In this document: positions 1 to 64,000 of the stretch, piece after piece
Layout: each line of letters begins with the position of its first letter
Numbering within the stretch: the stretch's first letter is position 1
Source of the DNA: Candidatus Staskawiczbacteria bacterium RIFCSPHIGHO2_01_FULL_39_25
Lineage (GTDB): Bacteria > Patescibacteriota > Minisyncoccia > Minisyncoccales > Staskawiczbacteraceae
Direction of reading: 5' to 3'
DNA length: 64,000 nt
NCBI GenBank assembly: GCA_001820095.1
Contig: MHOO01000004.1
Location: 1,749-65,748 of the forward strand
Position numbers and translations under genes: made by a program
Notes under the pieces: generated by a model
Told to the model about the DNA's origin: nothing
What the model saw: the letters and a program-made list of their open reading frames with translations, nothing else
Databases searched by the model: none

Positions 1-1277
1 TATGTCCAAACTGTAAAAAAGCATTCAAAATTGACGAGGCGGGTTTTGCTGACATTGTTAAGCAGGTACGCGATCATGAGTTTGAAGAAGAGTTAAGTAA
101 GCGAGATGCGCTACTGAAGGCAGATAAAGAAAGCGCTATCAAACTTGCCGAGGAACGAACCAAGAATGCATTGAAAGATGACCTGACCAAAAAAGAAACT
201 GAAATCGCTAAACTCAAGGTAGAGAAAGAAAGTGCACTAGCTGTGCTCAAATCTCAAAAAGATGCTGAATTAGCTGAGTTAAAGGCTAAGGTTCAATCTG
301 CCGAAACTGAAAAAACGCTTGCTGTTACTGAGGCTGTGACGAAAGTTGAGAAAGAACGCACTAAACTTGCAACCGAAATAATAATTAAGGATAGTGAAAA
401 ACAGCAACTTGAATCGTCCTTGAAAGAAAAGTATGCCAATGAACTAAAGATAAAAGACGGCGAGATAAAAGCAAAAGACGAAATAATCGAGCGTTTCAAA
501 GACATGAAGGCCAGGCTTTCTACTAAAATGCTTGGTGAAACTTTGGAGCAACATTGTGAAATCGAGTTTAATAAAATTCGTGCTACTGGTTTTCAGAATG
601 CGTATTTTGAAAAGGATACTGATGTTAAGGCCGGTAGTAAGGGCGACTACATTTATCGAGAAACCAATACTTCTGGCAACGAAATTATATCAATCATGTT
701 CGAGATGAAAAATGAACAGGACGAAACTGCCACCAAGAAAAAAAATGAGGACTTTCTAAAAGAGCTCGATAAAGATCGGACTGAGAAAAAATGTGAGTAT
801 GCTGTTCTTGTATCGCTATTAGAAGCTGATAATGAGCTCTATAATAATGGCATTATTGACGTATCACACCGCTTCCCTAAGATGTATGTTATTCGCCCCC
901 AATTCTTCATCCCGATAATAACGTTATTACGGAATGCTGCTATGAAGTCCTTGGAATACAAAGCAGAACTCGCTATTATAAAAAGTCAAAACATTGATGT
1001 TACTAAATTTGAGGATCATTTAAACGATTTTCGCGAAGGATTTCGCCGTAACTTCAATCTTGCATCTGAAAAGTTTAAAACTGCCATAGAAAATATAGAT
1101 AAATCTATTGCACAACTTCAAAAAACTAAAGATGCCTTACTATTTTCCGAGAATAATTTACGTTTAGCTAATGATAAAGCCGAGGATTTAACCATTAAGA
1201 AGTTGACGCGGGGGAATCCGACAATGACAGCAAAATTTACTGAACTGAAAATTGATGAAAATAAATCAAAAACTTGA
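1..1277 (+). CDS. DUF2130-like protein, N-terminus off-window (CxxC zinc ribbon, long coiled coil, globular C-terminal domain)
   Basis: The frame of ORF 171..1277 stays open back to base 3 ([19 protein letters not shown]...). It has an E/K-rich coil and a C-terminal [15 protein letters not shown] block. The family call is from memory. Confidence 0.6.
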
Positions 1278-1379
1278 TATTGCATTAACTTTCTTTAGTA
1301 GAGGAATCGTGCTTGCTGATTGAGCCACAGAGATATTTTCCCAGAACCACGTTTGGATCACATCCCACTTCTCGCGCAT
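1266..1379 (-). CDS. short ORF family 1, copy A (37 aa, [23 protein letters not shown]...)
   Basis: The paralogous copy at 8839..9090 differs mainly at synonymous third positions. The ATG (1379..1377) lies exactly at the junction with element M. No clear promoter or SD of its own. Confidence 0.35.
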
Positions 1380-1517
1380 ATGGAAAAAGACTGTCTTGTA
1401 GACAGTCTTTTTCCATATATTCGATTGGGATTTGAAGGGCGCCGAGTTTCCTTGTTGACTTTGTGTGAGGCGCCTAGGCCGCGAGTCGGAGCGAGCGGAA
1501 ATCCCTTCGCTCGCGCA
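1379..1517. mobile_element. 139-nt hairpin-rich insertion element M, copy 1, bounded by TCGCGCA (1372..1378 and 1511..1517)
   Basis: Close paralog of identical length at 11640..11778. The uninterrupted junction TCGCGCA|TTCTTTC is seen at 11078..11091. It has three internal hairpins, including a 19-bp-arm palindrome at 1378..1418. Confidence 0.6.
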
Positions 1518-1523
1518 TTCTTT

Positions 1524-1576
1524 CAAAATCACCTTTTTAAGGTGATTTTGGTTATTTTGAAATTCTGTGTTATAAT
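1524..1576 (+). promoter_or_regulatory. module R1 copy 1: 12-bp-stem hairpin (1524..1550) plus extended -10 promoter TGtTATAAT (1568..1576)
   Basis: CAAAATCACCTT-ttt-AAGGTGATTTTG is a perfect palindrome. The TGn+TATAAT follows. The same module recurs at 11091..11155. Confidence 0.45.
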
Positions 1577-1582
1577 AAAACT

Positions 1583-1710
1583 GCAAAGGAAAATCCTCTG
1601 GCATATGATTTATCGGTAAAAATAAGGCGATTAAACAAAAAAAGCGATTGGGAGATTTCACCCGCCAAGAGGAACAATCCTTTGAGGTGCAAATCCCAGT
1701 CGCTTTTTGT
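1583..1710 (+). ncRNA. candidate short transcript or 5' leader ending in a terminator-like hairpin
   Basis: It lies downstream of the R1 -10 box. A 12-bp stem (1642..1653 / 1694..1705) encloses about 40 nt and is followed by a T-run. No credible ORF. It sits 50 nt upstream of the kinase gene. Confidence 0.3.
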
Positions 1711-1760
1711 TTGAAAGGTTGAAGTTGCCTTCATAATTATTCATTTAAGTTACAAAAATT

Positions 1761-2648
1761 ATGGAAGAAAAAGTAGGCAATAAAGAAGGCGACCAACCTA
1801 AGGTTTTGAATTTTACTGGAGAGGAATATTTGGAAGTCGGAGAGATTGCCAAACCATTTTGGGAAAAAGGAGTTTCCGAAAATTTGCCAAAGTTTGTTAT
1901 TTATATGGGAGGGGTCGGTTCTGGAAAAACAACTATGCGGAGGCATCATCAGTCAAGCGGCTATGTGCATTTTGATTTTGGAGAAATTTGCATAGCAATG
2001 GAAAAAGGATTTGGTAAAGATAATCCAAAGTTACCGAATTATGAACTCTTGGCTGGCTCTATGATTTTACAAGAAAGCGTAGAAGCCAAAAAGAACATCG
2101 TGATTGAAATTATTGGTGACGATGAAAAACTATTCATTCCTGTCATAAAAAAAATGAAGGAGATTGGGTATGAAACCTCTCTCCAATTTATTGCGTGTAA
2201 ACCCGAAGACGCATATGGGCGTCACTTAAAGGCTGTAGAAGAAGATAAAGATTATATCTCTTCTTTTTATACGCAAGAAGCTACCTTATCGTTCTTTTAC
2301 GAACAACTTCAATTAGGGAAAATGCCCGAAGCCGTAGAAAAGGATAAAAAATACTTAGTAAAAGTTGATGATAACTTTCACCCTATGGATACAGGTGAAG
2401 CATATGACGACAAGACCTATTCATCATTGGAAGAAGCAGTTAAGAGATGTAAAGAAATAACCATTGACAGCCTTATGCATTCCTATAAGAAGGGGATAAA
2501 TGCAAGTGAACTGTTAGAACAATGGATGGCATTCGGAGATGACCCGTTTGTTTATACTGGAGAAGGAGATTTGCCATTCTCTGCAAGAGATTTTGTTACA
2601 GAAGAATTATGCCTCTACATCATCAAAGAAATGGAAAATATAGAATAA
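1761..2648 (+). CDS. P-loop kinase-like protein (zeta-toxin/AAA-type N-domain) with an unknown C-terminal domain
   Basis: Walker A GGVGSGKTT near residue 50, and a hhhhD-type Walker B (IVIEIIGDD). AAATTATG start context. C-terminal 100 aa unassigned. Confidence 0.5.
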   Translation: MEEKVGNKEGDQPKVLNFTGEEYLEVGEIAKPFWEKGVSENLPKFVIYMGGVGSGKTTMRRHHQSSGYVHFDFGEICIAMEKGFGKDNPKLPNYELLAGSMILQESVEAKKNIVIEIIGDDEKLFIPVIKKMKEIGYETSLQFIACKPEDAYGRHLKAVEEDKDYISSFYTQEATLSFFYEQLQLGKMPEAVEKDKKYLVKVDDNFHPMDTGEAYDDKTYSSLEEAVKRCKEITIDSLMHSYKKGINASELLEQWMAFGDDPFVYTGEGDLPFSARDFVTEELCLYIIKEMENIE

Positions 2649-2650
2649 TT

Positions 2651-2873
2651 TGCTATACTCTACTTGGAATAGCCAGAGTTGATATTTTTGGGCATTCGGC
2701 TCAAAACATTGCTGTGTAATAAGTCCGTCATCCGCCTTTGTGCGGTGGATTTGCAAAGTTTGCAAAAGGTGCGGTTAAAAGTGGCGGTGGCTTACGGGTC
2801 TATCAAGAGTGCTACTCCAAAAAAGATTTTATTTTAGAAAAATATTAAAGGCCTTCCATTGGCCTTTTTTTGT
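2651..2873 (+). ncRNA. candidate ORF-less transcript: extended -10 TGcTATACT (2651..2659) to terminator (2848..2873)
   Basis: I found no ATG between about 2666 and 2850. There are internal CCGC..GCGG and TTTGCAAA palindromes. The terminator is AAAGGCC-ttccatt-GGCCTTT plus a T-run. Confidence 0.3.
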
Positions 2874-3051
2874 TTGGAATATGCGAAAATGCGTCTCGGG
2901 CGCGAGAGCGCAACGGAGATACCGCGGAAGGCCAAGGAAATGTATTTGGAAATAGAAATTACAATGAGATAAATAGGTTGAAATTTATGTCAAAAAGGAG
3001 TAAATTAAAGTAATTTCCCATCAAAATCTCCGCTAAAAGTAGGGAATAGTG

Positions 3052-3077
3052 AATACGCAAGACGCCTTGCGTATTCA
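3052..3077. repeat. 26-nt hairpin repeat AATACGCAAGACGCCTTGCGTATTCA, left copy
   Basis: Identical copy at 8816..8841. 10-bp stem with a 4-nt loop. The two copies bracket the R-M gene block. Confidence 0.8.
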
Positions 3078-3147
3078 AAGAGATGAATGGGGGGGTTGGG
3101 TGGTGCGTGGTCGGAGTAAAATCGTCAAAAAATGGTAAAATAGGAAT

Positions 3148-4905
3148 ATGAAAATAAAAGATTTGCCAAAAATTGATCGGCCAAGGGAAAAATTCCTTGA
3201 GAAGGGTTCAGATGCATTGACCAATAGCGAACTTTTGGCTATTTTGCTTGGCAGTGGAATAAAAGGAACGAATGTAAAAGTATTGTCCCAAAAGATCATC
3301 AAGAAATTTGGAGATAACCTGGTAAATGTTTCGGTTGAGGATTTAATGAAAATCTCAGGAATTGGAGAAGCCAAAGCTTTGCAAATCGCGTCCACTATGG
3401 CTTTAGCTAAAAGAATTTTTGATAAACAAAACTCGTTAGATAATTTAATTTTATCCGCGCAGGATGCGATAGATCTTGTATCGGATTTAAGAGATAAAAA
3501 GCAGGAACACCTAATTTGCCTTTATTTAAATGCTCGTAACGCTTTAATAAAAAAAGAGATCATTTCAGTTGGCATATTAGATAAAAGTATTTTTCATCCT
3601 AGGGAAGTTTTTGCTCCAGGACTAGAAATGCGCGCCGCAGGCGTTATCCTTGTTCATAATCATCCTTCTGGCGATCCAAATCCAAGCCAGCAAGACAAAG
3701 AGGTGGCTAAAAGAACCGTTGAGGCTGGAAAATTAATGGGCATCAATGTTATTGATTTTCTCATCATCGCAAAAAATGGCTCGCACAGCTTGCTTGGTGA
3801 TATTAAAAATATCCAATTAATAGATACTGGGTATGTCGCCGAAGGGTTCCAGGCCTCTTTGTTTGATTTGCTTACGGATGCGGACAACTCTCCTTCTGGC
3901 GTGAAAAATTTAGACAAAAATAAAAAGAGCGTGAGCACTTTGCGATTTATGGATTTTTGTGCGGGGATTGGCGGTGGTCGTCTCGGTCTTGAGAATTTAG
4001 GCTTAGAATGTGTCGGATTTTCAGAGATAGATAAGCATTCTGAAAGAACTTATAGAGAATTCTTTGGAGATAGAGAAAAAAATTATGGAGATTTGATGAA
4101 AATCAATCCAGGTGATTTACCCAATTTTGAAGTGATGATCGCCGGCTTTCCGTGCCAAACTTTTTCTGTTATGGGTCAGAGGAAGGGCATGAAGGATGAT
4201 AGGGGGCAGGTTATTTATGGTTTAATTAAAATAATGAAAGGTAAAGATCTGCCCTACTTTATATTAGAAAATGTAAAAGGATTAGTGAATCATAATAATG
4301 GCAACTCATTTAGAGTGATTTTAGATGAGCTAGATAAAGCCGGATATAAAGTTTATCCCAAGGTTTTGAGTAGTTTGAATCATGGCGTGCCGCAAATGAG
4401 AGAAAGAATTTATTTTGTGGGTGTCAGAAAAGACCTTGTTAAAAAAGGCAGAGAATTCAGGTGGCCAGATCCCGTCAAAACTCCTAAGGTGGCAGAGTAT
4501 TTAATTGATACCAGCAAGCTAGAATTTAACGAAAGAAAAAGATCATACGAAACATTTATAAAATTTATAGATAATAAATATAACAAAGGATTATTTAAGG
4601 TGGATGATTTACTAAAGCAAGAATATTTAATACTAGATACTAGGCAGTCAGACTTAAGATTATACAACGATAAAGTGCCAACACTTAGAACGGGCCGACA
4701 TGGTATTTTGTATGTTAAAAATGGTAAATTTAGGAGTTTATCAGGTTTTGAGGCGTTGCTTTTGCAGGGCTTTCCTAAGAGATTAGCAGAGAAGACGAAA
4801 AATAAAATTAATGATATTTATTTATTAAGCCAGGCTGGAAACGCCATGACAGTTAGTACGATTGAGTCTATAGGAAAAAACTTGCTAAATTATATACAAA
4901 GCTAA
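3148..4905 (+). CDS. fusion protein: N-terminal RadC/JAB (JAMM) domain + C-terminal C5-cytosine DNA methyltransferase
   Basis: RadC-like N-terminus with HNHPSGDPNPSQQD. This is followed by the m5C motifs FCAGIGG (I), FPCQTFS (IV), ENVKGL (VI), QMRERIYFVG (VIII) and GNAMTV (X), all in one uninterrupted ORF. Confidence 0.85.
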   Translation: MKIKDLPKIDRPREKFLEKGSDALTNSELLAILLGSGIKGTNVKVLSQKIIKKFGDNLVNVSVEDLMKISGIGEAKALQIASTMALAKRIFDKQNSLDNLILSAQDAIDLVSDLRDKKQEHLICLYLNARNALIKKEIISVGILDKSIFHPREVFAPGLEMRAAGVILVHNHPSGDPNPSQQDKEVAKRTVEAGKLMGINVIDFLIIAKNGSHSLLGDIKNIQLIDTGYVAEGFQASLFDLLTDADNSPSGVKNLDKNKKSVSTLRFMDFCAGIGGGRLGLENLGLECVGFSEIDKHSERTYREFFGDREKNYGDLMKINPGDLPNFEVMIAGFPCQTFSVMGQRKGMKDDRGQVIYGLIKIMKGKDLPYFILENVKGLVNHNNGNSFRVILDELDKAGYKVYPKVLSSLNHGVPQMRERIYFVGVRKDLVKKGREFRWPDPVKTPKVAEYLIDTSKLEFNERKRSYETFIKFIDNKYNKGLFKVDDLLKQEYLILDTRQSDLRLYNDKVPTLRTGRHGILYVKNGKFRSLSGFEALLLQGFPKRLAEKTKNKINDIYLLSQAGNAMTVSTIESIGKNLLNYIQS

Positions 4906-4906
4906 T

Positions 4907-5686
4907 ATGAAACAAATGAAAAAGAAAAATATTCTCGAAATGATTGCTCGCGGTTCTAAAACCGCGAAAGGTGGATTTAAGAATGAAAAGGATGTTATTA
5001 AAAAGTTTAATAATTGGGAAAAAGACGCTATCGCACAAAAATGGCTTGAAATGATGAACTATGATTTAAAGGATATTGAATATGTAAAAGCAACTAAGAT
5101 ACGCGGCCACTATAAGGCTGATATTCAAGTTAGGATTCAAATAGTAATTAAATTAAAATCTCAGTCAGATATACAAAATCTACAAGTAAAATTAGTTAGC
5201 AACCCTCAGGGATTTAATCAGATAGATAAAAGATGGGTTGATAAATACGCAGAAATGTGGAGCATCCCCGTAGATATAGTGAAACTGCTAAAACTTTTTA
5301 CTGGGGAGGCAAAACCAATAAGCAGTAAAATAAAAGATTCAAGAAGAATGCTTTTAACTGAACTTAAAATAGTAGATCAGCAAAAGGTTATTGATTTCTT
5401 CGACCATAATAAAATTCTGGTTATTTCAGATTTATTAAAAGGAAGGGGTGAATTTTCCGCTGATTGGGTTTTAGTGATCTTGAAATTGAAAAAGGAAAGT
5501 AGGTGGGTTTTAAGATCAATTAATGAAGCGATGAATGTTTTTGGAGGTGGCGACGTCAGAATAACGTCGCAGGGAGGTTTGAAAATCGGTAAGATTGGAA
5601 TGCAAAGAAAGGGTGGAGATAATGGGAGAGACAGCGCTAAAATGCTTCAATTTAAAATTAATCCAATTGAGCTCTTCAAGAATTAA
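4907..5686 (+). CDS. putative type II restriction endonuclease partnered with the adjacent m5C methyltransferase
   Basis: It starts 2 nt after the MTase stop and is followed by vsr. K-A-D-I-Q-V block. The C-terminal tail ..AKMLQFK resembles my recollection of the MspI-type tail, which is weak evidence. Confidence 0.5.
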   Translation: MKQMKKKNILEMIARGSKTAKGGFKNEKDVIKKFNNWEKDAIAQKWLEMMNYDLKDIEYVKATKIRGHYKADIQVRIQIVIKLKSQSDIQNLQVKLVSNPQGFNQIDKRWVDKYAEMWSIPVDIVKLLKLFTGEAKPISSKIKDSRRMLLTELKIVDQQKVIDFFDHNKILVISDLLKGRGEFSADWVLVILKLKKESRWVLRSINEAMNVFGGGDVRITSQGGLKIGKIGMQRKGGDNGRDSAKMLQFKINPIELFKN

Positions 5687-5691
5687 GTTTC

Positions 5692-6102
5692 ATGACCGAC
5701 ACTGTTTCCAAAAAGAAACGCAGTGAAATAATGTCCCGCGTTAAAAACAGAGACAGTAAAATAGAGATTCTTTTGAGAAAAAGATTATGGAAAGAGGGCA
5801 TAAGGTATAGAAAGAATGCAAATAAATATTTTGGTAAACCCGATATTGTCCTAAAAAGATATAAGGCAGTTATTTTTGTGGATTCTTGTTTTTGGCATGG
5901 ATGTAAAAAGCATTGTCGCATTCCTTCTATTCGTAAAAAGTATTGGGTAAACAAGATTTCTAGGAATAAAATTAGAGATAAAGAAGTGGGTAAATACTAC
6001 AAAAAAGTCGATTGGAGAATTTTAAGAGTATGGGAGCATGATATTGAGAAAAGTTTTGAAAAATCATTTTTTGAAGTGTTGGAGTTTCTAAAAGGAAAGT
6101 AG
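5692..6102 (+). CDS. vsr: very short patch repair endonuclease
   Basis: RSEIMSRVKNRDSKIE, GKPDIVL, FVDSCFWHGC and N..RD motifs typical of Vsr. It sits in an m5C MTase context. Confidence 0.9.
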   Translation: MTDTVSKKKRSEIMSRVKNRDSKIEILLRKRLWKEGIRYRKNANKYFGKPDIVLKRYKAVIFVDSCFWHGCKKHCRIPSIRKKYWVNKISRNKIRDKEVGKYYKKVDWRILRVWEHDIEKSFEKSFFEVLEFLKGK

Positions 6103-6106
6103 ATTT

Positions 6107-8263
6107 ATGAAAAAGCTGAAAGTAAAGCTAGAGAATTGCTATGGGATTAAAAAGCTAGGGCACAGCTTTGATTTTTCCAAACACAAAACATATTCAATTT
6201 ACGCTTCCAATGGCGTGATGAAAACATCTTTTACAAAGACCTTCTTGAGGCTAAGCGAAGGTAAAATGCCAGAAGAGTTAATTCATGGCTATCCGTCTGA
6301 ATATGAAGTAAAAATCGATGGGCAAACCATAGAGAAAGAGGCAATATTTGTAATTAAATCCTATATCAAAAGTTATCAATCGGGGAATATACATACCTTG
6401 CTAGTTGACGGGAAAAGTCAAAAAGAATACTACGATATCTACTCTGCCATATTGGAAGAAAAGAATAAATTACTGCCTAGGATAAATAAATTATCGGGCG
6501 TCAAGAAGGACGAAATAGAGCCGAAAGTTATTAGAGATTTTCAGAAAGAAAACTTTTTTGATATTTTAAAGGGATTAGAGGTAGATTCTATTAAGGAAGA
6601 TTTTTCAGGTATAAAATACGATGTCATTTTTAATGATGATAGTATTAAATTTCTTGAAAGTCCGGAAGTTTTAAAAAATATAAAAGAATACATAAAGATA
6701 TCTGACAAAATAATAAGCAATTCTAAGTTTTTTAAAAAAGGCACTTTTACTTCAATGAATGCTGACAATGTTGCAACCGCATTAAAAAAGGAAAACTTTT
6801 TTTCGGCAAAGCATGCTGTGAAGATAGATGGTCAGGCTGAGCTAATAGAAAGCGATAAAGATCTTGCTGCAAGGATAGCGACTGAAAGAAAGGAGATATT
6901 AACAAGCCCAGAATTGAAGAAGATAGAGGATGCTATTACCGCGAAGGCGGCAAACAGGTCTTTCAAGATTTTCCTAGAAGAGAATCCTGGTATTTTAAGT
7001 TATCTTGAGGCAGATAGATTGGGAGAACTTAGAAAAAACTTATGGAAGTCTTATTTCAAAAAAGAAAAAGCTTTATATATGGAGTTGATGGATAAATACA
7101 CTAAAGGTAAAAAAAAGTTAAATGAAATAGAGGAAAAAGCAGTTCAGCAAATGTCTATCTGGGACGAGGTGGTTAAAAAGTTTAAAAAAAGATTTTTTGT
7201 TCCATTCAATATAAGTATTGAAAATAGGAGAAGTGCAATAATAGGGAGAGAGTTGCCGAATATTTCTTTTCACTTTGATGATGGGAACTCAAAGCCAAGA
7301 AGTCTTAAAAGAAATGAGTTAGATAGCCTTGAGGCTTTGAGTCACGGAGAAGAAAAAGCTTTATATATTCTAAATATAATTTTTGAAATAGAGTCTAGGA
7401 AACGGGCAGGGCAAAAAACATTACTTGTGATTGATGATATTGCAGACTCATTTGATTATAAAAATAAATACGCCATCGTTGAATACCTTAAAGAAAACTC
7501 AAAGGAAAAAGACTTTTTCCAGATAATTTTGACTCACAATTTTGACTTTTTTAGAACTCTCAGGAGTCGCATTGATGGAGAGTGGGAAAACTATTTAATA
7601 GCACACAAGACTAGTACGGGAATTCTTTTAGAAAGCATTGTGGGTAAAAATATTATAGATCCCTTTGCGGCATGGAAGCTAAAATTAAAAGGTAACGGCA
7701 AAGAATTTATCGCTTCGGTGCCCTTTATTAGGAATTTAATTGAATATCTAGGTGAAGGCAGTGGTGAAAATCGTTACGAAAAATTAACGTCTCTTCTGCA
7801 TATTAAGAAAGGTATACCTGATATTGAAGTACAGGAATTGCATGATATTTTTAACAACACCCTAAATCCCAAAGTACAATTTCAAAAGATAGGAAGACAG
7901 CCAGTAAAGAAGTTAATTTATGATTTAGCTGACAGCATAGAAAAAGATAATTCAGAAACAATAAACTTGGAAAACAAGATTATCTTATCTATTGCCATTA
8001 GATTAGTAGCAGAGGAATTCATGTGGGCCAAAGTAACTGATTCCACTCCAATTAATGGCTCTCAAACAGGCTTATTGTTCGATAGGTTTTTAAAAGATTT
8101 TGAAACCAAAAAAGAAGAGAAGGGTAATATAGAAGTTTTGAGTAAGGTTGTGTTGATTACGCCTGAAAATATACACCTCAACTCTTTTATGTACGAGCCA
8201 ATTTTGGACATGTCTGATTTTGAACTGAAACAGCTATATAGTGAAGTAAAAATTTTAAAATAA
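6107..8263 (+). CDS. ABC/SMC-type (AAA_13-like) ATPase with a degenerate Walker A and an unassigned C-terminal domain
   Basis: IYASNGVMKTSF occupies the place of GxNGSGKT. Signature-like LSHGEEKALYIL, Walker B LLVIDDIADSFD and a central coiled region. The architecture recalls PrrC/RloC-type proteins. Confidence 0.6.
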   Translation: MKKLKVKLENCYGIKKLGHSFDFSKHKTYSIYASNGVMKTSFTKTFLRLSEGKMPEELIHGYPSEYEVKIDGQTIEKEAIFVIKSYIKSYQSGNIHTLLVDGKSQKEYYDIYSAILEEKNKLLPRINKLSGVKKDEIEPKVIRDFQKENFFDILKGLEVDSIKEDFSGIKYDVIFNDDSIKFLESPEVLKNIKEYIKISDKIISNSKFFKKGTFTSMNADNVATALKKENFFSAKHAVKIDGQAELIESDKDLAARIATERKEILTSPELKKIEDAITAKAANRSFKIFLEENPGILSYLEADRLGELRKNLWKSYFKKEKALYMELMDKYTKGKKKLNEIEEKAVQQMSIWDEVVKKFKKRFFVPFNISIENRRSAIIGRELPNISFHFDDGNSKPRSLKRNELDSLEALSHGEEKALYILNIIFEIESRKRAGQKTLLVIDDIADSFDYKNKYAIVEYLKENSKEKDFFQIILTHNFDFFRTLRSRIDGEWENYLIAHKTSTGILLESIVGKNIIDPFAAWKLKLKGNGKEFIASVPFIRNLIEYLGEGSGENRYEKLTSLLHIKKGIPDIEVQELHDIFNNTLNPKVQFQKIGRQPVKKLIYDLADSIEKDNSETINLENKIILSIAIRLVAEEFMWAKVTDSTPINGSQTGLLFDRFLKDFETKKEEKGNIEVLSKVVLITPENIHLNSFMYEPILDMSDFELKQLYSEVKILK

Positions 8264-8270
8264 GAAAACT

Positions 8271-8393
8271 ATGATTCAGCTAATTCTAATTTTCATTATC
8301 GGAGCTATGGTTGGATTTTTGGTGGCGTCGTGGGTTTGGTTTATGAGAAAATGGGGACAGCCACCATTTATTCGGAATGGTAAAGAAAGTTAA
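8271..8393 (+). CDS. small membrane protein (40 aa)
   Basis: MIQLILIFIIGAMVGFLVASWVWFMRKWGQPPF.. forms one TM helix. AAACTATG start context like the core genes. Too short for the ORF track. Confidence 0.35.
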   Translation: MIQLILIFIIGAMVGFLVASWVWFMRKWGQPPFIRNGKES

Positions 8394-8416
8394 GCGCGTT
8401 ATTTGCAAAAAATAAA

Positions 8417-8476
8417 TTTATTAAACTACTTGTGGTGAGTTTATTAAACTACTTGTAGTGAGTTTATTGAACTATG
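8417..8476. repeat. 23-nt tandem direct repeat, about 2.6 copies (TTTATTAAACTACTTGTGGTGAG)
   Basis: Copies at 8417..8439 and 8440..8462 differ by 1 nt. A partial third copy (8463..8476) contains the ATG of the downstream gene. Confidence 0.8.
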
Positions 8477-8812
8477 ACCTATTTATTAATTTTAATCCTT
8501 GGCGTGGTGGTGGCGGTTGCGTTTCTTTTTTGGATTGCTAAAAGGGAATCTAAACAATACGGGACCGGTACTGGCGAAGAGCTGGTGGGTATTTGTGTTT
8601 CGGCCATTGAAACCGCTTCACAAAAAGAGGGGCGCAAGCAAAGGGTGCTGGTCATGCTTCAGGAAAAAAACGGGCTTTCCAATGCTTATATCCGGAAAGT
8701 GTTGGGCGTATCCAGCCGTTCCGTTGTAAACTATATGGACGAACTTGAAAAAGAGGGGAAAGTTGAGCAGATTGGAAAAGTTGGCCAATCCGTAACCTAT
8801 CGGGCAAAATAG
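8474..8812 (+). CDS. membrane-anchored winged-helix (MarR/ArsR-like) DNA-binding protein
   Basis: N-terminal TM helix (LLILILGVVVAVAFLFWI) followed by a wHTH-like segment, LSNAYIRKVLGVSSRSVVNYMDELEKEGKV. Confidence 0.5.
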   Translation: MTYLLILILGVVVAVAFLFWIAKRESKQYGTGTGEELVGICVSAIETASQKEGRKQRVLVMLQEKNGLSNAYIRKVLGVSSRSVVNYMDELEKEGKVEQIGKVGQSVTYRAK

Positions 8813-8815
8813 CCC

Positions 8816-8841
8816 AATACGCAAGACGCCTTGCGTATTCA
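8816..8841. repeat. 26-nt hairpin repeat, right copy
   Basis: Identical to 3052..3077. It starts 4 nt after the stop of the wHTH gene, and its last 3 nt form the minus-strand stop of short ORF family 1 copy B. Confidence 0.8.
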
Positions 8842-9090
8842 TAGGTAGGGGAATCCCGCGCTGGCTGATTGTGCGATTGAGATGTTTTCCCAGAACTATA
8901 GACCTCTTGCAAAATAAGTTTTGACTGCAAATTGTATATTTCGGCCACAAATTCGCTATAATTTTTTACCGTATCCAGAGGATACGCTAAAAAATTCTAT
9001 CAAATTTGCATCTCAAAATCTTCAATTTTCGTTACAAAACTTATTTTGCAAGATGTCTTATGTTTGGACTACATCCCACTTCTCGCGCAA
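8839..9090 (-). pseudogene. short ORF family 1, copy B, split by a MITE-like insertion and carrying TTG instead of ATG
   Basis: LREKWDVVQT | MITE | FWENISIAQSAS.. aligns codon for codon with copy A. Six changes are synonymous and three are conservative. Confidence 0.45.
8897..9060. mobile_element. MITE-like palindromic element, variant TIR (CTTGCAAAATAAGTTTTG), copy M1
   Basis: Absent from the paralogous sequence at 1346..1351. It shares the core AAATTCGCTATAATTTT-hairpin-AAAATTCTATCAAATTT with the copy at 46142..46317. Confidence 0.6.
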
Positions 9091-9185
9091 ACTATTTACA
9101 CTCTATCATAATTATGGTAGAGTGTTTTTAGTTCCCAGACAACTAATCCTCGTAGGCAGCTATGCCTTAAATAGCAGGAGAGAAA

Positions 9186-9650
9186 ATGAACATGAATATG
9201 TCCGATCTTTGTCTTGCGTTTGCTCGCGAGACGAATCAGGATCTCCCAGAAGCCACAGAACAACTTACTAAACTTGTCCAAAGGATCCTTTTCAGTGAGC
9301 CAGATGATGGCCAGCCTTATACAAGAGATGACCTGGAACTTGCAGAATCCTATCGTCGTCTCGTTGCCGTCAGTGAGGCTTTAACCAAGATGGCGACTGA
9401 AGAAGGCGTTAAGGGTGAAGCAAGTAAATTAGTTTTCGAACTTGGGGTGCCCCATGGTGATTGCAGCGTTTCTGGTCTCGCTCGCACCGCGATTAGTATG
9501 GGTAGCCGAATTATCATGGATAGTCCCTGGATTCGCCTAGGTCAAATTGCTGATGATCTAGAGATCGAGGAGCGTCTAGATGTTCCAGCTGAACTTGTCA
9601 AAAGATATTTTCGATCAGGAGAAAATCTTTCATCTAGGGAAACAAAGTAG
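9186..9650 (+). CDS. hypothetical protein (154 aa), higher-GC orphan
   Basis: SD AGGAGA lies 6 nt upstream. GC is visibly higher than in the core genes. A terminator follows. No recognisable motif. Confidence 0.6.
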   Translation: MNMNMSDLCLAFARETNQDLPEATEQLTKLVQRILFSEPDDGQPYTRDDLELAESYRRLVAVSEALTKMATEEGVKGEASKLVFELGVPHGDCSVSGLARTAISMGSRIIMDSPWIRLGQIADDLEIEERLDVPAELVKRYFRSGENLSSRETK

Positions 9651-9664
9651 GATTCTACTTATTC

Positions 9665-9697
9665 GCCAGTTGCGTCGAGCAGCTGGCTCTTTTTTTA
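9665..9697 (+). terminator. intrinsic terminator
   Basis: CCAGTTG-cgtcgag-CAGCTGG followed by a T-run. Confidence 0.6.
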
Positions 9698-9772
9698 TTT
9701 TTCTAAATCTGGAATATAAATATACTCTTTTTCTTCTTGAATTATGGTTCTAACGTTGTTCACGACGTCGCG
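9695..9772 (-). pseudogene. short ORF family 2, copy C1 (RDVVNNVRTIIQEEKEYIYIPDLEK), start codon replaced by TAG
   Basis: It aligns with copies at 10990..11085 and 11542..11640, with many synonymous differences. The codon preceding CGC is TAG. An internal GTG is a possible start. Confidence 0.4.
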
Positions 9773-9775
9773 CTA

Positions 9776-9803
9776 TTGACTTTTTTAGTAAATATAATAT
9801 AGT
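9776..9803 (+). promoter_or_regulatory. candidate promoter TTGACT-16-TATAGT (module R3)
   Basis: -35 at 9776..9781 and -10 at 9798..9803, immediately right of the TCGCGC core and upstream of 9863..10639. Confidence 0.35.
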
Positions 9804-9862
9804 ATAAGTTGAGTAGGCCCTTTGACAGTTAAATTCACTTTTACCAGAGAAAGGATGTGTGT

Positions 9863-10639
9863 ATGCCAGCACCAGAAAAGGTTTATTTCTTCAATTCAAG
9901 CGAACGAGGCTTGTTTGTTGAAATTTACTTTCCTAAAAGGGCGGCTTACTACGGAGCAATCTTTAATGCTCTACGCAAAGGACATGACGAAAATTTGGTC
10001 AAGGAATACTTGAGAACAAGGGTAAAAGACTTAATCAATGAATTTCAGGCTTTTCCCGATTTGTTCAAGCCAAGCCGCTACATTTCACCCAAGTTTAGCC
10101 GCACCCTGCCCTCCATGGACGAAGCTCTTGGAAGGATTGAAATGTATAAATCTCCTTTCACGGGTTGGTCAACCTACTCCGTTGACGGCGTATGGTTTGA
10201 CGAAAGTAAAACCCCAGTAGAACTCATAGAAGAAGCGACCCAAGTGGTTCGTGTGATGTTTCGCTTTGATAATTCGTTTGCCAAACAAGCAGTTGACGAA
10301 GATTGCTCTGATGTTTTGCGGGCTATTCTCTTCTGGATTATTTCTCAGCATGGTCGTCTCTATGACCATAAGGTATGGGGCAAAGAGGAGCAAGCCCAGT
10401 TTATGGCAAGGCACAAGCCTTGGCCGAAAAAGAAAGAACTCTTTGCTAAAAAACACTACGCTGACATTGCAGTTGAAACGGGCAAATGGTTAGACAATCG
10501 GGAAATATTCATCTTTTGCTACCTTGTCAGGAATTTCTGGAAAAGGGTAGTGAGAGAGGAGATGCGGGAAGATGAAATCTGGGTTACGAGCTTGTTCGAC
10601 TTGGTGTTGAACGTGGTCAAGCCCACCAAACCCGTTTAA
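9863..10639 (+). CDS. hypothetical protein (258 aa), higher-GC orphan
   Basis: SD AAAGGA lies 8 nt upstream of the ATG at 9863; the ORF track starts at 9857. Protein-like composition with no recognisable domain. Confidence 0.6.
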   Translation: MPAPEKVYFFNSSERGLFVEIYFPKRAAYYGAIFNALRKGHDENLVKEYLRTRVKDLINEFQAFPDLFKPSRYISPKFSRTLPSMDEALGRIEMYKSPFTGWSTYSVDGVWFDESKTPVELIEEATQVVRVMFRFDNSFAKQAVDEDCSDVLRAILFWIISQHGRLYDHKVWGKEEQAQFMARHKPWPKKKELFAKKHYADIAVETGKWLDNREIFIFCYLVRNFWKRVVREEMREDEIWVTSLFDLVLNVVKPTKPV

Positions 10640-10674
10640 TTGGGTTTCTAACCCTCTCTGAAAGGAGAAAAACT

Positions 10675-10899
10675 ATGCTTTCCAAAGCAACGACTCAACT
10701 AACTGAGGAAGTGTTTGGGTATTTTGGCGAGGAAGATAAGCAAAAGGCAAAAAAAGAACCTGAAGCTCTTCTAATTTCTCTGCTCTTGGTTCTCAAGAGA
10801 GAGTTGCCCGATGTCTCCTCCATGTTAAGTGATGTTGAAGAAGCTCTCTACGAAGATAATCTCAAAAAAGCACGAGAGAGGCTTGTGCAGAGCAAATAA
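10675..10899 (+). CDS. hypothetical small acidic protein (74 aa)
   Basis: SD AAAGGAG upstream. It follows 9863..10639 after 35 nt, and a terminator follows. Confidence 0.55.
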   Translation: MLSKATTQLTEEVFGYFGEEDKQKAKKEPEALLISLLLVLKRELPDVSSMLSDVEEALYEDNLKKARERLVQSK

Positions 10900-10927
10900 A
10901 AACCCTAAAAAGGGTAAAAAAACAACA

Positions 10928-10964
10928 GACCCCAGTCGTCCTTTGGACTTCTGGGGCTTTTTTA
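10928..10964 (+). terminator. intrinsic terminator
   Basis: CCCCAG-15 nt-CTGGGG followed by CTTTTTTATTT. Confidence 0.65.
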
Positions 10965-10989
10965 TTTGCAAGCGGGAAAATTAGATAAA

Positions 10990-11085
10990 TTATACATTTG
11001 TCTTTTCTGGTATCAAATCTGGGATATAAATATATTCATTTTGGCATTCAATTGCAGTTCTAACATTGTTCACGACGTCGCGCAT
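10990..11085 (-). CDS. short ORF family 2, copy C2 (31 aa, MRDVVNNVRTAIECQNEYIYIPDL...)
   Basis: ATG at 11085..11083 inside the TCGCGCAT core. An AAGGTGA SD-like sequence lies within the R1 hairpin 10 nt upstream. Synonymous pattern against C1 and C3. Confidence 0.4.
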   Translation of the reverse strand: MRDVVNNVRTAIECQNEYIYIPDLIPEKTNV

Positions 11086-11090
11086 TCTTT

Positions 11091-11155
11091 CAAAATCACC
11101 TTTTTAAGGTGGTTTTTGTCGGCCAATTGGCGGATTATTTTTAAAGGGGTATAAT
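11091..11155 (+). promoter_or_regulatory. module R1 copy 2: hairpin (11091..11117) plus TATAAT (11150..11155)
   Basis: Homologous to 1524..1576. It lies upstream of the cupin gene. Confidence 0.45.
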
Positions 11156-11210
11156 AAAAATGCAGATTAGAAAGTCGATAGTTAAAATTAAACTCAAAAA
11201 GTGAAAAATA

Positions 11211-11549
11211 ATGGCAAAATTAGAAAGTAAAAAATTTGATTCTCCAGATGAAACTGTGAACATAGGAAGAGGTAAGGTTGAGGTTATTAGTCTAGGCGGT
11301 TTTAAGGTGAGAAAACTTACTTTGCAACCTGGTTGGAGATGGTCGGAAGATGTAAAACCGATGGCTAAGACTGAAAGTTGCAAAATACCACATCTTAATA
11401 TTCACATTTCTGGTAAACTGGGTGTAAAAATGGATGATGGTACCGAACAAGAATTTGGCTCAGGGGACGTTGCATTATTACCACCAGGCCACGATGGGTG
11501 GGTTGTTGGGAATGAACCAGCGATAATAATAGAACAAACCCCTACATAA
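11211..11549 (+). CDS. cupin domain protein
   Basis: Small beta-barrel pattern with G..W..H and GDVALLPPGHDGWVVGNEP, typical of single-domain cupins. Confidence 0.7.
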   Translation: MAKLESKKFDSPDETVNIGRGKVEVISLGGFKVRKLTLQPGWRWSEDVKPMAKTESCKIPHLNIHISGKLGVKMDDGTEQEFGSGDVALLPPGHDGWVVGNEPAIIIEQTPT

Positions 11550-11640
11550 AATTCAAAATCCCGAAAGTTAAATCTGGCATATAAATACACTCATTCTGTT
11601 GGTGTATAATATTTCTAACGTTGTTGACGACGTCGCGCAT
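11542..11640 (-). CDS. short ORF family 2, copy C3 (32 aa, MRDVVNNVRNIIHQQNECIYMPDL...)
   Basis: ATG at 11640..11638 at the junction with element M copy 2. It overlaps the cupin 3' end by 8 nt. Confidence 0.35.
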   Translation of the reverse strand: MRDVVNNVRNIIHQQNECIYMPDLTFGILNFM

Positions 11641-11778
11641 ATGGAAAAAGACTGTCTACAAGACAGTCTTTTTTCATATATCTGATTGGGATTTGAAGGG
11701 CGCCGAGTTCCTTTGTTGACATTGTGTGAGGCGCCCAGGCCGCGAGTCGAAGCGAGCGGAAATCCCCTCGCTCGCGCA
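11640..11778. mobile_element. 139-nt element M, copy 2, bounded by TCGCGCA (11633..11639 and 11772..11778)
   Basis: Same length as 1379..1517. The central 5 nt of the first hairpin are reverse-complemented (TACAA here, TTGTA in copy 1). Confidence 0.6.
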
Positions 11779-11788
11779 CAATAGTACG

Positions 11789-11852
11789 AACAGATCCTTC
11801 GGGGTCTGTTTTGTTTTGTAAATCTGGCATTTTGCTCTGAATTTGCTATAAT
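11789..11852 (+). promoter_or_regulatory. module R2: terminator hairpin (11789..11815), 12-nt partial L2 repeat (11819..11830), extended -10 TGcTATAAT (11844..11852)
   Basis: CAGATCC-ttcg-GGGTCTG plus a T-run. TAAATCTGGCAT repeats 11569..11580. The TGn+TATAAT lies upstream of 11990..12550. Confidence 0.4.
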
Positions 11853-11989
11853 AAAGCCGACCGAACGGCCTTAGCTGGAAATTGCCCAAGATCCCCAAAT
11901 TTGTTCCTGAAATCTTGATCTGGACCGAAGAGGTGCGTTGGTTGCACTTTTTATCCTGAACTTTAACAAACTTTATGTGAGGGACGCCC

Positions 11990-12550
11990 ATGATTTATGC
12001 CTTAACCCATGGATTTCGCGCTTCTGGCTATAATCCATCCCATACGAACGACGGGTTCGCGCAAATTTCCTACCTGCAAGACATTATTTTTACCCTTGAT
12101 GCTTTTATGGAATCGGTAAATATCAGGATGATTGTAACCGGAGAGGCAGACAAATGCATGGAAATTTCTCATATGCTCAAACCCCGCTTTCGCCATGTCA
12201 GTATAGTGTGCGACCCATTATTGGGGCCGATAGAATCAATTAGTTCCGAAGATGGAAAAGGAGTAGTAGTGACAAGGACAGGACAATTGCTTCCTCGCAG
12301 TCACTACAAAACGCTGTCTGAACATAAGGGGGCGCAGCGTTTTGCCTGGCAGATCGTCAAACAGTACTATGGTGATGAACCAAGGGGCGATAAAATCTTC
12401 TGCACCGGCAAACAGTTTATGGTTGCCCTAGGGTTTAAAGCATTCAAAATGGCTTCTATTTATAAGTTGAATCCGTATGCAAAGACCATAGAAACTATCT
12501 TAGAGGCGCATGTATTGCTGGCCGTACCCAAGATCTACCATGCTAAATGA
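11990..12550 (+). CDS. hypothetical protein (186 aa), higher-GC orphan
   Basis: SD GAGGGA lies 7 nt upstream and a terminator follows. No confident domain; an N-terminal LTHG is only faintly reminiscent of histidine phosphatases. Confidence 0.55.
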   Translation: MIYALTHGFRASGYNPSHTNDGFAQISYLQDIIFTLDAFMESVNIRMIVTGEADKCMEISHMLKPRFRHVSIVCDPLLGPIESISSEDGKGVVVTRTGQLLPRSHYKTLSEHKGAQRFAWQIVKQYYGDEPRGDKIFCTGKQFMVALGFKAFKMASIYKLNPYAKTIETILEAHVLLAVPKIYHAK

Positions 12551-12578
12551 AGCTCGGCGATTCCACCGGGCTTTTTTA
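12551..12578 (+). terminator. intrinsic terminator
   Basis: GCTCGG-cgattcca-CCGGGC followed by TTTTTTATTTT. Confidence 0.6.
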
Positions 12579-12585
12579 TTTTCCC

Positions 12586-12870
12586 AGCACTCATCCCTGA
12601 GGACGAGAGCTCCTGCTTTGCAGGAAGCTCTTCGCGTCCCAACCGCTTGCGGCAGGGATGATTGCTGTCCGTAGCCCCGACTACGGTCGGGGCGAAGGAG
12701 AAAACATAAGTCCATCAATCTTGCGAAAGCTACGTTAAATCTTTCGCAAGATTGATACGGTACTCCGACGAAGTCGGAGTATCCCGCGGCTTTGCCGCGG
12801 GGACTTCTATTGTAAGTATTCTCTTTGCGCAACGTCCGAAATAACATCATGGAGTAGCTTTGTGTAAACT
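12586..12870. other. GC-rich hairpin-dense noncoding segment (candidate structured RNA or REP-like cluster)
   Basis: An 8-bp closing helix CATCCCTG/CAGGGATG is followed by four consecutive perfect hairpins with stems of 7, 16, 9 and 8 bp. Two of them share CCGAC..GTCGG. No credible ORF. Confidence 0.4.
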
Positions 12871-12902
12871 AAAAGCCGCTTTTCTTCGGAAAAGCGGCTT
12901 TT
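12871..12902. terminator. bidirectional terminator-like hairpin
   Basis: AAAAGCCGCTTTTC-ttcg-GAAAAGCGGCTTTT has A-runs and T-runs on both sides. Confidence 0.6.
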
Positions 12903-12943
12903 GAAAACCAGCTATCCATATGTCTATATATTACCGCAGGGTC

Positions 12944-12971
12944 TTGACAAGATTTTATGATATGCTATAAT
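12944..12971 (+). promoter_or_regulatory. near-consensus sigma70-type promoter TTGACA-16-TGcTATAAT
   Basis: -35 at 12944..12949 and -10 at 12966..12971 with a TG at -15/-14. It precedes a leader of about 240 nt before the ATG at 13213. Confidence 0.6.
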
Positions 12972-13212
12972 TAAGATATAGAGTTAAAAGTGGCAAAACA
13001 GAGCTAAATAGGCTCAAAAGTACCTTTCTTTCAAATCATTACCATGAGATTTAACCGATTTTCAGGATTACGATAGTATTCCAGATTCAAGATTCAAAAT
13101 TCTAAATTCATAGCATAGTGATTTGAAAGAAGGGTATGTTGCCCTTTCATTTTAACTCCGAGATTTTCGCGCTTGCCATGGCAGGAGATCTCAAGGAAAA
13201 AGGAGAAATAAC

Positions 13213-13458
13213 ATGGCTACGACAATGGTTCGGTCGAGTTGGACGGGCACCAGGGGCATTGTGGATCTCGCTTTGCCCGATGACTGGGACGAAGCCTTCA
13301 TGGAAGTCAAGGAGAAGTCCTTGGATTCCCACGAGGAATTCTCGTCTCGGTTCGTGGCGACCGTCTGGGACTGGGCGAAGGAGCCGGACAATCTTGGCAG
13401 TGATGCCAAGAAGATGAACATTGTCGAATTGGCCGAGTACTGGTATGAATTCGGCTAA
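13213..13458 (+). CDS. hypothetical acidic protein (81 aa), high-GC orphan
   Basis: SD AAGGAG upstream and protein-like sequence, chosen over the R/S/P-rich overlapping frames. Terminator at 13529..13558. Confidence 0.55.
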   Translation: MATTMVRSSWTGTRGIVDLALPDDWDEAFMEVKEKSLDSHEEFSSRFVATVWDWAKEPDNLGSDAKKMNIVELAEYWYEFG

Positions 13459-13528
13459 TCGGTAAGAAACAACGCAGTTCAAAAACTCATACTGCGCATC
13501 CTGCTTACGGGCAGGCAAAAAATGAGAT

Positions 13529-13558
13529 AAGGAGAGGTGTTGCAACCTCTCCTTTTTA
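13529..13558 (+). terminator. intrinsic terminator
   Basis: AAGGAGAGGT-gttgca-ACCTCTCCTT followed by TTTT. Confidence 0.7.
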
Positions 13559-13630
13559 CTTATACAATTTATACAATGTAAGTAATTTTTTTTGAGATCG
13601 TCTTAAATAATATGTAAAAAAACAAAAATT

Positions 13631-13930
13631 ATGCAAAAACCAAATATTTTAACTGAAGAGGAAATACTAGAAAAATTGGGGGAGCTTGACGGCTGGTCTT
13701 ATAAAGACAACAAGATATCCAAACAGTTCCAGTTTAGTGATTTTATGGATTCTTTGGATTTTATCAATAAATTGGCGCCGTACTGCGAATCAATTGACCA
13801 TCATCCCGATGCGCATATATTTTATAATAAAGTTTTGTTTGAACTGCAGCGTTTTGACGTAGGCGGGAAAGTAACGGATAAGGATTTTATGGTAGCCCAT
13901 GAAATAGAAAAGTTATATGCAGAACGGTAA
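13631..13930 (+). CDS. pterin-4-alpha-carbinolamine dehydratase (PCD/DCoH family)
   Basis: About 100 aa with GW....I.K.F.F.DF and the DHHPD..I.YN.V motifs of the family. Confidence 0.8.
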   Translation: MQKPNILTEEEILEKLGELDGWSYKDNKISKQFQFSDFMDSLDFINKLAPYCESIDHHPDAHIFYNKVLFELQRFDVGGKVTDKDFMVAHEIEKLYAER

Positions 13931-13989
13931 TGCTTTATTTGAATTTGAAAAAAATTGGGGTGTCACACATCCCAATTTTTTTCTAGGAA

Positions 13990-14097
13990 TCAGGTTACGG
14001 TGGGAGGCATTTGAATGATAAAAAGCAACTGGAGGCCTACTTCGGTAACGAACATCAATAAGCCTGCCGTAAATATTTTTTTAGCTAGTGTTTTCAT
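13990..14097 (-). CDS. candidate hydrophobic micro-protein (35 aa)
   Basis: MKTLAKKIFTAGLLMFVTEVGLQLLFIIQMPPTVT has a K-rich N-terminus plus one TM helix. No SD, as in the core genes. Speculative. Confidence 0.2.
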   Translation of the reverse strand: MKTLAKKIFTAGLLMFVTEVGLQLLFIIQMPPTVT

Positions 14098-14248
14098 GTT
14101 TCAATATATTAAGACGGGCAAGATATTTATTTCTTACTTCGCTTATGCAAAAGCCCTGCATATTAGAAGTCTGTAATAATTTACTTTTCGGAACGTCCTA
14201 AACATTACGGGTCGACAGCCATCAATTATTTAAATTAATTTAAATAAT

Positions 14249-14320
14249 TAGACCTGCTGATTAAAGATTTTCCTACTACTATTTAAATCTCATAACGGAA
14301 ACCTTTAATCAGCAGGTCTA
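14249..14320. repeat. 18-bp-stem hairpin TAGACCTGCTGATTAAAG / CTTTAATCAGCAGGTCTA with a 36-nt loop
   Basis: The arms at 14249..14266 and 14303..14320 are perfectly complementary. It is preceded by the AT palindrome ATTATTTAAATTAATTTAAATAAT. Confidence 0.7.
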
Positions 14321-14330
14321 GCCTAAAAAC

Positions 14331-14411
14331 ATGCCAAAAAGAATGTGTCCAGCATGCGGCCACGAGCATGAATCAGGAGAAAAATGCGCAAAGTGCGATT
14401 GCGCTGAATAG
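14331..14411 (+). CDS. candidate zinc-ribbon micro-protein (26 aa)
   Basis: MPKRMCPACGHEHESGEKCAKCDCAE contains two CxxC pairs. Very short and unsupported otherwise. Confidence 0.2.
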   Translation: MPKRMCPACGHEHESGEKCAKCDCAE

Positions 14412-14437
14412 TGTATACTAATAATTGATTGTGGCCA

Positions 14438-14711
14438 TAGGAGTGCGGGATTTGAACACAATCAAGTTTAGAAGCCAAAAAATGAAATAATTTCAAGGCT
14501 TGCCGAAGGAGGCGTAGCCCATGCGCTACGCCGAGGAGGTATAACGCAGAAATTATTCATTTTTTGGCTTCCCGTAGGGCGGGCGAATTAAGCCAAGTTT
14601 CTTCGTTGCTCGTCGAGAACGTACCGCAGAGGGTACGTTCTCTTCCTCACGCCTTGAATCTTGGCTTAATTCGCTCCGCTAAATTGATTGTATTCGAATC
14701 CCGCACTCCTA
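14438..14711. repeat. nested palindromic element: 28-bp outer stem enclosing three further long hairpins
   Basis: Outer arms 14438..14465 / 14684..14711. Inner stems 14472..14494 / 14549..14570, 14585..14597 / 14660..14672 and 14615..14625 / 14632..14642. Confidence 0.7.
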
Positions 14712-14765
14712 GGGGTGTGGGACGTGAACAGAATCAAGCTGGTTCGTGTTCGACCCCCACACCCC
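14712..14765. repeat. 54-nt 'empty' hairpin paralogous to the outer stem of 14438..14711
   Basis: GGGACGTGAACAGAATCAAG here matches GGGATTTGAACACAATCAAG (14446..14465). Closing helix GGGGTGTGGG / CCCACACCCC. Confidence 0.6.
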
Positions 14766-14823
14766 TTAACTTCGCCCATCGGCAAGAGGTCTAATAGTTT
14801 CGGTGGGTGAAGTTTATCGTACC

Positions 14824-15093
14824 ATGACTATTTTAGAAGCATCACAAATCATTTTTAACCTTACCGTTTCGTTTGCGGTAATTTTTGCAGGCATTTTACT
14901 GGGCGTATTGGCATTAGAAATGATTATCATTATCAAGGCCATGAGAATTCTTTTGAAAGAAGCAAGAATTCTTTTGAACGATTTTAAAAAAGAATCAACC
15001 CAATTATACGAAAAGTTACAGCATTTTCTAGAAAGCGTATCGTTATTGCCATTGATTAAAAAAGTTTTTAAAAGTAAAAAGAAAAATCAATAA
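14824..15093 (+). CDS. small membrane protein
   Basis: One or two TM helices (IIFNLTVSFAVIFAGILLGVLALEMIIII) and a charged C-terminus. I prefer the ATG at 14824 to the GTG at 14803. Confidence 0.5.
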   Translation: MTILEASQIIFNLTVSFAVIFAGILLGVLALEMIIIIKAMRILLKEARILLNDFKKESTQLYEKLQHFLESVSLLPLIKKVFKSKKKNQ

Positions 15094-15097
15094 TATT

Positions 15098-15406
15098 ATG
15101 CCAAAAGGCGATACATTAAAATTTTTGGAAGGGGCAGTTGCTGGTTTGGCGCTTGGCATTGCAGCCAGCATGTTTTTATCTTCAAAAACCGGCAAGGCGT
15201 TAAAGAAAGAGGTGAAAGATACTGCCGCGGATTTTTATGAATATATCGCACCCAAGTTAAAGAAGATAAAAAAAATGAGCGAGGCCGAGTATAAGGAATT
15301 CATGAGAATTTCAGCTCAAAAATACGGGGAACTGAAAAAACTTTCAGAAGATAAAATCAGTGAATTGGTACAAGAAGCCCAAAAATCGTGGCACCACTTT
15401 TTTTAG
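15098..15406 (+). CDS. YtxH-like general stress protein
   Basis: N-terminal G/A-rich TM segment (GAVAGLALGIAASMFL) followed by a K/E-rich helical tail, as in YtxH-domain proteins. Confidence 0.6.
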   Translation: MPKGDTLKFLEGAVAGLALGIAASMFLSSKTGKALKKEVKDTAADFYEYIAPKLKKIKKMSEAEYKEFMRISAQKYGELKKLSEDKISELVQEAQKSWHHFF

Positions 15407-15547
15407 AAATTTTTGTATAATACGTGCTTCTTATAGAGAAGTTGTTTTTTGTTTATGCTATAATAAGGCAATTATTACTATATAACTATCTAAGCAAAGG
15501 TATGTACTTGTTACCTGCTTTGCAGAAGTAATTATATTTTCAATAGC

Positions 15548-15979
15548 ATGGCATCAGTAGATGTAAATTACATGGCCGTAGTAGTTTCCGCTCTAGCTAA
15601 TATGGGCTTGGGTTCTTTATGGTATGGCCCGCTTTTTGGAAAACAGTGGATGGCATTGATGGGCATTACCCATGAAAGCATTAATGCCCAGAAGGTCAAA
15701 AACGAGATGTGGAAAGCATATGCCCTTGCCTTTGTAGGGTCGTTAGCTATGGCCTATGTATTGCATCATGTCATGGTATTGGCAAGTTCTTACTTTGGCA
15801 CTAACGGTATTCAAACGGGGCTCTCGTCTGCTTTCTGGAGCTGGCTTGGTTTTGTAGCTCCGGTAACCCTGGGGTCAGTTCTCTGGGAAGGCAAGCCATG
15901 GAAATTATGGTGGTTAATGAATAGTTATTATTTGCTGGCCCTTCTTATTATGGGAAGCATCATAGGGGCATGGATGTAG
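15548..15979 (+). CDS. DUF1761-like integral membrane protein
   Basis: Four TM helices and an N-terminal NMGLGSLWYGPLFGKQWM motif typical of that family, recalled from memory. Confidence 0.55.
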   Translation: MASVDVNYMAVVVSALANMGLGSLWYGPLFGKQWMALMGITHESINAQKVKNEMWKAYALAFVGSLAMAYVLHHVMVLASSYFGTNGIQTGLSSAFWSWLGFVAPVTLGSVLWEGKPWKLWWLMNSYYLLALLIMGSIIGAWM

Positions 15980-16004
15980 TTTAAAAAAACATTCAGCATT
16001 TTTG

Positions 16005-16031
16005 ACCCGAGGTTATCCCTCGGGTTTTTTG
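16005..16031 (+). terminator. intrinsic terminator
   Basis: ACCCGAGG-ttat-CCCTCGGGT followed by TTTTTT. Confidence 0.7.
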
Positions 16032-16065
16032 TTGACTTGCCTCGCAGAATTTATTAATCTTTAAT

Positions 16066-16240
16066 TACCTTGAATTACGAAATGCACTATTAAAAAACAG
16101 TTTTCGGGTCTTTTTCCCAAATTCGGGTCGAAAATCCGCAATAATTCCAAAACGTAGCTTGCTACGTTTTGGAATTCTATCACATTTTCGCCTTCCAAAT
16201 TTAGAAAAAATACCGCGAAAGCATTTCGTAATCCAAGGTA
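16066..16240. mobile_element. MITE-like palindromic element, copy M2 (175 bp)
   Basis: 20-bp TIRs TACCTTGAATTACGAAATGC / GCATTTCGTAATCCAAGGTA. The internal second-order palindrome carries the central hairpin CCAAAACGTAGC..GCTACGTTTTGG. Confidence 0.7.
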
Positions 16241-16279
16241 AATAGTTCCTTTTTGTACCTTAACAAATGGAGTTGTAGT

Positions 16280-16969
16280 ATGAATGAAACGGATATTTTA
16301 GTCATATCGGACATCCATTTGGGGTCTGACATCTGCAATGCAAAGATGTTATTAGAAACTCTGCAGAGCTACGAGTACCGGAAACTAATTATTGTGGGGG
16401 ATTTATTCCAAGACGGAGGGGTTCTGAACGATGAGCATTTTGAGGTAATTAAGTATCTGCGCGCCTATCGGGAAAAGATAAAATGCATTGACGGGAACCA
16501 CGATCCGGTGGAAGAAAGCTTGGTGAATGGAGTTATTGGCATCCACGTGGTTAAAAAATACCATTGGGAAATGAATGGCAAAAAACTCTGCGCCATGCAC
16601 GGCCACCAATTTGACAAATGGTGCTTTATTTTCAGCGAGCCTTTCATAGATCGTTTTTTCCTGAATTTTATGTGGCTTTTGAAAATGGTAACTATTAAGG
16701 GCTGGAGCTTGGCAAGCTGGTTTGAAAGCTTCCACAACGAATTTTCCCGGCGCCTTGCCGACCGGGCGATAAAATATGCCCGGAAAAAGAACATAGATAT
16801 GATAATCTGCGGCCACACCCATCAGCCGGTGCATGTGAAGTTTCGCGGCAAGAAATCAGAGGTTGATTACTTTAATTGCGGCGCTTGGGTGGAAAACATG
16901 TGTTCGTTTATTACCATAGATAAGGATTGCAATATCCAACTTCATTTAGTCAGCTGCTCCGCATCTTAA
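16280..16969 (+). CDS. calcineurin-like metallophosphoesterase (LpxH-like fold)
   Basis: SDIHLG, GDLFQD, GNHD, HGHQFD and GHTH motifs occur in the canonical order. ATG at 16280 preferred. Confidence 0.75.
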   Translation: MNETDILVISDIHLGSDICNAKMLLETLQSYEYRKLIIVGDLFQDGGVLNDEHFEVIKYLRAYREKIKCIDGNHDPVEESLVNGVIGIHVVKKYHWEMNGKKLCAMHGHQFDKWCFIFSEPFIDRFFLNFMWLLKMVTIKGWSLASWFESFHNEFSRRLADRAIKYARKKNIDMIICGHTHQPVHVKFRGKKSEVDYFNCGAWVENMCSFITIDKDCNIQLHLVSCSAS

Positions 16970-17119
16970 TCCACTAATGGTAACGAATCAAAAACGAATG
17001 GCAACGAAAATATTCGTTGGTATTTGTAGGATAAGAGTCTGCAACTTCGGTTACAGACTTTTTTGTTTTATCTAGGAAAGCATGTATAATGATGTAACTT
17101 ATATGATGATCTAATTTAT

Positions 17120-18985
17120 ATGCAAAAAAATATTATATACCCAAAAGTAACTATTTTTGATGTATTCAAGGCTTTTTGGAAAGGGATGAGGCCCCAAGCT
17201 GGATGGGTGTATTTTTTAATATTTTCTATTATTGCCGCTAATGTCGCTTCGGTCATTGTGCCCATTTTTTATAAGCGGTTTTTTGATGTTATCGTCCAAA
17301 GCGGCAGCAAAGATCTCGTTGCGCGGCAGTTACTGCTTATTATTTTCTCCATTGCTTTTTTCAATTTCCTCAACTGGCTTTTTTACCGTTTTGCTACGCT
17401 GGCAAATATCAAGTACCAGATGAGCACCATTGCCAGGCTCAAGCAGCAGGCCTATGAATACGTCCTGGGGCATTCATATTCTTTTTTTACGAATAATTTT
17501 GTTGGTTCTTTGGTCCAGAAGGTAAACCGTTTCGCAAGGGCATTTGAAAGGTTATCTGATAACGTAGTCTGGAACGTGCTTCCTTTAGCGGTCAAGCTCA
17601 CTACCATATTTATCGTGGTATGGTTCATTAACGCTGCCATGGCCATGGTTATTATGGTATGGGCATGCGTATTTCTAATTTTCAATATAGTATTCTCAAA
17701 CTGGAAATTAAAGTACGATATCCGGGTTGCCCGCGTAGACTCAAAAGCAACGGGGTATTTGGCTGATACGCTTACCAATCAAAACACCATTTCACTATTT
17801 AATAAATCATCGTACGAATCAGAGGGCTTTAAGAGCGTTACCAACGAACAGGCTAAATTGACGAGGTTTACCTGGGGCTTGGATGCCTTCATAGAAGGAG
17901 GGCAGCATTTTCTGGGGGCAGCCATAGAGCTCGCGCTGTTTTTATTTGCCTTAAGCTATTGGCAAAAGGGCGTCATATCGGTGGGTGTTTTCGTTTTGCT
18001 TTCAGCGTATATCGTAGACTTAATCCACCAGCTGTGGGGCTTTACCAGAATGGTGCGGGATACCTATCAAAGCTATGCTGATGCCAAAGAAATGGTGGAA
18101 ATAATGAAATTGCCCCATGAAATTGTTGACGTTCCCAATGCAGGTGAACTTAAGGTAGGCAAGGGCGAAATTGAATTTAGGGAATTGCATTTTAGTTTTA
18201 ACGAAACCAGAAAAGTATTGGAAAATGTGCAGGTAGCCATCAAACCGGGGGAACGGGTGGCGCTCATTGGCCCTTCCGGGGCAGGTAAAACCACGTTTGT
18301 CCGGCTTCTCTTAAGATTGTATGCGCCCACATCCGGCAAAATTTTAATTGACGGCCAGGATATTGCCAAAGTAACCCAGAGCAGTTTGCGCAATAATATT
18401 TCCATGGTGCCCCAAGACCCCGTTTTATTCCACCGCACCTTGGCCCAGAATATTGCGTATGGCAAACCTCGGGCATCAAAAAGTGAAATTGAAAAAGCCG
18501 CAAAGCTCGCCCACTGCGATGAGTTTATTAAAACACTTCCTTATGGGCTGGAAACTTTGGTAGGCGAGCGGGGCATTAAGCTTTCAGGAGGAGAACGTCA
18601 GCGGGTTGCCATTGCCCGGGCAATTTTAAAAAACGCGCCGATTTTAGTGCTAGATGAAGCAACGAGCAGTTTGGACTCTCACTCTGAAATGTTAATTCAG
18701 GATGCTTTAAATACCTTAATGGCTGGAAAAACTACGCTGGTTATTGCTCATCGGCTGTCCACTATCCAGAAAATGGATAGGATTATCGTTATAGATAACG
18801 GCAAGATCGTTGAAGAAGGTAGCCATAGCGCCTTACTGCAAAAAGAAAATAGCTTGTATCGCAAGCTTTGGACCTTGCAGGCAGGCGGGTTTTTGGCTAA
18901 TGACGAAGTTAGCCAAGAAGCAATTGAAGATACTGGAGAGGAATTGCCGGGCGAGAATAATGCAACGCCAAAAGAAATGGAATGA
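17120..18985 (+). CDS. ABC exporter, fused permease/ATPase (MsbA/ABCB-type)
   Basis: Six-TM N-domain, Walker A GPSGAGKTT, signature LSGGERQR and Walker B ILVLDEATSSLD. Confidence 0.9.
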   Translation: MQKNIIYPKVTIFDVFKAFWKGMRPQAGWVYFLIFSIIAANVASVIVPIFYKRFFDVIVQSGSKDLVARQLLLIIFSIAFFNFLNWLFYRFATLANIKYQMSTIARLKQQAYEYVLGHSYSFFTNNFVGSLVQKVNRFARAFERLSDNVVWNVLPLAVKLTTIFIVVWFINAAMAMVIMVWACVFLIFNIVFSNWKLKYDIRVARVDSKATGYLADTLTNQNTISLFNKSSYESEGFKSVTNEQAKLTRFTWGLDAFIEGGQHFLGAAIELALFLFALSYWQKGVISVGVFVLLSAYIVDLIHQLWGFTRMVRDTYQSYADAKEMVEIMKLPHEIVDVPNAGELKVGKGEIEFRELHFSFNETRKVLENVQVAIKPGERVALIGPSGAGKTTFVRLLLRLYAPTSGKILIDGQDIAKVTQSSLRNNISMVPQDPVLFHRTLAQNIAYGKPRASKSEIEKAAKLAHCDEFIKTLPYGLETLVGERGIKLSGGERQRVAIARAILKNAPILVLDEATSSLDSHSEMLIQDALNTLMAGKTTLVIAHRLSTIQKMDRIIVIDNGKIVEEGSHSALLQKENSLYRKLWTLQAGGFLANDEVSQEAIEDTGEELPGENNATPKEME

Positions 18986-19095
18986 AACGATGTAACTGCC
19001 GGAACGTTTTGACGTCATCTATAGTATATAGGATAGAAATATGAAAGGTTTAAAAGGTCGTTTTAATGTTAATTAATATTTAATGAAATAAAACT

Positions 19096-19785
19096 ATGAC
19101 TACAAATTTAAAAAGATATATCATTAGCGCGGGCGTCGTTGTATCTCTGGCAAGCGGAACATTGTTCTTGGGATTAGCCCAGGCAAATGATCAGCAAAAT
19201 CAAAATAACCAACCAAGCAATACACACCCAAAGCCCATGATTGTACAAATTGGCCCGGAAGGCAAAACACTATTGCGAGGAACGGTTAGCGCGGTTGCGG
19301 CTAGTTCCATTATCGTAAAAACGTGGGGCGGAGACTGGACGGTGAATATTGGATCTTCCACCCAATTAACGCCGGGAGGCTCAATGTCTCAGTTTAAGGT
19401 TGGGGACTTTGTAGGGGTCCAGGGTATGGCAAGCACAAGCGGTACCTTCCTTATTGATGCTACTCTCGTAAGAAATTGGACGGCTAAAGAAACCGAACAG
19501 AACAACAAGCAGGAAATAAATAAATTGATGAAAGAAGTAAGCCCAAGGAACTGGGAAGGAACGGCAAGCAATACGAATGCGGCTGGCACATCGTTTACGT
19601 TGACCATCGACGGAGTTGCCTATACGATTAATGTGGCTGCCAATGCAAAAGTGGTCAACAGAAGCTATTTTACCATTGGATTGGGAGATATTAAGAACGG
19701 GGACACCGTCAGGGTATGGGGGCCTTCTTCCAACAATACGATAACGGCGTATGTGGTCAGAGATGTATCAATTGCTCCTCAATAG
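19096..19785 (+). CDS. secreted protein with two repeated beta-rich modules (DUF5666-like)
   Basis: Signal/TM (IISAGVVVSLASGTLFLGLAQA), a Q/N-rich linker, and twice the pattern G.V.......I.V......V.....T. The family call is tentative. Confidence 0.45.
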   Translation: MTTNLKRYIISAGVVVSLASGTLFLGLAQANDQQNQNNQPSNTHPKPMIVQIGPEGKTLLRGTVSAVAASSIIVKTWGGDWTVNIGSSTQLTPGGSMSQFKVGDFVGVQGMASTSGTFLIDATLVRNWTAKETEQNNKQEINKLMKEVSPRNWEGTASNTNAAGTSFTLTIDGVAYTINVAANAKVVNRSYFTIGLGDIKNGDTVRVWGPSSNNTITAYVVRDVSIAPQ

Positions 19786-19801
19786 AGCAGATACCAGATA
19801 T

Positions 19802-19838
19802 AGCAAAAAAACAGGGGTTTGTCCCTGTTTTTTTTGCT
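19802..19838. terminator. bidirectional terminator hairpin
   Basis: AGCAAAAAAACAGGGG-tttg-TCCCTGTTTTTTTGCT. Confidence 0.7.
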
Positions 19839-19883
19839 ATATGGCAGGTTGATTTTATAGGTAAATTACGGTAAAATAGAAGA

Positions 19884-23281
<3,398 letters not shown>

Positions 23282-23299
23282 AAATCCATTCTATGGCCG

Positions 23300-23328
23300 T
23301 TGACAGATCGGTTGCCTTCAGCTATTAT
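23300..23328 (+). promoter_or_regulatory. candidate promoter TTGACA-17-TATTAT upstream of secE
   Basis: -35 at 23300..23305 and -10 at 23323..23328. The hairpin AAACGGCC-gaaa-GGCCGTTT (23343..23362) lies between it and the ATG. Confidence 0.45.
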
Positions 23329-23377
23329 ACAGATAGATACATAAACGGCCGAAAGGCCGTTTTAAAAAACTTAAATT

Positions 23378-23572
23378 ATGTTAACCATAGGAAAAGTAAA
23401 TATATTTTTTAAAGAGGTTTATGTGGAACTGAAAAAAACAAGCTGGCTTTCCCGCAATGAGGTTTTACGGTATACGTTGATTGTATTAGCGGCCACCTTG
23501 ATTGTGGCAGCAGTTTTAGGAGGATTAGACTTTTTATTCTCTGAAGCGTTAAGGTCATTTATCTTAAAGTGA
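23378..23572 (+). CDS. secE: preprotein translocase subunit SecE
   Basis: 64 aa with a single C-terminal TM helix. KEVYVELKKTSW motif. It sits immediately upstream of nusG. Confidence 0.85.
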   Translation: MLTIGKVNIFFKEVYVELKKTSWLSRNEVLRYTLIVLAATLIVAAVLGGLDFLFSEALRSFILK

Positions 23573-23671
23573 ACTAACGAATTCCCACGAATTGACAACG
23601 AATCCCCGCGAATCACGAATTCGCGATTCGTGAAAATTCGTTGAGGTATTCGTGGTAATTCGTCACATAAA
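23573..23671. repeat. word-type spacer: five CGAAT then five ATTCG, an imperfect inverted array
   Basis: CGAAT at 23578, 23588, 23599, 23609 and 23616. ATTCG at 23619, 23626, 23636, 23648 and 23658. The outer spacings are 10-12 nt. Confidence 0.75.
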
Positions 23672-24217
23672 ATGCCAAAACAAGTCATAGAACAAGAAAA
23701 AAATTGGTACGTAATCCATACCTATTCAGGCTATGAAGACGCTGTTGCAAAAAACCTTAAGCAGAGAATTGAGAGCTTGGGCATGGAAGGCAAGATTTTC
23801 AACGTGATCGTTCCAAAGGAGAAGAAAATCAAGATTAAAAATGGAAAAAGAAAAACTGTAGAGGAAAAGATTTATCCAGGATATGTGCTGGTGGAAATGA
23901 TCGTAGATGACGAATCGTGGTATGTGGTAAGAAATACTCCGCGGGTAACAGGATTCTTAGGGGCGGGAACTACGCCAATTCCGGTTTCGCAGAAAGATAT
24001 GGAGGATTTAATGAAAAGGATGGAAATGGGCGAGCCCGAATTCCAGATTGATTTTGAGATCGGTTCAGCGGTAAAAATAACCGATGGCCCATTTAAGGGT
24101 TTTGAGGGCAAAGTTTCTGAAGTTGATAAAGAACGGGGAAAAATCAAAGTGCTGGTCAATATGTTTGGCAGGGACACTCCCGTGGAATTGGATTCATTGC
24201 AAATTAAGAAAGTGTAA
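23672..24217 (+). CDS. nusG: transcription termination/antitermination factor NusG
   Basis: NGN start NWYVIHTYSGYE and a C-terminal KOW, ITDGPFKGFEGKVSEVD. Confidence 0.95.
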   Translation: MPKQVIEQEKNWYVIHTYSGYEDAVAKNLKQRIESLGMEGKIFNVIVPKEKKIKIKNGKRKTVEEKIYPGYVLVEMIVDDESWYVVRNTPRVTGFLGAGTTPIPVSQKDMEDLMKRMEMGEPEFQIDFEIGSAVKITDGPFKGFEGKVSEVDKERGKIKVLVNMFGRDTPVELDSLQIKKV

Positions 24218-24370
24218 TTTAAAAACCCAAATTCAAAATTTCAAATTAGAATCTAGAATCTGGTATCTTGAATCTAGAATAGAATAAAAGAATATTGAAT
24301 GCAAAACTTCACATTCTAAACTCAACATTCAATTCAAGCTACTAGATACTAAATTCAAAATTCATCGTTT
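24218..24370. repeat. word-type spacer built from AAATTCAAAAT / GAATCTAGAAT words
   Basis: Low-complexity, roughly inverted arrangement. Similar word sets occur at 13081..13120 and 31059..31200. Confidence 0.6.
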
Positions 24371-24796
24371 ATGGCTAAAGAAATAAAAGCAGTGGTAAAA
24401 ATTCAAATTCAGGCAGGCAAAGCAAATCCGGCGCCTCCCGTAGGGCCGGCGTTGGCCCAGCATGGCTTGAATATTGCCGAATTCTGCCAAAAATTCAACG
24501 AGGCGACCAAGGATAAAATCGGCTTTGTTATTCCGGCAGAGGTGACTATTTATAAAGATAGAAGTTACACATTCAAACTAAAAACTCCGTTGGCTTCAGA
24601 ATTATTGAAAAAAGCCGCGGGCATTGAAAAGGGTTCAGGCGAGCCGAATAAAAAAACCGTAGGAAAAGTTACCAAAACCCAGTTAAAAGAAATTGCAGAA
24701 AAGAAAATGGCGGATTTAAATACGACGGATGTTGAACAAGCCATGAAAATCATCGCCGGAACAGCAAAAAATATGGGCATCGAAGTAAAAAACTAG
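24371..24796 (+). CDS. rplK: 50S ribosomal protein L11
   Basis: [35 protein letters not shown] is canonical L11. Confidence 0.97.
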
Positions 24797-24814
24797 GTTT
24801 AAGCCTAGTTTTTT
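24787..24814 (+). terminator. terminator overlapping the rplK stop
   Basis: AAAAACTAGG-tttaag-CCTAGTTTTT followed by T. Confidence 0.6.
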
Positions 24815-24829
24815 ATTATGCCCATATTT

Positions 24830-25006
24830 TTTACAAAGGGGGTCGGGGAAATTGGGTATTTCCCCGTGAAGGAAACTACGAGCGAAGCGAGCATCAGAAA
24901 CCGTGGGTTTCTGAGGAGCGAAGCGACAAAAATTTCGGGGATAGAAATAAAAAACTAATATCAAGAAAGCCGCCAGGCACAATACTGCGCCTGGCGGCTT
25001 TTGTTT
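24830..25006 (+). ncRNA. candidate small structured transcript between two terminators
   Basis: Hairpins CGGGGAAAT-tgggt-ATTTCCCCG and TCAGAAACC-gtg-GGTTTCTGA, the second flanked by the direct repeat GAGCGAAGCGA. It ends in the strong terminator 24966..25006. Confidence 0.3.
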
Positions 25007-25055
25007 GCAATTTATTTTTAAACAAGTAAAATAGATGAATTAAATAGAAAAAAAT

Positions 25056-25664
25056 ATGTCAAAAGATGATGAAAAAGTACTGGTAGTTTCTGCAGATATT
25101 ATTTTTAAAGAAGGAAGATGGCAGGGACTGAAACAGGATAATTTAGATCATTATTTAGATCTTATACAAAATAATTATCAATTTAAAAGAAGGGGAGATG
25201 TTGAACAAGACCCCTCCTGGCAGCAGATCATTCCTTATATTGTTTTTAATTACCAAGATAAATACTTTCTTTATAAATACCTGCCAAAAGCAGGCGAACA
25301 GCGGTTGGTGGATACCTATCAGATTGGGGTAGGTGGTCATATTAATGAGATTGATACGAATGGTGCAAGCAATGTGTTGGAAGAAGGAATGATGCGCGAA
25401 TGGTCTGAAGAAGTTGAATATAAAGGGAATGTTTTAGAAAAAAAATTCATTGGCTTGTTGAATGACGATTCACGGCCAGTGGAAGCAGTACACTTGGGGT
25501 TAGTGTATAATTTTGTTGGCGACAGCCCAGAAATCTCCATAAAAGAAACGGAAAAAATGCAAGGCGAGCTAGTACTATTACAGGATATTGGTGAAAAAAT
25601 TAAAAAGAATGATGGAATTTGGATTAAATTAGTGCATAGAGACTATTTAAGCCGATTAAAATGA
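25056..25664 (+). CDS. hypothetical protein with a degenerate Nudix-box-like motif, first gene of the dTMP operon
   Basis: GGHI..(17)..REWSEEVEY resembles REUxEE. A 4-nt ATGA overlap joins it to tmk. Confidence 0.35.
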   Translation: MSKDDEKVLVVSADIIFKEGRWQGLKQDNLDHYLDLIQNNYQFKRRGDVEQDPSWQQIIPYIVFNYQDKYFLYKYLPKAGEQRLVDTYQIGVGGHINEIDTNGASNVLEEGMMREWSEEVEYKGNVLEKKFIGLLNDDSRPVEAVHLGLVYNFVGDSPEISIKETEKMQGELVLLQDIGEKIKKNDGIWIKLVHRDYLSRLK

Positions 25665-26272
25665 TCAAGAATGAATACCCGGGAAAATTTATCGTGGTTG
25701 AAGGATTAGACGGCTCGGGAAAGAGCTCGCAGGTTGATTTATTAGTAAATTTTTTAAAAGACAACGGAAAAGACGTAATTTTAACTAAAGAGCCGACCAC
25801 AGATTCCGATGCAGGCAGAACAATAAAGCAAGCGTTAAAAGGGGAAATAAAAATTGATCCATTAGAACTTCAAAAATTATATGTCCAGGATAGAAAAGAA
25901 CATTTAGATAATAAAGTTCTTCCGGCGTTACAACAGGGAAAGTTTGTAGTTTCCAGCCGGTATGCTTTTTCAACGTTTGCGTATGGATCTGCAGATGGAT
26001 TAGATATTAATGAATTGATAAAAATGAACGAAGATTTTTTATTGCCAGATGCAACCATCATCGTTGATGTATTGCCCGAGCACTGTATACAACGGATTGA
26101 AAGTAGGGGAGAACCAAAAGAATTATTTGAACAGGAGCAGAAACTTGCAAAAGTTAGCGAGGTTTATAAAAGACTTCCAGAAATGTTTAAGAATGTTTCA
26201 ATAGTAAACGGCGAAAAATCCATACCAGAAGTTTTTGAAGAAATTAAAAAATTAATTGAAAAAATAAAATGA
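25661..26272 (+). CDS. tmk: thymidylate kinase
   Basis: FIVVEGLDGSGKSSQ P-loop, a DRY-like SRYAFS segment and a typical length. Confidence 0.9.
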   Translation: MIKNEYPGKFIVVEGLDGSGKSSQVDLLVNFLKDNGKDVILTKEPTTDSDAGRTIKQALKGEIKIDPLELQKLYVQDRKEHLDNKVLPALQQGKFVVSSRYAFSTFAYGSADGLDINELIKMNEDFLLPDATIIVDVLPEHCIQRIESRGEPKELFEQEQKLAKVSEVYKRLPEMFKNVSIVNGEKSIPEVFEEIKKLIEKIK

Positions 26273-27093
26273 AGCAATATTTAGACGTATTAAAGAAAAT
26301 TATGGATGAGGGAACTGACCGGCCGGATAGAACTGGTGTCGGTTCTCGCGCGGTATTCGGTGTTCCTATGCGTTTTAAAATGTCTGGCGGCTTTCCGGCC
26401 ATGACCACCAAAAAACTTGCTTTTGAAGCAGTGAAAGCTGAATTGCTTTGGTTTTTATCGGGTTCAAGCGATGTTAAGGAGCTGCAAAAATTGGGATGTA
26501 AAATTTGGGATGGAAATGCGTATTCAGATTATTGGAAGCCAAAAGCAAAATTTGAGGGGGATTTAGGCAGGGTATATGGCGTACAATGGAGAAGTTGGAA
26601 GTCACCTTATAACGATACTCCTATTGATCAAATTACCAATGTGATTAAAAAATTAAAAGAGAATCCGCATGATAGGAGAATTATTGTTTCAGCGTGGAAT
26701 CCGGCGGAAATAGACATGATGGCGCTTCCGCCGTGCCATTTGCTGTTTCAATTTTTCTGCGTCAACAACAAATTATCTTTGATGATGTATCAAAGATCCT
26801 GCGATACCTTTTTAGGGGTGCCCTTTAATATTGCTTCCTATTCATTGCTATTGCACATGGTGGCGCAGGTGACAGGATTAGAAGCTAATGAATGCATTAT
26901 TATTTTGGCTGATGCACATATTTACTTAAACCATTTTGACCAGGTAAAAGAGCAAATGGCGCGAGAGCCATTTGGCTTGCCAAAGTTATGGCTGAACCCT
27001 GAAATAACCGATATCAACAACTTTAAAATGGAAGATATAAAACTGATTGATTATAAGTATCATCCTTCTATTAAGGCCCCAATGGCAGTATGA
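26269..27093 (+). CDS. thyA: thymidylate synthase (ThyA type)
   Basis: DRTGVGSRAVFG, LPPCHLLFQFF (catalytic Cys) and YQRSCDTFLGVPFNIASY. Confidence 0.97.
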   Translation: MKQYLDVLKKIMDEGTDRPDRTGVGSRAVFGVPMRFKMSGGFPAMTTKKLAFEAVKAELLWFLSGSSDVKELQKLGCKIWDGNAYSDYWKPKAKFEGDLGRVYGVQWRSWKSPYNDTPIDQITNVIKKLKENPHDRRIIVSAWNPAEIDMMALPPCHLLFQFFCVNNKLSLMMYQRSCDTFLGVPFNIASYSLLLHMVAQVTGLEANECIIILADAHIYLNHFDQVKEQMAREPFGLPKLWLNPEITDINNFKMEDIKLIDYKYHPSIKAPMAV

Positions 27094-27581
27094 TAATCTC
27101 CATGATATCTGCGATAGCAGAAAATAGGGTTATTGGAAATAAGAACAGCTTACCATGGCATTTGCCTGCGGATTTTAAGTATTTCAAAGCGCAAACATTA
27201 AATAAGCCAATTGTAATGGGCTTAAAAACTTTTGAATCTATCGGAAGCAAACCATTGCCGAATCGGAAAAATATTATTTTGAATAATAATCCAAATTATA
27301 AAATTCCAGAAAATTGTTTTTTAGCAAGGTCAATTGAAGAGGCATTAGAAATGACAAAAAATGAAGATGAAGTTATGATTTGCGGCGGGGCTTCTGTATA
27401 TAGGCAATTCTTGCCATTAGCAGATAGGTTATATTTAACTTACATCCACCAGAATTTTGAGGGTGATACTTTATTCCCAGAATTTAATATCAATGAATGG
27501 AAAGAAATAAGCAGGGAAGACCACGAACCAGACGAAAAAAATAAATATTCCTATTCATTTGTAGTGCTTGAAAGGAAGTAA
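27090..27581 (+). CDS. folA: dihydrofolate reductase
   Basis: IGNKNSLPWHLPADFKYFK, LPNR.NI.L and GGASVY motifs. Confidence 0.93.
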   Translation: MIISMISAIAENRVIGNKNSLPWHLPADFKYFKAQTLNKPIVMGLKTFESIGSKPLPNRKNIILNNNPNYKIPENCFLARSIEEALEMTKNEDEVMICGGASVYRQFLPLADRLYLTYIHQNFEGDTLFPEFNINEWKEISREDHEPDEKNKYSYSFVVLERK

Positions 27582-27583
27582 CA

Positions 27584-27612
27584 AAACTGGTAAAGTAAAG
27601 CCAGTTTTTTTT
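27584..27612 (+). terminator. intrinsic terminator after folA
   Basis: AAAACTGG-taaagtaaag-CCAGTTTT followed by TTTT. Confidence 0.7.
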
Positions 27613-27643
27613 CGCCTGCACCTTAACAACAAGGAGATAACCT

Positions 27644-28633
27644 ATGGCCGAAGATTTTTTCCTAATGCAATATGAGGAAATTCCTTGCTGGTATGAACTT
27701 TCGTTTGATACGAATATTCCTGCGGTAGTGGTAAAAATCCACCAAGCTTACTTGAAATGCTTACCCGAGCGGTGGAAAGAAGGCCATTTGATTGCTAAAT
27801 TCCTAAAAGAATTCAAATTTTCCGAATTCAAAGGCAATTTGGAGGCAGGTGATTTTGGTTTTGATGCATCGTTTAAGCGGATGGGAGAAGAGGGTGATTT
27901 CTTATTTTTTTCTGTGCCAATGCCGGTACTAGAACACGTGCGAAAAAAGCCATGCGACTACTGCCAGGGAAACAAACAAGATGTTTTATTTGGCGGGGAT
28001 TGCGTGCTGTGCGGCGGCACTGGCATTCAAGATAAAATGATAGTATGCAACTTTTGCGACGGCGCAAAGAACGATTATTGGGGCGATGAATGCCGCCATT
28101 GCAAGGGGAAGGGCCAAGTGCTGGATTCATATATGGACTGGCAGCCTTTCTACGCTATTTCTGCCACATTTACCATATTCTGCGATCTCATGTACTGGGG
28201 AACTTCTAAAGAAAAGCTTACTTCTTGCAAGTTTCCCCAATTATTGACTGTCCAAACATCCATTGCTAAAGGCATGTCCGGAGCGCCTCTAGACGGAGTT
28301 TATGGCATTTCTTTAGCCAATTGGCTGGCGCGCATTCCGGCAGAGACGCATGTGCCTGCCATAGAAAACGCCATGATGCGCACATGGCAAAAAATCCATG
28401 GGGAATTAAACAGTATTGATAAGATGAATACCTTTGCTACCGTGGGCAGCCAGGGGAATATTTACATTAGTTGTCCGGGCGATAGGACAGCTTTGCACCG
28501 GAGCTCGGGTTACTCAAGAGTCGAGAAAGGGTATGAGTTTACATGCCATAATGTAGATACGCCCGCCCAGCAACTAACACTATTAGCAGGCCTTGGCGCA
28601 TTGTGCGACAGGGCAAGAAAAGAAATAAAATAA
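27644..28633 (+). CDS. hypothetical protein with a DnaJ-type CxxCxGxG zinc-finger cluster, higher-GC orphan
   Basis: SD AAGGAG. CDYCQGN..CVLCGGTG..CNFCDGA..CRHCKGKG. It is bracketed by terminators at 27584..27612 and 28639..28667. Confidence 0.6.
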   Translation: MAEDFFLMQYEEIPCWYELSFDTNIPAVVVKIHQAYLKCLPERWKEGHLIAKFLKEFKFSEFKGNLEAGDFGFDASFKRMGEEGDFLFFSVPMPVLEHVRKKPCDYCQGNKQDVLFGGDCVLCGGTGIQDKMIVCNFCDGAKNDYWGDECRHCKGKGQVLDSYMDWQPFYAISATFTIFCDLMYWGTSKEKLTSCKFPQLLTVQTSIAKGMSGAPLDGVYGISLANWLARIPAETHVPAIENAMMRTWQKIHGELNSIDKMNTFATVGSQGNIYISCPGDRTALHRSSGYSRVEKGYEFTCHNVDTPAQQLTLLAGLGALCDRARKEIK

Positions 28634-28638
28634 TGAAG

Positions 28639-28667
28639 TACCAGCGCCCAAAACGCTGGTTTTTTTT
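28639..28667 (+). terminator. intrinsic terminator
   Basis: ACCAGCG-cccaaaa-CGCTGGT followed by TTTTTTT. Confidence 0.75.
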
Positions 28668-28686
28668 GCCATTTTTGATATAATTT

Positions 28687-30141
28687 TTGAATATGCCATA
28701 TCAACCAACTATTGGGCTGGAAATCCATGCTGAATTAAATACAGCAAGCAAAATGTTTTGTTCATGCAAAAATGATCCGGATGAGAAACGTCCTAATTAC
28801 CTTATTTGTCCAACTTGCGCGGGACACCCAGGAACCTTGCCCGTTGCTAATGAAGAGGCGATAAAAAAAGTCATCAAAACCGGTTTGGCTTTGAATTGCA
28901 AAATTGCAGAAGATTCAAAGTTTGACCGAAAGAATTATTTTTATCCGGACTTGCCCAAAGGGTATCAGATTTCACAGTACGACCAGCCATTGTGTGAAAA
29001 AGGCTATTTAGAAATAGATGGAAGAAAAATTGGCATCACTCGCATTCATCTTGAAGAAGATACTGGCAGCCTTTTACATCCCGAGGGGGCTGATTATTCT
29101 TTAGTAAATTTAAACCGGGCCGGGGTTCCCTTAATGGAACTAGTTACCGAACCTGATATTACTTCGGGAAGTGAAGCAAAAAAATTTGCCGAACAATTGC
29201 AGTTGATATTTAGGTATTTAGGGGTTTCTGACGCCGATATGGAAAAAGGTCTTATGCGGGTTGAGGTAAATATTAGCGTAAGCCGAGGGAAAACGCTGGG
29301 CACTAAAGTTGAAATTAAAAATCTTAATTCATTCCGTGTAGTGCAAAAAGCTATTGATTTTGAAATTTCCCGCCAAACGGAGTTGTTAGAAAATGGGGGA
29401 AAAGTGGTACAAGAAACCCGTGGCTGGCATGATAAAAAAGAAATTACCTTTAGCCAACGGGAAAAAGAATCAGCGCATGATTATCGATATTTTCCCGAAC
29501 CTGATTTGCCCGCACTGCACTTTACCAAAGAATTTATTAAAGCGGTAAAAGCAGAAATTCCAGAATTACCGGAAGAAAAAAGCAGAAGGTTTTCCAAAGA
29601 GTATGGGCTAGATGAGACGTCAATTACGGTTTTTATTATGCAAAAGGATTTAAGCGAGTATTTTGAAAAAGTTGTTTCTGAATTTGATGAGTGGCTAAGT
29701 GTTGAACGGGCTCAACACAACAAGCAGCTATACAGGTTAGTTGCAAACTACCTTATTTCAGATGTGAATGGCCTTTTGGCTGGCAAAGAGTTTATTGAAA
29801 AAGATTTTAAGATTACTCCGGAAAATTTCGCTGAATTTATAAAAATGATTTATAAGCAAGAGATTTCCAGCAAGGTAGCAAAAATGGTGCTGGCTGAAAT
29901 GTACAATACCGGAGTTGACCCTTCAAGTATTGTTGATGAAAATAAATGGGGGCAGATGTCAGACAGCGGAGAACTGGAAAAAATCATCCAAGAAGTCATT
30001 GTAAAAAACCAAAAAGCGGTGGCAGATTATAAATCAGGCAACAAGAATGCCATCCAGTTTTTGTCAGGCCAAGTGATGGCAGCCACCCGTGGAACCGCTA
30101 ATCCCCAAAGTGTACAAGAGGTATTAAAGAAATTACTTTAA
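28687..30141 (+). CDS. gatB: Asp-tRNA(Asn)/Glu-tRNA(Gln) amidotransferase subunit B
   Basis: IGLEIHAELNT.SKMFC, RIHLEEDTG, NRAGVPLMELVTEPD and a C-terminal YqeY-like tail. Confidence 0.95.
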   Translation: MNMPYQPTIGLEIHAELNTASKMFCSCKNDPDEKRPNYLICPTCAGHPGTLPVANEEAIKKVIKTGLALNCKIAEDSKFDRKNYFYPDLPKGYQISQYDQPLCEKGYLEIDGRKIGITRIHLEEDTGSLLHPEGADYSLVNLNRAGVPLMELVTEPDITSGSEAKKFAEQLQLIFRYLGVSDADMEKGLMRVEVNISVSRGKTLGTKVEIKNLNSFRVVQKAIDFEISRQTELLENGGKVVQETRGWHDKKEITFSQREKESAHDYRYFPEPDLPALHFTKEFIKAVKAEIPELPEEKSRRFSKEYGLDETSITVFIMQKDLSEYFEKVVSEFDEWLSVERAQHNKQLYRLVANYLISDVNGLLAGKEFIEKDFKITPENFAEFIKMIYKQEISSKVAKMVLAEMYNTGVDPSSIVDENKWGQMSDSGELEKIIQEVIVKNQKAVADYKSGNKNAIQFLSGQVMAATRGTANPQSVQEVLKKLL

Positions 30142-31029
30142 GAATTTCTTGATTAATTTTTCTGCCTCACTTTTATTTCTAACCCAGTGAATTCTCTTAT
30201 CTCGCTTAAACCAGGTCATCTGGCGCCTGGCAAACTGTTCTATTTCTTTTTGTAACCTATCAATCATTTCTTGATAAGTTATTTTATCTTGCAGGTATTG
30301 CGCGACAAAACGGTATTCTAAACCCAGTTCTTCTAATCGTTTCCATGATAATCCGTTTTGATGGAGCTTTTTAACTTCGATAATCATTCCTTTTAGTCTT
30401 TTTTGTAATCTTTGATGGATCAACTTTTTTAGTTCTTCTGGTGATTTTTTTATACCTATTTGCAATATATTAAAATCGGGCAACGTCGGACGTTGCCCGA
30501 TTTTTGGAACGGGTTTATTAGTTGATAGTACAATTTCGATGGCTCTGATTAACCGGTGTGGATTTTTAGGGTCAATATTTTTAGCCCGTCTTGGATCTAG
30601 TTTTTTAAGCATTAAAAATAGTTCTTTAACGCTTTTCTTATCTAACTTTTTTCTTAGTTTCCAATTGGGCTTCACTTCAGGAATGGCAATGCCATCAACA
30701 ACAGATTGAATATAAAAACCAGTCCCTCCCACCAAAAAAGGAATTTTACCTTTATTTTGGATTTCTTGTATTTTTTTTAATGCCAGCGTTTGAAATTGAG
30801 CTACGGTAAATTTCCGTTTTGGATTTGCTACATCCAGAAGGTGATGGGGGATGCCCTTCATTTCTTTTTTTGTAATTTTCCCAGAACCGATATTCAACCC
30901 CTTATAGACTTGGCGTGAATCAGTCGAAATAATTTCTCCGTTAAACCTTTTGGCTAATGTAATAGATAGAGCAGTTTTCCCCGAAGCCGTAGGGCCAAGT
31001 ATGACTATAATTTTATTATTCTTTCTCAT
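30133..31029 (-). CDS. miaA: tRNA dimethylallyltransferase
   Basis: ILGPTASGKT P-loop, ISTDSRQVYKGLNIGSGK and VGGTGFY. Confidence 0.93.
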   Translation of the reverse strand: MRKNNKIIVILGPTASGKTALSITLAKRFNGEIISTDSRQVYKGLNIGSGKITKKEMKGIPHHLLDVANPKRKFTVAQFQTLALKKIQEIQNKGKIPFLVGGTGFYIQSVVDGIAIPEVKPNWKLRKKLDKKSVKELFLMLKKLDPRRAKNIDPKNPHRLIRAIEIVLSTNKPVPKIGQRPTLPDFNILQIGIKKSPEELKKLIHQRLQKRLKGMIIEVKKLHQNGLSWKRLEELGLEYRFVAQYLQDKITYQEMIDRLQKEIEQFARRQMTWFKRDKRIHWVRNKSEAEKLIKKFLK

Positions 31030-31201
31030 ATGTTTTATAAAAAAATCATCTAGGCTTATCAGATGATTATGAATCTTGTATCTTGAAGCTTGAATCTTGA
31101 ATTGAATGGTGCCTCGCCCGTAGGGTTACGGCTGAGGGAATTTGGAATTCTGGATTCCGTATTATATTCCAGATTCAAGATACGAGATTCTAGATTCTCG
31201 T
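31030..31201. repeat. word-type spacer: GAATCTTG / CAAGATTC arms around a GC-rich centre
   Basis: 5' arm GAATCTTGTATCTTGAAGCTTGAATCTTGAAT against 3' arm ATTCCAGATTCAAGATACGAGATTCTAGATTC. The centre is GGTGCCTCGCCCGTAGGG. Confidence 0.6.
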
Positions 31202-32818
31202 TTATCGTAGCTCTTCTTTCTTCTCCTTTATAAAATACCTCCACCGTTCCAGGAATTCTATAAACGAGGAAAATGGCATATCAATCAAGGCGTTAAAGAA
31301 TGCCGTAATGGCATTATATTGCTTCCAGGTATTAGAAAGCCAGCGGCCGGCTCCCGCAATTGGCAATACCAATATATCGGATATAAATCCAAAAAACCCG
31401 CCTTTTTCTTCTTCTATGGTAAGTTCTTGGGATCTCGTTCTTACGGCCATTCCGGTAAATAAAATTAATGCTATAAAAATAAGGTTAATGATAATTGAGG
31501 TTACCGGGAAAGCAAAATAAACAAAGACCCAAATGATAAATCCGAATGAAATGCCAGCTCCTATTAAGTAAATAAGCGATAGTATTAACCTTGTCATTAA
31601 ACTTCTCTTTCTGGCAATTTTTATTTCGTAGGTATCTTTTTTCTCTTTTTTATATACTATTTTTATTGTTTCCATTACTACCAGGCTTAAGTTCTTCTTT
31701 GAAGGAGGCTTTATGGTTATTACCAGAAAAGACATTAACAAGGTAGGTATTGCGACATCTGCAAATAACAAAAGGGTATTTAAATAGCCGCTGAATATTT
31801 TAGCCAAAATAATTTCTAATACTACTAATGATAGTATCTTGGTGATAAAAATTGAAGCGGTAGAATATATTGCTGCTCTGGCAATTTTTGTTTTTAAATC
31901 TGCGAGCCTTTTAAGGTATACGTTCCGGGTATATTCTTCTAAAAGGGCAGGTTCTTGAATTTCTGTTGCTATCTTTTCTATGTTGCCCTTAGATAATATA
32001 TCTCCTAATAGCAAGTATGGGGTATCGTATTTTTCGCAGATGGCATAAAATTTTTTGCCAAGCGGGTGCGCTATATTATATTCAATACCATTCAGCATCT
32101 TATACATATTTTGGGAAATATGAGAAAGCTCTTGGTCTGAAGGATTATCCCATTCAGGATGCTTATACTTTATAAGGTTATAACTTATAATCGGCACATC
32201 AAGCTTAAAAAGCGCTTGTTGCACGGCGATATAAATTTGAATATCTTTTTCTTCTTTTTTTAATACGCCTCTCGTATACACATTTTCATTAACTTTAATG
32301 CGTTCTTGCATTTGCAAAAACATGTAATCAATAAGGGCCATTTCTTTTATGGAAGGGGCTAAGGTTTCTTCAATTTCACAGGCAGCAATTTCCAAAAGAC
32401 GGTTGTAAAAGTTTAATCCGGCTTTGCCGCTTATATTTTCCGGGCTGTTTTTTAATATAACAATGTACTTAGAAAGTATTTTTTGGACATCGGTGATTTT
32501 TGACTCTTCTATTTTATCATTGGGGAAATACCCTCCCCGGATACACTCTAAAACCAACGGTTCAGCCATATTTTCTATTGAAACATTATTGATCTCTAAA
32601 TCTAAGAATCTTCTTTTCAGTTTTCGTATAATTGCCGCTCTGCGCATTAAGTGCTCTTCTTTCCAGTCAATGATGGTTCTTATTTGTTCATAAAAAGCCG
32701 CAACTTTTGAAGCGACTTCATCTACGTGTATCGTTGATACACCTTCTTGTAGCTTTAGAGAATCTTGCCACAGGTTAAATTTTGATATTAAGTTTTTTGT
32801 TTCCTGTGATAATTCCAT
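31202..32818 (-). CDS. hypothetical membrane protein (soluble N-domain of about 300 aa plus 5-6 C-terminal TM helices)
   Basis: Long intact ORF with hydrophobic helices from about residue 310. No recognisable motif. Confidence 0.6.
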   Translation of the reverse strand: MELSQETKNLISKFNLWQDSLKLQEGVSTIHVDEVASKVAAFYEQIRTIIDWKEEHLMRRAAIIRKLKRRFLDLEINNVSIENMAEPLVLECIRGGYFPNDKIEESKITDVQKILSKYIVILKNSPENISGKAGLNFYNRLLEIAACEIEETLAPSIKEMALIDYMFLQMQERIKVNENVYTRGVLKKEEKDIQIYIAVQQALFKLDVPIISYNLIKYKHPEWDNPSDQELSHISQNMYKMLNGIEYNIAHPLGKKFYAICEKYDTPYLLLGDILSKGNIEKIATEIQEPALLEEYTRNVYLKRLADLKTKIARAAIYSTASIFITKILSLVVLEIILAKIFSGYLNTLLLFADVAIPTLLMSFLVITIKPPSKKNLSLVVMETIKIVYKKEKKDTYEIKIARKRSLMTRLILSLIYLIGAGISFGFIIWVFVYFAFPVTSIIINLIFIALILFTGMAVRTRSQELTIEEEKGGFFGFISDILVLPIAGAGRWLSNTWKQYNAITAFFNALIDMPFSSFIEFLERWRYFIKEKKEELR

Positions 32819-32820
32819 AG

Positions 32821-34557
32821 CTATGATTTTGACTGGATTTCTTTTTTAACTTTTTCCAAAAAATTAGATAATGGCATTTGGCCCAGGTCTCCCTTTCCTC
32901 GCTGCCTTACACTTACGGCATTGGCCGCAATTTCTTTGTCACCCATAATTAACAGATAGGGTATTTTTTGCATTTCGGCCTCCCTGATTTTCTTACTCAG
33001 TGTTTCATTCTGATCATACATCATAAATCTTACATCATAAATATGAAATTGCTTTGCAATTTCATTTGCATATTCTAAATGCTTTTCTGAAATGGGAATT
33101 ACGGCAACCTGGATAGGGGACAGCCATACTGGAAAGTTTCCCGCATATTTTTCGATTAAAAATGCCATGATTCTTTCTATGGCCCCAATTGATGAGCGAT
33201 GTATTACAACGGCTTCTTCTTTTTCTCCTTTACTATTTGTAAAATGTAACTCAAATCTTTTTGGGCCGACAAAATCATATTGTACCGTAAAAGCAGTGTC
33301 TTCTTTTCCGGAAAAATTTTTCATTTGTATATCAATTTTTGGCCCATAAAATGCCGCTTCTTTTTCTGCCTCGTAAAATGAAGCTTTTCTTTCTTTGAGG
33401 ACTTTTCTTAAGATGTTTTCTGCATAATTCCATGCTTTATCATCTTTGTAGTATTTTTTTGAATCTTTTCTGTTTCCCAAAGATAATCTATATCGGTAAT
33501 CCGTATTTTGTTTTAGCCCAAAAATATTTGCCATATATTCAATCAAATCTAACACTTTATTTATTTCACTTTCTACGTTTTCTTTTTGACAAATAATATG
33601 TGAATCAGCTAGACAAAAGCTTCTTACCCGTATAAGGCCAGTTAACTCGCCTGATTTTTCATAGCGGAACTGTTTTGCTAATTCGGCAATTCTAAATGGC
33701 AATTCTTTGTATGACCTTGGTCGTGATAAATAAAGTTGGTAGTGATGAGGACAGGTCATCGGCCTTAAAATTAGTTCCTCTTCATCAATTTTCATTACCG
33801 GATACATGGATTCTTTATAATATGGATAGTGGCCGGATTTTTTATATAAATCCACCTTTGCCAATTCCGGAGTGTATACGTGCTTATATCCTCGTTTTAT
33901 TTCTTCATCAACTACTAGTCTTTCTAAAATTCTTCGTATGGTGGATCCTTTCTCGGTGAATAGTGGCAATCCTTTTCCTACCAAGTCCGAAAAGACAAAT
34001 AAATCTAGTTTTTCGCCTAATAGCCGATGGTCTCGTTTTTCAGCTTCCTGTTGCATGGTTAGATAATCTTGCAGTTCTTTGGCGGTTTCAAAAGCCACGC
34101 CATAAATACGGGTCAGCATCTTATTTTTTTCACTGCCTTTCCAGTAAGCTCCCGCGATTTTGGTGAGTTTGAAAGAATTAGGGTCAATTTCGCTGGTGTT
34201 GCCTACATGGCCTCCTTTGCACAAATCCAAAAACTTGCCGTTTTGGTAGGTTCCTACCGTTTTGCCCGGCAGATCTTTAATAAGTTCCAATTTATAGGGT
34301 TGGCTCTTAAATAATTTTTTAGCGGTAATTTTTGACGCTTTTTTGCCTACAAATTTCTGGTTTTCTTTGATGAGTTCTTTCATCCTGCCTTCAATTTTTT
34401 GCAAGTCTTCCGGTTTTAAGTCCTTTAATTCAATGTCGTAATAAAACCCATTTTCAATAGCGGGGCCAATCCCCAGTTTTGCCTTCGGCCAAAATTCCAT
34501 CACGGCTGAGGCCAGCAAATGGGCGAGCGAATGTCGTATTTTCTCAATATTTTCCAT
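32821..34557 (-). CDS. thrS: threonine--tRNA ligase (starts at the editing domain; no TGS domain)
   Basis: RHSLAHLLA (editing HxxxH), class II motifs (FRYEKSGELTGLIRVR; GPKID) and an anticodon-binding C-terminus. Confidence 0.93.
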   Translation of the reverse strand: MENIEKIRHSLAHLLASAVMEFWPKAKLGIGPAIENGFYYDIELKDLKPEDLQKIEGRMKELIKENQKFVGKKASKITAKKLFKSQPYKLELIKDLPGKTVGTYQNGKFLDLCKGGHVGNTSEIDPNSFKLTKIAGAYWKGSEKNKMLTRIYGVAFETAKELQDYLTMQQEAEKRDHRLLGEKLDLFVFSDLVGKGLPLFTEKGSTIRRILERLVVDEEIKRGYKHVYTPELAKVDLYKKSGHYPYYKESMYPVMKIDEEELILRPMTCPHHYQLYLSRPRSYKELPFRIAELAKQFRYEKSGELTGLIRVRSFCLADSHIICQKENVESEINKVLDLIEYMANIFGLKQNTDYRYRLSLGNRKDSKKYYKDDKAWNYAENILRKVLKERKASFYEAEKEAAFYGPKIDIQMKNFSGKEDTAFTVQYDFVGPKRFELHFTNSKGEKEEAVVIHRSSIGAIERIMAFLIEKYAGNFPVWLSPIQVAVIPISEKHLEYANEIAKQFHIYDVRFMMYDQNETLSKKIREAEMQKIPYLLIMGDKEIAANAVSVRQRGKGDLGQMPLSNFLEKVKKEIQSKS

Positions 34558-34710
34558 GTAAATTTGAGTTTAATTTGTATTAAAATAGCTTACCATTTTG
34601 ATAAGCCAGCGTAAACTATTGACAAAGTATAAATATCAATGCTTTTTTATTGACTTGATTTTATTCGTGATTAGTGGAAATTCGTTTAGCAATTCGTGAA
34701 AATTCGTTTT
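34558..34710. repeat. word-type spacer with ATTCGT words
   Basis: TTATTCGTGATTAGTGGAAATTCGTTTAGCAATTCGTGAAAATTCGTTTTT. Same vocabulary as 23573..23671 and 37893..37945. Confidence 0.6.
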
Positions 34711-37700
34711 TCATGACTCCTGCACCATAATCTCCTGCACATCATCGGCAATTATTTTAATTTCTCCATTCCTATCATCAACACGGCCGGCAACAAATAC
34801 AATTTTATTTTCCTGCAAGGCATTGGGGTTGCGTTCCAACAGGTTGGGGAATACCACGACTTCTGTTTTTGAGGTTAGGTCTTCTAATTTCATAAATATC
34901 ATGGGTTTTCCCGTTTTGGTAATAATTTTTTTGACGTTATTAATAAGCCCTCCCAGAATGACTTTTTTATTCACCCAGGCTTTATCAATTTTAATAATTG
35001 CGGTGGTTTTTGTTTCAAAAAGTTTTTTGAAGCTGTTTAACGGGTGGCTACTTACATATAACCCAAGCAGCTCTTTTTCCCAAGTTAGTTTTTCAAGGAG
35101 TTTGGCGGCAATGGCCGGCTCCATTTTTATTTCAGCGGTTTTGAAGGCCGCCGGAGCCGCGGCAAACAGCCCAATTTGATTATTATTTTTATTTTTCTGG
35201 TTTTCGCGGGCGATTTCCAAAAGCTTTTCCAAATTCTGCAGAAGCTGGTTTCGTTCGGCAAAAGCGTCAAACGCTCCGGCTTTTATCAATGCTTCCATTG
35301 ATTTTTTATTCAAATCTTTTGAGTGGATGCGGCCGATAAAGTCGCTAATGGATGCAAAAGGCCCTGCGGTTTTTCTTTCTTCCACTACGGCGTCAATAAT
35401 ATTGGTTCCCACGTTTTTAATTGCCAATAATCCAAACCTAATTTTTTGCTGGCCGGGCACCACCGTAAAGTTTTTCAAGCTTTCATTAATATTGGGCGGC
35501 AGTACCTCAATTTCCATTTTCTTGCACTCTTCTATTAATAAGGCAATCCTTTCTACGTCTGCTTTTTCAGACGTTAATACTGACGCCATAAACTCCACCG
35601 GGTAGTGGGCTTTTAAATAAGCAGTTTGGTAGGCAATGGTGCCGTAAGCCACCGAGTGTGATTTATTAAATCCATAAGCGGCAAAGGGCAAGATCCACTG
35701 CCACAGTTCTTCAGCAATTTTTTTGCTGATGCCATTTTTTACCGCGCCATTGATGAATTTTGTTTCTTGCTCTTCCAGTAGTTTTTTAATTTTCTTGCCA
35801 ACTGCTTTTCTTAATACATCGGCTTCTCCCAAGGTAAAACCGGCAAGTTCTTGGGCAACTTTCATCAACTGCTCTTGGTAAATCATAATGCCCTGGGTAT
35901 TTTGCAAAATGGGCTCAAGCTTTGGGTGGATATAGGTAATTTCTTGTTTGCCATGCTTTCGTTCAATATAATCAGGAATAAATTGCATGGGGCCTGGCCG
36001 GTAAAGCGCCACCATGGCAACAATGTCTTCAAACTCGGTGGATTTTAAATCTTTTAAATAGCGTTTCATACCATCACTTTCAAGTTGAAAGATTGATGTT
36101 GTCAGGGCATCCCGTAGAAGCTTGTATGTTTTTTTGTCATCAAACGGGATAGTGTCTATATCAATTTTTTCATTCCGTATCACAAAAATTCGTGCCAGGG
36201 TGTCTTCAATAATAGTTAAGTTTTTCAACCCCAAAAAGTCCATTTTCAAAAGCCCTAAGTCTTCAATGGCGTGCATTTCATACTGGGTTACAATAGTTTC
36301 TTCTTCCTGGGAAGGCTTTTGCAATGGTACGGAATCGGTGAGCGGTTTTGCAGAAATAACTACGCCGCATGCGTGGGTTGAAGCATGCCGGGCAACGCCT
36401 TCCAGTTTCCGCGCTAGGTCAATAAGTTTTTTGGCCTGGGGGTCGTTTTTATACAACTCTTTAAATTCACTTACCTTTTCAAAGGTTTCACTCAAGTCCA
36501 TGCCAAAGGGGATCATTTTTGCCATGGTGTCGCAATAGCTGTAAGCGTACTGAAGCGCCCGGCCTACATCCCGCACCACAGCTCGCGCAGCCATTGTTCC
36601 AAACGTGATGATCTGGGCAACGTGGTCGTGGCCGTATTTTTCTGCAACGTACTTGATGACTTCGTCTCTTCTGCGGTCGGTAAAATCCATATCAATATCG
36701 GGCATGGATATTCTTTCGGGGTTTAAAAATCTTTCAAAAAGCAGGTCGTGTTGTAAGGGATCCACATTAGTAATATTGGTTATGTAACATACTAAAGAGC
36801 CTCCGGCAGAGCCTCTGCCCGGTCCTACCACAATTCGGTTGTTCTTCGCCCAGTTTACAAAGTCTTGGACGATTAATATATATGAAGCAAACCCGGTTTT
36901 GTTAATAACAGATAATTCATAATCCATCCGCTTTTTCATTTCCGGAGTAATATTTTTTCCAAATCTTTTTTCCAGGCCGATTTCGCAAAGCTCTGTTAAA
37001 TAGGCTTCGGGCGTTTTACCGCCGGGAACCTCAAAATGGGGAAGCTGGACTTTTCCCAGTTCAAACTCAAAACTGCAGGACTCGGCAATTTTTTGGGTAT
37101 TTTCAATGGCTTCTGGCGTGTCTTTAAATATTTCAGCCATTTTTTCGGGAGCAATCATGGAAAAGTCATCGGTATTCAAGCTTAGGCGCTCTGGATCATT
37201 GGGGTCGGCTCCGGTATTTATCAGCATGAGAATGTCTTGGGCTTCGGCATCTTCGGGTTTTAAGTAGTGGATATCGTTGGTGGCTACCAAGGGAATGCCG
37301 GTTTTCTTTGAAAGGTCAATGAGTTTTTTATTTAACGTCTGCTGTTCAGGCAGATTTTTATGGTACTGCAATTCCAAATAAAAATTCCCCTTGCCAAACC
37401 AGCTTTCATACTTTTTTACCAAAGCTTCCGCTTCATCCAGTTTGTTTGATAAGAGCATTTTGGGGATTTTTCCATTCAAACAGGCGGAGGTTCCAATTAA
37501 ACCTTCAGCGTGTTTCTCCAGCAGTTCCTCGTCAATTCTTGGCTTGTAGTAGTATCCTTCCAAGTGCGCGGAAGTAACCAGTTTGACCAAATTTTGGTAG
37601 CCCTGCATGTTTCTTGCCAGCAGAATCATGTGGTACATTTTATTATCAATGTTGGGGCGCTTATCCAGCCTGCTTTCAAATGCAACATACACCTCGCATC

Positions 37701-37890
37701 CAATAATCGGCTTTATTCCTCTGGCTTTTGCTTCTTTATAGAATTCAACGGCGCCGTACATGACACCGTGATCAGTTAAAGCAACGGAATCCATGCCCAA
37801 TTCTTTCACGCAATCTAAAAGCTCCGGAATTTTTGGCAAACCATCCAATAAAGAATAATGGCTATGGGTATGTAAATGAGTAAACTTCAT
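34711..37890 (-). CDS. dnaE: DNA polymerase III alpha subunit
   Basis: PHP domain start FTHLHTHSHYSLLDG, catalytic GPGRGSAGGSLV and PDIDMDF, and a C-terminal OB fold. Confidence 0.97.
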   Translation of the reverse strand: MKFTHLHTHSHYSLLDGLPKIPELLDCVKELGMDSVALTDHGVMYGAVEFYKEAKARGIKPIIGCEVYVAFESRLDKRPNIDNKMYHMILLARNMQGYQNLVKLVTSAHLEGYYYKPRIDEELLEKHAEGLIGTSACLNGKIPKMLLSNKLDEAEALVKKYESWFGKGNFYLELQYHKNLPEQQTLNKKLIDLSKKTGIPLVATNDIHYLKPEDAEAQDILMLINTGADPNDPERLSLNTDDFSMIAPEKMAEIFKDTPEAIENTQKIAESCSFEFELGKVQLPHFEVPGGKTPEAYLTELCEIGLEKRFGKNITPEMKKRMDYELSVINKTGFASYILIVQDFVNWAKNNRIVVGPGRGSAGGSLVCYITNITNVDPLQHDLLFERFLNPERISMPDIDMDFTDRRRDEVIKYVAEKYGHDHVAQIITFGTMAARAVVRDVGRALQYAYSYCDTMAKMIPFGMDLSETFEKVSEFKELYKNDPQAKKLIDLARKLEGVARHASTHACGVVISAKPLTDSVPLQKPSQEEETIVTQYEMHAIEDLGLLKMDFLGLKNLTIIEDTLARIFVIRNEKIDIDTIPFDDKKTYKLLRDALTTSIFQLESDGMKRYLKDLKSTEFEDIVAMVALYRPGPMQFIPDYIERKHGKQEITYIHPKLEPILQNTQGIMIYQEQLMKVAQELAGFTLGEADVLRKAVGKKIKKLLEEQETKFINGAVKNGISKKIAEELWQWILPFAAYGFNKSHSVAYGTIAYQTAYLKAHYPVEFMASVLTSEKADVERIALLIEECKKMEIEVLPPNINESLKNFTVVPGQQKIRFGLLAIKNVGTNIIDAVVEERKTAGPFASISDFIGRIHSKDLNKKSMEALIKAGAFDAFAERNQLLQNLEKLLEIARENQKNKNNNQIGLFAAAPAAFKTAEIKMEPAIAAKLLEKLTWEKELLGLYVSSHPLNSFKKLFETKTTAIIKIDKAWVNKKVILGGLINNVKKIITKTGKPMIFMKLEDLTSKTEVVVFPNLLERNPNALQENKIVFVAGRVDDRNGEIKIIADDVQEIMVQES

Positions 37891-38017
37891 AAATTATCCT
37901 ATGAATTACGAATCTTAGCGAATTACGAATACGTTTTAAAATTTTGTACTTTCATTTTATAGGTTAATGAAAATCAAAACAAGTGTTGCTAAAATTTGTG
38001 AGTATGATATTGTTTAG

Positions 38018-38097
38018 TTACCTTGAATTACGAAATGCTTTCATGGGAAAAGACCCGAAACTCGTTTTTTCAAGGTGCATTTCGTAATTCAAAGTAA
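38018..38097. mobile_element. MITE-like element, short copy M3 (80 bp)
   Basis: TIRs TTACCTTGAATTACGAAATGC / GCATTTCGTAATTCAAAGTAA. Internal GAAAAGACCCGAAA is the reverse complement of TTTCGGGTCTTTTC in the long copies. Flanks are TTTAG|..|TTAG. Confidence 0.7.
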
Positions 38098-38120
38098 TTA
38101 GTTCTTTTAGGAGGCAAGCT

Positions 38121-38360
38121 ATGTTCTTGTATGTTGCACTTGCTATCGTTGGAGTGATGATACTTTTTTCTGTTGTTTTGCCACTTCTATTTTTCGTTTT
38201 ACAAGAAGAATTTACAAAAAGAGAAAATGAAAGGGCTCGCGAATCTCAAAAGCGACACGAAGAGTGGAGAGAGGAAATGGATATAGCCGAGAAGGAGAGG
38301 GGTAAAAGAGTTTACCGCGAATACCAAGAATGGAAAGAAGCAAGAAATGGACAAAAATAA
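38121..38360 (+). CDS. small membrane protein with a charged E/R/K tail
   Basis: SD-like AGGAGG upstream, one TM helix, and a terminator at 38366..38402. Confidence 0.5.
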   Translation: MFLYVALAIVGVMILFSVVLPLLFFVLQEEFTKRENERARESQKRHEEWREEMDIAEKERGKRVYREYQEWKEARNGQK

Positions 38361-38430
38361 TCTTCATCATCAAAGTCTCGCTATCAATGCGAGCTTTTTT
38401 ATTGCAAAAATTTTATGTTAGAATAATGGA

Positions 38431-39132
38431 ATGAATTACCCGAATTTTAGTGAAGAAAAAAAATTATGGCGCAAGGGATATGAGTTTGTTATTGGGCTTG
38501 ATGAAGCGGGGCGTGGGCCTTTAGCTGGTCCCGTGGTTGCCGCAGGAGTTATTGTTTCACAATTTCAAATTTCTAATTTCAAATTTCAAATTAATGACTC
38601 GAAAAAATTAAATGCCAGAAAACGTGAGGAAACATACGATCTTCTTACTAATCACCCTAACATTCAATATGGGGTTGGTGTGGTTTCTGAAAAAATCATT
38701 GACCAGATAAATATTCTAGAAGCCACGAAATTAGCCATGCAAAAGGCTATTAGCAACTTGTCTTACAAATCTCACGGTCGTGAGATTTGTAAGACTGTAG
38801 ATTTTTTGCTGATTGACGGGAATTTTAGCATCCAAATAGCGCAAAGTTTGCCTTCGGCAAACATTATCCGAATGCGCCCATCCGAATTTGAAAATATTCC
38901 TTATAAATCCATCGTTAAGGGCGACCAAAAAGTATTTTCCATTTCAGCAGCCAGCATTATTGCCAAGGTAACAAGGGATAGGATTATGAAACAAATGCAT
39001 GAGACATACCCGAAGTATGGTTTTAACCAGCATAAGGGATATGCTACCCGCATGCACGTAGAAAATTTAAAAAATTTTGGGCCCTGCAAAATCCACCGAA
39101 AAACCTTTTTCCTTGTGAGTGTATATAAATGA
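38431..39132 (+). CDS. rnhB: ribonuclease HII
   Basis: GLDEAGRGPLAGPVVAA, DSKKL, LLIDG and SAASIIAKVTRD. It contains a low-complexity coding stretch, QFQISNFKFQIN. Confidence 0.92.
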   Translation: MNYPNFSEEKKLWRKGYEFVIGLDEAGRGPLAGPVVAAGVIVSQFQISNFKFQINDSKKLNARKREETYDLLTNHPNIQYGVGVVSEKIIDQINILEATKLAMQKAISNLSYKSHGREICKTVDFLLIDGNFSIQIAQSLPSANIIRMRPSEFENIPYKSIVKGDQKVFSISAASIIAKVTRDRIMKQMHETYPKYGFNQHKGYATRMHVENLKNFGPCKIHRKTFFLVSVYK

Positions 39133-39201
39133 TAATTTCATCAAAAGTTATTCACATAATATATTGTTTTTTTTGAAAGTTAAAAATGTTAAAATAAAGG
39201 A

Positions 39202-42200
39202 ATGCTAAACTCTCCGTTTAAAAAATTCCTTTTCGTAAGCATTATAAGCGTACTGGCATTTTTTAATGCTGATTTAGCGTATGCGGCTTGTACAGCGGTG
39301 CCGACCATCACCAGTATTTCTCCATCGTCTAAAAATGCCGGAGATGCAACCTTTACCTTAACGGTCAACGGCACTAATTTTCTCAATAGCTCAAAAGTAA
39401 GGTTCAACGGCTCTGACAAGACCACTACCTATGTGTCTGCCACCCAACTGACTGCCGCTATTCCTTCATCAGATGTTTCCAGCGGGGGATCATATTCTGT
39501 TTCGGTGTTTAATCAGCCATCTTGTCGGGTTGTTACCGACAAGGAACCGTGGTCAATTATCATCTCACAAGACAGCAATTATCTTTATGTAGTTAATAAT
39601 GGCGATAATACCCTGCAAAAATTTAATACGTCTGATCTAAACCAAACAGTACCCCATGTTACTACAGATAACTATCCTCAATCGGTAGCTGTTTCGCATG
39701 ACGGTAAATATATCTATATAGTTAATGAAACCAATGAAACTCTTCAGAAATTTGATGCTGCCAATTTAAATTTATTGGCAAGCGCCACAACAGGTAAAAG
39801 TCCTCGATCTGTCGCTATTGCTCCTGATGGCAATTATGTATATGTTGCCAATTATACCAATAAAAAGGTCCAACAATTTTATACCCCGAATCTTAGCCTT
39901 TCAGAAAGTATTAATGCCGACGGCAATCCTACCGCGATAACTATTTCTCCCGACGGCAATTATTTATATATTGCTAGTTCTAATAAAAATAATATCCAAA
40001 AATTCAGTATTCCTAATTTGAATTTATTGCAGACTACGGCGCTTCTTGATGACTATGTACGGTCTCTTGTAGTTGCCCCCGACGGAAATTATGTATATGC
40101 GGTTGATTATTTCAACTTGAAAAAATTCAATGCCACAAACCTTAGTTTAGTAAAGAGTTCTAGCGGGGGAAGCCAATCGGATCCCGGCTATTCCATATCA
40201 GTATCTCCCGACGGCAATTATCTATATACTATTAACCCTATTACACCATCTATCAACAAATTTAGCGTTTCTGATTTAGGCTTAATTCTTAGTAATAATT
40301 TAGCCAGTCCTTATATATCGCCTCATTCAATTGCTATTTCTGCTGACGGAAATTTTATTTACGTTCTTTTTCTTAGCAAGGGAGTTACTAATAATCATCT
40401 TTTAATAAAAATTGATACTTCTACGTTAGCTTTTGAATCTGATGGAGGGAGTTCTAATGCCCAAACATTCACGGTTAATAATCCTCTCCCAACTACCACC
40501 TCAATCTCTCCAACCTCAAAAACTGCCGGAGAGCCGGATTTTACTCTCACCTTAAACGGCACTAATTTTATTTCAACATCAGTTATTTACCTTGGCAGCC
40601 TTGGATTAACGACTACGTATGTATCTGCCACCCAGCTAACTGCATCACTGCCAGTGCCTCAAGAAGGAACATATTCCATTACGGTGGTTAATCCAACCCC
40701 CGGCGGAGGCACCTCAAATGGACAAACGTTTACGGTAAATGCAGCTGACAATCCTGCGCCAACCACTACGAGCATTTCACCTGTGTCAAAGAACGTCGGA
40801 GACACGGCATTTACCCTCACCGTCAATGGCACTAATTTTATAGATGCCTCTGTAATAAAATTCAACGATTCAAACAGAACTACCACCTATATTAATTCTA
40901 CCAAAATAAGAACTACCATACCTGTCTCCGACCTTGCCACCGCAGGAACCTTTACTATCACGGTATTCAACCCAACCCCCGGCGGGGGAACCTCCAATGG
41001 GCAGACGCTTACGGTTAATAACCCGGTTCCTACTACCACAAGCATTTCACCATCATCAAAAATTATAGGGGATCCAGGATTTACTTTAACCGTAAATGGC
41101 ACTAAATTTGTTTCAACGTCCACTATTTATTTTGATAGCCTAGGGCTGGCTACTACGTATGTCTCTGCGACGCAATTAACTGCTGATATATCAACCCTGC
41201 CAGCTTTGGGAACCTATTCTATTACCGTGGTAAATCCCGCGCCGGGAGGAGGCACTTCAAATGCCCAAACATTCACGGTCAACAACCCTTTGCCGACTAC
41301 CACCTCAATCTCGCCTACATCAAAAAATGCAGGCGACACAAGCTTTACCCTCACCGTCAATGGCACTAATTTTATTTCAACATCTAAAGTAAGGTTTAGC
41401 GGCTCTGATAGAACTACTACCTATGTGTCTGCCACCCAGCTTACCGCTACCATTCCTGCTTCAGACCTTGCGACCGGTGGCACATTCAATATCACCGTTT
41501 TTAACCCCACTCCCGGCGGGGGAACCTCCAATGGGCAGACGTTTACGGTTAATAACCCAGTTCCAACTACTACAAGTATTTCACCGAATTCGGCAACGCA
41601 AAACGACCCCAGTTTTACCCTCACCGTCAATGGCACTAATTTTGTTGCTGCATCTAAGGTAAGGTTCAACGGTTCTGACCGAACTACTACCTATATCTCT
41701 GCAACCCAGCTTACCGCTACCATTCCTGCTTCAGATCTTACGAGCGCAGGAACTTTCACCATCACGGTATTCAACTTAACCCCCGGGGGAGGGACTTCCA
41801 ATGGACAGACATTCACGGTTGTTGAAGCAAACCCAACGGCGCCAACTACTACCAGTATTTCTCCGACATCAAAAACAACCGGAAGCCCGGCTTTCACGCT
41901 TACCGTCAATGGTACTGGTTTTATCCCTTCATCCAAAGTTCAGTTTAATCTTTCAGATAGAACAACAACGTTTGTTTCCCCGGTTCAATTGACAGCCGCT
42001 ATACCTGCATCAGATTTGACGACGGGAGGAATATATAGGATTACCGTGGATAATGGAATCGGAGGATTATCAAACGCCCAGTCATTCTTTGTTAATAATC
42101 CGGTGCCGGTAACTATAAATATTTTGCCAAGTTCGGCGTTTGTAAACGGTCCAAGTTTTGTCTTAACGGTCAACGGTTCTAATTTTGTATCTTCTTCCAA

Positions 42201-43359
42201 GGTCAGGTTTAACGAATCAGATAGGACTACCACATTTGTCTCTGCCAGCCAGCTTACTGCTTCTATTCCGTCATCCGACCTTGAAACTGCAGGAACGTAT
42301 CCTATTACGGTATTTAATCCAACTCCTGCCGGAGGAATATCTAATTCCCAAAACTTCACGGTTGTTCCGGGGGCAAATCCGCTGCCCACTACCATCAGCA
42401 TTTCTCCAAATTCGGCAACCGTAGGCGATCCTGGTTTTACCCTTACGGTCAATGGCACTAATTTTATATCTACGTCTACCATTTACTTTGAAAGTCTAGG
42501 GCTGGCAACCACCTATATTTCTTCAACCCAGTTAACCACATTCATATCATCAACCCCCGGCGCGGGAACTTATTCTGTAACCGTGGTAAACCCCGCGCCC
42601 GGCGGAGGCACCTCTAATGCCCAAACATTTACCGTCAACGATGCTGATACCGAAGGCCCGACGATAAGCGATTTAGCGGTGTCCAGCGATTATTGCCCCA
42701 TTGTGCCCGCTACGGGAATTGCTTACATATCTTGGACGTATAATAATAGCAATGGCAGATACGAAAATCAATTCCAAATGCAAATAGATGATGATCCTGA
42801 TTTCAGTTCTCCTGAAGTCAATAGAACATTTTCTAATCTTTCCAATCCTCCGGGGAGCGTAAACCAGCAATCGGTTTTTATTGTTACGGGGTTTGAACCA
42901 GATTCCTTAGTTTATGGTTACACCTATTACGGGCGCGCAAAGGTATGGGAAACTGATCCTGATACCGGAGGCCCCGGCGCCGATTCTGGTTGGGTATATA
43001 ATACCGGATCTGCTCCGGGCTCGCCCTATGCTACGCCGCCGCATCCTGGCCCATATGCTTCATTTACTTTCTCTCCAAGCAATCCGGCTCCGGGCAATGC
43101 CGTATCATTTGATAATAATTCCACGTGCTATGATTTTAGCGATCCTGTTGATTGCCAATCATATCTTTGGGATTTTGGTGATGGCGGTTCAAGTACTCAA
43201 GAAAATCCTACTCACGTCTATAATACCAATGGATCGTTTAATGTGGATTTAACCGCTTCTGATGAATTGGGGAGCTGCCAAACCAATAAAACGGTTCCGG
43301 TAAGCGCTTCAAGCAATAAGAAATTGCCTCAATTCAAAGAAGTGTCTCCATTGGAATAG
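39202..43359 (+). CDS. giant secreted/surface protein: signal peptide, 9 IPT/TIG-like repeats, YVTN-type beta-propeller, C-terminal PKD-like domain
   Basis: FTLTVNGTNF...TTTYVSATQLTA...NPTPGGGTSN.QTFTV occurs nine times. (S/A)PDGNY(V/L)Y(V/I) blades span 39540..40440. WDFGDGGSS..HVY..G.F.V lies near the C-terminus. Confidence 0.85.
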   Translation: MLNSPFKKFLFVSIISVLAFFNADLAYAACTAVPTITSISPSSKNAGDATFTLTVNGTNFLNSSKVRFNGSDKTTTYVSATQLTAAIPSSDVSSGGSYSVSVFNQPSCRVVTDKEPWSIIISQDSNYLYVVNNGDNTLQKFNTSDLNQTVPHVTTDNYPQSVAVSHDGKYIYIVNETNETLQKFDAANLNLLASATTGKSPRSVAIAPDGNYVYVANYTNKKVQQFYTPNLSLSESINADGNPTAITISPDGNYLYIASSNKNNIQKFSIPNLNLLQTTALLDDYVRSLVVAPDGNYVYAVDYFNLKKFNATNLSLVKSSSGGSQSDPGYSISVSPDGNYLYTINPITPSINKFSVSDLGLILSNNLASPYISPHSIAISADGNFIYVLFLSKGVTNNHLLIKIDTSTLAFESDGGSSNAQTFTVNNPLPTTTSISPTSKTAGEPDFTLTLNGTNFISTSVIYLGSLGLTTTYVSATQLTASLPVPQEGTYSITVVNPTPGGGTSNGQTFTVNAADNPAPTTTSISPVSKNVGDTAFTLTVNGTNFIDASVIKFNDSNRTTTYINSTKIRTTIPVSDLATAGTFTITVFNPTPGGGTSNGQTLTVNNPVPTTTSISPSSKIIGDPGFTLTVNGTKFVSTSTIYFDSLGLATTYVSATQLTADISTLPALGTYSITVVNPAPGGGTSNAQTFTVNNPLPTTTSISPTSKNAGDTSFTLTVNGTNFISTSKVRFSGSDRTTTYVSATQLTATIPASDLATGGTFNITVFNPTPGGGTSNGQTFTVNNPVPTTTSISPNSATQNDPSFTLTVNGTNFVAASKVRFNGSDRTTTYISATQLTATIPASDLTSAGTFTITVFNLTPGGGTSNGQTFTVVEANPTAPTTTSISPTSKTTGSPAFTLTVNGTGFIPSSKVQFNLSDRTTTFVSPVQLTAAIPASDLTTGGIYRITVDNGIGGLSNAQSFFVNNPVPVTINILPSSAFVNGPSFVLTVNGSNFVSSSKVRFNESDRTTTFVSASQLTASIPSSDLETAGTYPITVFNPTPAGGISNSQNFTVVPGANPLPTTISISPNSATVGDPGFTLTVNGTNFISTSTIYFESLGLATTYISSTQLTTFISSTPGAGTYSVTVVNPAPGGGTSNAQTFTVNDADTEGPTISDLAVSSDYCPIVPATGIAYISWTYNNSNGRYENQFQMQIDDDPDFSSPEVNRTFSNLSNPPGSVNQQSVFIVTGFEPDSLVYGYTYYGRAKVWETDPDTGGPGADSGWVYNTGSAPGSPYATPPHPGPYASFTFSPSNPAPGNAVSFDNNSTCYDFSDPVDCQSYLWDFGDGGSSTQENPTHVYNTNGSFNVDLTASDELGSCQTNKTVPVSASSNKKLPQFKEVSPLE

Positions 43360-43472
43360 TTAAATAAAAAATCACCGATAAATCTCTGGAAGCGGTGATT
43401 TTTTGTGCTTTGCTTGTCAAATATGTATTTATCTGTTAAGCTTAAAAAGTATATTTGATACACTATGCGCAA

Positions 43473-43543
43473 CAATTGACCGTTGACTATTGACAATGGA
43501 TTTTTAAGTCAAATGTCAAATGTCGCATGTCAAATGTCAGATA
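43473..43543. repeat. word-type spacer: CAATTGAC words then the GTCAAAT heptamer tandem
   Basis: GTCAAAT GTCAAAT GTCGCAT GTCAAAT GTCAGAT at 43506..43540. Confidence 0.7.
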
Positions 43544-43828
43544 ATGGCAGTTCCAAGACATAAACACACAAGGTCAAGCGTAGGACAGCGCAGGATGCAT
43601 ATTTTTATCAAGCCGGCTTCTTTAACCGTCTGCAAAAAATGCAATAGGGCAGTCAGGCCTCACACGGTATGCCGCAACTGCGGATATTATAAAGGCCAGG
43701 AATTTATCAATGTGCTAGGCAAGCTTACAAAAAAGGAGAAAAAGCTAAGGGAAAAAGAGATGCAAAAGGCGGAAAAAGAGCAGAAAAAAACTGCGCCAGC
43801 AACCATGGAAGAACTCTCTAAAAAATAA
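43544..43828 (+). CDS. rpmF: 50S ribosomal protein L32 with a K/E-rich C-terminal extension
   Basis: MAVPRHKHTRSSVGQRR and C..C....PH..C..CG. ATG at 43544 preferred. Confidence 0.9.
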   Translation: MAVPRHKHTRSSVGQRRMHIFIKPASLTVCKKCNRAVRPHTVCRNCGYYKGQEFINVLGKLTKKEKKLREKEMQKAEKEQKKTAPATMEELSKK

Positions 43829-43909
43829 CAATTGACAATTAACCATTGACAATTGACAACGATATCGTTTTTTGTCAAATGTCAAATGTCAATGGTCAAA
43901 TGTTGAAGC
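43829..43909. repeat. word-type spacer forming an imperfect long hairpin with a terminator centre
   Basis: ATTGACA-type words, then AACGATATCGTT plus a T-run, then GTCAAAT heptamers. The same design recurs at 50337..50418. Confidence 0.7.
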
Positions 43910-44335
43910 ATGGCTTCACGGCACTTATCACGTTCAATCGTCATGCAATCGCTTTATGAGTGGGACTTTTACGGCAAGAAAGAAAACTCTTTACAGGCAA
44001 TTACTGAAAGGAATATTAGGGATTTCGGCCCTGGACTAGAGGATGTAAAATTTGTCTATGAACTAATTGAGGGCATTGTAAAGCATTTAAAAGAGATTGA
44101 TAATATCATTGAAAAGGCGGCTCCCGAATGGCCAATTTCCCAGATTCCCTTGATTGATAGAAATGTGTTGCGGATAGGCCTGTACGAACTTTTATATAGC
44201 AACAAAGAAGAAGTTCCGCCCAAGGTTGCCATCAATGAAGCAATTGAGTTGGCAAAAAATTTTTCAGGGCAAACTTCTGGAAAATTTGTGAATGGAGTGC
44301 TGGGAACCGTGTTTAAACAACTAGAAAACAAATAG
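43910..44335 (+). CDS. nusB: transcription antitermination factor NusB
   Basis: [29 protein letters not shown] and NEAIELAK. Confidence 0.9.
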
Positions 44336-44415
44336 CGACACTAATTACTAATCGCATACTAATGTACGAATATTCGTAAATTCGTGTGCCATTCGTAGAT
44401 TGGAGTCGCATTATA

Positions 44416-45108
44416 ATGAAGGATTTTGATCTATTTGAAAAAAAATTAGGCTTGCAATTTAAGAATAAAGATCTTTTAATCCAGGCATTTGTCCATCGGT
44501 CTTACTTAAATGAAAACCCGGAATTTGGCTTAGAGCAAAACGAGCGGTTGGAGTTTTTAGGAGATGCCGTATTAGAATTAATAATTACCGAGTATCTTTA
44601 CAAAGAACATCCCCAAAAAGCAGAAGGTGAATTAACTAATTGGAGGGCGGCATTAGTAAATGCCAAAATGTTGACTTCGGTTGCGGAAGAATTAGGCTTT
44701 AACGACTTTTTGCTATTGTCCCGCGGAGAAACAAAAGAACTAGGGAAGGCGCGCCAATATATTCTGGCAAATACTTTTGAAGCGTTCGTAGGTTCGCTGT
44801 ATCTTGATTCAGGATACCAGGCGGCAGATCAGTTTATTAAAAAATACGTACTGGTAAAACTTTCCGATATCATCCAGAATAAGCTGTATAAAGATGCTAA
44901 ATCCCATTTTCAAGAACAAGCCCAAGATAAAATGGGAATTACTCCGGCATATAACGTGATGAAAGAGTGGGGGCCGGACCATAAAAAAAAATTTACGGTA
45001 GGAGTGTTTTTGGATGAAGACCTTATTGCAGAAGGAGAAGGATATTCAAAGCAGGAAGCAGAGGAGGAGGCAGCAAAAAAAGCTCTTAGTGTAAAAGGAT
45101 GGAATTAA
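44416..45108 (+). CDS. rnc: ribonuclease III
   Basis: AFVHRSY..NERLEFLGDAVLELIITEYLY signature and a C-terminal dsRBD. ATG at 44416 preferred to GTG at 44386. Confidence 0.93.
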   Translation: MKDFDLFEKKLGLQFKNKDLLIQAFVHRSYLNENPEFGLEQNERLEFLGDAVLELIITEYLYKEHPQKAEGELTNWRAALVNAKMLTSVAEELGFNDFLLLSRGETKELGKARQYILANTFEAFVGSLYLDSGYQAADQFIKKYVLVKLSDIIQNKLYKDAKSHFQEQAQDKMGITPAYNVMKEWGPDHKKKFTVGVFLDEDLIAEGEGYSKQEAEEEAAKKALSVKGWN

Positions 45109-45234
45109 CCTAATTATACTAATTAACCTAATCAAATCCCAATGCTAAAATACCTAAATTTCAAAACGTTGCTTGAGGTTTGGACATTAGGTATTATTTA
45201 GAGTAATTAGAATAATTAGAATAATTTTTAAAAA

Positions 45235-45603
45235 ATGTTAACTATTAGGCTTACTCGCAAGGGCAAAAAAAACCAGCCATTTTTCAAAGTGGTGGTTATT
45301 GATAAAAAGAGATCTGCAAAAGGGGGAAGGGCAGTGGAAGTTTTAGGATATGTTGACCCTTTAACAAAAAGGAAATCTTTGAAAAAAGAACGGATTTTGC
45401 ATTGGATAAAAAATGGAGCACAGCCATCAGCCACGATTCATAATTTATTAATCAATGAAAAGATTATTGAGGGCAAAAAAATCCATGTAGCTAAGGCAAA
45501 GAAAAGCAAAGAAGTCCAACCTACATCCGCTGCATCAGCGCCCGCAGCTCAACCTGCTGAAAAACCAGCAGAAAAGGCAGTTGAGCCGCCGATTCTTCCT
45601 TAA
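45235..45603 (+). CDS. rpsP: 30S ribosomal protein S16 with an A/P-rich C-terminal extension
   Basis: MLTIRLTRKGKKNQPFFKVVV.D.....GR..E.LGY.DP. Confidence 0.93.
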   Translation: MLTIRLTRKGKKNQPFFKVVVIDKKRSAKGGRAVEVLGYVDPLTKRKSLKKERILHWIKNGAQPSATIHNLLINEKIIEGKKIHVAKAKKSKEVQPTSAASAPAAQPAEKPAEKAVEPPILP

Positions 45604-45634
45604 CAAGAACTGCTTAGAGGTAAATTTTTGCATA

Positions 45635-45664
45635 TTGACAAAGGCTATGCTTTTTTGATAAGAT
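45635..45664 (+). promoter_or_regulatory. promoter TTGACA-18-TGaTAAGAT
   Basis: -35 at 45635..45640, and an extended -10 with TG at 45656..45657 and TAAGAT at 45659..45664. Confidence 0.5.
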
Positions 45665-45670
45665 ACGGTT

Positions 45671-46090
45671 AGATAGCTCATTTAATTAAGAGACAGAAAA
45701 AAGTAGCTCTGTTAATTGATCTCCAGAAAATTGTTCATCTCTAAGGTGGACAGTTTTCTGGAGACAGTTAATAGAGTACCTTGGCGCGGCATATGACCTC
45801 GTGCCAGGGTGCGCAAGATACTCTCTTGTGCTGTATAGGGGACGTTCCTCCTCTTTGACGGAAGGATCGTCTTAAAGAGAAGCGCGCGCTTAAGGTGTCC
45901 TCTCCTGTGAGGAGCTTTAGAGGCAAGCTAGCTTCTAAGGATTCGGATATCCTTCAAAGCCGCCTTGGCGACTCTTGTCGCATCCCCCTAAAATCTCTAT
46001 TACTGTCTCCTTTGTTCTTCTTCATTTCTCCGCTCCGGCGGGCTTTATTCATAGGCTGCAACTACTCTGTTGTGGCCTATATTTTTATAT
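45671..46090 (+). ncRNA. candidate structured ncRNA of about 420 nt, family unknown
   Basis: It runs from the promoter to the terminator (GGCTGCAAC-tactct-GTTGTGGCC plus TATATTTTT, 46054..46090). At least 8 hairpins. Visibly GC-richer than the flanks. Only junk-like ORFs. Confidence 0.5.
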
Positions 46091-46141
46091 TAAGGACATG
46101 CAAACAGATCTATTGATTATGCATAATTTGTGTTATATAAT

Positions 46142-46317
46142 ATCTTTGAATTACGAAATGCCCATTTAAAACGTTTTTTCGGGTCTTTTCCCAGAATTTG
46201 GGCTATAAATTCGCTATAATTTTCAGGCGGACGCGTTGCGTAAGCCTGAAAATTCTATCAAATTTCTATCTCCAAATTCTGGAAAAATACCGCGAAAGCA
46301 TTTCGTAAATCAAAGAT
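46142..46317. mobile_element. MITE-like palindromic element, copy M4 (176 bp)
   Basis: TIRs ATCTTTGAATTACGAAATGC / GCATTTCGTAAATCAAAGAT. Core AAATTCGCTATAATTTT-CAGGCGGACGCGTTGCGTAAGCCTG-AAAATTCTATCAAATTT. Confidence 0.7.
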
Positions 46318-46421
46318 ATTTATTTGATTTTAAGAACAAGTGAATTGGGCCCCCACACCATAAATTCAAAAAATTTTGGTGTAGGGGTGAAGTAGAACGC
46401 TGGAGTGTACATAACTTTGGT

Positions 46422-46632
46422 GGGCTCATAGTTCAGTGGTAGAACGCTGTCTTGCACAGCTTTTATGGGGGGCCCGTAGTTCAGTGGTAGAACGCTGTCC
46501 TGATAAGACAGAGGTCAAAGGTCCGATTCCTTTCGGGCCCACCATAAAAGCTGGAAAATTAACATTTAGAAAAATAAACAGAAAATTTTCCTAAGACAGA
46601 GGTCGAAGGTCCGATTCCTTCTGAGCCCACCA
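46422..46632 (+). tRNA. interrupted tRNA: 5' half 46422..46456 and 3' half 46593..46629 plus CCA, with a 136-nt intervening sequence in the anticodon loop (anticodon GCA/Cys most parsimonious, ambiguous)
   Basis: Acceptor GGGCTCA/TGAGCCC is 7/7 paired. The D arm and anticodon stem CTGTC/GACAG match the inner tRNA. T arm GAAGG-TCCGATT-CCTTC. The leader/trailer helix CATAACTTTGGT/ACCAAAGTTATG is 12 bp. Confidence 0.55.
46470..46544 (+). tRNA. tRNA-Ile(GAU)-like, 72 nt plus encoded CCA, nested inside the interrupted tRNA
   Basis: GGGCCCG-TA-GTTC-AGTGGTA-GAAC-G-CTGTC-CTGATAA-GACAG-AGGTC-AAAGG-TCCGATT-CCTTT-CGGGCCC-A-CCA. The T loop is atypical (C at position 55). Confidence 0.7.
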
Positions 46633-46670
46633 AAGTTATGAGCTTTATATAAAAGTAAATTTTAAAAAAT

Positions 46671-47030
46671 ATGTTTGCAAAAATTAATAAAAGAGTATTA
46701 ATTATTGGCGCAATATCCTTAGTCGCGTTCTTAGCTATTGGATTAGCTTTTTATCTGTATTTATTTTCAGCAAAACCAGAAGCGGAAGATACTAATATCG
46801 GTCACGTAGAAATCCCATCAGAAGATGAAGATTCAAATGCATCGCCTTCAGAAAGCGGGATAGAAATTATTGAAAAAGAGGGTTCTCCCAAGGGAGGTTT
46901 AACTATTTGCGCTGATAAGTGCGGAAATGGAATCTGTGAAAATAAAGAAGAGGATTTAAAATGCAAGGACGGCAGCCCAAATTGCGTATGTCCTGAAAGC
47001 CTTCAAGTGTGTCCGCAAGACTGTAAATAG
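46671..47030 (+). CDS. membrane-anchored Cys-rich small protein
   Basis: N-terminal TM (VLIIGAISLVAFLAIGLAFYLYLF), an acidic linker and a C-terminal cluster of 10 Cys. Terminator at 47045..47085. Confidence 0.55.
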   Translation: MFAKINKRVLIIGAISLVAFLAIGLAFYLYLFSAKPEAEDTNIGHVEIPSEDEDSNASPSESGIEIIEKEGSPKGGLTICADKCGNGICENKEEDLKCKDGSPNCVCPESLQVCPQDCK

Positions 47031-47110
47031 GATCTTTGGATGTCTTAATACAAAACCACTAATAATTATTAATGGTTTTTTTTGCATAAATTTTGATGTA
47101 TAATGATTAA

Positions 47111-48235
47111 ATGGCAGAGAATTTTTTTAAACATTACATTTATCCTATTGCTACATTGTCGGGCAATATTATTGGAGTTGGATTTTTAGCGTTACCCTAT
47201 ATTGCATTGCAGGTTGGTATTTGGCCAATGCTTTTTTATTTTATTGCATTGACTTCTTTGGTGATATTTGTGCATGTCATTTTTGGAAGAATTTGCTTGA
47301 AAACTCCGGATTTTAAGCGTTGGCCGGGCTTTGTCGGCTTTTATTTAGGCAGATGGACTAAGATGCTCGTGTTGCCCTTAATGATTTCAGGATCTGTAGG
47401 CATTTTATTGGTTTACTTGATTATCGGAGGCCAATTTTTATCGGAACTGCTGCTCCCCATTTTTGGAGGAGTTCAAATTAATTATGTGCTGCTTTATTTT
47501 GCGGCGGCAAGTATCTTTGTCTATTTTGGAGTAACGCTAATTTCTAAAATTGATGTACTTGCCTTGCTCGTCCTTTGCGCTATTTTGCTGATTATATTTT
47601 TCAAAGGTTCTCCTTATATACATTTAGACAATATTTTTACTTCAAGTTCCAACTTTCAGTTTTCACGTTTTTTCCTGCCGTATGGAGCTATTCTATTTTC
47701 ACTATGGGGAACCGGCTTAATCCCGGAAGTGGAAGAAATGCTTAGGGGTAATAAAAAATCATTGAGCAAAGTTATTATTGCCTCCATTTTAATTCCGGCA
47801 TTGATATATTTTGTATTTATCTTTTTAATACTGGGAATTACAGGGCCTGCGACAACCAGTTCGGCATTATTGGGTCTTAAGAATGTATTAGGCGATGGCA
47901 TAGTATCAGTAGCTCTTTTCATGGGCGTTATTACCACCTTCATCGCTTTTATCGCCCAAGGATTGCTTTTAAAAAAGGTATTTATGTATGATGTTGGAGT
48001 AAAAGAATTTCCTGCATGGATTTTTGCCTGCTTTACTCCCCTCATATTATTTTTATTAGGGCTTAATTCATTTATTAACCTGATTTCTTTTGTGGGCGGC
48101 TTCTTGCTTGGCATTGAAGGCATATTAATCATGTTGATTTACAAAAAAATCGGCGGCAAACCAATTGTTGTATATCCCCTGATGCTGGTATTTATTCTAG
48201 GAATTGTATATTCGTTAGTATATTTTATAAGTTAG
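47111..48235 (+). CDS. amino-acid-permease-like transporter (about 11 TM)
   Basis: N-terminal GNIIGVGFLALPY motif typical of amino acid/aromatic amino acid permease families. Polytopic throughout. Confidence 0.55.
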   Translation: MAENFFKHYIYPIATLSGNIIGVGFLALPYIALQVGIWPMLFYFIALTSLVIFVHVIFGRICLKTPDFKRWPGFVGFYLGRWTKMLVLPLMISGSVGILLVYLIIGGQFLSELLLPIFGGVQINYVLLYFAAASIFVYFGVTLISKIDVLALLVLCAILLIIFFKGSPYIHLDNIFTSSSNFQFSRFFLPYGAILFSLWGTGLIPEVEEMLRGNKKSLSKVIIASILIPALIYFVFIFLILGITGPATTSSALLGLKNVLGDGIVSVALFMGVITTFIAFIAQGLLLKKVFMYDVGVKEFPAWIFACFTPLILFLLGLNSFINLISFVGGFLLGIEGILIMLIYKKIGGKPIVVYPLMLVFILGIVYSLVYFIS

Positions 48236-48339
48236 GTCATAAATTTCTAATGTATCAATTTCTAAACCCGACGGATTTGAAAATTAACTTATTTGATAAT
48301 TTATTGAAAATTGATAATTGATAATTGAAAATTCGCAAT
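48236..48339. repeat. word-type spacer (TTGATAATT / TTGAAAATT words)
   Basis: TTATTTGATAATTTATTGAAAATTGATAATTGATAATTGAAAATT. Confidence 0.6.
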
Positions 48340-49311
48340 ATGTCCTGGTATAGTATTGCATTCTTATTTATATTTTTCTGTTTTCTCTTATCTTGGTTAA
48401 GCTCTCATCTTATTAAGTCATTGGTTCAAATAACCAAGTATTTGCGCTGGAGAGAATTTATCATTGCTTTTTTCGTCATTGCGTTTGCCGGGTCTCTGCC
48501 AAACTTATTTGTTGATCTGAATGCTGCTTTGCAGAATAAGCCCCAGCTCGCCTTGGGGGATATTATCGGGGGAAACTTAGTTGATTTAACGTTTGTTTTG
48601 GCAATAGCGGTATTTTTCAGCAAAAAGGGCCTTTCTGCTGAAAGTGAAATGGTGCAAAAAAGTGCCCTCTTTACTGCAATTATTGCAATAGTACCCCTCT
48701 TTTTATTATTAGATGGCAGGCTAGACAGGTTGGACGGACTTGTTTTAATTTCAGGGTTTATTTTTTATTCCAGCTGGCTTTTTTTAAAGAAAGAAAGGTT
48801 TAAAAAAATATATAAGAGCAATGGGGAAAATCCCATCGGAGATTTCAAAAGTTTCTTAATGAATTTAGCAAAAGTAGTTATCCTTTTGCTGCTGCTCCTG
48901 GCAGTTTCCCAAGCAGTTATTTTTTCTGCCCAATTCTTTTCTCAAAAACTTTCTATTTCTCTTTCGTTGGTGGGAATACTGATTATTGGATTAGGCAACT
49001 CATTCCCTGAAATTTATTTTTCTATCATTTCTGCAAGAAAAGAAGAGAATTGGATGGTCTTAGGGAACCTCATGGGGTCGGTGATTATTTGCTCTACGCT
49101 GGTGTTGGGTGCAATAGCCCTTATTGCGCCATTTGAAGTTAAGGATTTTTCACCCTTTTTAATTGCCAGGATATTCTTAATAGTGGCAGCGTTGCTCTCA
49201 ATCATATTTATTAGGACTGGCAGAAAAATTACTAAAAAAGAAGGGTTTATCATGCTTTTTGTGTATATTCTTTTCCTTTTAGTTGAAATTTTTACCCAAC
49301 AGTTATTATGA
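48340..49311 (+). CDS. Na+/Ca2+ exchanger family (CaCA, YrbG-like) membrane protein
   Basis: Two alpha-repeat motifs, GDIIGGNLVDLTFVLAI and GNSFPEIYFSI...GNLMGSVIICSTLVLG. ATG at 48340 preferred. Confidence 0.75.
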   Translation: MSWYSIAFLFIFFCFLLSWLSSHLIKSLVQITKYLRWREFIIAFFVIAFAGSLPNLFVDLNAALQNKPQLALGDIIGGNLVDLTFVLAIAVFFSKKGLSAESEMVQKSALFTAIIAIVPLFLLLDGRLDRLDGLVLISGFIFYSSWLFLKKERFKKIYKSNGENPIGDFKSFLMNLAKVVILLLLLLAVSQAVIFSAQFFSQKLSISLSLVGILIIGLGNSFPEIYFSIISARKEENWMVLGNLMGSVIICSTLVLGAIALIAPFEVKDFSPFLIARIFLIVAALLSIIFIRTGRKITKKEGFIMLFVYILFLLVEIFTQQLL

Positions 49312-49316
49312 AGGTA

Positions 49317-49399
49317 GCAAAGCCAACGCCATTTCCCCGCAAAAGAGCAAGGGGTTCGCTAGGGAAATGCACTTTTGGAGGAAACGGCGTTGGCTTTGC
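49317..49399. repeat. 20-bp-stem GC-rich hairpin directly after the exchanger gene
   Basis: GCAAAGCCAACGCCATTTCC / GGAAACGGCGTTGGCTTTGC with one G-U pair and a 43-nt loop. No T-run follows. Confidence 0.7.
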
Positions 49400-49502
49400 G
49401 AACAGTGTCAATGATTGTTTACATAACGTAAGAATAACGATAGAATGAGGTATAAAAATTAACGGATTGTTGATATACCACAGGATATTAGCGGGCATTA
49501 AG

Positions 49503-50336
49503 ATGAATATTTATACAAAAAAACAAAATTTTTTGCTGCTCAAAACCATAATAGTAATTATTGTTTTTTTGACTCTTGCGGGATCCTTCCATCTATTTGA
49601 AGACCAAATTAAAAATTACTCGTATCGTGCAACTTCTCCGATCGCTAAAGTATTTTGGAGGGCCGGTGATAGTCTTTCAATGCTTTCAAAATCTTTTGCC
49701 GGGGGAAGGTGGATAACGGAAGAAAATAATAACCTAAAAGAGGAAAATCAGAAGCTGTTGTCAGAAATTTCTTCTTTGAAGGAAAAATTACAAGAAAACC
49801 AAGCCATAGGGGAATTTTTGCAAAATACCCAAAACGATCATTTTGAGACTCTGTTGGCAAGCGTAGTGGGTGTAGATTATGCCAATGATGTAATCTTGAT
49901 TGACAAGGGTTCAGATGATGGCATTGAAGAGAATATGCCAGTTATTTCCAGCCAAAAAGTAATCTACGGAAAAGTTCTTAAGGTATATAAGAATTTTTCT
50001 AATGTCATGATGGTTTCAAATAAAAATAGCGTGCTTGATGTGAAAATCCAAGACGGCGACGTTACCAAGCCCCCAATCTACGGGGCAATAAAGGGCAATG
50101 GAAATTTATCTTTTTACTTGGATCTGGTTTCCTTGGATGCCCAAATAAAAGAAGGGGATACCTTGGTAAGCTCGGCGCTTGAAGGCATTTTCCCAAAAGA
50201 CTTATTAGTAGGAAAGGTGCTTTCCATTAATAAGGATGATTTAAAACCCTTTCAAACAGCCCGCGTCCAGCCATTTTTTGACATCAAAAATATAGATAGT
50301 CTGTTTGTGATAACCGACTATAAAAAAGAGAAGTGA
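49503..50336 (+). CDS. mreC: rod shape-determining protein MreC
   Basis: N-terminal TM, a coiled coil (ENNNLKEENQKLLSEISSLKEKLQENQ) and beta-rich C-domains. It is followed by mreD and mrdA. Confidence 0.8.
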   Translation: MNIYTKKQNFLLLKTIIVIIVFLTLAGSFHLFEDQIKNYSYRATSPIAKVFWRAGDSLSMLSKSFAGGRWITEENNNLKEENQKLLSEISSLKEKLQENQAIGEFLQNTQNDHFETLLASVVGVDYANDVILIDKGSDDGIEENMPVISSQKVIYGKVLKVYKNFSNVMMVSNKNSVLDVKIQDGDVTKPPIYGAIKGNGNLSFYLDLVSLDAQIKEGDTLVSSALEGIFPKDLLVGKVLSINKDDLKPFQTARVQPFFDIKNIDSLFVITDYKKEK

Positions 50337-50418
50337 CATTTTACAATTAACAATTGACAATTAACCGTACGTCAAATAGGTCAAATGTTAAAGGTCAAAT
50401 GTCAAATGTTGCATAGTT
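50337..50418. repeat. word-type spacer: CAATTGACAATT words then GTCAAAT heptamers
   Basis: TTACAATTAACAATTGACAATTAACC ... GTCAAATAGGTCAAATGTTAAAGGTCAAATGTCAAATG. Confidence 0.7.
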
Positions 50419-50976
50419 ATGTGGTTAAGGTATATTATTATAACTTTACTTTTTTTTATTGCGGCGCTTATGCAAGCAAGCTTCGTGCCTTACTTTGGCA
50501 TTAAGGGGATAATGCCAAATGTTGTCTTTGCCCTCTTTTTTCTTTTGATTTTTTTGAAGAAACCATATGCATATTATTATCAGCAGAGTAATTATTTGCT
50601 CTATAATAGCCTGCTAAGCTATGAGGGGCTTTTCATAGTCATAGTAGCCGGATTTTTTTTAGATATTTTCTCCTCTTCTTACTTTGGGTTATCGTTGCTT
50701 TCATTATTAATGGTATATTTTATCGTCAAAACACTAGTATATTTTCTAAGAGAGCAGCAAAACCGGTATATGGTTTTCTATTTTCTACTGATATTTCCAT
50801 GCGCTTTTTTTGTCCATACTATTTTTTTGCAATCGTTTTCCGGTCCGATTACCTTCAACAGTATTCTTTTGTTTGAATTTTTGTACACCCTCGTAGTTGC
50901 CTGCACAGTTTTTTATGGGTATAAAGGGTACATTGAGTTAATCAAACAAGATAGGCAGCTTAGACTATTTGATTAA
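50419..50976 (+). CDS. mreD: MreD-like polytopic membrane protein
   Basis: Five TM helices, positioned between mreC and the PBP2 gene. Sequence itself uninformative. Confidence 0.55.
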   Translation: MWLRYIIITLLFFIAALMQASFVPYFGIKGIMPNVVFALFFLLIFLKKPYAYYYQQSNYLLYNSLLSYEGLFIVIVAGFFLDIFSSSYFGLSLLSLLMVYFIVKTLVYFLREQQNRYMVFYFLLIFPCAFFVHTIFLQSFSGPITFNSILLFEFLYTLVVACTVFYGYKGYIELIKQDRQLRLFD

Positions 50977-50986
50977 TATTCACTAT

Positions 50987-52921
50987 ATGGTATTTCGTAA
51001 AAAATATAATATTAAGGAATCATTGGGTAATATTGAGACCCACGAGGTTTTTTTGGATACTTTAGCCCGGGCCAAAGAAGAGGAATTAGGCATTTCAGAA
51101 AAAAAGTTTGAAGTTGAAATTAAAGAAAAAATAATTTATTTCATTTTTGGATTATTTTTTCTGTTGGCTCTTACTCTTTTTTTTAAAACTTTTTACTGGC
51201 AGGTTATTGAAGGTAAAAGACTCTATACGCTTAGCCAGAACAATAAAGGAAAAATTAATCTGATAACCCCTGAACGGGGAATCATCTATGATAAAAATCT
51301 AAAAAAACTAGTATTGAATTCTGCGGCCTATGACCTCGTATGCGATAAGCGCAATTTTTCTGAATCAAACCCTGAATCGGTTAAGGAAATTACCCAAATT
51401 GCCCAAGTCTTAGGAAAAAATGTATTTGAGCTGGAAGATATTATAGGAAAGTCAGAAGAATCAGAAGTATTAATTGCTGAAAACGTCAATCAGGAAACGT
51501 TATTGGTATTGGAAGCCAGGATGAATGAATTTCCTGATTGCCAGATAGAAAAAAGCACGTTAAGGAATTATGTATTAGGGCCGATTTTTTCGCATGTCTT
51601 GGGGTATACCAGTAAAATAGGCAGAGAAGAGCTGAAAAATACTGGAAACTATACTGCCAGTGATTATATTGGAAAAGTTGGCTTGGAAAAATCTTACGAA
51701 AGCTTTCTGCGGGGTATTCCTGGAAGGGTTGAAATTATAAAAAATGCGGTTGGTGTGGCAAAGGGCGATAAAATCTTGTCTTCGCCGACCTCAGGCTATA
51801 ACTTGGTTTTAAATATTGACGCTGGTTTGCAAAAAAAGGTATATGACGCATTAGAAAAAAGCATTAAAAATATCGGGTCTAAAAAAGGAGCGGCCGTGGC
51901 ATTAGATCCAAGAACGGGAGCCGTACTGGCGCTGGTATCATATCCTGCCTATGATGATAATATCTTTGCTAAAGGAATTTCCCAGCAGGATTTTGACAAG
52001 CTGCAAAATGATCCTTCGCAGCCATTTTTCAACCGGGCTATTGCGGCTCAGTATCCGACGGGTTCTACGATAAAACCCTTTCTGGCATCTGCGGCGTTAC
52101 AGGAACATCTTATTTCTCCTGATAAAATTATCAATGACCCAGGATATATTGTAGTCCATAGCCAGTATGACCCCAGTGTAACTTATAAGTTTGCCGGCGT
52201 GGTTCCTCATGGGCTGGTTGATATGCGGGAAGCCATTGCCGTTTCTTCAAACATTTATTTTTATACGGTGGGCGGGGGATACGGAGACCAGAAAGGATTA
52301 GGGCCCTCAAGAATCAAGCAGTACCTTGGCCTTTTCGGCTGGGATCAAAAAACCGGCATTGATATTCCTGGAGAATATAAAGGGTTTGTGCCAAGCCCGG
52401 AATGGAAAAAACAGGTAAAAAAAGAAGACTGGTGGGATGGCGATACCTACAACCTTTCCATTGGTCAATCTGATTTGCAGGTTACCCCTTTGCAGGTGGC
52501 GGTGGCCTATTCAGCTATTGCCAATGGGGGAACATTATATAAACCGCAGATTGTGCAGAAAATAACCGATTCTTCCGGCGGGTCGTCAAGAATTATCCAG
52601 GAGTTCAAACCAGAAATGGTAAGCCAAAACTTCATCAATCCAGAATATCTGCAAATTGTGCGCGAGGGCATGCGCGATGGCGTTAGAAAACCCTACGGCT
52701 CTTCATTTATGTTGAATAATTTGCCGGTGGCGGTGGCAGGAAAAACGGGAACGGCTGAAATCGGCAGGGCGGGGGTATATAACACATGGTCATCAAATTT
52801 TGCGCCTTATGAAAATCCTGAAATCGTATTTGTGGCAACTATTGAAGGTGTAGAAGGTTTGCGATCTGCCACGCTGCCGGTGGCGCATGAAGTACTCCAA
52901 TACTACTTCTCTAAGAAGTAG
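50987..52921 (+). CDS. mrdA: penicillin-binding protein 2 (elongasome transpeptidase)
   Basis: TM anchor, a dimerisation domain, and the transpeptidase motifs STIKP, SSN and KTGTA. Confidence 0.9.
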   Translation: MVFRKKYNIKESLGNIETHEVFLDTLARAKEEELGISEKKFEVEIKEKIIYFIFGLFFLLALTLFFKTFYWQVIEGKRLYTLSQNNKGKINLITPERGIIYDKNLKKLVLNSAAYDLVCDKRNFSESNPESVKEITQIAQVLGKNVFELEDIIGKSEESEVLIAENVNQETLLVLEARMNEFPDCQIEKSTLRNYVLGPIFSHVLGYTSKIGREELKNTGNYTASDYIGKVGLEKSYESFLRGIPGRVEIIKNAVGVAKGDKILSSPTSGYNLVLNIDAGLQKKVYDALEKSIKNIGSKKGAAVALDPRTGAVLALVSYPAYDDNIFAKGISQQDFDKLQNDPSQPFFNRAIAAQYPTGSTIKPFLASAALQEHLISPDKIINDPGYIVVHSQYDPSVTYKFAGVVPHGLVDMREAIAVSSNIYFYTVGGGYGDQKGLGPSRIKQYLGLFGWDQKTGIDIPGEYKGFVPSPEWKKQVKKEDWWDGDTYNLSIGQSDLQVTPLQVAVAYSAIANGGTLYKPQIVQKITDSSGGSSRIIQEFKPEMVSQNFINPEYLQIVREGMRDGVRKPYGSSFMLNNLPVAVAGKTGTAEIGRAGVYNTWSSNFAPYENPEIVFVATIEGVEGLRSATLPVAHEVLQYYFSKK

Positions 52922-52990
52922 TATTAAATTTTCAATTTTCAATTTACAATTTTCAATCAATTTCTAAATATCTAAATTTTCAAATAAAAA
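52922..52990. repeat. word-type spacer (TTTTCAATTT words)
   Basis: AAATTTTCAATTTTCAATTTACAATTTTCAATCAATTTCTAAATATCTAAATTTTCAAAT. Confidence 0.6.
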
Positions 52991-53035
52991 AAGAGAGCGG
53001 ATGGGTCTCCGCTCTTATTGGGATTTTACGCTCGG

Positions 53036-53245
53036 TTAGTCCTGCATTTGCAGGTAGTTGTTAAAGAACTTGTTTTTCTTCAAGGAATTCCTTCTGCATC
53101 GCTTGAACCTCTTGAGGTGCAAGTTTTCGGTAGGCAGACCGTAATACTCTAGAAACCATTTGGCTTTCATGCGTGCTTGCCGGACATCTCTGCCCTGCGA
53201 AAGAAAAGGCACTCCGCTTCCTTCAATGTAGCATTCAAACAGCAT
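53036..53245 (-). CDS. hypothetical small protein (69 aa), higher-GC orphan
   Basis: Strong SD AAAGGAGG 7 nt upstream of ATG 53245. A minus-strand terminator lies at about 52990..53025. Candidate promoter TTGACA-17-TGaTATCCT upstream. Confidence 0.5.
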   Translation of the reverse strand: MLFECYIEGSGVPFLSQGRDVRQARMKAKWFLEYYGLPTENLHLKRFKRCRRNSLKKNKFFNNYLQMQD

Positions 53246-53360
53246 GGTAGTCCTCCTTTTGAAAATGTCGTGAAACACTAAGTAGAGGATATCACTTATT
53301 TTAGGTTATGTCAATGATTGTGAGATTAGGCTAATTTTGATATTATTACGCAATACTCGT

Positions 53361-54821
53361 ATGAGCAGTATTGAAGAAATAAAAAAAGTAAGAATGGAGA
53401 AATTAAAATCCCTGCAGGATGCAGGGCTTTTGGCGTACCCAGCGAAAACAAAAAGGACACATTCTATTATAGAGGCGTTGAAGAGTTTCAATAAATTGGC
53501 GAAGTCAGGCGCAGAATTGTGTCTGGCTGGCAGGATTATGGCACTACGCGGGCATGGAGGCGCTACGTTTTTAGATGTTGATGATGGTTCAGGAAAAATA
53601 CAAGGCCTTATCAAAGAGGACAAAGTGGGGGAAAAGGGCTACCAGTTTTTTATAAATCATTTTGATATCGGTGATTTTATTGAAATTAAAGGAGTGTTGC
53701 TAAAAACCAAACGGGGAGAGCAGACGGTTGAAGCAACCGATTATGCTATGCTTGCAAAATCATTACTACCGTTGCCAGAAAAATGGCACGGCCTTCAAGA
53801 TGAAGAAGAAAAGTTACGCAAGCGCTACTTGGATATTTTGTTTAACCCGGAAGTAAAAGAAACCATAAAAAAGAGGGCGGTTTTTTGGAACAGCATGCGC
53901 GAGTTTTTAATAGAAAGGGGATTCTTGGAGGTGGAAACTCCGGTATTGGAAGTGACTACCGGCGGGGCTGATGCCAGGCCGTTCATTACCCATCACAATG
54001 CTCTGGATTTGGATGTGTACTTGAGAATTTCTATTGGAGAGTTGTGGCAGAAAAGGCTCATGGTTGCCGGCTTTGAAAAAACGTTTGAAATAGGCCGGGT
54101 TTTTAGGAATGAAGGCATGGATGCCGAACACCTGCAAGATTACACTGCCATGGAATTTTACTGGGCTTATGCTGATTATGAAAAGGGTATGGAATTTGTG
54201 GAAGAAATGTATAAATATGTCATTAAGAAAACCTTTGGAACCTTAAAATTCAAAATAAAAGGCTTTGATGTTGATTTTGGCAAAAAATGGGAAAAGTATG
54301 ATTATTGCTCAACGATCAGCAAATATACTAAAGTAAATATTCTTGAAGCCAGCCTGCCTGAAATGGAAAAAGTGCTAAATAAACTGGGTGTTATCTATGA
54401 CAAAAAGGGGTTTAATATCACCCGCGCCATTGATAATCTCTGGAAGTATTGCAGGAAAAATATTGGAGGCCCCGGATTTTTAATTAATGTACCCGTATTT
54501 ATGGAACCATTGGCAAAACGCATGGAAAAGAATCCAAAACTGGTGCAGCGTTTTCAGGTGATTATCGGCGGATCTGAAAATGGCAAAGGATTTAGCGAAC
54601 TTAATGATCCCATTGACCAGGCTGAACGGTTTGCCGAACAGCAGAAACTGCGGGAAACAGGGGACCAGGAAGCCCAGATGTTTGACCACGATTTTGTGGA
54701 AGCTTTAGAATACGGCATGCCGCCAACCTGCGGTTTTGGCGTTTCAGAAAGGTTATTCAGCTTTCTCATGGATAAACCGGCTCGGGAGACCCAGATTTTT
54801 CCACTGATGAAACCGAAGTAA
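53361..54821 (+). CDS. lysS: lysine--tRNA ligase (class II)
   Basis: OB-fold N-domain and class II motifs (FLEVETPVL; FEIGRVFRNEG; GFGVSERL). Confidence 0.95.
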   Translation: MSSIEEIKKVRMEKLKSLQDAGLLAYPAKTKRTHSIIEALKSFNKLAKSGAELCLAGRIMALRGHGGATFLDVDDGSGKIQGLIKEDKVGEKGYQFFINHFDIGDFIEIKGVLLKTKRGEQTVEATDYAMLAKSLLPLPEKWHGLQDEEEKLRKRYLDILFNPEVKETIKKRAVFWNSMREFLIERGFLEVETPVLEVTTGGADARPFITHHNALDLDVYLRISIGELWQKRLMVAGFEKTFEIGRVFRNEGMDAEHLQDYTAMEFYWAYADYEKGMEFVEEMYKYVIKKTFGTLKFKIKGFDVDFGKKWEKYDYCSTISKYTKVNILEASLPEMEKVLNKLGVIYDKKGFNITRAIDNLWKYCRKNIGGPGFLINVPVFMEPLAKRMEKNPKLVQRFQVIIGGSENGKGFSELNDPIDQAERFAEQQKLRETGDQEAQMFDHDFVEALEYGMPPTCGFGVSERLFSFLMDKPARETQIFPLMKPK

Positions 54822-55047
54822 TCCACGAATGTCAACAAATTTTAAAACGAATGGCAACGAATCCGTCGAAAGGCGGATTTTTACTTTAATAAAAATGTAG
54901 TATCATTTTAAAAGCTTTTAAAAAGACGCTATATAATATTTTAGTAAATTTTATCACTGACGGATTTTTTGATTGCTCTGAGTTTGCTGAAGAGTAAAAG
55001 AAAAGCCCCTTGATATAATCTCAGGGCGACCCATCGAGAACTAACTC

Positions 55048-55485
55048 TCAATGGCCATGGTTTAGCGGCAGGGTGAATTCAACGCTAACGAGCGCTTGAG
55101 CAATCTCCTCGATTTTCTCGGGAGAAGTCCAATACATCCTGGAGTTTTTTCTCCCAAACTCCACCACCTGGGAGATGCCGAAGCTCCTTCGCACACACTC
55201 ACGAACGAAGTCTAGGGATCGAACTCCCTTGTTGAGACATGTCTGTTCTCGCTCAAAGAGTTCACAGAACTTTTGAGCGGTACAAAGACGCTCATCGGCC
55301 ATCTCCGATTCTTGCATGGCCCAGTTGAAAATGGAAACTGCAGCAAACCTTCGATGGTCGTTTGCAGCCCACCCTCTTACCGATGCCTTTGCCTGAAGTT
55401 GGCTAAGATAATCTCCGTAGTCATCCCGAAACTCTTCGGGAATAACCGACGGATCAAAGAATTGGCTGATTTGGTTCTCATTCAT
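55048..55485 (-). CDS. hypothetical protein (145 aa), high-GC orphan
   Basis: SD AAGGAGG upstream, a consensus promoter at 55593..55621, and a terminator after the stop. No recognisable domain. Confidence 0.6.
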   Translation of the reverse strand: MNENQISQFFDPSVIPEEFRDDYGDYLSQLQAKASVRGWAANDHRRFAAVSIFNWAMQESEMADERLCTAQKFCELFEREQTCLNKGVRSLDFVRECVRRSFGISQVVEFGRKNSRMYWTSPEKIEEIAQALVSVEFTLPLNHGH

Positions 55486-55592
55486 GGGAACCTCCTTTTA
55501 TCGGAATTACGGCTTCCGAGTGGCCGCTAGGGAAATCCTTAAGTGAAAAGTGCTGTTTGGGGTAAGACCCGTTGTTTTACCCCTATTTCTTA

Positions 55593-55621
55593 ATTATACA
55601 CCTATCATGACTTCTTGTCAA
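55593..55621 (-). promoter_or_regulatory. perfect consensus sigma70-type promoter TTGACA-17-TATAAT (minus strand)
   Basis: The reverse complement reads TTGACAAGAAGTCATGATAGGTGTATAAT. It drives 55048..55485. Confidence 0.65.
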
Positions 55622-55662
55622 TAGTTGTTGAATTTTGTCAAGTTTGGTACAATTATTAAATT

Positions 55663-56121
55663 ATGCAAAAGAATCCCACTTCGCCAAGGCTTCGCGGGAC
55701 AAGAGTATTAGTTTTCGGTACATTTGACGGCTTGCATGAAGGGCATTTGAACTTCTTTAAGCAAGCTAAAGAACACGGAGATTATTTGATTGTCGTAGTG
55801 GGAAGGGATTCTACGGTAGAAAAACTAAAGGGCAACCCCCCAAAATTTTATGAACAAGAGCGCTTGAAGGCTGTACAAGACTCTGGATTAGTGGATGAGG
55901 CAAGATTAGGAAATCAAGCTCCAGCAGGCCAAAAATTAGACCCTTATAAGGTGGTAGAAGAAGTTCATCCTGATGTTATTTGTTTAGGATATGACCAAAC
56001 TTTTTTTGCCGATAAATTAGCAGAGGAATTACCAAAAAGGGGATTAAGCCATATCAAAATTGAAAGATTAAACGCTTTTGAGCCGGAAAAATATCATTCT
56101 TCAATCATTAACAATAAATAG
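55663..56121 (+). CDS. cytidylyltransferase-like nucleotidyltransferase (RibL/TagD-type HxGH family)
   Basis: VLVFGTFDGLHEGH motif followed by YLIVVVGRD. Confidence 0.7.
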   Translation: MQKNPTSPRLRGTRVLVFGTFDGLHEGHLNFFKQAKEHGDYLIVVVGRDSTVEKLKGNPPKFYEQERLKAVQDSGLVDEARLGNQAPAGQKLDPYKVVEEVHPDVICLGYDQTFFADKLAEELPKRGLSHIKIERLNAFEPEKYHSSIINNK

Positions 56122-56137
56122 GTATATTAATTGGCTA

Positions 56138-56158
56138 ATTCGCGCGAATAGGTAAATA
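56138..56158. promoter_or_regulatory. operator-like site 1: ATTCGCGCGAATAGGTAAATA upstream of the ArsR-family gene
   Basis: Palindromic core ATTCGCGCGAAT. The right half is identical to the 28-bp palindrome at 56451..56478. Confidence 0.45.
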
Positions 56159-56167
56159 AAAATAACT

Positions 56168-56434
56168 ATGAGTATAGAAAGAGAGAAGCTGGTTAAAATT
56201 TTTAAGGCGCTAGGAAACGAAAGGAGATTTTTAATTATCAAGCATCTTTCCGGTAAAAAAGAATTAACCGTTAATCAAATCAGTGAATTGATCCACCTGT
56301 CATTTAAAAGTGTTTCAAAGCATCTGCTTATCTTGAAAAATGCAGGACTGGTAGACTACAAGGCATCAAACTTAAATAAAATTTACTTCCTTAGGAAAAA
56401 AGATGCGGCAAAAGAATTTGTAAGATTTTTTTAA
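56168..56434 (+). CDS. ArsR/SmtB-family HTH transcriptional regulator
   Basis: FKALGNERRFLIIKHL...LTVNQISELIHLSFKSVSKHLLILKNAGLV. Confidence 0.85.
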   Translation: MSIEREKLVKIFKALGNERRFLIIKHLSGKKELTVNQISELIHLSFKSVSKHLLILKNAGLVDYKASNLNKIYFLRKKDAAKEFVRFF

Positions 56435-56450
56435 AATTAATAAGATATCT

Positions 56451-56478
56451 ATTTACCTATTCGCGCGAATAGGTAAAT
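56451..56478. promoter_or_regulatory. operator-like site 2: perfect 28-bp palindrome ATTTACCTATTCGCGCGAATAGGTAAAT
   Basis: It lies between the arsR-like stop and the serS ATG, 13 nt upstream of the ATG. No T-run, so it is unlikely to be a simple terminator. Confidence 0.45.
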
Positions 56479-56490
56479 ATAAATAAAATT

Positions 56491-57741
56491 ATGTTGGATA
56501 TCAATCAGATTCGGAATCATAAAGAAGAAGTTAAAAAATCTCTCTTGAAAAGGTTAAAAGAGGATGATTTTAATTTGGATGAAATTATTGCTTTAGACGA
56601 TAAAAGAAAAAATCTTTTAACACAGGTTGAACAATTAAAGGCAGAAAGAAATAAAAATTCTAAGACAAAGCCAACGCCGGAAATTATTGAGCAAATGAAG
56701 AAGGTAGGGGAGAAAATAAAGGAACTTGATTTTATTGTGCGACAGACTGAAGAGCAGTTGAAAGAAAAACTGTCAGAATTACCCAACATAGTAGCTGACG
56801 ATGTGGTAGCAGGCGGAAAAGAAAATAATAAGATACTGCGGCAATTTGGCAAAAAACCGAGTTTTAAGTTCCAGCCAAAAGACCATGTCCAGCTGGCGAC
56901 TGAATTAGAATTAATTGATTATGAGCGGGGGGCAAAAATGTCGGGATCCGGTTTTTGGGTGTATAAGGGCGATGGAGCAGTATTAGAATGGGCTCTGCTG
57001 AATTATTTTATTGATTTTCATAGAAAAAATAAATATACATTTTTACTGCCTCCATTTTTGCTTACCGAAGCGTCAGCCTATACTTCAGGCCATTTGCCTA
57101 AATTCAGAGATGACCTGTATTGGACACAAGACAAATTATGCCTGAATGCAACTTCCGAAATGATGGTGGGAAATTACCACCGGGACGAAGTATTAAACGA
57201 AAAAGACCTGCCACTAAAATATTTTTCTTATTCAGCCTGTTTCAGACGCGAGGCGGGAAGCTATAGAACCGAAGAGCGGGGAATGGTGCGCGGGCATCAA
57301 TTCAATAAAGTTGAGATGTTCCAGTTTACCTTGCCCTCAAAGTCCTGGGATGCGTTTGAGGAAATGCTGGGAAACGCCGAAAAATTAACCAAGGGACTGG
57401 GTTTGCATTTCCAATCATCATTATTGGCAGCGGGAGACGCAAGCGCGGCGATGGCAAAAACAGTTGATATTGAGGTTTGGATTCCCAGTATGAATATTTA
57501 CAAAGAAGTGAGCAGCGCCTCAAATGGGTTAGATTATCAGGCCAGGCGCGGGAGTATAAAATACCGCGATGGTAAAAATAAGAAAAATGAATTTGTTCAC
57601 ATGTTGAATGCTTCGGGATTGGCAACGAGCCGGTTAATTCCGGCAATACTGGAACAATTCCAGCAGAAAGATGGCAGTGTAAAAATTCCAAAAGTTTTGC
57701 AGAAATATGCAGGATTTAAAGTCATTAAGGCAAAAAGATAA
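56491..57741 (+). CDS. serS: serine--tRNA ligase
   Basis: N-terminal coiled-coil arm and class II motifs (FRREAGS; GHQFNKVEMF; NASGLATSR). Confidence 0.95.
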   Translation: MLDINQIRNHKEEVKKSLLKRLKEDDFNLDEIIALDDKRKNLLTQVEQLKAERNKNSKTKPTPEIIEQMKKVGEKIKELDFIVRQTEEQLKEKLSELPNIVADDVVAGGKENNKILRQFGKKPSFKFQPKDHVQLATELELIDYERGAKMSGSGFWVYKGDGAVLEWALLNYFIDFHRKNKYTFLLPPFLLTEASAYTSGHLPKFRDDLYWTQDKLCLNATSEMMVGNYHRDEVLNEKDLPLKYFSYSACFRREAGSYRTEERGMVRGHQFNKVEMFQFTLPSKSWDAFEEMLGNAEKLTKGLGLHFQSSLLAAGDASAAMAKTVDIEVWIPSMNIYKEVSSASNGLDYQARRGSIKYRDGKNKKNEFVHMLNASGLATSRLIPAILEQFQQKDGSVKIPKVLQKYAGFKVIKAKR

Positions 57742-58502
57742 TGGAAGAAAAGAAAGTCCTTATAAAAAATCTTCAAGCAAATTATAAAGTATTTGGCGAA
57801 GGCAGGCCAGTTTTAATTTTGCATGGCTGGCCTTCAAGTTCCGAACCGTGGATTAACACATCAGAATTGCTGGCAGAGAAGGGAATGCAGGTGATTATCC
57901 CTGACCTGCCGGGATTTGGTAAAAGCCAAGAACCCCAAAAGTCATGGAGTTTAGATGATTATGTGGAATGGGTAAAAGAATTTTCAGAAAAAATACCGGG
58001 GCTTGATGTGCCATTTTGCGTTGTGGGGCATTCTTTCGGCGGGGCATTAGCGGCAAAATTTTCTATAAAATATGTCCAGAACGTGAAAAAGTTATTTTTA
58101 GTCGCTGCTGCCTGTGTAAGGAAAAGGACATGGTATAAAAAAATGTTATACCGGCTTTCACAAATTATTAAAGTATTCAGTTTTTTGCCCTACTATGCGG
58201 TATTCAGGAAAGCCTTTTATAAATTTGTCATTAGGAAAAGCGACTACCCTTATGCTTCGGGCGTCATGAAAGAAACCCTTTTGAAAATAATTTCTGATGA
58301 CCTTTCCCATAAAGTGGGATTCTTAAAGATTCCCACGGTTCTTATTTGGGGGGATAAAGATACCTCAACTCCTATGGAACAAGGTGAATTTATACATAAA
58401 AAAATTCCCTATTCAAAATTAATAACAATATCCGGGGCAAATCATGCGTTAGAAATAGAGGTGCCGGCAATACTAGCTCAAAAAATATTAGAGAATATTT
58501 AG
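57741..58502 (+). CDS. alpha/beta hydrolase
   Basis: HGWPSS and the nucleophile elbow GHSFGG. C-terminal His region GANHALEIE. Confidence 0.8.
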   Translation: MEEKKVLIKNLQANYKVFGEGRPVLILHGWPSSSEPWINTSELLAEKGMQVIIPDLPGFGKSQEPQKSWSLDDYVEWVKEFSEKIPGLDVPFCVVGHSFGGALAAKFSIKYVQNVKKLFLVAAACVRKRTWYKKMLYRLSQIIKVFSFLPYYAVFRKAFYKFVIRKSDYPYASGVMKETLLKIISDDLSHKVGFLKIPTVLIWGDKDTSTPMEQGEFIHKKIPYSKLITISGANHALEIEVPAILAQKILENI

Positions 58503-58516
58503 AAAATATATAGACC

Positions 58517-60133
58517 ATGCTTTCTATCATAAGCTTTATCAGTTTTTTTTGGTTCATACGAACCGTAAAAGCAGTATTCTTCTGGATTTATCTTTGGCAA
58601 CTTAAGGAATATCATGTAGGCCGGTTTTTGGATCATTTTAGGACTTACAAGGGCAAAAAGCTGATTTTCAACGCATTATTGGCAGCTAAACTAGTTTTAC
58701 TGGGTCTTCTATTGTTAAGCAACGGGCTACTATTGTTAGTTTCAGATATATTATTATTGCTGTATGGCGCAGAAGCCTTTATTTTTATTGCAGCATTTTT
58801 AAGAGGAAAGTTTAAAAAACCGGTAGCAACATTTAAAACTATTTTTTTAACCATAGTATCTTTTTTGGGGGTAATGGGATATTTGTCTTTGGCGGACAAG
58901 CATAGGCCATCAGATGCTTGGTTTATTTTTGCCATATTACTTTTTGATATTGGCGCTCCCATATTGATTTCTTTAGCAGTATTATTATTCCAACCGTTGT
59001 TTGTCATCGGCCGCAACGGTATTTTAAAAAAAGCCAAAAGTAAAATAGCAAAATATCCCAACTTAATTATCATTGGCATTACAGGTTCTTATGGCAAGAC
59101 TTCCACCAAGGAATTTTTAGCTACGATACTTTCTAAAAAATACCAGGTGCTGAAAACTCCAGCCCACCAAAATTCAGAAATAGGCATAGCCACCTGTATT
59201 TTAAAAGAATTGAATGAAAAACATCAGGTGTTTATTGTGGAAATGGGCTCGTACAAAAAGGGCGGCATTAGTTTATTATGCGACATGGTAAAACCTAAGA
59301 TTGGGTTGGTAGCCGGCGTCAATGACCAGCACTTGGCGCTTTTCGGCTCTTTAGATAACTTGCTTTCAGCTGAAGGCGGAAGGGAATTGCTAAACCATTT
59401 GCCAGCAGATGGGACGTTAGTGGTAAACGGAGATAATAAATACTGTGTGGATTTGTATAAAAAGACCCAGATCAAGAAAAAAATTTATACCATTACCAAT
59501 GACAAAATAGATTCTGATATTTGGACAGAAGATATTACCCTACAAGAAGATTCCATATCTTTTATTGTAAAATCCAGAGAGAAAGAAATGGTGCCGTTTA
59601 CGGTAAATGTATTGGGCAAGCAAAATGTGCAGAATCTATTAGGTGCCAGCCTGGTAGCGCGAGAGCTAGGCATGAGTCTGGAAGAAATATCATTAGTTTG
59701 CAAGGATATTGTACAAGCGCAAGCAAGCATTACGTTGCATAAAAATAAATATGGCATTACGGTGATAGATTCTTCCTATTCTTCTAACCCAAACGGCGTG
59801 ATAGCGGACCTAGATTACCTAAATATATTTTCTGGAAAAAAAGTTATTATCATGCCTTGCTTGATTGAGTTGGGGGACCGGTCAGGGGAAATTCACCGCC
59901 AGATAGGGAAAAAGATAGCCCAGGTCTGCGATACGGCTATTATTACCACTAAAGACCAATTTGACCAGATAAAAGCGGGAGCCATGGAAAATGGCATGCC
60001 TTCTGCCAATATTATGTTTTCTGAAAATCCAGAGAGTATTTTTAATACTATAACCACGTTATGCAAGTCAGGAGACGCGGTGTTTCTAGAAGGAAGGGTT
60101 CCAGAAGCTCTTATAAGGGCATTAATGCAATGA
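58517..60133 (+). CDS. murF: Mur ligase (MurF-like) with an N-terminal multi-TM extension of about 170 aa
   Basis: ITGSYGKTSTKEF P-loop and Mur ligase middle and C-domains. The first 170 residues form 4-5 hydrophobic helices. Confidence 0.75.
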   Translation: MLSIISFISFFWFIRTVKAVFFWIYLWQLKEYHVGRFLDHFRTYKGKKLIFNALLAAKLVLLGLLLLSNGLLLLVSDILLLLYGAEAFIFIAAFLRGKFKKPVATFKTIFLTIVSFLGVMGYLSLADKHRPSDAWFIFAILLFDIGAPILISLAVLLFQPLFVIGRNGILKKAKSKIAKYPNLIIIGITGSYGKTSTKEFLATILSKKYQVLKTPAHQNSEIGIATCILKELNEKHQVFIVEMGSYKKGGISLLCDMVKPKIGLVAGVNDQHLALFGSLDNLLSAEGGRELLNHLPADGTLVVNGDNKYCVDLYKKTQIKKKIYTITNDKIDSDIWTEDITLQEDSISFIVKSREKEMVPFTVNVLGKQNVQNLLGASLVARELGMSLEEISLVCKDIVQAQASITLHKNKYGITVIDSSYSSNPNGVIADLDYLNIFSGKKVIIMPCLIELGDRSGEIHRQIGKKIAQVCDTAIITTKDQFDQIKAGAMENGMPSANIMFSENPESIFNTITTLCKSGDAVFLEGRVPEALIRALMQ

Positions 60134-61371
60134 ATACATTTAAGCCAATTTCTATTTCTTTGTCTCCTAATGTCCAGAAAGATGATGTATTTTTAGCATT
60201 AAGACTGCTGTTTCAACCTTGGAAATGGAAGCGCGGCTTGGCGGTTAAAAACTTAGAGGATGAATTTAAGCAATACCTAGGCGTGAAATACGCCTTCTCT
60301 TTTAATAGCGGGAGATCAAGTCTTTTTGCCATTTTGAAATCGCTGAATTTACCTGAACAGAGCAAGGTTTTACTGCAGGCGTTTACTTGCAATGCGGTGC
60401 CAAATCCTATTTTGTGGGCAAACATGAATCCGACCTATGTTGATTGTAGCAATGATTTCAATATTAATGTTGGGGATTTGCAAAAAAAGATTGCTGCCGA
60501 TACAAAAATTTTAGTGCTTCAGCATACGTTCGGCTTGCCGGCAAATATAGACGAGGTAAATCTTATTATGCGACAGAATGGCGGGATAGTAGTTGAAGAT
60601 TGCGCCCATGCATTGGGGGCAGAGTACAAAGGCCATAAGCTAGGGACCTATGGCGCAGCCGGATTTTTCAGCTTTTCAAGAGATAAGGTTATATCTTCGG
60701 TATATGGCGGAATGGCAGTTACCAATGATGATCTGCTGGGCAAAAAACTGGAAAAACTGCAGAAAGAATTTGGCTGCCCATCATATTTTTGGATATTCCA
60801 GCAGATATTACACCCAGTATTTTTGCATTTTTTTATTTTACCGCTTTATAATTTTCTTGATTTGGGAAAATTATTTTTAATCCTTTCTCAATGGGCGCAT
60901 CTTCTATCTAAAGCAGTAAGCTGGAAAGAAAAAAGGGGATTAAAGCCAGATTATTTTCCAAAAGTTTTTCCAAACGCTTTGGCTATGATGGCTCAGAACC
61001 AATTTAAGAAGTTAGAGAAGTTTAATGAGCACCGCAAAGAAATAGCAGAATTTTATTATCAAGAATTAAAAGATACGCAATTTATTTTGCCGAAGAGAGA
61101 AAATAACATTTTTTTGCGGTTTGCCATACGGCATCCAAAAGCCCATGACATTATCTATGATGCCTGGCATAAGGAAAATATATTGCTAGGGGACTGGTAC
61201 ACAACGCCCATTGCGCCCGACGACACCAAGTTACCAGAAATGAAATATACGCCAGGGAGCTGCAAAAACGCGGAATTGTTAACAAAAGAAACATTAAATC
61301 TGCCAACGCATATTAATATTTCATTAGAAGACGCAAAAAGAATTGTTGATTTTTTAAAAAGATGGAAGTAA
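60130..61371 (+). CDS. DegT/DnrJ/EryC1/StrS-family aminotransferase-like protein
   Basis: FNSGRSSLFAIL, DCAHALGAEYKG and FSFSRDKVIS (Lys region). ATG at 60130 overlaps the murF stop. Confidence 0.7.
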   Translation: MNTFKPISISLSPNVQKDDVFLALRLLFQPWKWKRGLAVKNLEDEFKQYLGVKYAFSFNSGRSSLFAILKSLNLPEQSKVLLQAFTCNAVPNPILWANMNPTYVDCSNDFNINVGDLQKKIAADTKILVLQHTFGLPANIDEVNLIMRQNGGIVVEDCAHALGAEYKGHKLGTYGAAGFFSFSRDKVISSVYGGMAVTNDDLLGKKLEKLQKEFGCPSYFWIFQQILHPVFLHFFILPLYNFLDLGKLFLILSQWAHLLSKAVSWKEKRGLKPDYFPKVFPNALAMMAQNQFKKLEKFNEHRKEIAEFYYQELKDTQFILPKRENNIFLRFAIRHPKAHDIIYDAWHKENILLGDWYTTPIAPDDTKLPEMKYTPGSCKNAELLTKETLNLPTHINISLEDAKRIVDFLKRWK

Positions 61372-62393
61372 GAGAAATTGGCGATAAAAAAATATGGGAG
61401 GATTTTCTTTTGCCGTGCACGCAGAAAACATTTCTCCAATCCTGGAATTGGGGCAATTTTCATATTTCACTGGGAAACAAGATATGGAGGTTGGGAATTT
61501 ATGAAAATAACTCTTTGATTGCGGTGGCGCTGGTGATCAAAATTTTTGCCAAAAGGGGATCTTTTTTGCTGGTTCCGCATGGCCCGGTTGTCATGGAACA
61601 TGGAATATGGAACATGGAACAAATCCTAAAGACCTTGCTAAATTCATTACAAGAATTAGCGAAACAAGAAAAAGTGGATTTTATAAGGATAAGCCCTATT
61701 TGGGAAAGAACTCCAGAAAACATCGTTTGTTTTAAACGACTGGGGTTTAGGACAGCTCCCTTGCACTACCATCCCGAGTCCAGCTGGAAGCTGAATATTG
61801 GAGCTGAAGAAAATGTGCTGTTTGACCAAATGAGAAAAACTACCAGATATTTGCTGCGGCAAGCCCAAAAAGATGCAAATGTTGAGATAGTTAAAAGCAC
61901 GAGCATAGAAGACATGAAAATTTTCTATGATATACACCAAGAGGTGGTAAAGGTGCAAAAGTTTGTGCCATTTTCATTAGACTACCTAACTAAAGAATTA
62001 TTAGCTTTTTTGCCTGATGCCCAAATTGCTATTTTCTTTGCCAAATATAATGGAGAAATTATTGCGGGAGCCTACGAAATTTTTTGGTCAGGTATCGGAT
62101 TTTACCACCATGCCGCTCTTTTGCCCAAGTATAAAAAAATTCCCGTGTCGTATTTGTTGCAGTGGGAGGCTATAAAAGAAGCTAAAAAAAGAGGGTGCAT
62201 CCTGTATGACTTTTGGGGGTACGCCGATCCGGTTAAAAACCCAACGCATCCATACGCCGGGCCGACGTTATTTAAAATGGGGTTTGGGGGCTATAAGGCA
62301 GAATACGTGAAAACCCAGGATTTGGTGATTTCTCAAAAATATTGGATAAATTATACTATAGAAACAATCAGGAAAATTAAAAGGGGCTTGTAA
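61362..62393 (+). CDS. FemAB-family peptidyltransferase (peptidoglycan interpeptide bridge formation)
   Basis: FLQSWNWGNF N-terminus and a GNAT-like duplicated fold, with a length and motifs typical of FemX/FemAB. Confidence 0.75.
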   Translation: MEVREIGDKKIWEDFLLPCTQKTFLQSWNWGNFHISLGNKIWRLGIYENNSLIAVALVIKIFAKRGSFLLVPHGPVVMEHGIWNMEQILKTLLNSLQELAKQEKVDFIRISPIWERTPENIVCFKRLGFRTAPLHYHPESSWKLNIGAEENVLFDQMRKTTRYLLRQAQKDANVEIVKSTSIEDMKIFYDIHQEVVKVQKFVPFSLDYLTKELLAFLPDAQIAIFFAKYNGEIIAGAYEIFWSGIGFYHHAALLPKYKKIPVSYLLQWEAIKEAKKRGCILYDFWGYADPVKNPTHPYAGPTLFKMGFGGYKAEYVKTQDLVISQKYWINYTIETIRKIKRGL

Positions 62394-62452
62394 ACTTTGA
62401 ATTACAAAATGCTTTCATGGTATTTTTATTGGGCATTTCGTAATTCAAAGTT
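62393..62452. mobile_element. MITE-like element, minimal copy M5 (60 bp)
   Basis: TIRs AACTTTGAATTACAAAATGC / GCATTTCGTAATTCAAAGTT. Flanks are GTAA|..|GTAA. Confidence 0.65.
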
Positions 62453-62484
62453 GTAAGATCTTATTGCAAGCCTTGTCATATACT

Positions 62485-63303
62485 ATGTCATATCGGAGCC
62501 GGCATATAAAGCCAAAAATTAAAGGCTTATTCCGAAAAAAGTTTTTTCAAAGAAAGCTATTTTGGGTGTTTCTGCTAGCTTTCATGCTTATTGCCGCGAC
62601 TGCTTATTTTATATTATTTTTTTCAAAAATCCAGGTGGAAAATATTGAAGTTTCAGGCAGTGAAAAAATTGCAAGCAGTGAAATTGAAAGCATCGCATGG
62701 CATAGGGTAAATAGAAGACTATTTAATACGGGAATAGTCAATATTTTATCTAAGAGTATCTTTTTAGTTAACAAAGAAGATGTCATGCAGGATATTTTAA
62801 AGAGGTTTCCAGCAATAAAAGCTGTTGCCGTGGAGAAAAAGTTTCCAAATGGCATGGTGGTTAAAGTAACCGAAAGGAAGCCATTTGCCGTTTTTTGCCG
62901 GGGGACTGAATTTGGTGAGTGTTACGTTATAGATGATAGCGGGGTTATTTTTGAAGCCATGAAAGGTCCTATAGAAGATGCGATGATAATAAGGGAATTA
63001 GCGCATGATAAGGAAATTTTTGTGGGGGAAGATATTATTGATGCAAATATTATGGACATGATTGCCAAGGTTGAAAAGAGTTTAAAAAATAATTTTCAAA
63101 TAGAAGTGAAGGAGGCATTTGTTTCTAATCCATTAATATTTAGAACTTCAGAACAGTGGAAAATTTACTTTGATTTAGAGTCCGACATTGATATGCAAAT
63201 TATAAAAATGAATGCCATCTTACGAGATGAAATTCCTGCAAGCACCAGAAAGAACCTCCAATATATTTACTTGCAGTATAAAGACCGGGCGTATTATAAG
63301 TAA
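62485..63303 (+). CDS. ftsQ: cell division protein FtsQ/DivIB-like (POTRA)
   Basis: Basic N-terminus, one TM helix, a POTRA-like segment (IENIEVSGSEKIASSEI) and a cell-wall gene context. Confidence 0.65.
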   Translation: MSYRSRHIKPKIKGLFRKKFFQRKLFWVFLLAFMLIAATAYFILFFSKIQVENIEVSGSEKIASSEIESIAWHRVNRRLFNTGIVNILSKSIFLVNKEDVMQDILKRFPAIKAVAVEKKFPNGMVVKVTERKPFAVFCRGTEFGECYVIDDSGVIFEAMKGPIEDAMIIRELAHDKEIFVGEDIIDANIMDMIAKVEKSLKNNFQIEVKEAFVSNPLIFRTSEQWKIYFDLESDIDMQIIKMNAILRDEIPASTRKNLQYIYLQYKDRAYYK

Positions 63304-63368
63304 GGGTAAACTTCTGACAAGGGTTATGAGTGCTTGACAAATTATGTAATTAATGTATAATGAACCCT

Positions 63369-64000
63369 ATGAATAAAAAGCAGAAAGAATTTACCCAAAT
63401 ATTCACATTTCTCTTTCTGGCAAGTTTTGTGATTATCAACTGGAATGATGTTTCCTGGCTTTTTAATTATAGGGCAATTTCAGGATTAACGTACGATTTT
63501 TTTAACCCTTACCAAAATAAGGGTATCTTAGCAAATGCAAGCAATGAACCAACGCTACCTTCGGTAAATCCCAAGACAGAAATTAAAAATTTTTATGCTT
63601 ATTCTGATAAGCAAAATTCGTTGGAAATACCGAGCATTGGCATTGCGACTCCTTTAGTTATCGGAACGAGCACTGACCAAGGAATTCTAGGAAAAGATTT
63701 AAATAATGGGGCAGTATATTATCCGGGTTCGGTAACGCCAGGCGAGAAAGGACAAGGGGTGATTTTAGGGCATTCGGCTCCTCCAAATTGGCCTCGCATA
63801 AAGTATGATTGGATTTTCACGAATATTAATAATTTAAACTATAACGATAAAGTAATACTTTACTTCAATAATAGGGAATATATTTATAGGGTTAGGGGAA
63901 AAGATATTATTGAGGCAGGACAAGAGGTTGGTGCGAATGATTTAGTGGCAAAGAATAATGTATTGACGCTTATCAGTTGCTGGCCGCCAGGGAAAGATTA
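63369..64000 (+). CDS. sortase family transpeptidase (3' end off-window)
   Basis: Not in the ORF track because there is no stop in the window. TM anchor, GHSAPP (catalytic His region) and LTLISCWP (TLxTC Cys motif). Confidence 0.8.
   Translation, partial: MNKKQKEFTQIFTFLFLASFVIINWNDVSWLFNYRAISGLTYDFFNPYQNKGILANASNEPTLPSVNPKTEIKNFYAYSDKQNSLEIPSIGIATPLVIGTSTDQGILGKDLNNGAVYYPGSVTPGEKGQGVILGHSAPPNWPRIKYDWIFTNINNLNYNDKVILYFNNREYIYRVRGKDIIEAGQEVGANDLVAKNNVLTLISCWPPGKD

Follow-up and report, generated by a model that had tools for sequence, protein, structure and literature searches.

Why should a bacterium whose housekeeping genes start without a Shine-Dalgarno (SD) sequence carry, scattered among them, genes that have a canonical one? 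This question is raised by a window of 64,000 nucleotides, the whole stretch of DNA analyzed here, from a Candidatus Staskawiczbacteria genome (Parcubacteria/CPR) of Rifle aquifer groundwater. The original prediction had separated SD-less, AT-rich core genes from SD-bearing orphans of higher GC and had attributed the latter to recent acquisition.

Start signals in the window

We expressed SD strength as the duplex energy against ACCUCCUUA, with cut-offs at dG <= -6 and dG <= -8, and took gene identities from Pfam, the lack of a Pfam match being only a proxy for an accessory gene. None of the 53 Pfam-annotated window genes paired with the anti-SD at dG <= -6, in good agreement with the SD-less core genes that had been predicted. 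All 10 genes reaching this cut-off are Pfam-less, compared to 4 of the 57 remaining genes (Fisher p = 4e-9); the GTG start of 14803, a member of this set, is doubtful, which leaves 9 to 10 SD-bearing genes. Nine genes harbor a purine-rich SD-type motif 5 to 9 nt before their start (dG -6.1 to -12.3). All eight orphan starts listed in the original prediction belong to them, namely 9186 (dG -7.4), 9863 (-6.3), 10675 (-8.7), 11990 (-6.1), 13213 (-8.7), 27644 (-8.5), 53245(-) (-11.6) and 55485(-) (-12.3), and the ninth, 38121 (TAGGAGG, dG -10.2), was absent from that list. The split between SD-less housekeeping genes and an SD-led class is real. By window count alone, strong SD motifs exceed the chance level only modestly, since 6 of the 59 window genes reach dG <= -8 versus 3.4-3.9% of control ATGs (p ~0.02). 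Furthermore, 10-15% of control ATGs attain dG <= -6, and the motifs of 9186, 9863 and 11990 are therefore each at chance level.

The SD-less core genes (17120..63303) encode an ABC transporter, pheS, gyrB, secE, nusG, rplK, tmk, thyA, folA, gatB, miaA, thrS, dnaE, rnhB, rpmF, nusB, rnc, rpsP, mreC, PBP2, lysS, serS, a Mur ligase, ftsQ and others. The AAATT-ATG context cited for six core starts was present at all six. An extended -10 box (TGnTAnAAT) precedes the ATG by 6-9 nt, most often by 6 nt, at 3148, 15548, 19884, 28693, 38431, 39202, 47111 and 55663, the sites at 3148 and 15548 lying outside the core range given above. The same arrangement occurs in the related loci L021 and L025, and first-in-operon genes with such a box near their ATG are predicted to be of leaderless type. 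Where this box is lacking, core genes either overlap the gene before them or carry A at -3, -6 and -9 together with T at -1. Over 48 SD-less window genes, A reaches 65% at -3 and -6 and 56% at -9 and -14, T reaches 56% at -1, and G accounts for 4-19% of the upstream positions; related loci, with 384 and 527 genes, show the same trend. The A enrichment and G depletion correspond to a Kozak-like, Bacteroidetes-type context that is independent of SD.

Anatomy and composition of the SD-led modules

Five modules lie in an island at 8.4-13.6 kb that adjoins R-M and PDC-S46 defence genes and contains repeats and tRNA 3'-end fragments. Module 1 (9095..9687, +) consists of a promoter-like site (9095-9123), a leader of ~55 nt, AGGAGA at 9176-9181, a CDS of 154 aa (9186-9650, +) and a terminator (9665-9687); the GC of 9186 is 0.46 and its four-fold-site GC 0.35. 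A two-gene module (9776..10962, +) has its promoter at 9776-9803 and a terminator hairpin at ~10930-10960, and encodes 258 aa (9863-10639, +; SD AAAGGA) and 74 aa (10675-10899, +; SD AAAGGAG). In the next module (11824..12574, +), a promoter with a TG-extended TATAAT (11824-11852) is followed by a leader of ~130 nt, a weak SD (GAGGGA, dG -6.1), a CDS of 186 aa (11990-12550, +) and a terminator (12549-12574). Neither the 9186 nor the 11990 product had a match in any family library. Finally, the module at 12944..13554 (+) combines a perfect promoter (TTGACA-16-TATAAT, 12944-12971), a long leader, the SD AAGGAG, a CDS of 81 aa (13213-13458, +) and a terminator (13529-13554). With a total GC of 0.545 and a four-fold-site GC of 0.82 (p = 3e-5 compared to core genes), 13213 is the clearest compositional outlier of the window.

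GC-rich structured segments of the island had no Rfam match. Because repeats separate the ORFs between 8.8 and 12.6 kb, we considered an integron gene-cassette array and rejected it; no recombinase is present in the window or its flanks, and integron cassettes are expected to be promoterless, while the modules carry their own promoters. The 70-nt repeats of this stretch correspond to the 5' ends of short minus-strand ORFs (MRDVVNNVR...IYIPDL).

Outside the island, SD-led genes occupy gaps between core operons. The module in the folA|gatB gap (27590..28690, +) has an extended -10 box (TGGTAAAGT), a leader of ~40 nt with a CCTTAACA box, the SD AAGGAG and a CDS of 329 aa (27644-28633, +) followed by a terminator. 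Between dnaE and rnhB (38100..38360, +), 38121 encodes a small membrane protein of 79 aa. The PBP2|lysS module (52994..53314, -) has a promoter at 53314-53286 (TTGACA-17-TATCCT with TG), the SD AAAGGAGG, a CDS of 69 aa (gene 53036, 53245-53036, -) and a terminator at 53015-52994. On the other side of lysS, before a CTP-transferase gene (55048..55621, -), a perfect promoter (55621-55593), a leader of ~100 nt and the SD AAGGAGG precede a CDS of 145 aa (gene 55048, 55485-55048, -), whose single known homologue, 55% identical, is found in a Nealsonbacterium. The perfect sigma70 promoters predicted at 12944-12971(+) and 55621-55593(-) and the orphans' own terminators are thus in place. Shortly beyond the window, the dnaB|cysS gap holds a 67-aa ORF with the same elements (TTGACA-17-TACAAT, AGGAGG, terminator). 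All same-species strains carry every module. The syntenic relative L126, at an identity of only 41-52%, has both slots of the PBP2-lysS-serS region empty, and its lysS directly abuts serS.

The predicted coupling of SD with higher GC was borne out in part. Indeed, the median GC of SD-led window genes is raised (0.444 versus 0.379 for the others, p = 0.003); however, bimodality of GC across the window genes was absent, 38121 is SD-led at a GC of only 0.379, and 8474, 15548, 19096, gyrB and the ABC transporter gene are equally GC-rich though SD-less. Four-fold-site GC is similar in both groups (0.477 versus 0.460 in the window), and the surplus therefore stems from amino-acid usage: it is located at codon positions 1 and 2, and the SD-led products contain fewer I, N and K and more R, C, W, E and M. 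The exceptions, with deviant synonymous sites, are 13213, 53036 (two-fold-site GC3 of 0.57 versus 0.30 in core genes) and 55048. Synonymous composition does not deviate from that of resident genes in 9186, 10675, 11990, 38121 and 27644, the last being like core genes. Across loci, SD-led genes were GC-richer in 26 of 31 (p = 2e-4), with the surplus again at codon positions 1 and 2 (Wilcoxon 3e-5) and, over 31 + 23 loci, no average surplus at four-fold sites.

Conserved SD-led families and the 16S tail

The 27644 protein contains a conserved DnaJ-like CxxCxGxG zinc finger within an otherwise unmatched fold. Its AF2 model has a pLDDT of 88; a fold search with this model gave no match in the PDB, and in BFVD only a zinc finger was matched. 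Full-length homologues of 27644 number at least 149 and come exclusively from Patescibacteria. The gene is found at folA|gatB in four or five Staskawiczbacteria species: homologues lie directly 5' of gatB in L021, L026 and L028, after folA in L021 and L028, and near gatB/folA in L027 as well. These homologues are 42-50% identical, versus 78-94% for the flanking core proteins (GatB, NusG, L11), and linkage to the gyrB-nusG-rplK-gatB neighbourhood persists in more distant lineages. Three orphans had been described as single-gene insertions into operon gaps; this layout is right for all three, but the folA|gatB arrangement is ancient.

The SD is retained in a gene-specific manner. GGAGG is kept before the family gene in ~42 of 47 lineages, compared to ~8% of neighbouring genes. 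In 40 loci, the family gene reached dG <= -8 in 27 and dG <= -6 in 34 (neighbour median ~8%), and two apparently SD-less members proved to have TTG starts with strong SDs. The leader is conserved in the family alignment. Similarly, 9863, whose partner is 10675, belongs to a family of 210 representative clusters; the 9863 homologues of L223 and L091 are also SD-led and GC-richer than their SD-less neighbours, and in L223 a small SD-led partner with weak similarity to 10675 follows. For both 27644 and 9863, full-length homologues run into the hundreds and are under purifying selection, and we infer that selection maintains the SD in these families. More generally, over 700 and 502 independent genes, SD 5-mers are most frequent at -15 to -11, starts beyond the window being assigned by a simple first-ATG rule.

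What would read this SD? In the window, the gene after rplK (24796..25056, +) is not rplA but 25056, which has no Pfam match, and rplA was found in none of the rplK-bearing loci. This probably places the organism among the uL1-lacking Parcubacteria. These are reported to have mostly lost the 16S anti-SD, a motif kept by ~48% of Parcubacteria, and the formation of SD helices is considered unlikely by the same authors (Tsurumaki et al. 2022, RNA 28:1041, PMC9297842); the article text searched is silent on motifs of the mRNA side, on a minority class led by SD and on conservation of such a class in particular families. Neither the window nor the 10 kb beyond each of its ends contains a 16S gene. 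We recovered at least 120 metagenomic 16S 3' ends that read GGAUCA followed by AUUAAA or UUUUUUU rather than CCUCCUUA; this AU-rich tail was seen in L076, L126, L180, L182, L203, L112 and >110 other contigs, and a search for a relocated CCUCC in relatives found none. L182 shares the rplK-tmk adjacency and has its anti-SD-less 16S on the same contig. Like its uL1-lacking relatives, this organism probably lacks the 16S CCUCC. On related contigs with a CCUCC-less 16S, ~5% of genes still have correctly spaced SD motifs.

We tentatively raise the possibility, to which we give less than even weight, that uL1-lacking Parcubacteria have lost the 16S CCUCC and yet keep, in resident families, a canonically spaced GGAGG, often behind a CCTTAAC-like box, under purifying selection. 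If this is true, either GGAGG would be read outside the classical 16S tail, by a protein, by some other stretch of RNA or through a specialised initiation of leadered mRNAs, or it would now serve as another kind of 5'-UTR regulatory element. On the other hand, should the anti-SD truly be missing from the lineage, nothing is known that could read a selected SD, which favours many of the motifs being decaying relics.

Two probable initiation regimes and known systems

Overall, two translation-initiation regimes probably run side by side in this Staskawiczbacterium. In the first, native housekeeping genes would start without SD: operon-first genes would often be leaderless, their extended -10 box standing 6-9 nt from the ATG, the leader of other genes would be unstructured and poor in G, with A at -3 and -6 and U at -1, and operon-internal genes overlap the gene before them. 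The second would serve a minority of genes (~10-15% here, ~5-8% in related genomes) that form self-contained monocistronic or two-gene modules. Each module runs from its own sigma70-type promoter through a leader of 35-230 nt and a GGAGG-type SD, placed 5-9 nt ahead of the start, to its own terminator; the modules lie either in gaps between core operons or clustered in the defence/mobile island. Their products are short, fast-evolving, Patescibacteria-restricted and of different amino-acid make-up, hence the higher GC at codon positions 1 and 2 rather than at synonymous sites. The SD-led class probably represents a long-standing, lineage-wide accessory gene pool with turnover, in which the 27644 family and the 9863+10675 pair would be old residents and 13213, 53036 and 55048 recent arrivals. 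Signs of turnover are the absence of the lysS-flanking modules from L126 and SD-led ORFs beside the 16S of L133 without counterparts in 20 GreA-syntenic loci.

Extended to all cases, the original prediction would make every SD-bearing orphan a recent acquisition from a phage, a plasmid or an episymbiont's host bacterium, the SD being donor baggage. For 53036, 55048 and 13213 a recent insertion is plausible, given their synonymous GC, the single homologue of 55048 and the empty slots of L126. Acquisition also finds support in the setting of the island beside R-M, PDC-S46, repeats and tRNA fragments, in the unique insertions of L133 and in L182, where an SD-led ThyX-like gene stands at the place of thyA-folA in this genome. 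It fails for 9863+10675, given the large CPR-only family of 9863, and as a universal explanation it is refuted for 27644, which is syntenic in four or five species at saturating divergence with leader and SD conserved; in addition, SD-led genes match their neighbours in four-fold-site GC, here and in the 31 + 23 loci. As for the donor, the orphans had no match in PHROGs, viral contigs, PADLOC or NCBIfam except the DnaJ-type zinc finger, and no homologue was seen in non-CPR, host-like organisms, so that a phage or host-bacterium source was not borne out. A prophage or phage moron was likewise rejected, the only PHROG match being the HTH protein 8474 and viral-contig scans being negative. As an explanation of every orphan, we find recent acquisition unlikely.

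Far less credible still is that over-annotation and chance produced the class, with GGAG-like motifs as fortuitous runs of purines in front of spurious ORFs, the GC-richer DNA there being non-coding or coding for RNA. The rate at which control ATGs reach dG <= -6, the doubtful start of 14803 and the Rfam-less structured segments of the island would fit this, but not the many homologues of 27644 and 9863 under purifying selection, the confident 27644 fold, the coincidence of motif, spacing, promoter and terminator at nine loci, the association of SD with Pfam-less genes or the 5-mer peak in independent genes. A closer contender, though a doubtful one, is that CCUCC is retained and the SD-led genes are ordinary leadered mRNAs involving known biology only; this would make them comparable to the SD genes of GeneMarkS-2 group C/X genomes or to the few percent kept in Bacteroidetes, a likening we regard as possible rather than favoured. 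Dual start models within one genome are well documented (Lomsadze et al. 2018, PMC6028130), nearly half of Parcubacteria keep the anti-SD according to the article cited above, and the SD spacing is canonical. However, the syntenic 16S-bearing contigs L126, L180, L182, L203 (Nealsonbacteria) and L112, which were retrieved by a search for 16S tails without anti-SD, all lack CCUCC, and in L076 such a 16S lies 3.7 kb from a 27644-family member with AAGGGAGG-4nt-ATG.

The two-regime arrangement resembles several known systems in part. Like phage morons and atypical transferred genes, the modules are autonomous units between resident genes, with unannotated products, patchy distribution and, in 13213, 53036 and 55048, deviant composition; unlike morons, they have no prophage context or phage homologues, most show native synonymous composition, and two SD-led genes belong to vertically inherited CPR-wide families. 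The uL1-lacking Parcubacteria of PMC9297842 are the same clade, rplA being likewise absent after rplK.

Bacteroidetes share the A-rich, G-poor upstream region with A at -3/-6, the rarity of SD and a few special genes with a strong SD. Baez et al. reportedly described the Kozak-like A at -3/-6 in this phylum in 2019, and SD-led rpsU is said to be read once the anti-SD is unmasked (Jha, 2021; McNutt, 2023). However, Bacteroidetes keep the 16S anti-SD, sequestered by ribosomal proteins, whereas relatives of this organism are without any CCUCC; furthermore, their SD case is a ribosomal-protein autoregulatory gene, while the SD-led set here comprises accessory proteins without assigned function.

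In GeneMarkS-2 terms, Bacteroides ovatus (group B) has SD in ~3% of its genes, and groups C and X are genomes with dual gene-start signals (PMC6028130). As here, group X genomes have weak signals, some genes still having an SD, and group C combines leaderless operon-first genes, whose Pribnow box lies 6-8 nt from the start, with SD genes, the ribosome binding site of the latter standing at the same distance as the Pribnow box. The SD genes of group C are ordinary leadered and operon-internal genes, whereas here operon-internal and ribosomal-protein genes are without SD. Unlike in group C, SD is confined here to lineage-specific, stand-alone modules and is conserved family by family.

Initiation signals of accessory and core genes

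We scored positions -25 to -4 of 59 curated gene starts for duplex energy against ACCUCCUUA. As had been claimed, Shine-Dalgarno (SD)-like motifs were found at all eight listed orphans (9186, 9863, 10675, 11990, 13213 and 27644, named by their start, and the minus-strand genes 53245-53036 and 55485-55048), with a dG of -6.1 to -12.3 and a spacing of 5 to 9 nt, the three weakest motifs each being at chance level among control ATGs when taken singly. A ninth SD-led gene, 38121 (TAGGAGG, dG -10.2), was absent from the original prediction. By count alone the excess is modest (dG ≤ -8 in 6 of 59 genes versus 3.4% to 3.9% of control ATGs; p about 0.02). With eight genes just beyond the window included, all 10 genes with a dG ≤ -6 were Pfam-less versus 4 of the other 57 (Fisher p = 4e-9), and none of the 53 Pfam-annotated genes reached -6. 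The core genes scored here indeed lack an SD. Family-library scans of the orphans gave no PHROG, PADLOC or NCBIfam match. Every SD-led gene is a self-contained unit of promoter, leader, SD, ORF and terminator, and the promoters announced at 12944 and 55621 (minus strand), both perfect, were confirmed together with the own terminators.

Exact protein matches assigned the window to contigs of Candidatus Staskawiczbacteria bacterium RIFCSPLOWO2_01_FULL (GCA_001822005.1 / GCA_001820275.1), a Parcubacteria/CPR lineage sampled at the Rifle aquifer. Core genes were confirmed from precomputed Pfam tables and our own scans (pheS, gyrB, secE, nusG, rplK, tmk, thyA, folA, gatB, miaA, thrS, dnaE, rnhB, rpmF, nusB, rnc, rpsP, mreC, PBP2, lysS, serS, Mur ligase and ftsQ). 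Eight first-in-operon genes, including gatB, pheS and rnhB, have an extended -10 box, TGnTAnAAT, 6 to 9 nt before the ATG, which is, as judged from sequence, a leaderless signature. The other SD-less genes (about 40) have an A at -3 and at -6 in 65% of cases each, A also at -9 and -14 and T at -1 in 56%, and G is scarce; the A-rich AAA(T/C)TATG-type start context was recovered, with AAATT-ATG occurring six times. Internal operon genes overlap with their upstream neighbor and lack an SD.

The SD half of the original prediction is real, and it generalizes. In three related loci (L021, L023 and L025), a strong SD precedes the 27644 homologue and several Pfam-less neighbors but none precedes GroEL, DnaG, RpoD, SecG, NusG or L11. 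Scanning the genome collection for the 27644 family yielded 65 loci; the lineages represented include Staskawicz-, Portnoy-, Nealson-, Wolfe-, Yanofsky-, Campbell-, Jorgensen-, Davies- and Andersenbacteria. In the 40 loci with enough genes, the family gene had a dG ≤ -8 in 27 and ≤ -6 in 34, compared to a median of about 8% of neighboring genes per locus at ≤ -8; two of the apparent exceptions begin with TTG and do have a strong SD, and a third is leaderless. A ThyX-like gene with a perfect SD (AAAGGAGG; L182:11497-12264, minus strand) stands in place of thyA-folA between tmk and gatB, and an ArfB-like GGQ protein gene, also with a perfect SD (GAAGGAGG; L203:7935-8273, minus strand), occupies the dnaB|cysS gap of a Nealsonbacteria contig. 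The SD-led class therefore also takes in recognizable enzymes. Both contigs carry a 16S gene without anti-SD (CCUCC at the 16S 3' end).

Many SD-led leaders also harbor a CCTTAAC(A)/CTTTGAC box 3 to 18 nt upstream of the SD, in the window (27612-27640, 9171-9181, 11956-11985 and 16256-16272) and in relatives (L021, L027, L028, L029, L075, L037, L050, L023 and L218:13175). The box of L075 reads TTAACTTTA, identical to the phage T7 gene-10 epsilon enhancer. Compared with SD-less genes, enrichment of TAAC, AACAA and CAACA is two- to eightfold (uncorrected p = 1e-3 to 1e-4).

Conservation, composition and origin of the SD-led genes

Gene 27644, located in the folA|gatB gap, has at least 149 full-length homologues (30% to 50% identity), all in Patescibacteria, with the conserved motifs IPCWYELS, two CxxCxGxGK, CPGDACGLHP and HNVDxPxQQLTLLAGLAAL. 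Its AlphaFold model is confident (pLDDT 88, pTM 0.86), and a fold search found no PDB or BFVD neighbor apart from a DnaJ-type zinc finger, and none with E < 0.001. In four other Staskawiczbacteria species, the homologue stands directly before gatB (L021, L026 and L028) or in the same neighborhood (L027), with folA upstream in L021 and L028, and its identity across these species is 42% to 50% versus 78% for GatB, 83% for DnaE and 89% to 94% for NusG and L11. It is still found in this neighborhood in farther lineages, directly after rplK (L037), after gyrB (L075) or between thrS and dnaE (L045). This synteny, together with the identity pattern, indicates that 27644 is a vertically inherited, fast-evolving gene and not a recent insertion. 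A fourU-like SD-sequestering hairpin in its leader was rejected, the predicted structure being limited to a 4-bp helix (-0.9 kcal/mol) that shows no covariation. Gene 9863, which forms a two-gene module with 10675, has 210 representative-cluster homologues; those in L223 and L091 are SD-led and GC-richer than their SD-less neighbors (prfA, ftsEX). A small gene follows the homologue in L223 and L222, and the L223 partner is SD-led and weakly similar to 10675. For 55048, one homologue was found, in a Nealsonbacterium.

The orphans had also been described as a higher-GC class. This is true on average (median 0.444 for SD-led genes versus 0.379; p = 0.003), but the distribution is continuous and not bimodal, several SD-less genes are as GC-rich, and 38121 is SD-led yet not GC-rich. 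Because GC at four-fold degenerate sites is nearly equal (0.477 versus 0.460), the excess lies in amino-acid usage, with fewer I, N and K and more R, C, W, E and M in SD-led proteins; the compositional difference reflects protein make-up. Similarly, SD-led neighbors were GC-richer in 26 of 31 related loci (p = 2e-4), and this excess was present at codon positions 1 and 2 (Wilcoxon 3e-5) and absent at four-fold sites. On the whole, the class is therefore made up of resident genes whose proteins differ in composition.

The recent foreign acquisition that had been proposed fits three small genes, 13213 (four-fold-site GC 0.82), 53036 and 55048, the only ones deviating at synonymous sites, but fails for the best-sampled genes. 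A phage donor found no backing, PHROGs, viral contigs and BFVD all being negative. We likewise rejected a defence function (PADLOC gave nothing beyond a local zinc-finger match) and an integron cassette array (integrase and attC sites absent). Residence of most SD-led genes goes along with turnover of individual modules. Indeed, the gene order mreC-mreD-PBP2-lysS-serS-hydrolase-Mur ligase is common to the window and the related contig L126 (41% to 52% identity), and in the latter the PBP2|lysS gap measures 113 nt and lysS abuts serS, so that 53036, 55048 and the two following genes are insertions relative to L126. Immediately beyond the window, a 67-aa ORF that had not been called lies in the dnaB|cysS gap and is equipped with TTGACA-17-TACAAT, AGGAGG and a terminator. 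Counterparts of the SD-led small ORFs between 16S and greA in L133 were absent from 20 syntenic loci.

Defence island, RNA-like segments and repeats

The first 8.3 kb of the window hold a defence island (DUF2130, a zeta-like gene, a RadC-Dcm fusion, R.HinP1I and Vsr), with GmrSD and an ImmA-like pair just upstream. Directly after RadC-Dcm, R.HinP1I and Vsr, positions 6107-8263 encode a full-length 718-aa SMC_N-like ATPase that aligns over its whole length with PDC-S46, a candidate defence family of PADLOC (E = 2.8e-238); the strain in L215 has a 734-aa variant.

A tRNA-Ile(GAU) gene (46470-46544) is nested between 5'-half-like (46418-46454) and 3'-half-like (46592-46632) copies from a near-identical tRNA, which if joined would make an acceptor stem; the intact gene lies between nine-nt inverted repeats (CAGCTTTTA / TAAAAGCTG). 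In L126, L180 and L182, the order near 16S is tRNA-Ile, tRNA-Ala(UGC), and the window site lacks tRNA-Ala. At 45628-46060, a promoter-like TTGACA-18-TAAGAT precedes a segment of about 370 nt that is rich in GC, poor in ORFs and closed by a terminator hairpin, and the L180 16S gene occupies the matching position, right after rpsP. Another GC-rich (about 0.5) stretch, 12575-12940, lies between the 11990 terminator and the 12944 promoter, lacks an ORF and has strong hairpins (e.g., 12782-12802, 8 GC pairs). These non-coding stretches gave no credible Rfam match. An inverted pair of tRNA 3'-end-like fragments (TTCGAATCCCGCACTCCTA; 14435-14468, minus, and 14681-14714, plus) surrounds a 212-nt GC-rich segment and adjoins a minihelix (GGGGTGTGGG...CCCACACCCC; 14713-14766). 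The fragments may be att-site remnants of integration into a tRNA gene; no integrase was found nearby, and the region 14435-14766 gave no Rfam or ARAGORN hit.

Between SD-led modules, 70-nt repeats (81% to 83% identical; 9704-9781, 10985-11086 and 11530-11641, minus strand; related copies 1372-1552 and 8857-8896) form the 5' ends of minus-strand ORFs just 26 to 34 aa long, which share the consensus MRDVVNNVR(T/N)xIxxxxE(Y/C)IY(I/M)PDL. Each has a hairpin and GAAAGA-ATG upstream and is convergent with the plus-strand gene, running toward its terminator. Positions 1372-1517 and 11633-11778 are linked by a 146-nt copy (92% identity). Several short intergenic families were found: GAATTACGAAATGC (8 copies), GTCAAATGTCAAATG, CCAGATTCAAGATTC and the TTCGCGCGAA palindrome (16055-16236, 38008-38115, 46131-46313, 62420-62471; 43502-43548, 43868-43914, 50374-50420; 13077, 24243-24365, 31069-31203; 56118-56169, 56438-56491). 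The palindrome brackets the ArsR-type HTH_5 gene 56168 and is probably its operator. Neither GAATTACGAAATGC nor TTCGCGCGAA was present in the other, non-Staskawicz-strain loci that were compared. Most direct-repeat families stem from internal repeats of a 1385-aa TIG/beta-propeller/PKD surface protein (39202-43359). About 11 kb past the right end, a giant SpaA-like surface protein (L218:13741-21104, >2903 aa) breaks the 83-kb assemblies and causes the contig break past dnaX.

16S rRNA 3' ends in relatives and their meaning

According to a figure given by Tsurumaki et al. (2022; PMC9297842), just 48% of Parcubacteria 16S genes carry CCUCCU. In the window, rplK is not directly followed by rplA, and rplA was absent from every rplK-bearing locus (the window, L021, L027, L028, L037, L045 and L182). 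Taking this absence as evidence, we place the organism probably with the uL1-lacking Parcubacteria, in which the 16S anti-SD is reported to be mostly lost. No 16S gene was found in the window, within 10 kb of either end or in the 10 kb past dnaX that a homology search reached, and motif links from own-genome repeats to 16S contigs gave nothing.

The complete 16S of L076, which contains a group I intron, ends in GGAUCAAUUAAACU, and 3.7 kb from it lies a member of the 27644 family that starts AAGGGAGG-4nt-ATG amid SD-less neighbors. In at least 120 metagenomic contigs, GGATCA is not followed by CC, and all of those listed are of CPR type with AUUAAA or UUUUUUU tails; among the contigs listed (L092-L211), AUUAAA follows GGAUCA in at least 33, UUUUUU in at least 22 and AUUAAU in at least 7, besides others. 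Recurrent 16S neighbors on these contigs are a single-domain response regulator (at least 10 loci) or greA (at least 20 loci). Five anti-SD-less 16S contigs are syntenic with the window or its immediate flanks: L126, L112, L180 (16S right after rpsP), L182 (rplK-tmk-X-gatB-16S) and L203 (Nealsonbacteria). By inference from such relatives, it is fairly likely that the 16S of this genome would also lack the anti-SD.

SD-like 5-mers in 502 genes of anti-SD-less contigs nevertheless peak at -15 to -11 (52 versus about 13 per bin), and strong SDs are about threefold more frequent than in controls. A relocated anti-SD was rejected, as CCTCCT occurs within 3 kb downstream of 121 anti-SD-less tails at random rate and in no common context; in 78 16S genes of this kind, the final 600 nt held no conserved CCUCC either. 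A replacement anti-SD fared no better, the AU-rich tails pairing with own-contig leaders no better than swapped tails (-1.27 versus -1.25 kcal/mol).

These data mean that CPR genome annotation needs dual start models. SD-led modules are often missed, the 67-aa dnaB|cysS ORF and 53036 being uncalled in several assemblies. An SD combined with a dedicated promoter and terminator offers an inexpensive marker for the pool of accessory genes that evolve fast, in which the lifestyle-specific functions of these episymbionts probably reside. Two widespread CPR-only families, 27644, whose fold lacks a structure-library match, and the 9863-10675 pair, are targets for function discovery. A family-conserved SD alongside an anti-SD-less 16S, if true, would be a natural experiment on SD roles besides pairing with the 16S tail, and it also illustrates the decay or persistence of initiation signals once the anti-SD is gone. 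Among known frameworks, the nearest are genomes with dual start signals (GeneMarkS-2 groups C and X) and SD-independent initiation of the Bacteroidetes type; the new element is the restriction of the SD to self-contained accessory modules, conserved family by family, in what is probably an anti-SD-less lineage.

What the first reader, a model, noticed from the sequence alone, without database searches (positions are those of the whole stretch)
9695..11640. The 70-nt 'intergenic' repeat L2 carries a coding signature: three diverged copies of a 23-codon ORF start on the minus strand
Copies at 9705..9773, 11015..11084 and 11570..11639 look like intergenic repeats separating plus-strand orphan genes.

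- **Peptide:** read on the minus strand they align codon for codon as (M)RDVVNNVR(T/N)(I/A)I...E(Y/C)IY(I/M)PDL.
- **Substitution pattern:** in 23 codons I count 9 where copies differ only synonymously (GTG/GTC, AAC/AAT, ACC/ACT, ATA/ATT, ATT/ATA, CAA/CAG, GAG/GAA, ATT/ATC, TTA/TTG). Noncoding repeats do not produce this pattern.
- **Extent of homology:** it stops abruptly after PDL, and each copy then runs into a different short tail.
- **Start codons:** the ATG is part of the shared core TCGCGCAT in two copies and is TAG in the third.

Either these are a family of ~30-aa proteins encoded divergently from each cargo gene. Or they are serially duplicated 5' gene fragments (att-like) left by tandem accretion of cassettes at one target gene.
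Basis: partly seen in the sequence, partly recalled or inferred. Interest (0 to 1): 0.85.

Follow-up and report, generated by a model that had tools for sequence, protein, structure and literature searches.

The report
Orphaned recombinase gene tails mark cassettes
The three 70-base repeats are real and do carry a protein-coding signature, but they are the cut-off last ~25 codons of large serine recombinase genes, left behind each time a mobile element inserted next to a tRNA gene; this points to a widespread, little-described integration system in candidate-phyla-radiation (CPR) bacteria.

Summary
Three direct copies (9704-9773, 11014-11083, 11569-11638) align codon for codon on the minus strand, with dN/dS 0.19-0.28.

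They are att-type scars of serial cassette accretion, but they are not 5' gene starts and not a family of 30-aa proteins.

A profile of the peptide finds 124 protein clusters. In most, [W/M]xxxV[ND][ND]VRTIIQxQxEYIYIPDL sits at the C-terminus. At least 12 clusters carry the C-terminal domain of a large serine recombinase (LSR) upstream of it, in frame.

In at least 119 CPR genome loci the motif is almost always an orphan. One locus (L071) has an intact 519-aa LSR ending in it.

The same element, 100% identical over 6.8 kb, occurs elsewhere (L129). There the LSR reads into tRNA-Gln instead of the tail, and the two diverge right after TGGCTG.

- The bases just 5' of each tail match the 3' end of the neighbouring tRNA (0 of 5000 permutations).
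- Tails lie antisense to the nearest tRNA in 45 of 47 cases.
- Where a locus has several tails, they form direct arrays.
- The tail's frozen GTTAGAAC mimics the tRNA T-loop 5 bp further out, as LSR attP and attB sites do.

The 'ATG' is a junction accident: it aligns with TGG, the antisense of CCA.

The parts
9704..9773 (-). L2 copy 1. An orphan recombinase tail (RDVVNNVRTIIQEEKEYIYIPDL), with the tRNA-derived core TCGCGC at 9768-9773. The junction codon reads TAG.
   Evidence: homology to LSR C-termini.
11014..11084 (-). L2 copy 2. An orphan tail (MRDVVNNVRTAIECQNEYIYIPDL), with core TCGCGCA at 11078-11084.
   Evidence: This 31-aa ORF is itself a called gene in a public assembly.
11569..11639 (-). 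L2 copy 3. An orphan tail (MRDVVNNVRNIIHQQNECIYMPDL), with core TCGCGCA at 11633-11639. The T-loop-like motif has decayed to TTAGAAA.
9186..9650 (+). Cargo of the unit that ends in L2 copy 1 (unit 9090-9773). A 154-aa ORF with no Pfam match, convergent with the tail.
   Evidence: Its orientation fits the pattern seen across loci.
9857..10899 (+). Cargo of the unit that ends in L2 copy 2 (unit 9774-11084). Two ORFs, 260 aa and 74 aa, with no Pfam match.
11211..11549 (+). Cargo of the unit that ends in L2 copy 3 (unit 11085-11639). A 112-aa cupin-like ORF.
   Evidence: Cupin_3, 23.6 bits.
1300..1378 (-). X1 copy 1. A second class of tail-like repeat ([17 protein letters not shown]...) with the same core, TCGCGCA, at 1372-1378.
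   Evidence: Relatives (W[DS]x[IV][RQ]TWFWE) sit in the same arrays and orientation as L2-type tails in L063 and L024, with the same tRNA-type core in L063 and a similar one in L024.
8850..9089 (-). X1 copy 2, split by a ~150-nt inverted-repeat miniature element (about 8897-9062). Core TCGCGCA at 9083-9089.
   Evidence: (read directly).
1372..1517 (+). 146-nt unit bounded by the core TCGCGCA on both sides. Its + strand end, GGAAATCCCTTCGCTCGCGCA, resembles a decayed tRNA T-loop plus acceptor 3' strand.
   Evidence: (D7, 92% to the second copy). There is no Rfam match, so the tRNA resemblance is by eye only.
11633..11778 (+). Second copy of the 146-nt unit, inserted at the core next to L2 copy 3.
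   Evidence: (D7).
1511..1552 (+). 42-nt hairpin/terminator-like segment directly after a core. Probably a native tRNA downstream flank carried along with an element.
   Evidence: (D18, 95%). This reading is an inference.
11078..11119 (+). Second copy of the 42-nt segment, directly after the core of L2 copy 2.
   Evidence: (D18).
1553..8849 (+). Cargo of the large unit between the two X1 repeats. It holds a zeta-toxin-like kinase, a RadC-cytosine methylase fusion, a HinP1I-like endonuclease, Vsr, an SMC-like ATPase and an HTH protein, that is, restriction-modification and defence genes.
   Evidence: Pfam families on the called genes.
11819..11830 (-). Possible truncated fourth L2 copy. Only TAAATCTGGCAT (= ..MPDL) remains.
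   Evidence: a 12-nt exact match, a score reached by 0.7% of random windows. Weak.

Best explanation
Each L2 copy is the displaced 3' end (last ~25-30 codons) of a large serine recombinase (LSR) gene.

**The element family.** In this family of CPR integrative elements the attachment site attP lies inside the recombinase gene itself. The codons W-L-R/P (TGG CTN CGN/CCN) are an antisense copy of the last 6-9 bases of the target tRNA gene, that is, CCA plus discriminator plus the acceptor 3' strand. These bases are the crossover core. Everything 3' of the core, the 'tail' IV[ND][ND]VRTIIQxQxEYIYIPDL plus 2-8 residues, is the P' arm of attP.

**What integration does.** Integration at the tRNA 3' end joins the recombinase body to the tRNA. 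The gene then reads WL(P/R)xDSNxxP, which is antisense tRNA. The tail ends up at the far end of the inserted DNA, next to a copy of the core. Repeated insertions at one tRNA, and later loss or absence of recombinase bodies, leave an array of cargo genes. Each unit is followed by an antisense tail plus core.

**In the window.** Units end at cores 1378, 1517, 9089, 9773, 11084, 11639 and 11778. The tRNA, whose 3' end would read ...TCGCGC+A and looks Leu-like, should lie on the + strand to the left of the contig start.

**Why there is a coding signature.** The tails were copied from different functional recombinase genes, each under purifying selection. On top of that, GTG...GTTAGAAC is frozen at the DNA level because it is a recombinase-binding motif, a T-loop mimic placed 5 bp further from the crossover than the real T-loop.

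**Shown:**
- homology of L2 to LSR C-termini;
- orphan state and direct arrays;
- the two junction states of one element;
- the match between core and tRNA;
- the orientation rule;
- the codon freezing.

**Inferred:**
- the exact crossover dinucleotide;
- that the T-loop-like motif is bound by the recombinase's zinc-ribbon domain (ZD);
- the identity of the window's tRNA;
- how the recombinase-less units arose, whether by decay or by mobilisation in trans.
For: 1. **The motif is C-terminal.** A profile of the three window peptides against 1.84 billion proteins gives 124 hits at E <= 1e-3. The motif is C-terminal in most. Several hits carry the LSR C-terminal domain upstream of it in frame: P0006, P0016, P0039, P0056, P0087, P0115. 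More such fragments appear.
2. **Orphans dominate.** At least 119 genome loci, nearly all Patescibacteria, carry the motif. The frame is open for 500 codons upstream only in L071, which is an intact 519-aa LSR with Pfam Resolvase + Recombinase.
3. **One element, two states.** L071 and L129 are 100% identical over 6778 nt up to ...CAATGGCTG. L129 then continues into antisense tRNA-Gln and L071 into the tail.
4. **Homologs read into tRNAs.** Of the 120 closest full-length LSR homologs, at least 59 read into antisense tRNA right after WL, 40 stop within 3 aa, and about 13 have tail-like extensions.
5. **Tail position relative to tRNAs.** The nearest tRNA is on the opposite strand in 45 of 47 cases and in the predicted convergent position in 35 of 47 (p = 1.6e-12; 28 of 40 loci, p = 2.8e-9).
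6. **Core matches the tRNA end.** The 12 nt 5' of the tail share on average a 5.58-nt exact run with the adjacent tRNA's antisense 3' end, against 3.78 in permuted pairings (0 of 5000).
7. **Direct arrays.** 16 of 123 loci have 2-3 tails, always in direct orientation.
8. **Gene orientation.** The gene downstream of the tail is antisense in 86 of 105 cases, as in the window.
9. **Frozen synonymous codons.**
   - GTG 91/115 (background 0.21)
   - GTT 111/124 (background 0.40)
   - AGA 121/124 (background 0.31)
10. **5-bp shift.** T(A/C)GAAC lies 18-23 nt after the shared core in the tail and 13-18 nt in the tRNA. This matches the published 5-bp shift of the ZD motif between LSR attP and attB (PMC3783163).
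11. **Not a hairpin site.** L2 has no hairpin, so it is not an attC-type site.
Against: - No recombinase gene or body fragment is present in the 64-kb window. A profile of the LSR region just upstream of the core finds nothing next to any L2 copy. How these recombinase-less units were made is therefore unexplained.
- The target tRNA is not in the window or in any available assembly. All assemblies break about 5.4 kb left of the zeta-toxin gene. Its existence is a prediction.
- Canonical serine integrases do not recombine attP with attR or attL. The simple 'repeated integration at the same tRNA' route therefore needs either regenerated attB-like sites, as in staphylococcal SCC arrays, or relaxed site choice.
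- Sequence 5' of the core is not conserved across loci, so a P arm is not evident in orphan sites.
- Only one intact body-plus-tail gene was seen among the 122 genome copies examined.
- 17 of 18 secondary tail copies, found without regard to frame, still have an open frame. This could mean ongoing selection rather than relic status.
- There is no experimental evidence of any kind.
Confidence: 0.85

Rival explanations
1. The tails are not passive scars. They are working recombination sites, and the array is an integron-like cassette system run in trans by a serine recombinase encoded elsewhere. Any segment between two core+tail sites could be excised as a circle and reinserted at another core.
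For: - Units lack recombinases yet have precise core boundaries.
- The 146-nt unit sits at cores next to two different tails, X1 and L2 copy 3 (D7).
- The same left flank recurs in front of different tail classes in L024 and in the window (D18).
- Secondary tails remain open and keep the DNA motif.
- Arrays are always direct.
Against: - No polymorphism in cassette content was seen among the four near-identical assemblies of this locus.
- No conserved left half-site is visible.
- Canonical large serine integrases are strict about their attP x attB pairing (PMC3783163).
- No excised circles were observed.
Confidence: 0.25
2. L2 encodes a family of independently translated ~25-32-aa peptides, divergent from or antisense to the cargo genes.
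For: - Copies 2 and 3 start with ATG and stay open for 31-32 codons.
- A GGTGA-like sequence lies 10 nt upstream of the copy 2 ATG (read).
- Gene callers have called such ORFs.
- There is protein-level conservation.
Against: - The 'M' aligns with W, L or other residues in homologs. It is TAG in copy 1.
- The motif is contiguous with recombinase bodies.
- Upstream sequence and translation signals are not conserved.
- The C-terminal residues after PDL are unrelated among the three window copies.
- Frozen synonymous codons point to a DNA-level role.
Confidence: 0.05
3. L2 is an integron attC-like or REP-like structured intergenic repeat, and the coding pattern is coincidental.
For: It lies at the 3' side of each cargo ORF, in a co-oriented gene array. 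This resembles an integron cassette array.
Against: - Neither strand folds better than shuffles.
- There is no Rfam match.
- The codon periodicity holds across 115 copies.
- The motif continues in frame into recombinase genes.
Confidence: 0.02
4. The tails are chromosomal 'landing pads', attB-side sequence native to the region next to tRNAs. Recombinase genes acquire the tail only after integration.
For: - In L014, L031 and L122 a tail lies only 14 nt from a tRNA-Arg 3' end with no cargo between.
- Only one intact body+tail gene was seen in genomes.
Against: - In those three loci the core is of the tRNA-Asn type (GCTCCGC) and does not match the adjacent tRNA-Arg.
- Tails occupy the position of the tRNA relative to the core, not that of its downstream flank.
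- Tail subtypes travel with recombinase C-terminal fragments.
- The T-loop mimic lies 5 bp further out, which is the attP rather than the attB signature.
Confidence: 0.08

Closest known systems
Tandem integrative-element islands at tRNA genes (Islander/TIGER-type islands; tycheposons of Prochlorococcus)
   Same: - Site-specific insertion at a tRNA gene 3' end.
- New arrivals push older ones outward.
- Islands fill with degenerated elements, cargo-only DNA and flanking DNA from earlier hosts, separated by repeats of the attachment site (PMC7192596).
   Different: - The repeat here is only 6-9 nt of tRNA plus ~70 nt of recombinase coding sequence, not a partial tRNA.
- The enzyme is a large serine recombinase. 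Use of tRNA genes by that class was called unreported in 2020, and it is a small minority among tycheposons (27 of 937).
- The hosts are Patescibacteria.
SSV-type 'suicidal' tyrosine integrases of archaea
   Same: attP lies inside the integrase gene, so integration partitions the gene and leaves a gene fragment at each end of the element (PMC8371274).
   Different: - Those are tyrosine recombinases, described as exclusively archaeal.
- Integration splits them into large, probably inactive halves.
- Here a bacterial serine recombinase loses only its last ~25-30 residues and gains a tRNA-encoded ending. All catalytic and DNA-binding domains stay intact.
Phage-type large serine integrase att sites (LI/A118, Bxb1, phiC31)
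   Same: - Short att sites with a small crossover core.
- A 7-9-bp motif is shared by attP and attB half-sites but lies 5 bp closer to the centre in attB (PMC3783163). The tail and the tRNA T-loop show exactly this offset.
   Different: - In those systems attP is intergenic and attB usually lies in a protein gene or an intergenic region.
- Here attP is embedded in the recombinase's own coding sequence, and attB is the universal T-arm/acceptor end of tRNAs, with the core co-varying with the tRNA species.
Staphylococcal SCC / pseudo-SCC composite islands (CcrAB large serine recombinases). This comparison is from my own knowledge and was not checked against a paper here.
   Same: Serine-recombinase-driven tandem arrays at the 3' end of one conserved gene. 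They include units without recombinase genes, each delimited by direct repeats of the integration site.
   Different: - The SCC target is rlmH, not a tRNA.
- The repeat is a short integration-site sequence, not a recombinase coding tail.
- The ccr genes do not contain the att site.
Integron cassette arrays
   Same: Co-oriented promoter-poor or short cargo ORFs, each followed by a ~70-nt repeat. Unit boundaries are precise.
   Different: - There is no attC hairpin.
- No IntI-type tyrosine recombinase is evident.
- The repeat is coding-derived.
- The array is anchored at a tRNA, not at attI.

Membership tests
attP-derived junction scar (attL type) of a large serine recombinase element | The sequence is contiguous, in frame, with a large serine recombinase gene in at least some genomes. 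| tested here: met
   - L071 carries a 519-aa ORF with Resolvase + Recombinase domains that ends in the tail.
- At least 12 protein clusters have the LSR C-terminal domain plus the tail.
attP-derived junction scar (attL type) of a large serine recombinase element | The same element is found with two alternative partners at a precise breakpoint (recombination junction). | tested here: met
   L071 and L129 are 100% identical for 6778 nt. They diverge after TGGCTG into the tail (L071) or tRNA-Gln (L129).
attP-derived junction scar (attL type) of a large serine recombinase element | A short core is shared between the scar and the chromosomal target. | tested here: met
   The core matches the antisense 3' end of the adjacent tRNA: observed 5.58 nt against 3.78 nt in permuted pairings, 0 of 5000.
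attP-derived junction scar (attL type) of a large serine recombinase element | Half-site motif offset of 5 bp between the attP and attB arms. | tested here: met
   T(A/C)GAAC lies at 18-23 nt (tail) against 13-18 nt (tRNA) from the shared core. The rule is from PMC3783163. That the motif is the protein-binding one is inferred.
attP-derived junction scar (attL type) of a large serine recombinase element | Recombinase-catalysed recombination at the site. | not testable with these tools
   This needs an in vitro or in vivo assay.
attP-derived junction scar (attL type) of a large serine recombinase element | For the window itself: the target tRNA and a cognate recombinase are present in the same genome. 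| tested here: inconclusive
   Neither is in the window. The contig and all related assemblies end before the predicted tRNA position.
Integron (attC site / cassette array) | The attC site folds as an imperfect hairpin on one strand. | tested here: not met
   Folding z-scores are 0.15 to 2.3, no better than shuffles, on both strands and for all copies.
Integron (attC site / cassette array) | An IntI tyrosine recombinase with attI lies at one end of the array. | not tested
   No systematic search for IntI was done. The Pfam scans of the proteins tested showed none.
Small-protein gene family | Conserved start codon and translation signals, with the ORF bounded independently of its neighbours. 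| tested here: not met
   - The start position is W/L/M/other in homologs and TAG in copy 1.
- The upstream sequence is unconserved.
- The motif is C-terminal in homologs.
SSV-type self-splitting (suicidal) integrase | attP lies within the integrase's own gene. | tested here: met
SSV-type self-splitting (suicidal) integrase | Tyrosine recombinase of the SSV family, in an archaeal host. | tested here: not met
   The enzyme has Resolvase + Recombinase (serine) domains. The hosts are Patescibacteria and other bacteria.
Tycheposon-like tRNA island | The island is anchored at a tRNA 3' end, with att repeats separating tandem or degenerate units. | tested here: met
   Met for related loci. For the window the tRNA itself is unseen.
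Tycheposon-like tRNA island | Partial tRNA copies as the repeat, and the tycheposon integration/replication module. | tested here: not met
   - The repeat is a 6-9-nt tRNA core plus the recombinase tail.
- No replication-module genes were seen among the proteins tested.

The most novel reading that the evidence does not exclude
CPR bacteria host a large clade of serine recombinases that carry their attachment site inside their own 3' coding end and use the universal tRNA T-arm/acceptor end as target.

- Integration swaps the enzyme's C-terminus, from the 25-aa tail to a tRNA-encoded ending. This would act as a built-in switch between the integrated and the free state.
- The displaced tails would remain functional half-sites. 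They would allow recombinase-less gene cassettes, often defence genes, to be excised, shuffled and recaptured.

Together this would be a serine-recombinase analogue of the integron.
Probability: 0.2. Interest if true: 0.85.

Novelty: new variant of a known kind. Interest (0 to 1): 0.62.

Why it matters
**For annotation.**
- These ~70-nt repeats, found in at least 119 species-level CPR genome loci and 124 protein clusters, explain many spurious small or chimeric ORF calls.
- They give a simple marker for the boundaries of acquired cassettes and for tRNA-anchored islands in genomes where mobile elements are poorly charted.

**For biology.**
- They document abundant use of tRNA genes by large serine recombinases. 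That use was called previously unreported, and in need of experimental proof, in 2020 (PMC7192596).
- They show a bacterial case of an attachment site embedded in the recombinase gene. Self-disrupting integrases were described as exclusively archaeal (PMC8371274).
- A T-loop mimic with a swappable acceptor-end core would explain how one enzyme family retargets among many tRNAs.
- This could be of practical interest for programmable serine integrases.

Tried and rejected
- **Structured repeat or attC.** Folding of all copies on both strands was no better than shuffles. Rfam at gathering and at permissive thresholds gave nothing meaningful. Rejected.
- **A full-length host gene starting MRDVVNNVR.**
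  - The degenerate DNA pattern gave 0 hits in genome contigs and 0 in viral contigs, and 1 hit in metagenomes, again a short orphan ORF.
  - The peptide profile showed the motif is C-terminal, not N-terminal. Rejected.
- **A recombinase or recombinase remnant in the window.**
  - tblastn with many LSR sequences found only the tails.
  - An apparent extension upstream of copy 1 was not supported by a profile of the LSR region just before the core.
- **Cassette polymorphism among assemblies of the same locus.** L002 and L124-L127 are 99.75-100% identical with the same unit content. Uninformative.
- **Looking left of the window for the tRNA.** All assemblies end within ~5.4 kb, with no tRNA.
- **Viral contig collection.** No copies of the general motif.
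- **The 146-nt element and X1 as tRNA fragments.** There is only by-eye similarity to tRNA 3' halves, with no ARAGORN or Rfam support. X1 is better explained as a second tail class.
- **The sharp 'ITKD' N-terminal boundary of many recombinase C-terminal fragments.** Only two DNA examples were available and no core-like sequence was evident. Left unexplained.
- **P0151 context look-up.** Not on record.


Full report
**1. The observation**

The repeat family is real. Copies lie at 9704-9773, 11014-11083 and 11569-11638, at 81-83% identity (family D8). DNA and peptide profiles find only these three copies in the window.

On the minus strand the copies read:
- c1: *RDVVNNVRTIIQEEKEYIYIPDLEK*
- c2: MRDVVNNVRTAIECQNEYIYIPDLIPEKTNV*
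- c3: MRDVVNNVRNIIHQQNECIYMPDLTFGILNFM*

Variable columns fall 4/4/12 on codon positions 1/2/3 (p = 0.04). Pairwise dN/dS is 0.19-0.28. Homology ends just after PDL on one side and at TCGCGCA(T) on the other. No copy folds better than shuffled sequence, so this is not a hairpin-type site.

**2. Local anatomy**

TCGCGCA occurs 16 times in the window, against about 5 expected. It sits at every module boundary in the first 12 kb: 1372, 1511, 9083, 11078, 11633 and 11772, with TCGCGC at 9768.

Other modules share this boundary.
- A second repeat, 'X1', lies at 1300-1378 and 8850-9089. The second copy is split by an inverted-repeat miniature element.
- A 146-nt unit is bounded by the core on both sides (1372-1517 and 11633-11778, 92% identical).
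- A 42-nt hairpin segment directly follows a core at 1511 and at 11078.

The region is therefore a chain of units, each ending in 'repeat + TCGCGCA'. Cargo genes all lie on the + strand, convergent with the repeat. The 7.6-kb unit between the X1 copies carries restriction-modification and other defence genes.

The window is MHPB01000020.1 from position 2539. This is a groundwater candidate-phyla-radiation (CPR) genome bin.

**3. What the peptide belongs to**

A profile of the three peptides against 1.84 billion representative proteins gave 124 hits.
- In most hits the motif [W/M][LR]x[IV]V[ND][ND]VRTIIQxQxEYIYIPDL lies at the C-terminus, 2-8 residues before the stop.
- It follows unrelated and often nonsensical N-terminal sequence.
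- The one recurrent upstream partner is the C-terminal domain of large serine recombinases (LSRs), of the form ...SEPEEKRxLLxxxLQNxxLxGKxLxFxLKxPFDxI...P.WL....
- The window's 'M' aligns with a position that is mostly W.

A degenerate DNA pattern for VRT-x7-YIYIPDL found at least 119 loci in species-representative genomes. Nearly all are Patescibacteria. Of 122 copies, only L071 has a long open frame upstream that is a complete recombinase: 519 aa with Resolvase + Recombinase domains. The rest are orphans, with a stop 5-80 codons upstream.

**4. Proof that the boundary is a recombination junction**

The closest database relative of the L071 enzyme (P0171, 98% identical) ends ...SRSQWLPGRDSNPD... 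instead of ...SRSQWLTIVDNVRT....

Its contig, L129, is 100% identical to L071 over 6778 nt up to ...TCTCAATGGCTG. L129 then runs into antisense tRNA-Gln, while L071 runs into the tail. So one element exists in two junction states, and the crossover lies within TGGCTG. That hexamer is the antisense of the tRNA's ...CAGCCA end.

Among the 120 closest full-length homologs:
- at least 59 read WL + xDSNx, which is antisense T-loop;
- 40 stop within three residues;
- about 13 have tail-like extensions.

The normal genomic state of these enzymes is therefore 'integrated at a tRNA 3' end'.

**5. Orphan tails sit where the model predicts**

- The nearest tRNA is on the opposite strand in 45 of 47 cases.
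- It is in the convergent position, with the tRNA 3' end facing the array, in 35 of 47 cases (p = 1.6e-12; 28 of 40 loci).
- The ten 'upstream, antisense' cases are explicable as the next tRNA of a tRNA cluster lying in the native downstream flank. L017, for example, has tRNA-Ser on both sides.
- The bases immediately 5' of the conserved ATCGTG... match the antisense 3' end of the adjacent tRNA, and they change with tRNA species. Examples are GCAGGG for Trp, GCTCCG for Asn, GCGCGG for Asp and GCTGxC for Gln.
- The match beats all 5000 permuted pairings.
- Sixteen of 123 loci have two or three tails, always direct and 0.5-5 kb apart.
- The gene 3' of the tail is antisense in 86 of 105 cases.

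The window shows all of these features except the tRNA itself. That tRNA should lie left of the contig start, and every available assembly breaks there. The core of a close L2 relative (L132, ATGCGCGGGG) matches a tRNA-Leu end. The window's TCGCGC+A is of that kind, but its tRNA identity is an inference.

**6. Two layers of constraint**

Across 115 copies, information per codon position in columns the search pattern left free averages 0.89 / 1.36 / 0.64 bits. This is the classic coding pattern.

Three codons are frozen far beyond codon bias.

| Codon | Observed | Background |
|---|---|---|
| GTG | 91/115 | 0.21 |
| GTT | 111/124 | 0.40 |
| AGA | 121/124 | 0.31 |

The frozen GTTAGAAC resembles the antisense T-loop (A/G)TTCGAAC. 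It lies 5 bp further from the shared core than the real T-loop does: 18-23 nt against 13-18 nt in L071 and L129.

Large serine integrases are known to read one motif in both attP and attB half-sites, shifted 5 bp toward the centre in attB (PMC3783163). I therefore read the tail as the P' arm of attP and the tRNA T-arm/acceptor as the B' arm of attB. That this motif is the one bound by the zinc-ribbon domain is an inference.

**7. Why the window copies show synonymous differences**

Each tail was copied from a different functional recombinase gene, so the differences between tails are those of genes under purifying selection.

This does not require translation in place. The junction codon is ATG, ATG and TAG in the three copies, and TTG in X1 copy 2. 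There is no conserved upstream signal.

Seventeen of 18 secondary copies, found at the DNA level, are still open. That fits either youth or continued use as sites.

**8. X1**

Relatives of X1 (W[DS]x[IV][RQ]TWFWE) lie in the same arrays and orientation as L2-type tails in L063 and L024. In L063 the X1-like copy carries the same tRNA-type core as the L2-type tail (GCTCCG), and one keeps ATTAGAAC. Other LSRs end in comparable WLPFVDAFRTWL-type tails. X1 is most likely a second tail class.

**9. What remains open**

- The window units contain no recombinase body.
- Orphan sites show no conserved left arm.
- Canonical serine integrases do not use attR or attL as targets.

Two routes are possible. 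In the first, recombinase genes decay after serial integrations and flanking DNA is picked up, as in the tycheposon island model. In the second, cassettes are mobilised in trans at core+tail sites. The duplicated 146-nt and 42-nt modules at different cores, and the repeated left flanks in L024, hint at the second route. Four near-identical assemblies of this locus show no cassette variation.

The sharp 'ITKD' boundary of many recombinase C-terminal fragments is also unexplained.

**10. Comparison and novelty**

The array works like tRNA-anchored tandem islands. The attP-inside-the-gene arrangement recalls archaeal SSV-type integrases, which a 2021 review calls exclusively archaeal. Here the enzyme is a bacterial serine recombinase that loses only its last ~25-30 residues.

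Use of tRNA genes by this recombinase class was described in 2020 as previously unreported and needing proof. My literature searches found no description of this system in CPR bacteria. Those searches cover open-access text only.

**Verdict.** I rate this a new variant of a known kind, with interest 0.62.

Noticed in passing
window 1300-1378 and 8850-9089: The 'X1' repeat (minus strand [17 protein letters not shown]...) shares the TCGCGCA core and the position of L2. Relatives in L063 and L024 sit in the same arrays as L2-type tails. It is probably a second class of recombinase tail.
   Followed up: partly
window ~8897-9062: A ~150-nt miniature inverted-repeat element splits X1 copy 2. Its terminal inverted repeats are CTTGCAAAATAAGTTTTG at 8906-8923 and 9035-9052.
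   Followed up: no
window 1372-1517 and 11633-11778: A 146-nt unit, 92% identical between copies, is bounded by TCGCGCA on both sides and inserted at cores next to two different tail classes. It contains two strong hairpins and ends in a sequence resembling a decayed tRNA T-loop plus acceptor. There is no Rfam family match.
   Followed up: partly
window 1511-1552 and 11078-11119: A 42-nt hairpin/terminator-like segment, 95% identical between copies, directly follows a core in two places. It may be a native tRNA downstream flank carried along by an element.
   Followed up: no
window 11819-11830: TAAATCTGGCAT is identical to the distal end of L2 copy 3. It could be a truncated fourth copy. Only 0.7% of random windows score as well.
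   Followed up: partly
window 46470-46544 and 46592-46632: The last 41 nt of tRNA-Ile(GAT) are repeated 88 nt downstream at 90% identity. This looks like a classical integration scar of a different element type.
   Followed up: no
proteins P0125-P0170; loci L062, L096, L128: Many ~100-aa C-terminal fragments of the recombinase begin at exactly the same residues, ITKD(D/E)YDKK, behind unrelated upstream sequence. In one case (P0129) a WLRTWG core-like sequence precedes the boundary. This may be a second, internal pseudo-site. It is unexplained.
   Followed up: partly
loci L014, L031, L122: A tail lies only 14 nt from the 3' end of a tRNA-Arg gene with no cargo between, yet its core is of the tRNA-Asn type. 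The simple model does not explain this.
   Followed up: partly
window 3148-8263: A defence and restriction-modification block sits inside one cassette unit. It holds a RadC-cytosine methylase fusion (585 aa), a HinP1I-like endonuclease, Vsr and a 718-aa SMC-like ATPase. Nearly identical strains differ by a small indel around 7129-7169.
   Followed up: no
window 39202-43359: A 1385-aa ORF is built of ~270-nt tandem repeats at 63-77% identity. It is probably a repetitive surface protein.
   Followed up: no

What the first reader, a model, noticed from the sequence alone, without database searches (positions are those of the whole stretch)
45635..46090. Promoter-to-terminator unit of about 420 nt, GC-rich and hairpin-dense, with no match to the RNA families I can recognise
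- **Boundaries:** a TTGACA-18-TGaTAAGAT promoter is followed by an ORF-poor stretch and a good terminator (9-bp stem plus T-run, 46054..46090).
- **Local hairpins:** at least eight. Examples are 45706..45730/45752..45776 (about 23 bp), GCGCAAGA-tactc-TCTTGTGC, GACGTTCC..GGAAGGATCGTC, TTAGAGGC..GCTTCTAA, AAGGAT-tcggat-ATCCTT and GCGAC-tctt-GTCGC.
- **Alternative pairing:** 45760..45776 can instead pair with 45995..46011, closing a 218-nt core. This is a possible switch.
- **Context:** it lies between rpsP and the tRNA locus.
- **Motifs not found:** RNase P CR-I (GGAAAGTCC), the tmRNA T-arm/ACCA, SRP domain IV and the T-box.
Basis: partly seen in the sequence, partly recalled or inferred. Interest (0 to 1): 0.6.

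Follow-up and report, generated by a model that had tools for sequence, protein, structure and literature searches.

The report
rRNA-style RNA unit beside tRNA-Ile
The flagged stretch is a real member of a previously uncatalogued, conserved RNA family in Parcubacteria. It has the promoter, boxA-like signals and long closing helix of a ribosomal-RNA transcription unit, but encloses a short, fast-evolving structured core instead of an rRNA.

Summary
Window 45635-46090 (+) has a sigma-70-like promoter, no credible ORF, a terminator, and an RNA fold far more stable than shuffles (z = -9.5).

Rfam 15 has no match. Relatives anchored on rpsP lack it, but homologues turned up once I anchored on the tRNA-Ile(GAU) gene downstream. 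I found 28 more units, each directly upstream of that tRNA and in the same orientation.

**Conserved parts**
- A promoter.
- A 5' hairpin (H1).
- A 13-18 bp long-range helix (P1).
- A boxA-like motif (GCTCTTTYACAA) just after P1, in 21 of 29 units.
- A small hairpin and a terminator.

H1 and P1 both show strong compensatory change. A model built without the window still finds window 45712-45777 (49.5 bits).

**The core** (62-311 nt) is GC-rich and structured on the sense strand, but almost unalignable between members.

In six other loci a true 16S gene occupies the same position before this tRNA-Ile.

**Best reading:** an rrn-style unit with Nus/boxA loading, a leader-trailer helix and probable RNase III processing, releasing a short stable RNA of unknown role. 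The boxA and RNase III steps are inferred, not shown.

The parts
45635..45664 (+). Sigma-70-type promoter (TTGACA, 18 nt, TG-n-TAAGAT)
   Evidence: One search prints the 95 nt upstream of H1 for 21 units: 19 show a TTGACA-type -35 with a -10-like hexamer 45-60 nt upstream of H1, L213 shows none and L170 is cut by its contig end. The other units were not examined.
45676..45688 (+). 5' leader motif GCTCATTTAATTA, weakly boxA-like
   Evidence: Relatives carry AGTTCTTTAAAAA, AGAACATTTAAAA or GTTCATTGAAAA at the same place. Only 8 of 29 units are within 3 mismatches of GTTCTTTAAAAA, so this assignment is weak.
45690..45696 (+). GAGACAG, a window-specific alternative partner of the trailer strand (pairs with 46003-46009)
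   Evidence: MFE fold, pair probability 0.96. I did not look for an equivalent in the other members.
45706..45719 (+). Window-specific 5' extension of hairpin H1 (pairs with 45765-45777 and so competes with P1)
   Evidence: The other members have only the shorter AACTGTCC strand here.
45712..45777 (+). H1, the conserved leader hairpin of the family
   Evidence: Model R2, built without the window, scores 49.5 bits, E = 1.6e-9. Covariation: 90.6% of cells paired and 20 of 24 pairs with changes on both sides.
45760..45776 (+). Leader strand of the closing helix P1 (GGAGACAGTTAATAGAG); its 5' half is also the 3' strand of H1
   Evidence: The family consensus is GGACAGTTGGCAGAG.
45778..45994 (+). 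GC-rich structured core (two hairpins plus a multi-branch domain), hypervariable across the family
   Evidence: Folds. Core z = -5.3, with the + strand 11.8 kcal/mol more stable than the - strand. No sequence similarity to the other cores.
45995..46010 (+). Trailer strand of P1 (CTCTATTACTGTCTCC)
   Evidence: The family consensus is CTCTGCCAACTGTCC. GGC/GCC in the consensus is replaced by AAT/ATT here, a compensatory change.
46014..46025 (+). Degenerate boxA-like element (GTTCTTCTTCAT)
   Evidence: It aligns with the conserved GCTCTTTYACAA block of the family. It did not pass the scan at <= 3 mismatches. L195 has GTTCTTTCATAA and L095 has GCTCTTTCATAC.
46029..46042 (+). Small hairpin with a UCCG loop, in the position of a boxB-like hairpin after boxA
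   Evidence: Nearly identical in L095 (CCGCTTCGGCGG). Other members show a hairpin at the same place in the printed sequences.
46051..46090 (+). Intrinsic-terminator-like hairpin with a T run
   Evidence: A hairpin plus T run follows P1 in 28 of 29 units.
46113..46141 (+). Promoter-like site that in relatives lies directly before tRNA-Ile. Here a repeat element (46139-46320) and a tRNA fragment separate it from the tRNA.
46470..46544 (+). tRNA-Ile(GAU), the conserved downstream neighbour of the family

Best explanation
Window 45635-46090 (+) is one member of a conserved Parcubacteria RNA family built like a ribosomal-RNA transcription unit without an rRNA.

**Proposed mechanism**
1. A strong sigma-70-type promoter starts a transcript of about 420 nt.
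2. A leader hairpin (H1) forms first.
3. The strand just 3' of H1 then pairs with a strand about 220 nt downstream. This makes a 13-18 bp leader-trailer helix (P1) that closes a compact, GC-rich core whose sequence is not conserved.
4. A boxA-like element and a small hairpin follow the trailer strand. A weaker boxA-like motif lies in the leader.
5. An intrinsic terminator ends the unit just before the separately promoted tRNA-Ile(GAU) gene.

**Shown here**
- The family exists.
- H1 and P1 are maintained by compensatory change.
- The linkage to tRNA-Ile is conserved.
- The cores are structured on the sense strand.
- A motif matching the boxA of true 16S leaders in related contigs is present.

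**Inferred, by analogy with rrn operons**
- NusB/S10 bind the boxA sites.
- RNase III cuts the long H1/P1 duplex and releases a short stable RNA.
- The overlap between H1 and P1 orders folding or processing.
- The unit descends from the 16S slot of an rrn operon.

The cellular role of the released core is unknown.
For: **Fold and strand**
- z = -9.5 on the + strand against -5.0 on the - strand. 19 G.U pairs and no A.C mismatch.

**Homologues**
- 28 further units were found after scanning metagenome contigs with a tRNA-Ile(GAU) pattern.
- Every one lies upstream of the tRNA in the same orientation: 257-562 nt from the end of H1 in 26 of the 28. The exceptions are L127 (680 nt) and L112 (1360 nt); in the window the gap is 691 nt.

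**H1 covariation**
- 90.6% of cells paired, 20 of 24 pairs changed on both sides, 0 of 500 shuffles as high. Covariation score 0.529 against 0.08-0.15 for slid partners.

**P1 covariation**
- 89.4% paired, 13 of 15 pairs changed on both sides, 0 of 500 shuffles. Score 0.473 against 0.08-0.14.
- New members not used for the model show the same P1 with further compensatory changes.

**Membership of the window**
- A model built without the window hits 45712-45777 at 49.5 bits, E = 1.6e-9.

**boxA-like block**
- It lies 2-12 nt after P1 in 21 of 29 units.
- The same sequence, GCTCTTTCACAATT, lies 90 nt upstream of a true 16S gene in L183. GTTCTTTAAAAAT lies upstream of the 16S in L057.
- The published gamma-proteobacterial consensus is GYTCTTTAANA (PMC5725501).

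**Position**
- A true 16S gene precedes the same tRNA-Ile in six loci. In L183 a terminator and a promoter also lie between the 16S and the tRNA.

**Cores**
- GC is 7-21 points above the locus value in every unit.
- Median fold z = -2.77, and the sense strand is more stable in 22 of 28 (p = 3.8e-4).

**Required proteins**
- NusB and RNase III genes are present in the window.

**Reference architecture**
- Leader-trailer helices, RNase III cleavage and two boxB/A/C sets per rrn operon are described in PMC10250234.
Against: - No rRNA is enclosed, and no rRNA similarity appears at E <= 10.
- True 16S leaders in the fetched loci show no H1/P1 sequence similarity. Descent from an rrn operon therefore rests on architecture and position only.
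- boxA identity is purely in silico. In the window itself the element is degenerate (GTTCTTCTTCAT) and failed the scan at <= 3 mismatches.
- The 5' boxA-like motif is inconsistent, matching in 8 of 29 units.
- The main boxA lies 3' of the enclosed RNA. A chaperone-type role for the enclosed RNA would need it 5'.
- In the window, the MFE fold prefers the extended H1 plus a 7-bp substitute helix over P1, by 12.9 kcal/mol.
- The P1 trailer strands were located by complementarity, which inflates the percentage paired. Their position is independently fixed by the adjacent boxA-like block.
- All loci were fetched through one tRNA pattern, so family members elsewhere in genomes would have been missed.
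- There are no expression or cleavage data.
Confidence: 0.5

Rival explanations
1. It is a cis-acting leader or attenuator of the tRNA-Ile gene. The mutually exclusive pairings (H1 base against P1) and the nut-like boxA-plus-hairpin set how often RNA polymerase reads through the terminator into tRNA-Ile and the genes beyond. The core is only a structured spacer.
For: - Linkage and co-orientation with tRNA-Ile hold in 29 of 29 units.
- In every member, 5-12 nt of the middle strand can pair with either partner.
- The boxA-like element plus hairpin lies 0-180 nt before a terminator.
- Nus-modified polymerase can resist terminators (PMC10250234).
Against: - In every unit I inspected for it, the tRNA has its own TTGNNN-17-TGnTAAAAT-type promoter between the terminator and the tRNA.
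- The competing strands do not overlap the terminator stem, so no terminator/antiterminator alternative is apparent.
- In the window a repeat element and a tRNA fragment now separate the unit from the tRNA, yet the unit is intact.
Confidence: 0.17
2. It is a trans-acting regulator or decoy. The RNA works through its conserved flanks, titrating NusB/S10 (two boxA-like sites) and/or RNase III (a 35-40 bp quasi-continuous duplex). This would couple rRNA/tRNA expression to the supply of these factors.
For: - The flanks are conserved while the core is free to vary.
- Nus-factor autoregulation through boxA in non-rRNA transcripts is documented (PMC5725501).
- In this genome the unit sits directly after nusB-rnc-rpsP with no intervening terminator.
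Against: - The nusB-rnc neighbourhood is specific to this genome. Other members follow a glutamyl-tRNA-amidotransferase-like gene, a MOSC-domain gene or a tRNA.
- The 5' boxA-like site is weak.
- There are no binding data.
Confidence: 0.15
3. It is a non-functional relic of an rrn operon. The flanks of a 16S gene were left behind when the rRNA genes became unlinked, and they are now decaying.
For: - It occupies the same position as the 16S in six related loci.
- Patescibacteria often have unlinked rRNA genes (10.1101/705046).
- The cores are hypervariable.
- The window copy has a degenerate boxA-like block and a rearranged neighbourhood.
Against: - The compensatory changes in H1 and P1 occurred among lineages that all lack the 16S here. 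Pairing has therefore been selected since any such loss.
- A promoter-like site is kept in the 19 of 21 units where I could check it, and a terminator in 28 of 29.
- The cores keep sense-strand structure.
- L126 carries two tandem copies and L120 two 3' blocks.
Confidence: 0.1
4. It is a mobile or repeat element (MITE-like, with terminal inverted repeats), or a small protein-coding gene.
For: - The 45760-45776 and 45995-46010 segments look like terminal inverted repeats.
- The genome is rich in palindromic repeats.
- JGI called a minus-strand gene here.
Against: - It is single-copy in the window and was seen only beside tRNA-Ile in the fetched loci.
- No target-site duplication is present.
- There are 19 G.U pairs against no A.C mismatches, and the fold energies are strand-asymmetric. 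The true palindromic element at 14435-14714 is strand-symmetric.
- No ORF has a Shine-Dalgarno sequence and a start codon under code 11. NCBI and ENA annotations call no gene here.
- No similarity to neighbouring small proteins.
Confidence: 0.03

Closest known systems
Pre-16S rRNA leader-trailer helix with rrn antitermination elements (boxB/boxA/boxC)
   Same: - A promoter is followed by a leader motif and a leader hairpin.
- A long helix forms between sequences flanking the enclosed RNA, 13-18 bp here. More than 17 bp is needed in E. coli (PMC10250234).
- A second boxA-like set follows the trailer strand.
- tRNA-Ile(GAU) lies downstream.
- The boxA-like sequence is the same as in true 16S leaders of related contigs.
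   Different: - It encloses 62-311 nt of non-conserved sequence, not a 1.5-kb rRNA.
- The best-conserved boxA lies after the enclosed RNA, not before it.
- The unit ends at an intrinsic terminator.
- The leader hairpin shares 5-12 nt with the leader strand, giving mutually exclusive pairings.
- No sequence similarity to the true leaders was detected.
Lambda-type nut site (boxA, spacer, boxB hairpin)
   Same: A boxA-like element, about 10 nt of spacer and a short hairpin lie upstream of a terminator.
   Different: No N-like protein is known here. The hairpin sequence is not conserved. Function is untested.
rRNA spacers and intervening sequences (ITS, IVS)
   Same: They are GC-rich and structured but hypervariable in sequence. 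They are bounded by conserved helices that are RNase III substrates.
   Different: The unit is an independent transcription unit with its own promoter and terminator. It is not embedded in an rRNA precursor.
boxA in non-rRNA transcripts (suhB 5' UTR, CRISPR leaders)
   Same: A boxA-like element occurs outside rRNA genes (PMC5725501, PMC7665894).
   Different: Those elements precede a gene or an array that they regulate. Here the element follows a closed structured RNA and precedes a terminator.
Housekeeping RNAs of similar size (RNase P RNA, tmRNA, 6S RNA, SRP RNA)
   Same: Similar length, GC enrichment in an AT-rich genome, own promoter and terminator, and 5'/3' pairing.
   Different: No Rfam hit even at E <= 10. 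The core is not conserved between members, which is incompatible with these families.

Membership tests
The new family (H1-P1-boxA' unit upstream of tRNA-Ile) | Leader hairpin H1 matching the family covariance model | tested here: met
   Model R2, built without the window and without L095, hits window 45712-45777 (+) at 49.5 bits, E = 1.6e-9. It is the only site in the 64 kb apart from its own reverse strand.
The new family (H1-P1-boxA' unit upstream of tRNA-Ile) | Long-range helix between the strand 3' of H1 and a strand just before the boxA-like block | tested here: met
   45760-45776 pairs with 45995-46010, 16 bp with one bulge, -23.4 to -24.0 kcal/mol. It is in register with the family alignment and carries compensatory changes.
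The new family (H1-P1-boxA' unit upstream of tRNA-Ile) | boxA-like block GCTCTTTYACAA within 12 nt after the trailer strand | tested here: inconclusive
   The window has GTTCTTCTTCAT at 46014-46025. It aligns to the block but exceeds 3 mismatches. The 3'-block profile scores it at only E = 0.1.
The new family (H1-P1-boxA' unit upstream of tRNA-Ile) | Directly upstream of tRNA-Ile(GAU), in the same orientation | tested here: met
   The tRNA is at 46470-46544, 691 nt after H1. The gap is longer than in most relatives because of an inserted repeat and a tRNA fragment.
rrn operon (pre-16S transcription unit) | Encloses a ribosomal RNA | tested here: not met
   No SSU, LSU or 5S hit at gathering score or at E <= 10. 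The core is 216 nt.
rrn operon (pre-16S transcription unit) | Leader-trailer helix flanking the enclosed RNA | tested here: met
   P1 with covariation. It forms with >= 8 bp in the MFE fold of 23 of 29 units.
rrn operon (pre-16S transcription unit) | boxA bound by NusB/NusE | not testable with these tools
   Only a sequence match: to GYTCTTTAANA (PMC5725501) and to the boxA of true 16S leaders in L183 and L057.
rrn operon (pre-16S transcription unit) | RNase III cleavage of the helix | not testable with these tools
   An rnc gene is present at 44386-45108. The duplex length is adequate. There are no cleavage data.
RNase P RNA, tmRNA, 6S RNA, SRP RNA (Rfam) | Match to the family covariance model | tested here: not met
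   ARAGORN finds no tmRNA.
MITE or other small mobile element | Multiple dispersed copies with terminal inverted repeats and target-site duplications | tested here: not met
   Single-copy in the window. No hit in phage records or in the viral-contig scans. The flanks differ (TTTTCT against TTTGTT).
Riboswitch or attenuator leader | Alternative structure overlapping the terminator, with a regulated downstream gene lacking its own promoter | tested here: not met
   The competing strands lie 40-180 nt from the terminator. The tRNA has its own promoter in the units I inspected.

The most novel reading that the evidence does not exclude
This is a new class of bacterial RNA gene: an 'orphan rrn scaffold'. 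It keeps the expression and maturation signals of a ribosomal RNA (rRNA-type promoter, boxA sites, leader-trailer helix). Selection maintains it while it encloses only a short, rapidly diverging structured RNA. It would act either as a sensor or titrator of the rRNA transcription and processing machinery (Nus factors, RNase III) in genome-reduced CPR bacteria. Alternatively, it would deliver a fast-evolving functional RNA. The conserved competition between H1 and P1 would be a built-in folding or processing switch.
Probability: 0.3. Interest if true: 0.8.

Novelty: new variant of a known kind. Interest (0 to 1): 0.66.

Why it matters
- It adds a conserved, covariation-supported RNA family from the Candidate Phyla Radiation. 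Rfam 15 lacks it, and five full-text searches plus one targeted look-up in a motif catalogue did not turn it up.
- If the rrn-like reading is right, the modules that make ribosomal RNA (boxA/Nus loading, leader-trailer helix, RNase III processing) can be kept under selection without an rRNA. That bears on how rRNA operons break up in organisms with unlinked rRNA genes. It also bears on what the leader-trailer and antitermination elements do on their own.
- It gives a small, tractable substrate for testing CPR RNase III and NusB/S10 specificity.
- Practical lesson: the homologues were invisible to nhmmer and to synteny on the rpsP side. They appeared only after anchoring on the tRNA gene.

Tried and rejected
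**Searches that found no homologue**
- Synteny through rpsP: 73 genome loci plus 8 loci from closer S16 relatives. nhmmer found nothing. Those genomes carry rpsP-KH-trmD-tRNA or unrelated small-gene cassettes instead.
- Ten independent assemblies of the same strain. All were 100% identical across the unit, so no polymorphism was available.
- Exact-pattern scans from the core: three in viral contigs and one in metagenomes. They gave nothing or chance hits.
- Phage records by blastn: no match.
- Transporter-anchored loci. One of five (L095) had the homologue; the others did not.

**Hypotheses rejected**
- A decayed small-gene cassette or pseudogene: tblastn of neighbouring ORFs gave only noise.
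- ORFs under code 11 or code 4: none credible.
- A DNA-level palindrome: rejected on G.U against A.C asymmetry and strand-asymmetric fold energies.
- Ideas from memory (dif site, integron attC, TIGR array, retron, omega or bridge RNA): dropped for lack of the defining partner gene or repeat.
- An rRNA fragment: no rRNA motifs and no Rfam hit.

**Open or negative side results**
- True 16S leaders were searched for the H1 and P1 sequences. Only an isolated TTGGCAGAG turned up in L141, with no partner.
- Cores were compared all against all. Only three pairs are alignable, so I built no core consensus structure.
Full report
**1. What is at the coordinates**

Window 45635-46090 lies between rpsP (45235-45603) and a tRNA locus.
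- The promoter scan finds TTGACA-18-TAAGAT with an upstream TG at 45635-45664, 10 of 12 matches.
- It also finds a 12-bp terminator stem at 46051-46080 followed by a T run, and a smaller hairpin at 46029-46042.
- No terminator lies between the rpsP stop codon and this promoter. rpsP transcripts probably read into the unit as well.
- No frame combines a Shine-Dalgarno sequence with a start codon. The longest ORF is 73 aa from a GTG and runs through the terminator.
- NCBI and ENA annotations of the same sequence call no gene here. One JGI call on the minus strand does not correspond to a code-11 ORF.

**2. Is the structure more than chance, and on which strand?**

- The + strand folds at -178.7 kcal/mol against -123.1 +/- 5.8 for dinucleotide shuffles (z = -9.5). 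The - strand gives -141.0 (z = -5.0).
- The + strand fold contains 19 G.U pairs and no A.C mismatch (its only 1x1 mismatch is U.U). The hairpins lose 2-21 kcal/mol when read on the other strand.
- A genuinely palindromic element elsewhere in the window (14435-14714) is equally stable on both strands.
- So this structure is selected at the RNA level on the + strand.
- The region is single-copy in the window.

**3. Known families**

- Rfam 15 gives no match at gathering thresholds in the whole window. In 45400-46700 at E <= 10 there are only generic hairpin (microRNA-precursor type) hits.
- ARAGORN finds no tmRNA.

**4. Looking for relatives: what failed**

- The organism is a Candidatus Staskawiczbacteria (GCA_001822005.1). 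Ten independent assemblies carry the unit 100% identical.
- 73 genome loci found through S16, plus loci for closer S16 relatives, contain no similarity to the unit.
- Those genomes have rpsP-KH-trmD-tRNA-L33, sometimes with inserted small-gene cassettes. The KH, trmD and L33 genes are not in this window at all.
- rpsP therefore sits at a synteny breakpoint.
- Exact-pattern scans taken from the core found nothing.

**5. What worked**

- A relative anchored on the downstream amino-acid transporter (70% identity) carries a unit of the same build. This is L095, GCA_030648355.1.
  - It has a promoter and a hairpin with the same CCAGA(R)AATTGT sequence.
  - It has a GC-rich body and a pyrimidine-rich tail.
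  - It has a nearly identical small hairpin (CCGCTTCGGCGG), then a terminator.
  - A promoter and an intact tRNA-Ile(GAU) follow.
- I then used that tRNA as the anchor.
- Sequence profiles and then a covariance model of the hairpin found units in 27 of these loci. With L095 and the window that makes 29.
- Nine of the 29 were not in the model's seed.
- About 90 loci fetched through S16 or the transporter gave no hit apart from L095, except two weak short palindromes (E 0.009 and 0.075).
- In every unit the sense orientation scores higher than the reverse complement.
- A model built without the window and without L095 hits window 45712-45777 (+) at 49.5 bits, E = 1.6e-9.

**6. Anatomy of the family, 5' to 3'**

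- **Promoter.** Of the 21 units whose upstream 95 nt I printed, 19 show a TTGACA-type -35 with a -10-like hexamer 45-60 nt before the hairpin. L213 shows none and L170 is cut by its contig end.
- **Leader motif.** A short leader motif (AGTTCTTTAAAAA, AGAACATTTAAAA, GTTCATTGAAAA) follows in many members. Only 8 of 29 are within 3 mismatches of one form.
- **H1.** A hairpin with 13-24 bp formed in the MFE folds; consensus AACTGTCCGGAAAATTG...AATTTTCCGGACAGTT.
- **P1 leader strand.** TTGGCAGAG follows H1 with no linker.
- **Core.** 62-311 nt.
- **P1 trailer strand.** CTCTGCCAACTGTCC.
- **boxA-like block.** GCTCTTTYACAA lies 2-12 nt after the trailer strand in 21 of 29 units.
- **Small hairpin**, then a hairpin plus T run in 28 of 29 units.
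- **tRNA promoter.** A promoter-like site and tRNA-Ile follow.
- L126 carries two units in tandem, and L120 has two 3' blocks.

**7. Covariation**

- **H1.** MAFFT alignment of native, contiguous sequences from 20 members.
  - 90.6% of cells form standard pairs.
  - 20 of 24 pairs changed on both sides (72 cells).
  - Covariation score 0.529, against 0.256 +/- 0.017 for shuffles (0 of 500 as high) and 0.08-0.15 with partners slid by 1-3 columns.
- **P1.** 21 members.
  - 89.4% paired.
  - 13 of 15 pairs changed on both sides (35 cells).
  - Score 0.473, against 0.234 for shuffles (0 of 500) and 0.08-0.14 slid.
- **Caveat on P1.** I located the trailer strands by complementarity, which inflates the percentage paired. 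Their position is fixed independently by the adjacent conserved block. Members found later show the same helix with new compensatory changes, for example GGACGGCTGGTAGAGG/CCTCACCAGCCGTCC and GAGGCAGCTGGCGGGT/ACCCGCCAGCTGCCTC.
- **The window.** Its version is GGAGACAGTTAATAGAG/CTCTATTACTGTCTCC, so GGC/GCC has become AAT/ATT.

**8. A conserved competition**

- The six to eight nucleotides GGACAG(TT) at the 3' base of H1 are complementary to two strands. One is the 5' strand of H1; the other is the outer part of the trailer strand.
- In all 29 units, 5-12 nt of this middle strand can pair with either partner.
- All three strands change together in divergent members (window, L095, L106, L170).
- In MFE folds P1 forms with >= 8 bp in 23 of 29 units, alongside H1.
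- H1 and P1 share one continuous strand. Together they make a quasi-continuous duplex of about 35-40 bp, and the 5' leader and 3' tail leave it at the same point.
- The window is an extreme case. Its H1 5' strand is extended (45706-45718) to match the whole leader strand, and an extra GAGACAG (45690-45696) can pair with the trailer strand instead. The local fold then beats the P1 fold by 12.9 kcal/mol.

**9. The core**

- Cores are 7-21 GC points above their locus in every unit.
- They share almost no sequence: only three pairs of cores are alignable.
- They still fold better than dinucleotide shuffles (median z = -2.77; z < -2 in 75%).
- They are more stable on the sense strand in 22 of 28 (Wilcoxon p = 3.8e-4).
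- A motif (GCAGTGCAA-hairpin-TTGTGAGA) recurs in only a subset.
- This pattern of conserved flanks and a structured but unconserved interior does not fit RNase P RNA, tmRNA, 6S or SRP RNA. It resembles rRNA spacers and intervening sequences instead.

**10. The rrn connection**

- The 3' block matches the boxA consensus GYTCTTTAANA, apart from a pyrimidine at position 8 (PMC5725501). L205 matches it exactly.
- The same variant, GCTCTTTCACAATT, lies 90 nt upstream of a true 16S gene in L183. GTTCTTTAAAAAT lies upstream of the 16S in L057. L195's block is a BLAST match to the latter.
- In six of the tRNA-anchored loci (L141, L146, L157, L161, L180, L183) a 16S gene lies immediately upstream of the same tRNA-Ile. 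None of these carries a unit there.
- In L183 the 16S is flanked by a leader-trailer helix of about 22 bp. A terminator and a separate promoter follow before the tRNA, the same layout as in the family.
- In rrn operons, complementary flanks form leader-trailer helices cut by RNase III. One boxB/A/C set follows the promoter and a second set lies further downstream (PMC10250234).
- Patescibacteria commonly have unlinked rRNA genes (10.1101/705046).
- The window encodes NusB (43910-44335) and RNase III (44386-45108).
- Against common descent: true 16S leaders show no detectable H1 or P1 sequence.

**11. Interpretation**

*Shown*
- A real, + strand, structured RNA unit.
- Membership in a conserved family with two covarying helices.
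- Fixed linkage to tRNA-Ile(GAU).
- A boxA-like block shared with true 16S leaders.
- Structured but unconserved cores.

*Inferred*
- Nus-factor binding.
- RNase III processing of the H1/P1 duplex.
- An rrn-operon origin.
- A folding or processing role for the H1/P1 competition.

*Rivals*
- A leader controlling read-through into tRNA-Ile.
- A titrator of Nus factors or RNase III.
- A neutral relic. This is disfavoured: the compensatory changes arose among lineages that already lack a 16S at this site.
- A mobile element or a small ORF.

The window copy looks somewhat derived. Its boxA-like block is degenerate (GTTCTTCTTCAT), and its H1 is extended. A repeat element and a split tRNA copy lie between it and the functional tRNA.

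**12. Limits**

The true distribution and any tRNA-independent copies are unknown.
- Model E-values are rough because calibration was shortened.
- Folds are predictions.
- boxA and RNase III roles rest on sequence and architecture only.
- Five full-text searches and one targeted look-up in a motif catalogue found no prior description. The library is incomplete.

Noticed in passing
window 46410-46640: tRNA-Ile(GAU) at 46470-46544 is nested inside a second, split tRNA-Ile copy. The 5' half is at 46421-46454 and the 3' half at 46592-46632, 89-90% identical to the inner gene. The stems are extended to 19-20 bp. The split outer copy matches the intact tRNA-Ile of L095, which itself has an extra 3'-half copy downstream. 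Partial 5' halves also precede tRNA-Ile in L107 and L115. In L110 the tRNA is interrupted after the D-arm by an insert carrying an ORF that looked GIY-YIG-like by eye (no domain search run). A 2026 paper reports group I introns in Patescibacteria tRNA genes (PMC13011429, abstract only read).
   Followed up: partly
window 46139-46320; also 16062-16244, 38015-38100, 62393-62452, about 8900-9058: A MITE-like repeat family with terminal inverted repeats TTGAATTACGAAATGC / GCATTTCGTAATTCAAAG and variable interiors. One copy sits between the unit's terminator region and the tRNA locus. Several assemblies break inside it.
   Followed up: partly
window 12946-13458; L011 4792-6817 (four copies); L014, L016, L069, L084, L087: A recurring cassette: a TTGACA/TATAAT promoter, about 50 nt, a long hairpin with a conserved base CYTTCTTTCA...TGAAAGAAGGG and a variable top, then a small GC-rich ORF with no Pfam match. 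In relatives these cassettes fill the space after rpsP. No Rfam match.
   Followed up: partly
window 14435-14770: A deeply nested palindromic element of about 330 nt (fold z about -14 on both strands). Its outer arms resemble the T-arm and acceptor 3' end of a tRNA (GTTCAAATCCCGCACTCC). A GGGGTGTGGG...CCCCCACACCCC hairpin follows; a similar hairpin lies at 46340-46390.
   Followed up: partly
window 45604-46670 against L011-L094: Synteny breaks immediately after rpsP. Relatives have L32-nusB-rnc-rpsP-KH-trmD-tRNA-Tyr-tRNA-Thr-L33, often with insertions after rpsP. KH, trmD and L33 are absent from the whole 64-kb window.
   Followed up: yes
L126 (two units), L120 (two 3' blocks): Tandem duplication of the RNA unit upstream of one tRNA-Ile.
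   Followed up: no
L155 2181-2282: A SAM riboswitch (57 bits) lies directly downstream of the tRNA-Ile that follows one family member.
   Followed up: no
L141 (reverse strand) about 215 nt upstream of the 16S: A true 16S leader contains a short hairpin followed by TTGGCAGAG, identical to the family's P1 leader strand. No complementary CTCTGCCAA was found in the 9.4-kb locus. It may be chance or a remnant of shared ancestry.
   Followed up: partly
window 11600-11860: Another GC-rich non-coding island (GC up to 0.53) with hairpins, next to a 19-bp perfect palindromic terminator that is repeated at 1378-1418. Only a weak sub-threshold Rfam hit (Atu_C3, 27.6 bits).
   Followed up: no
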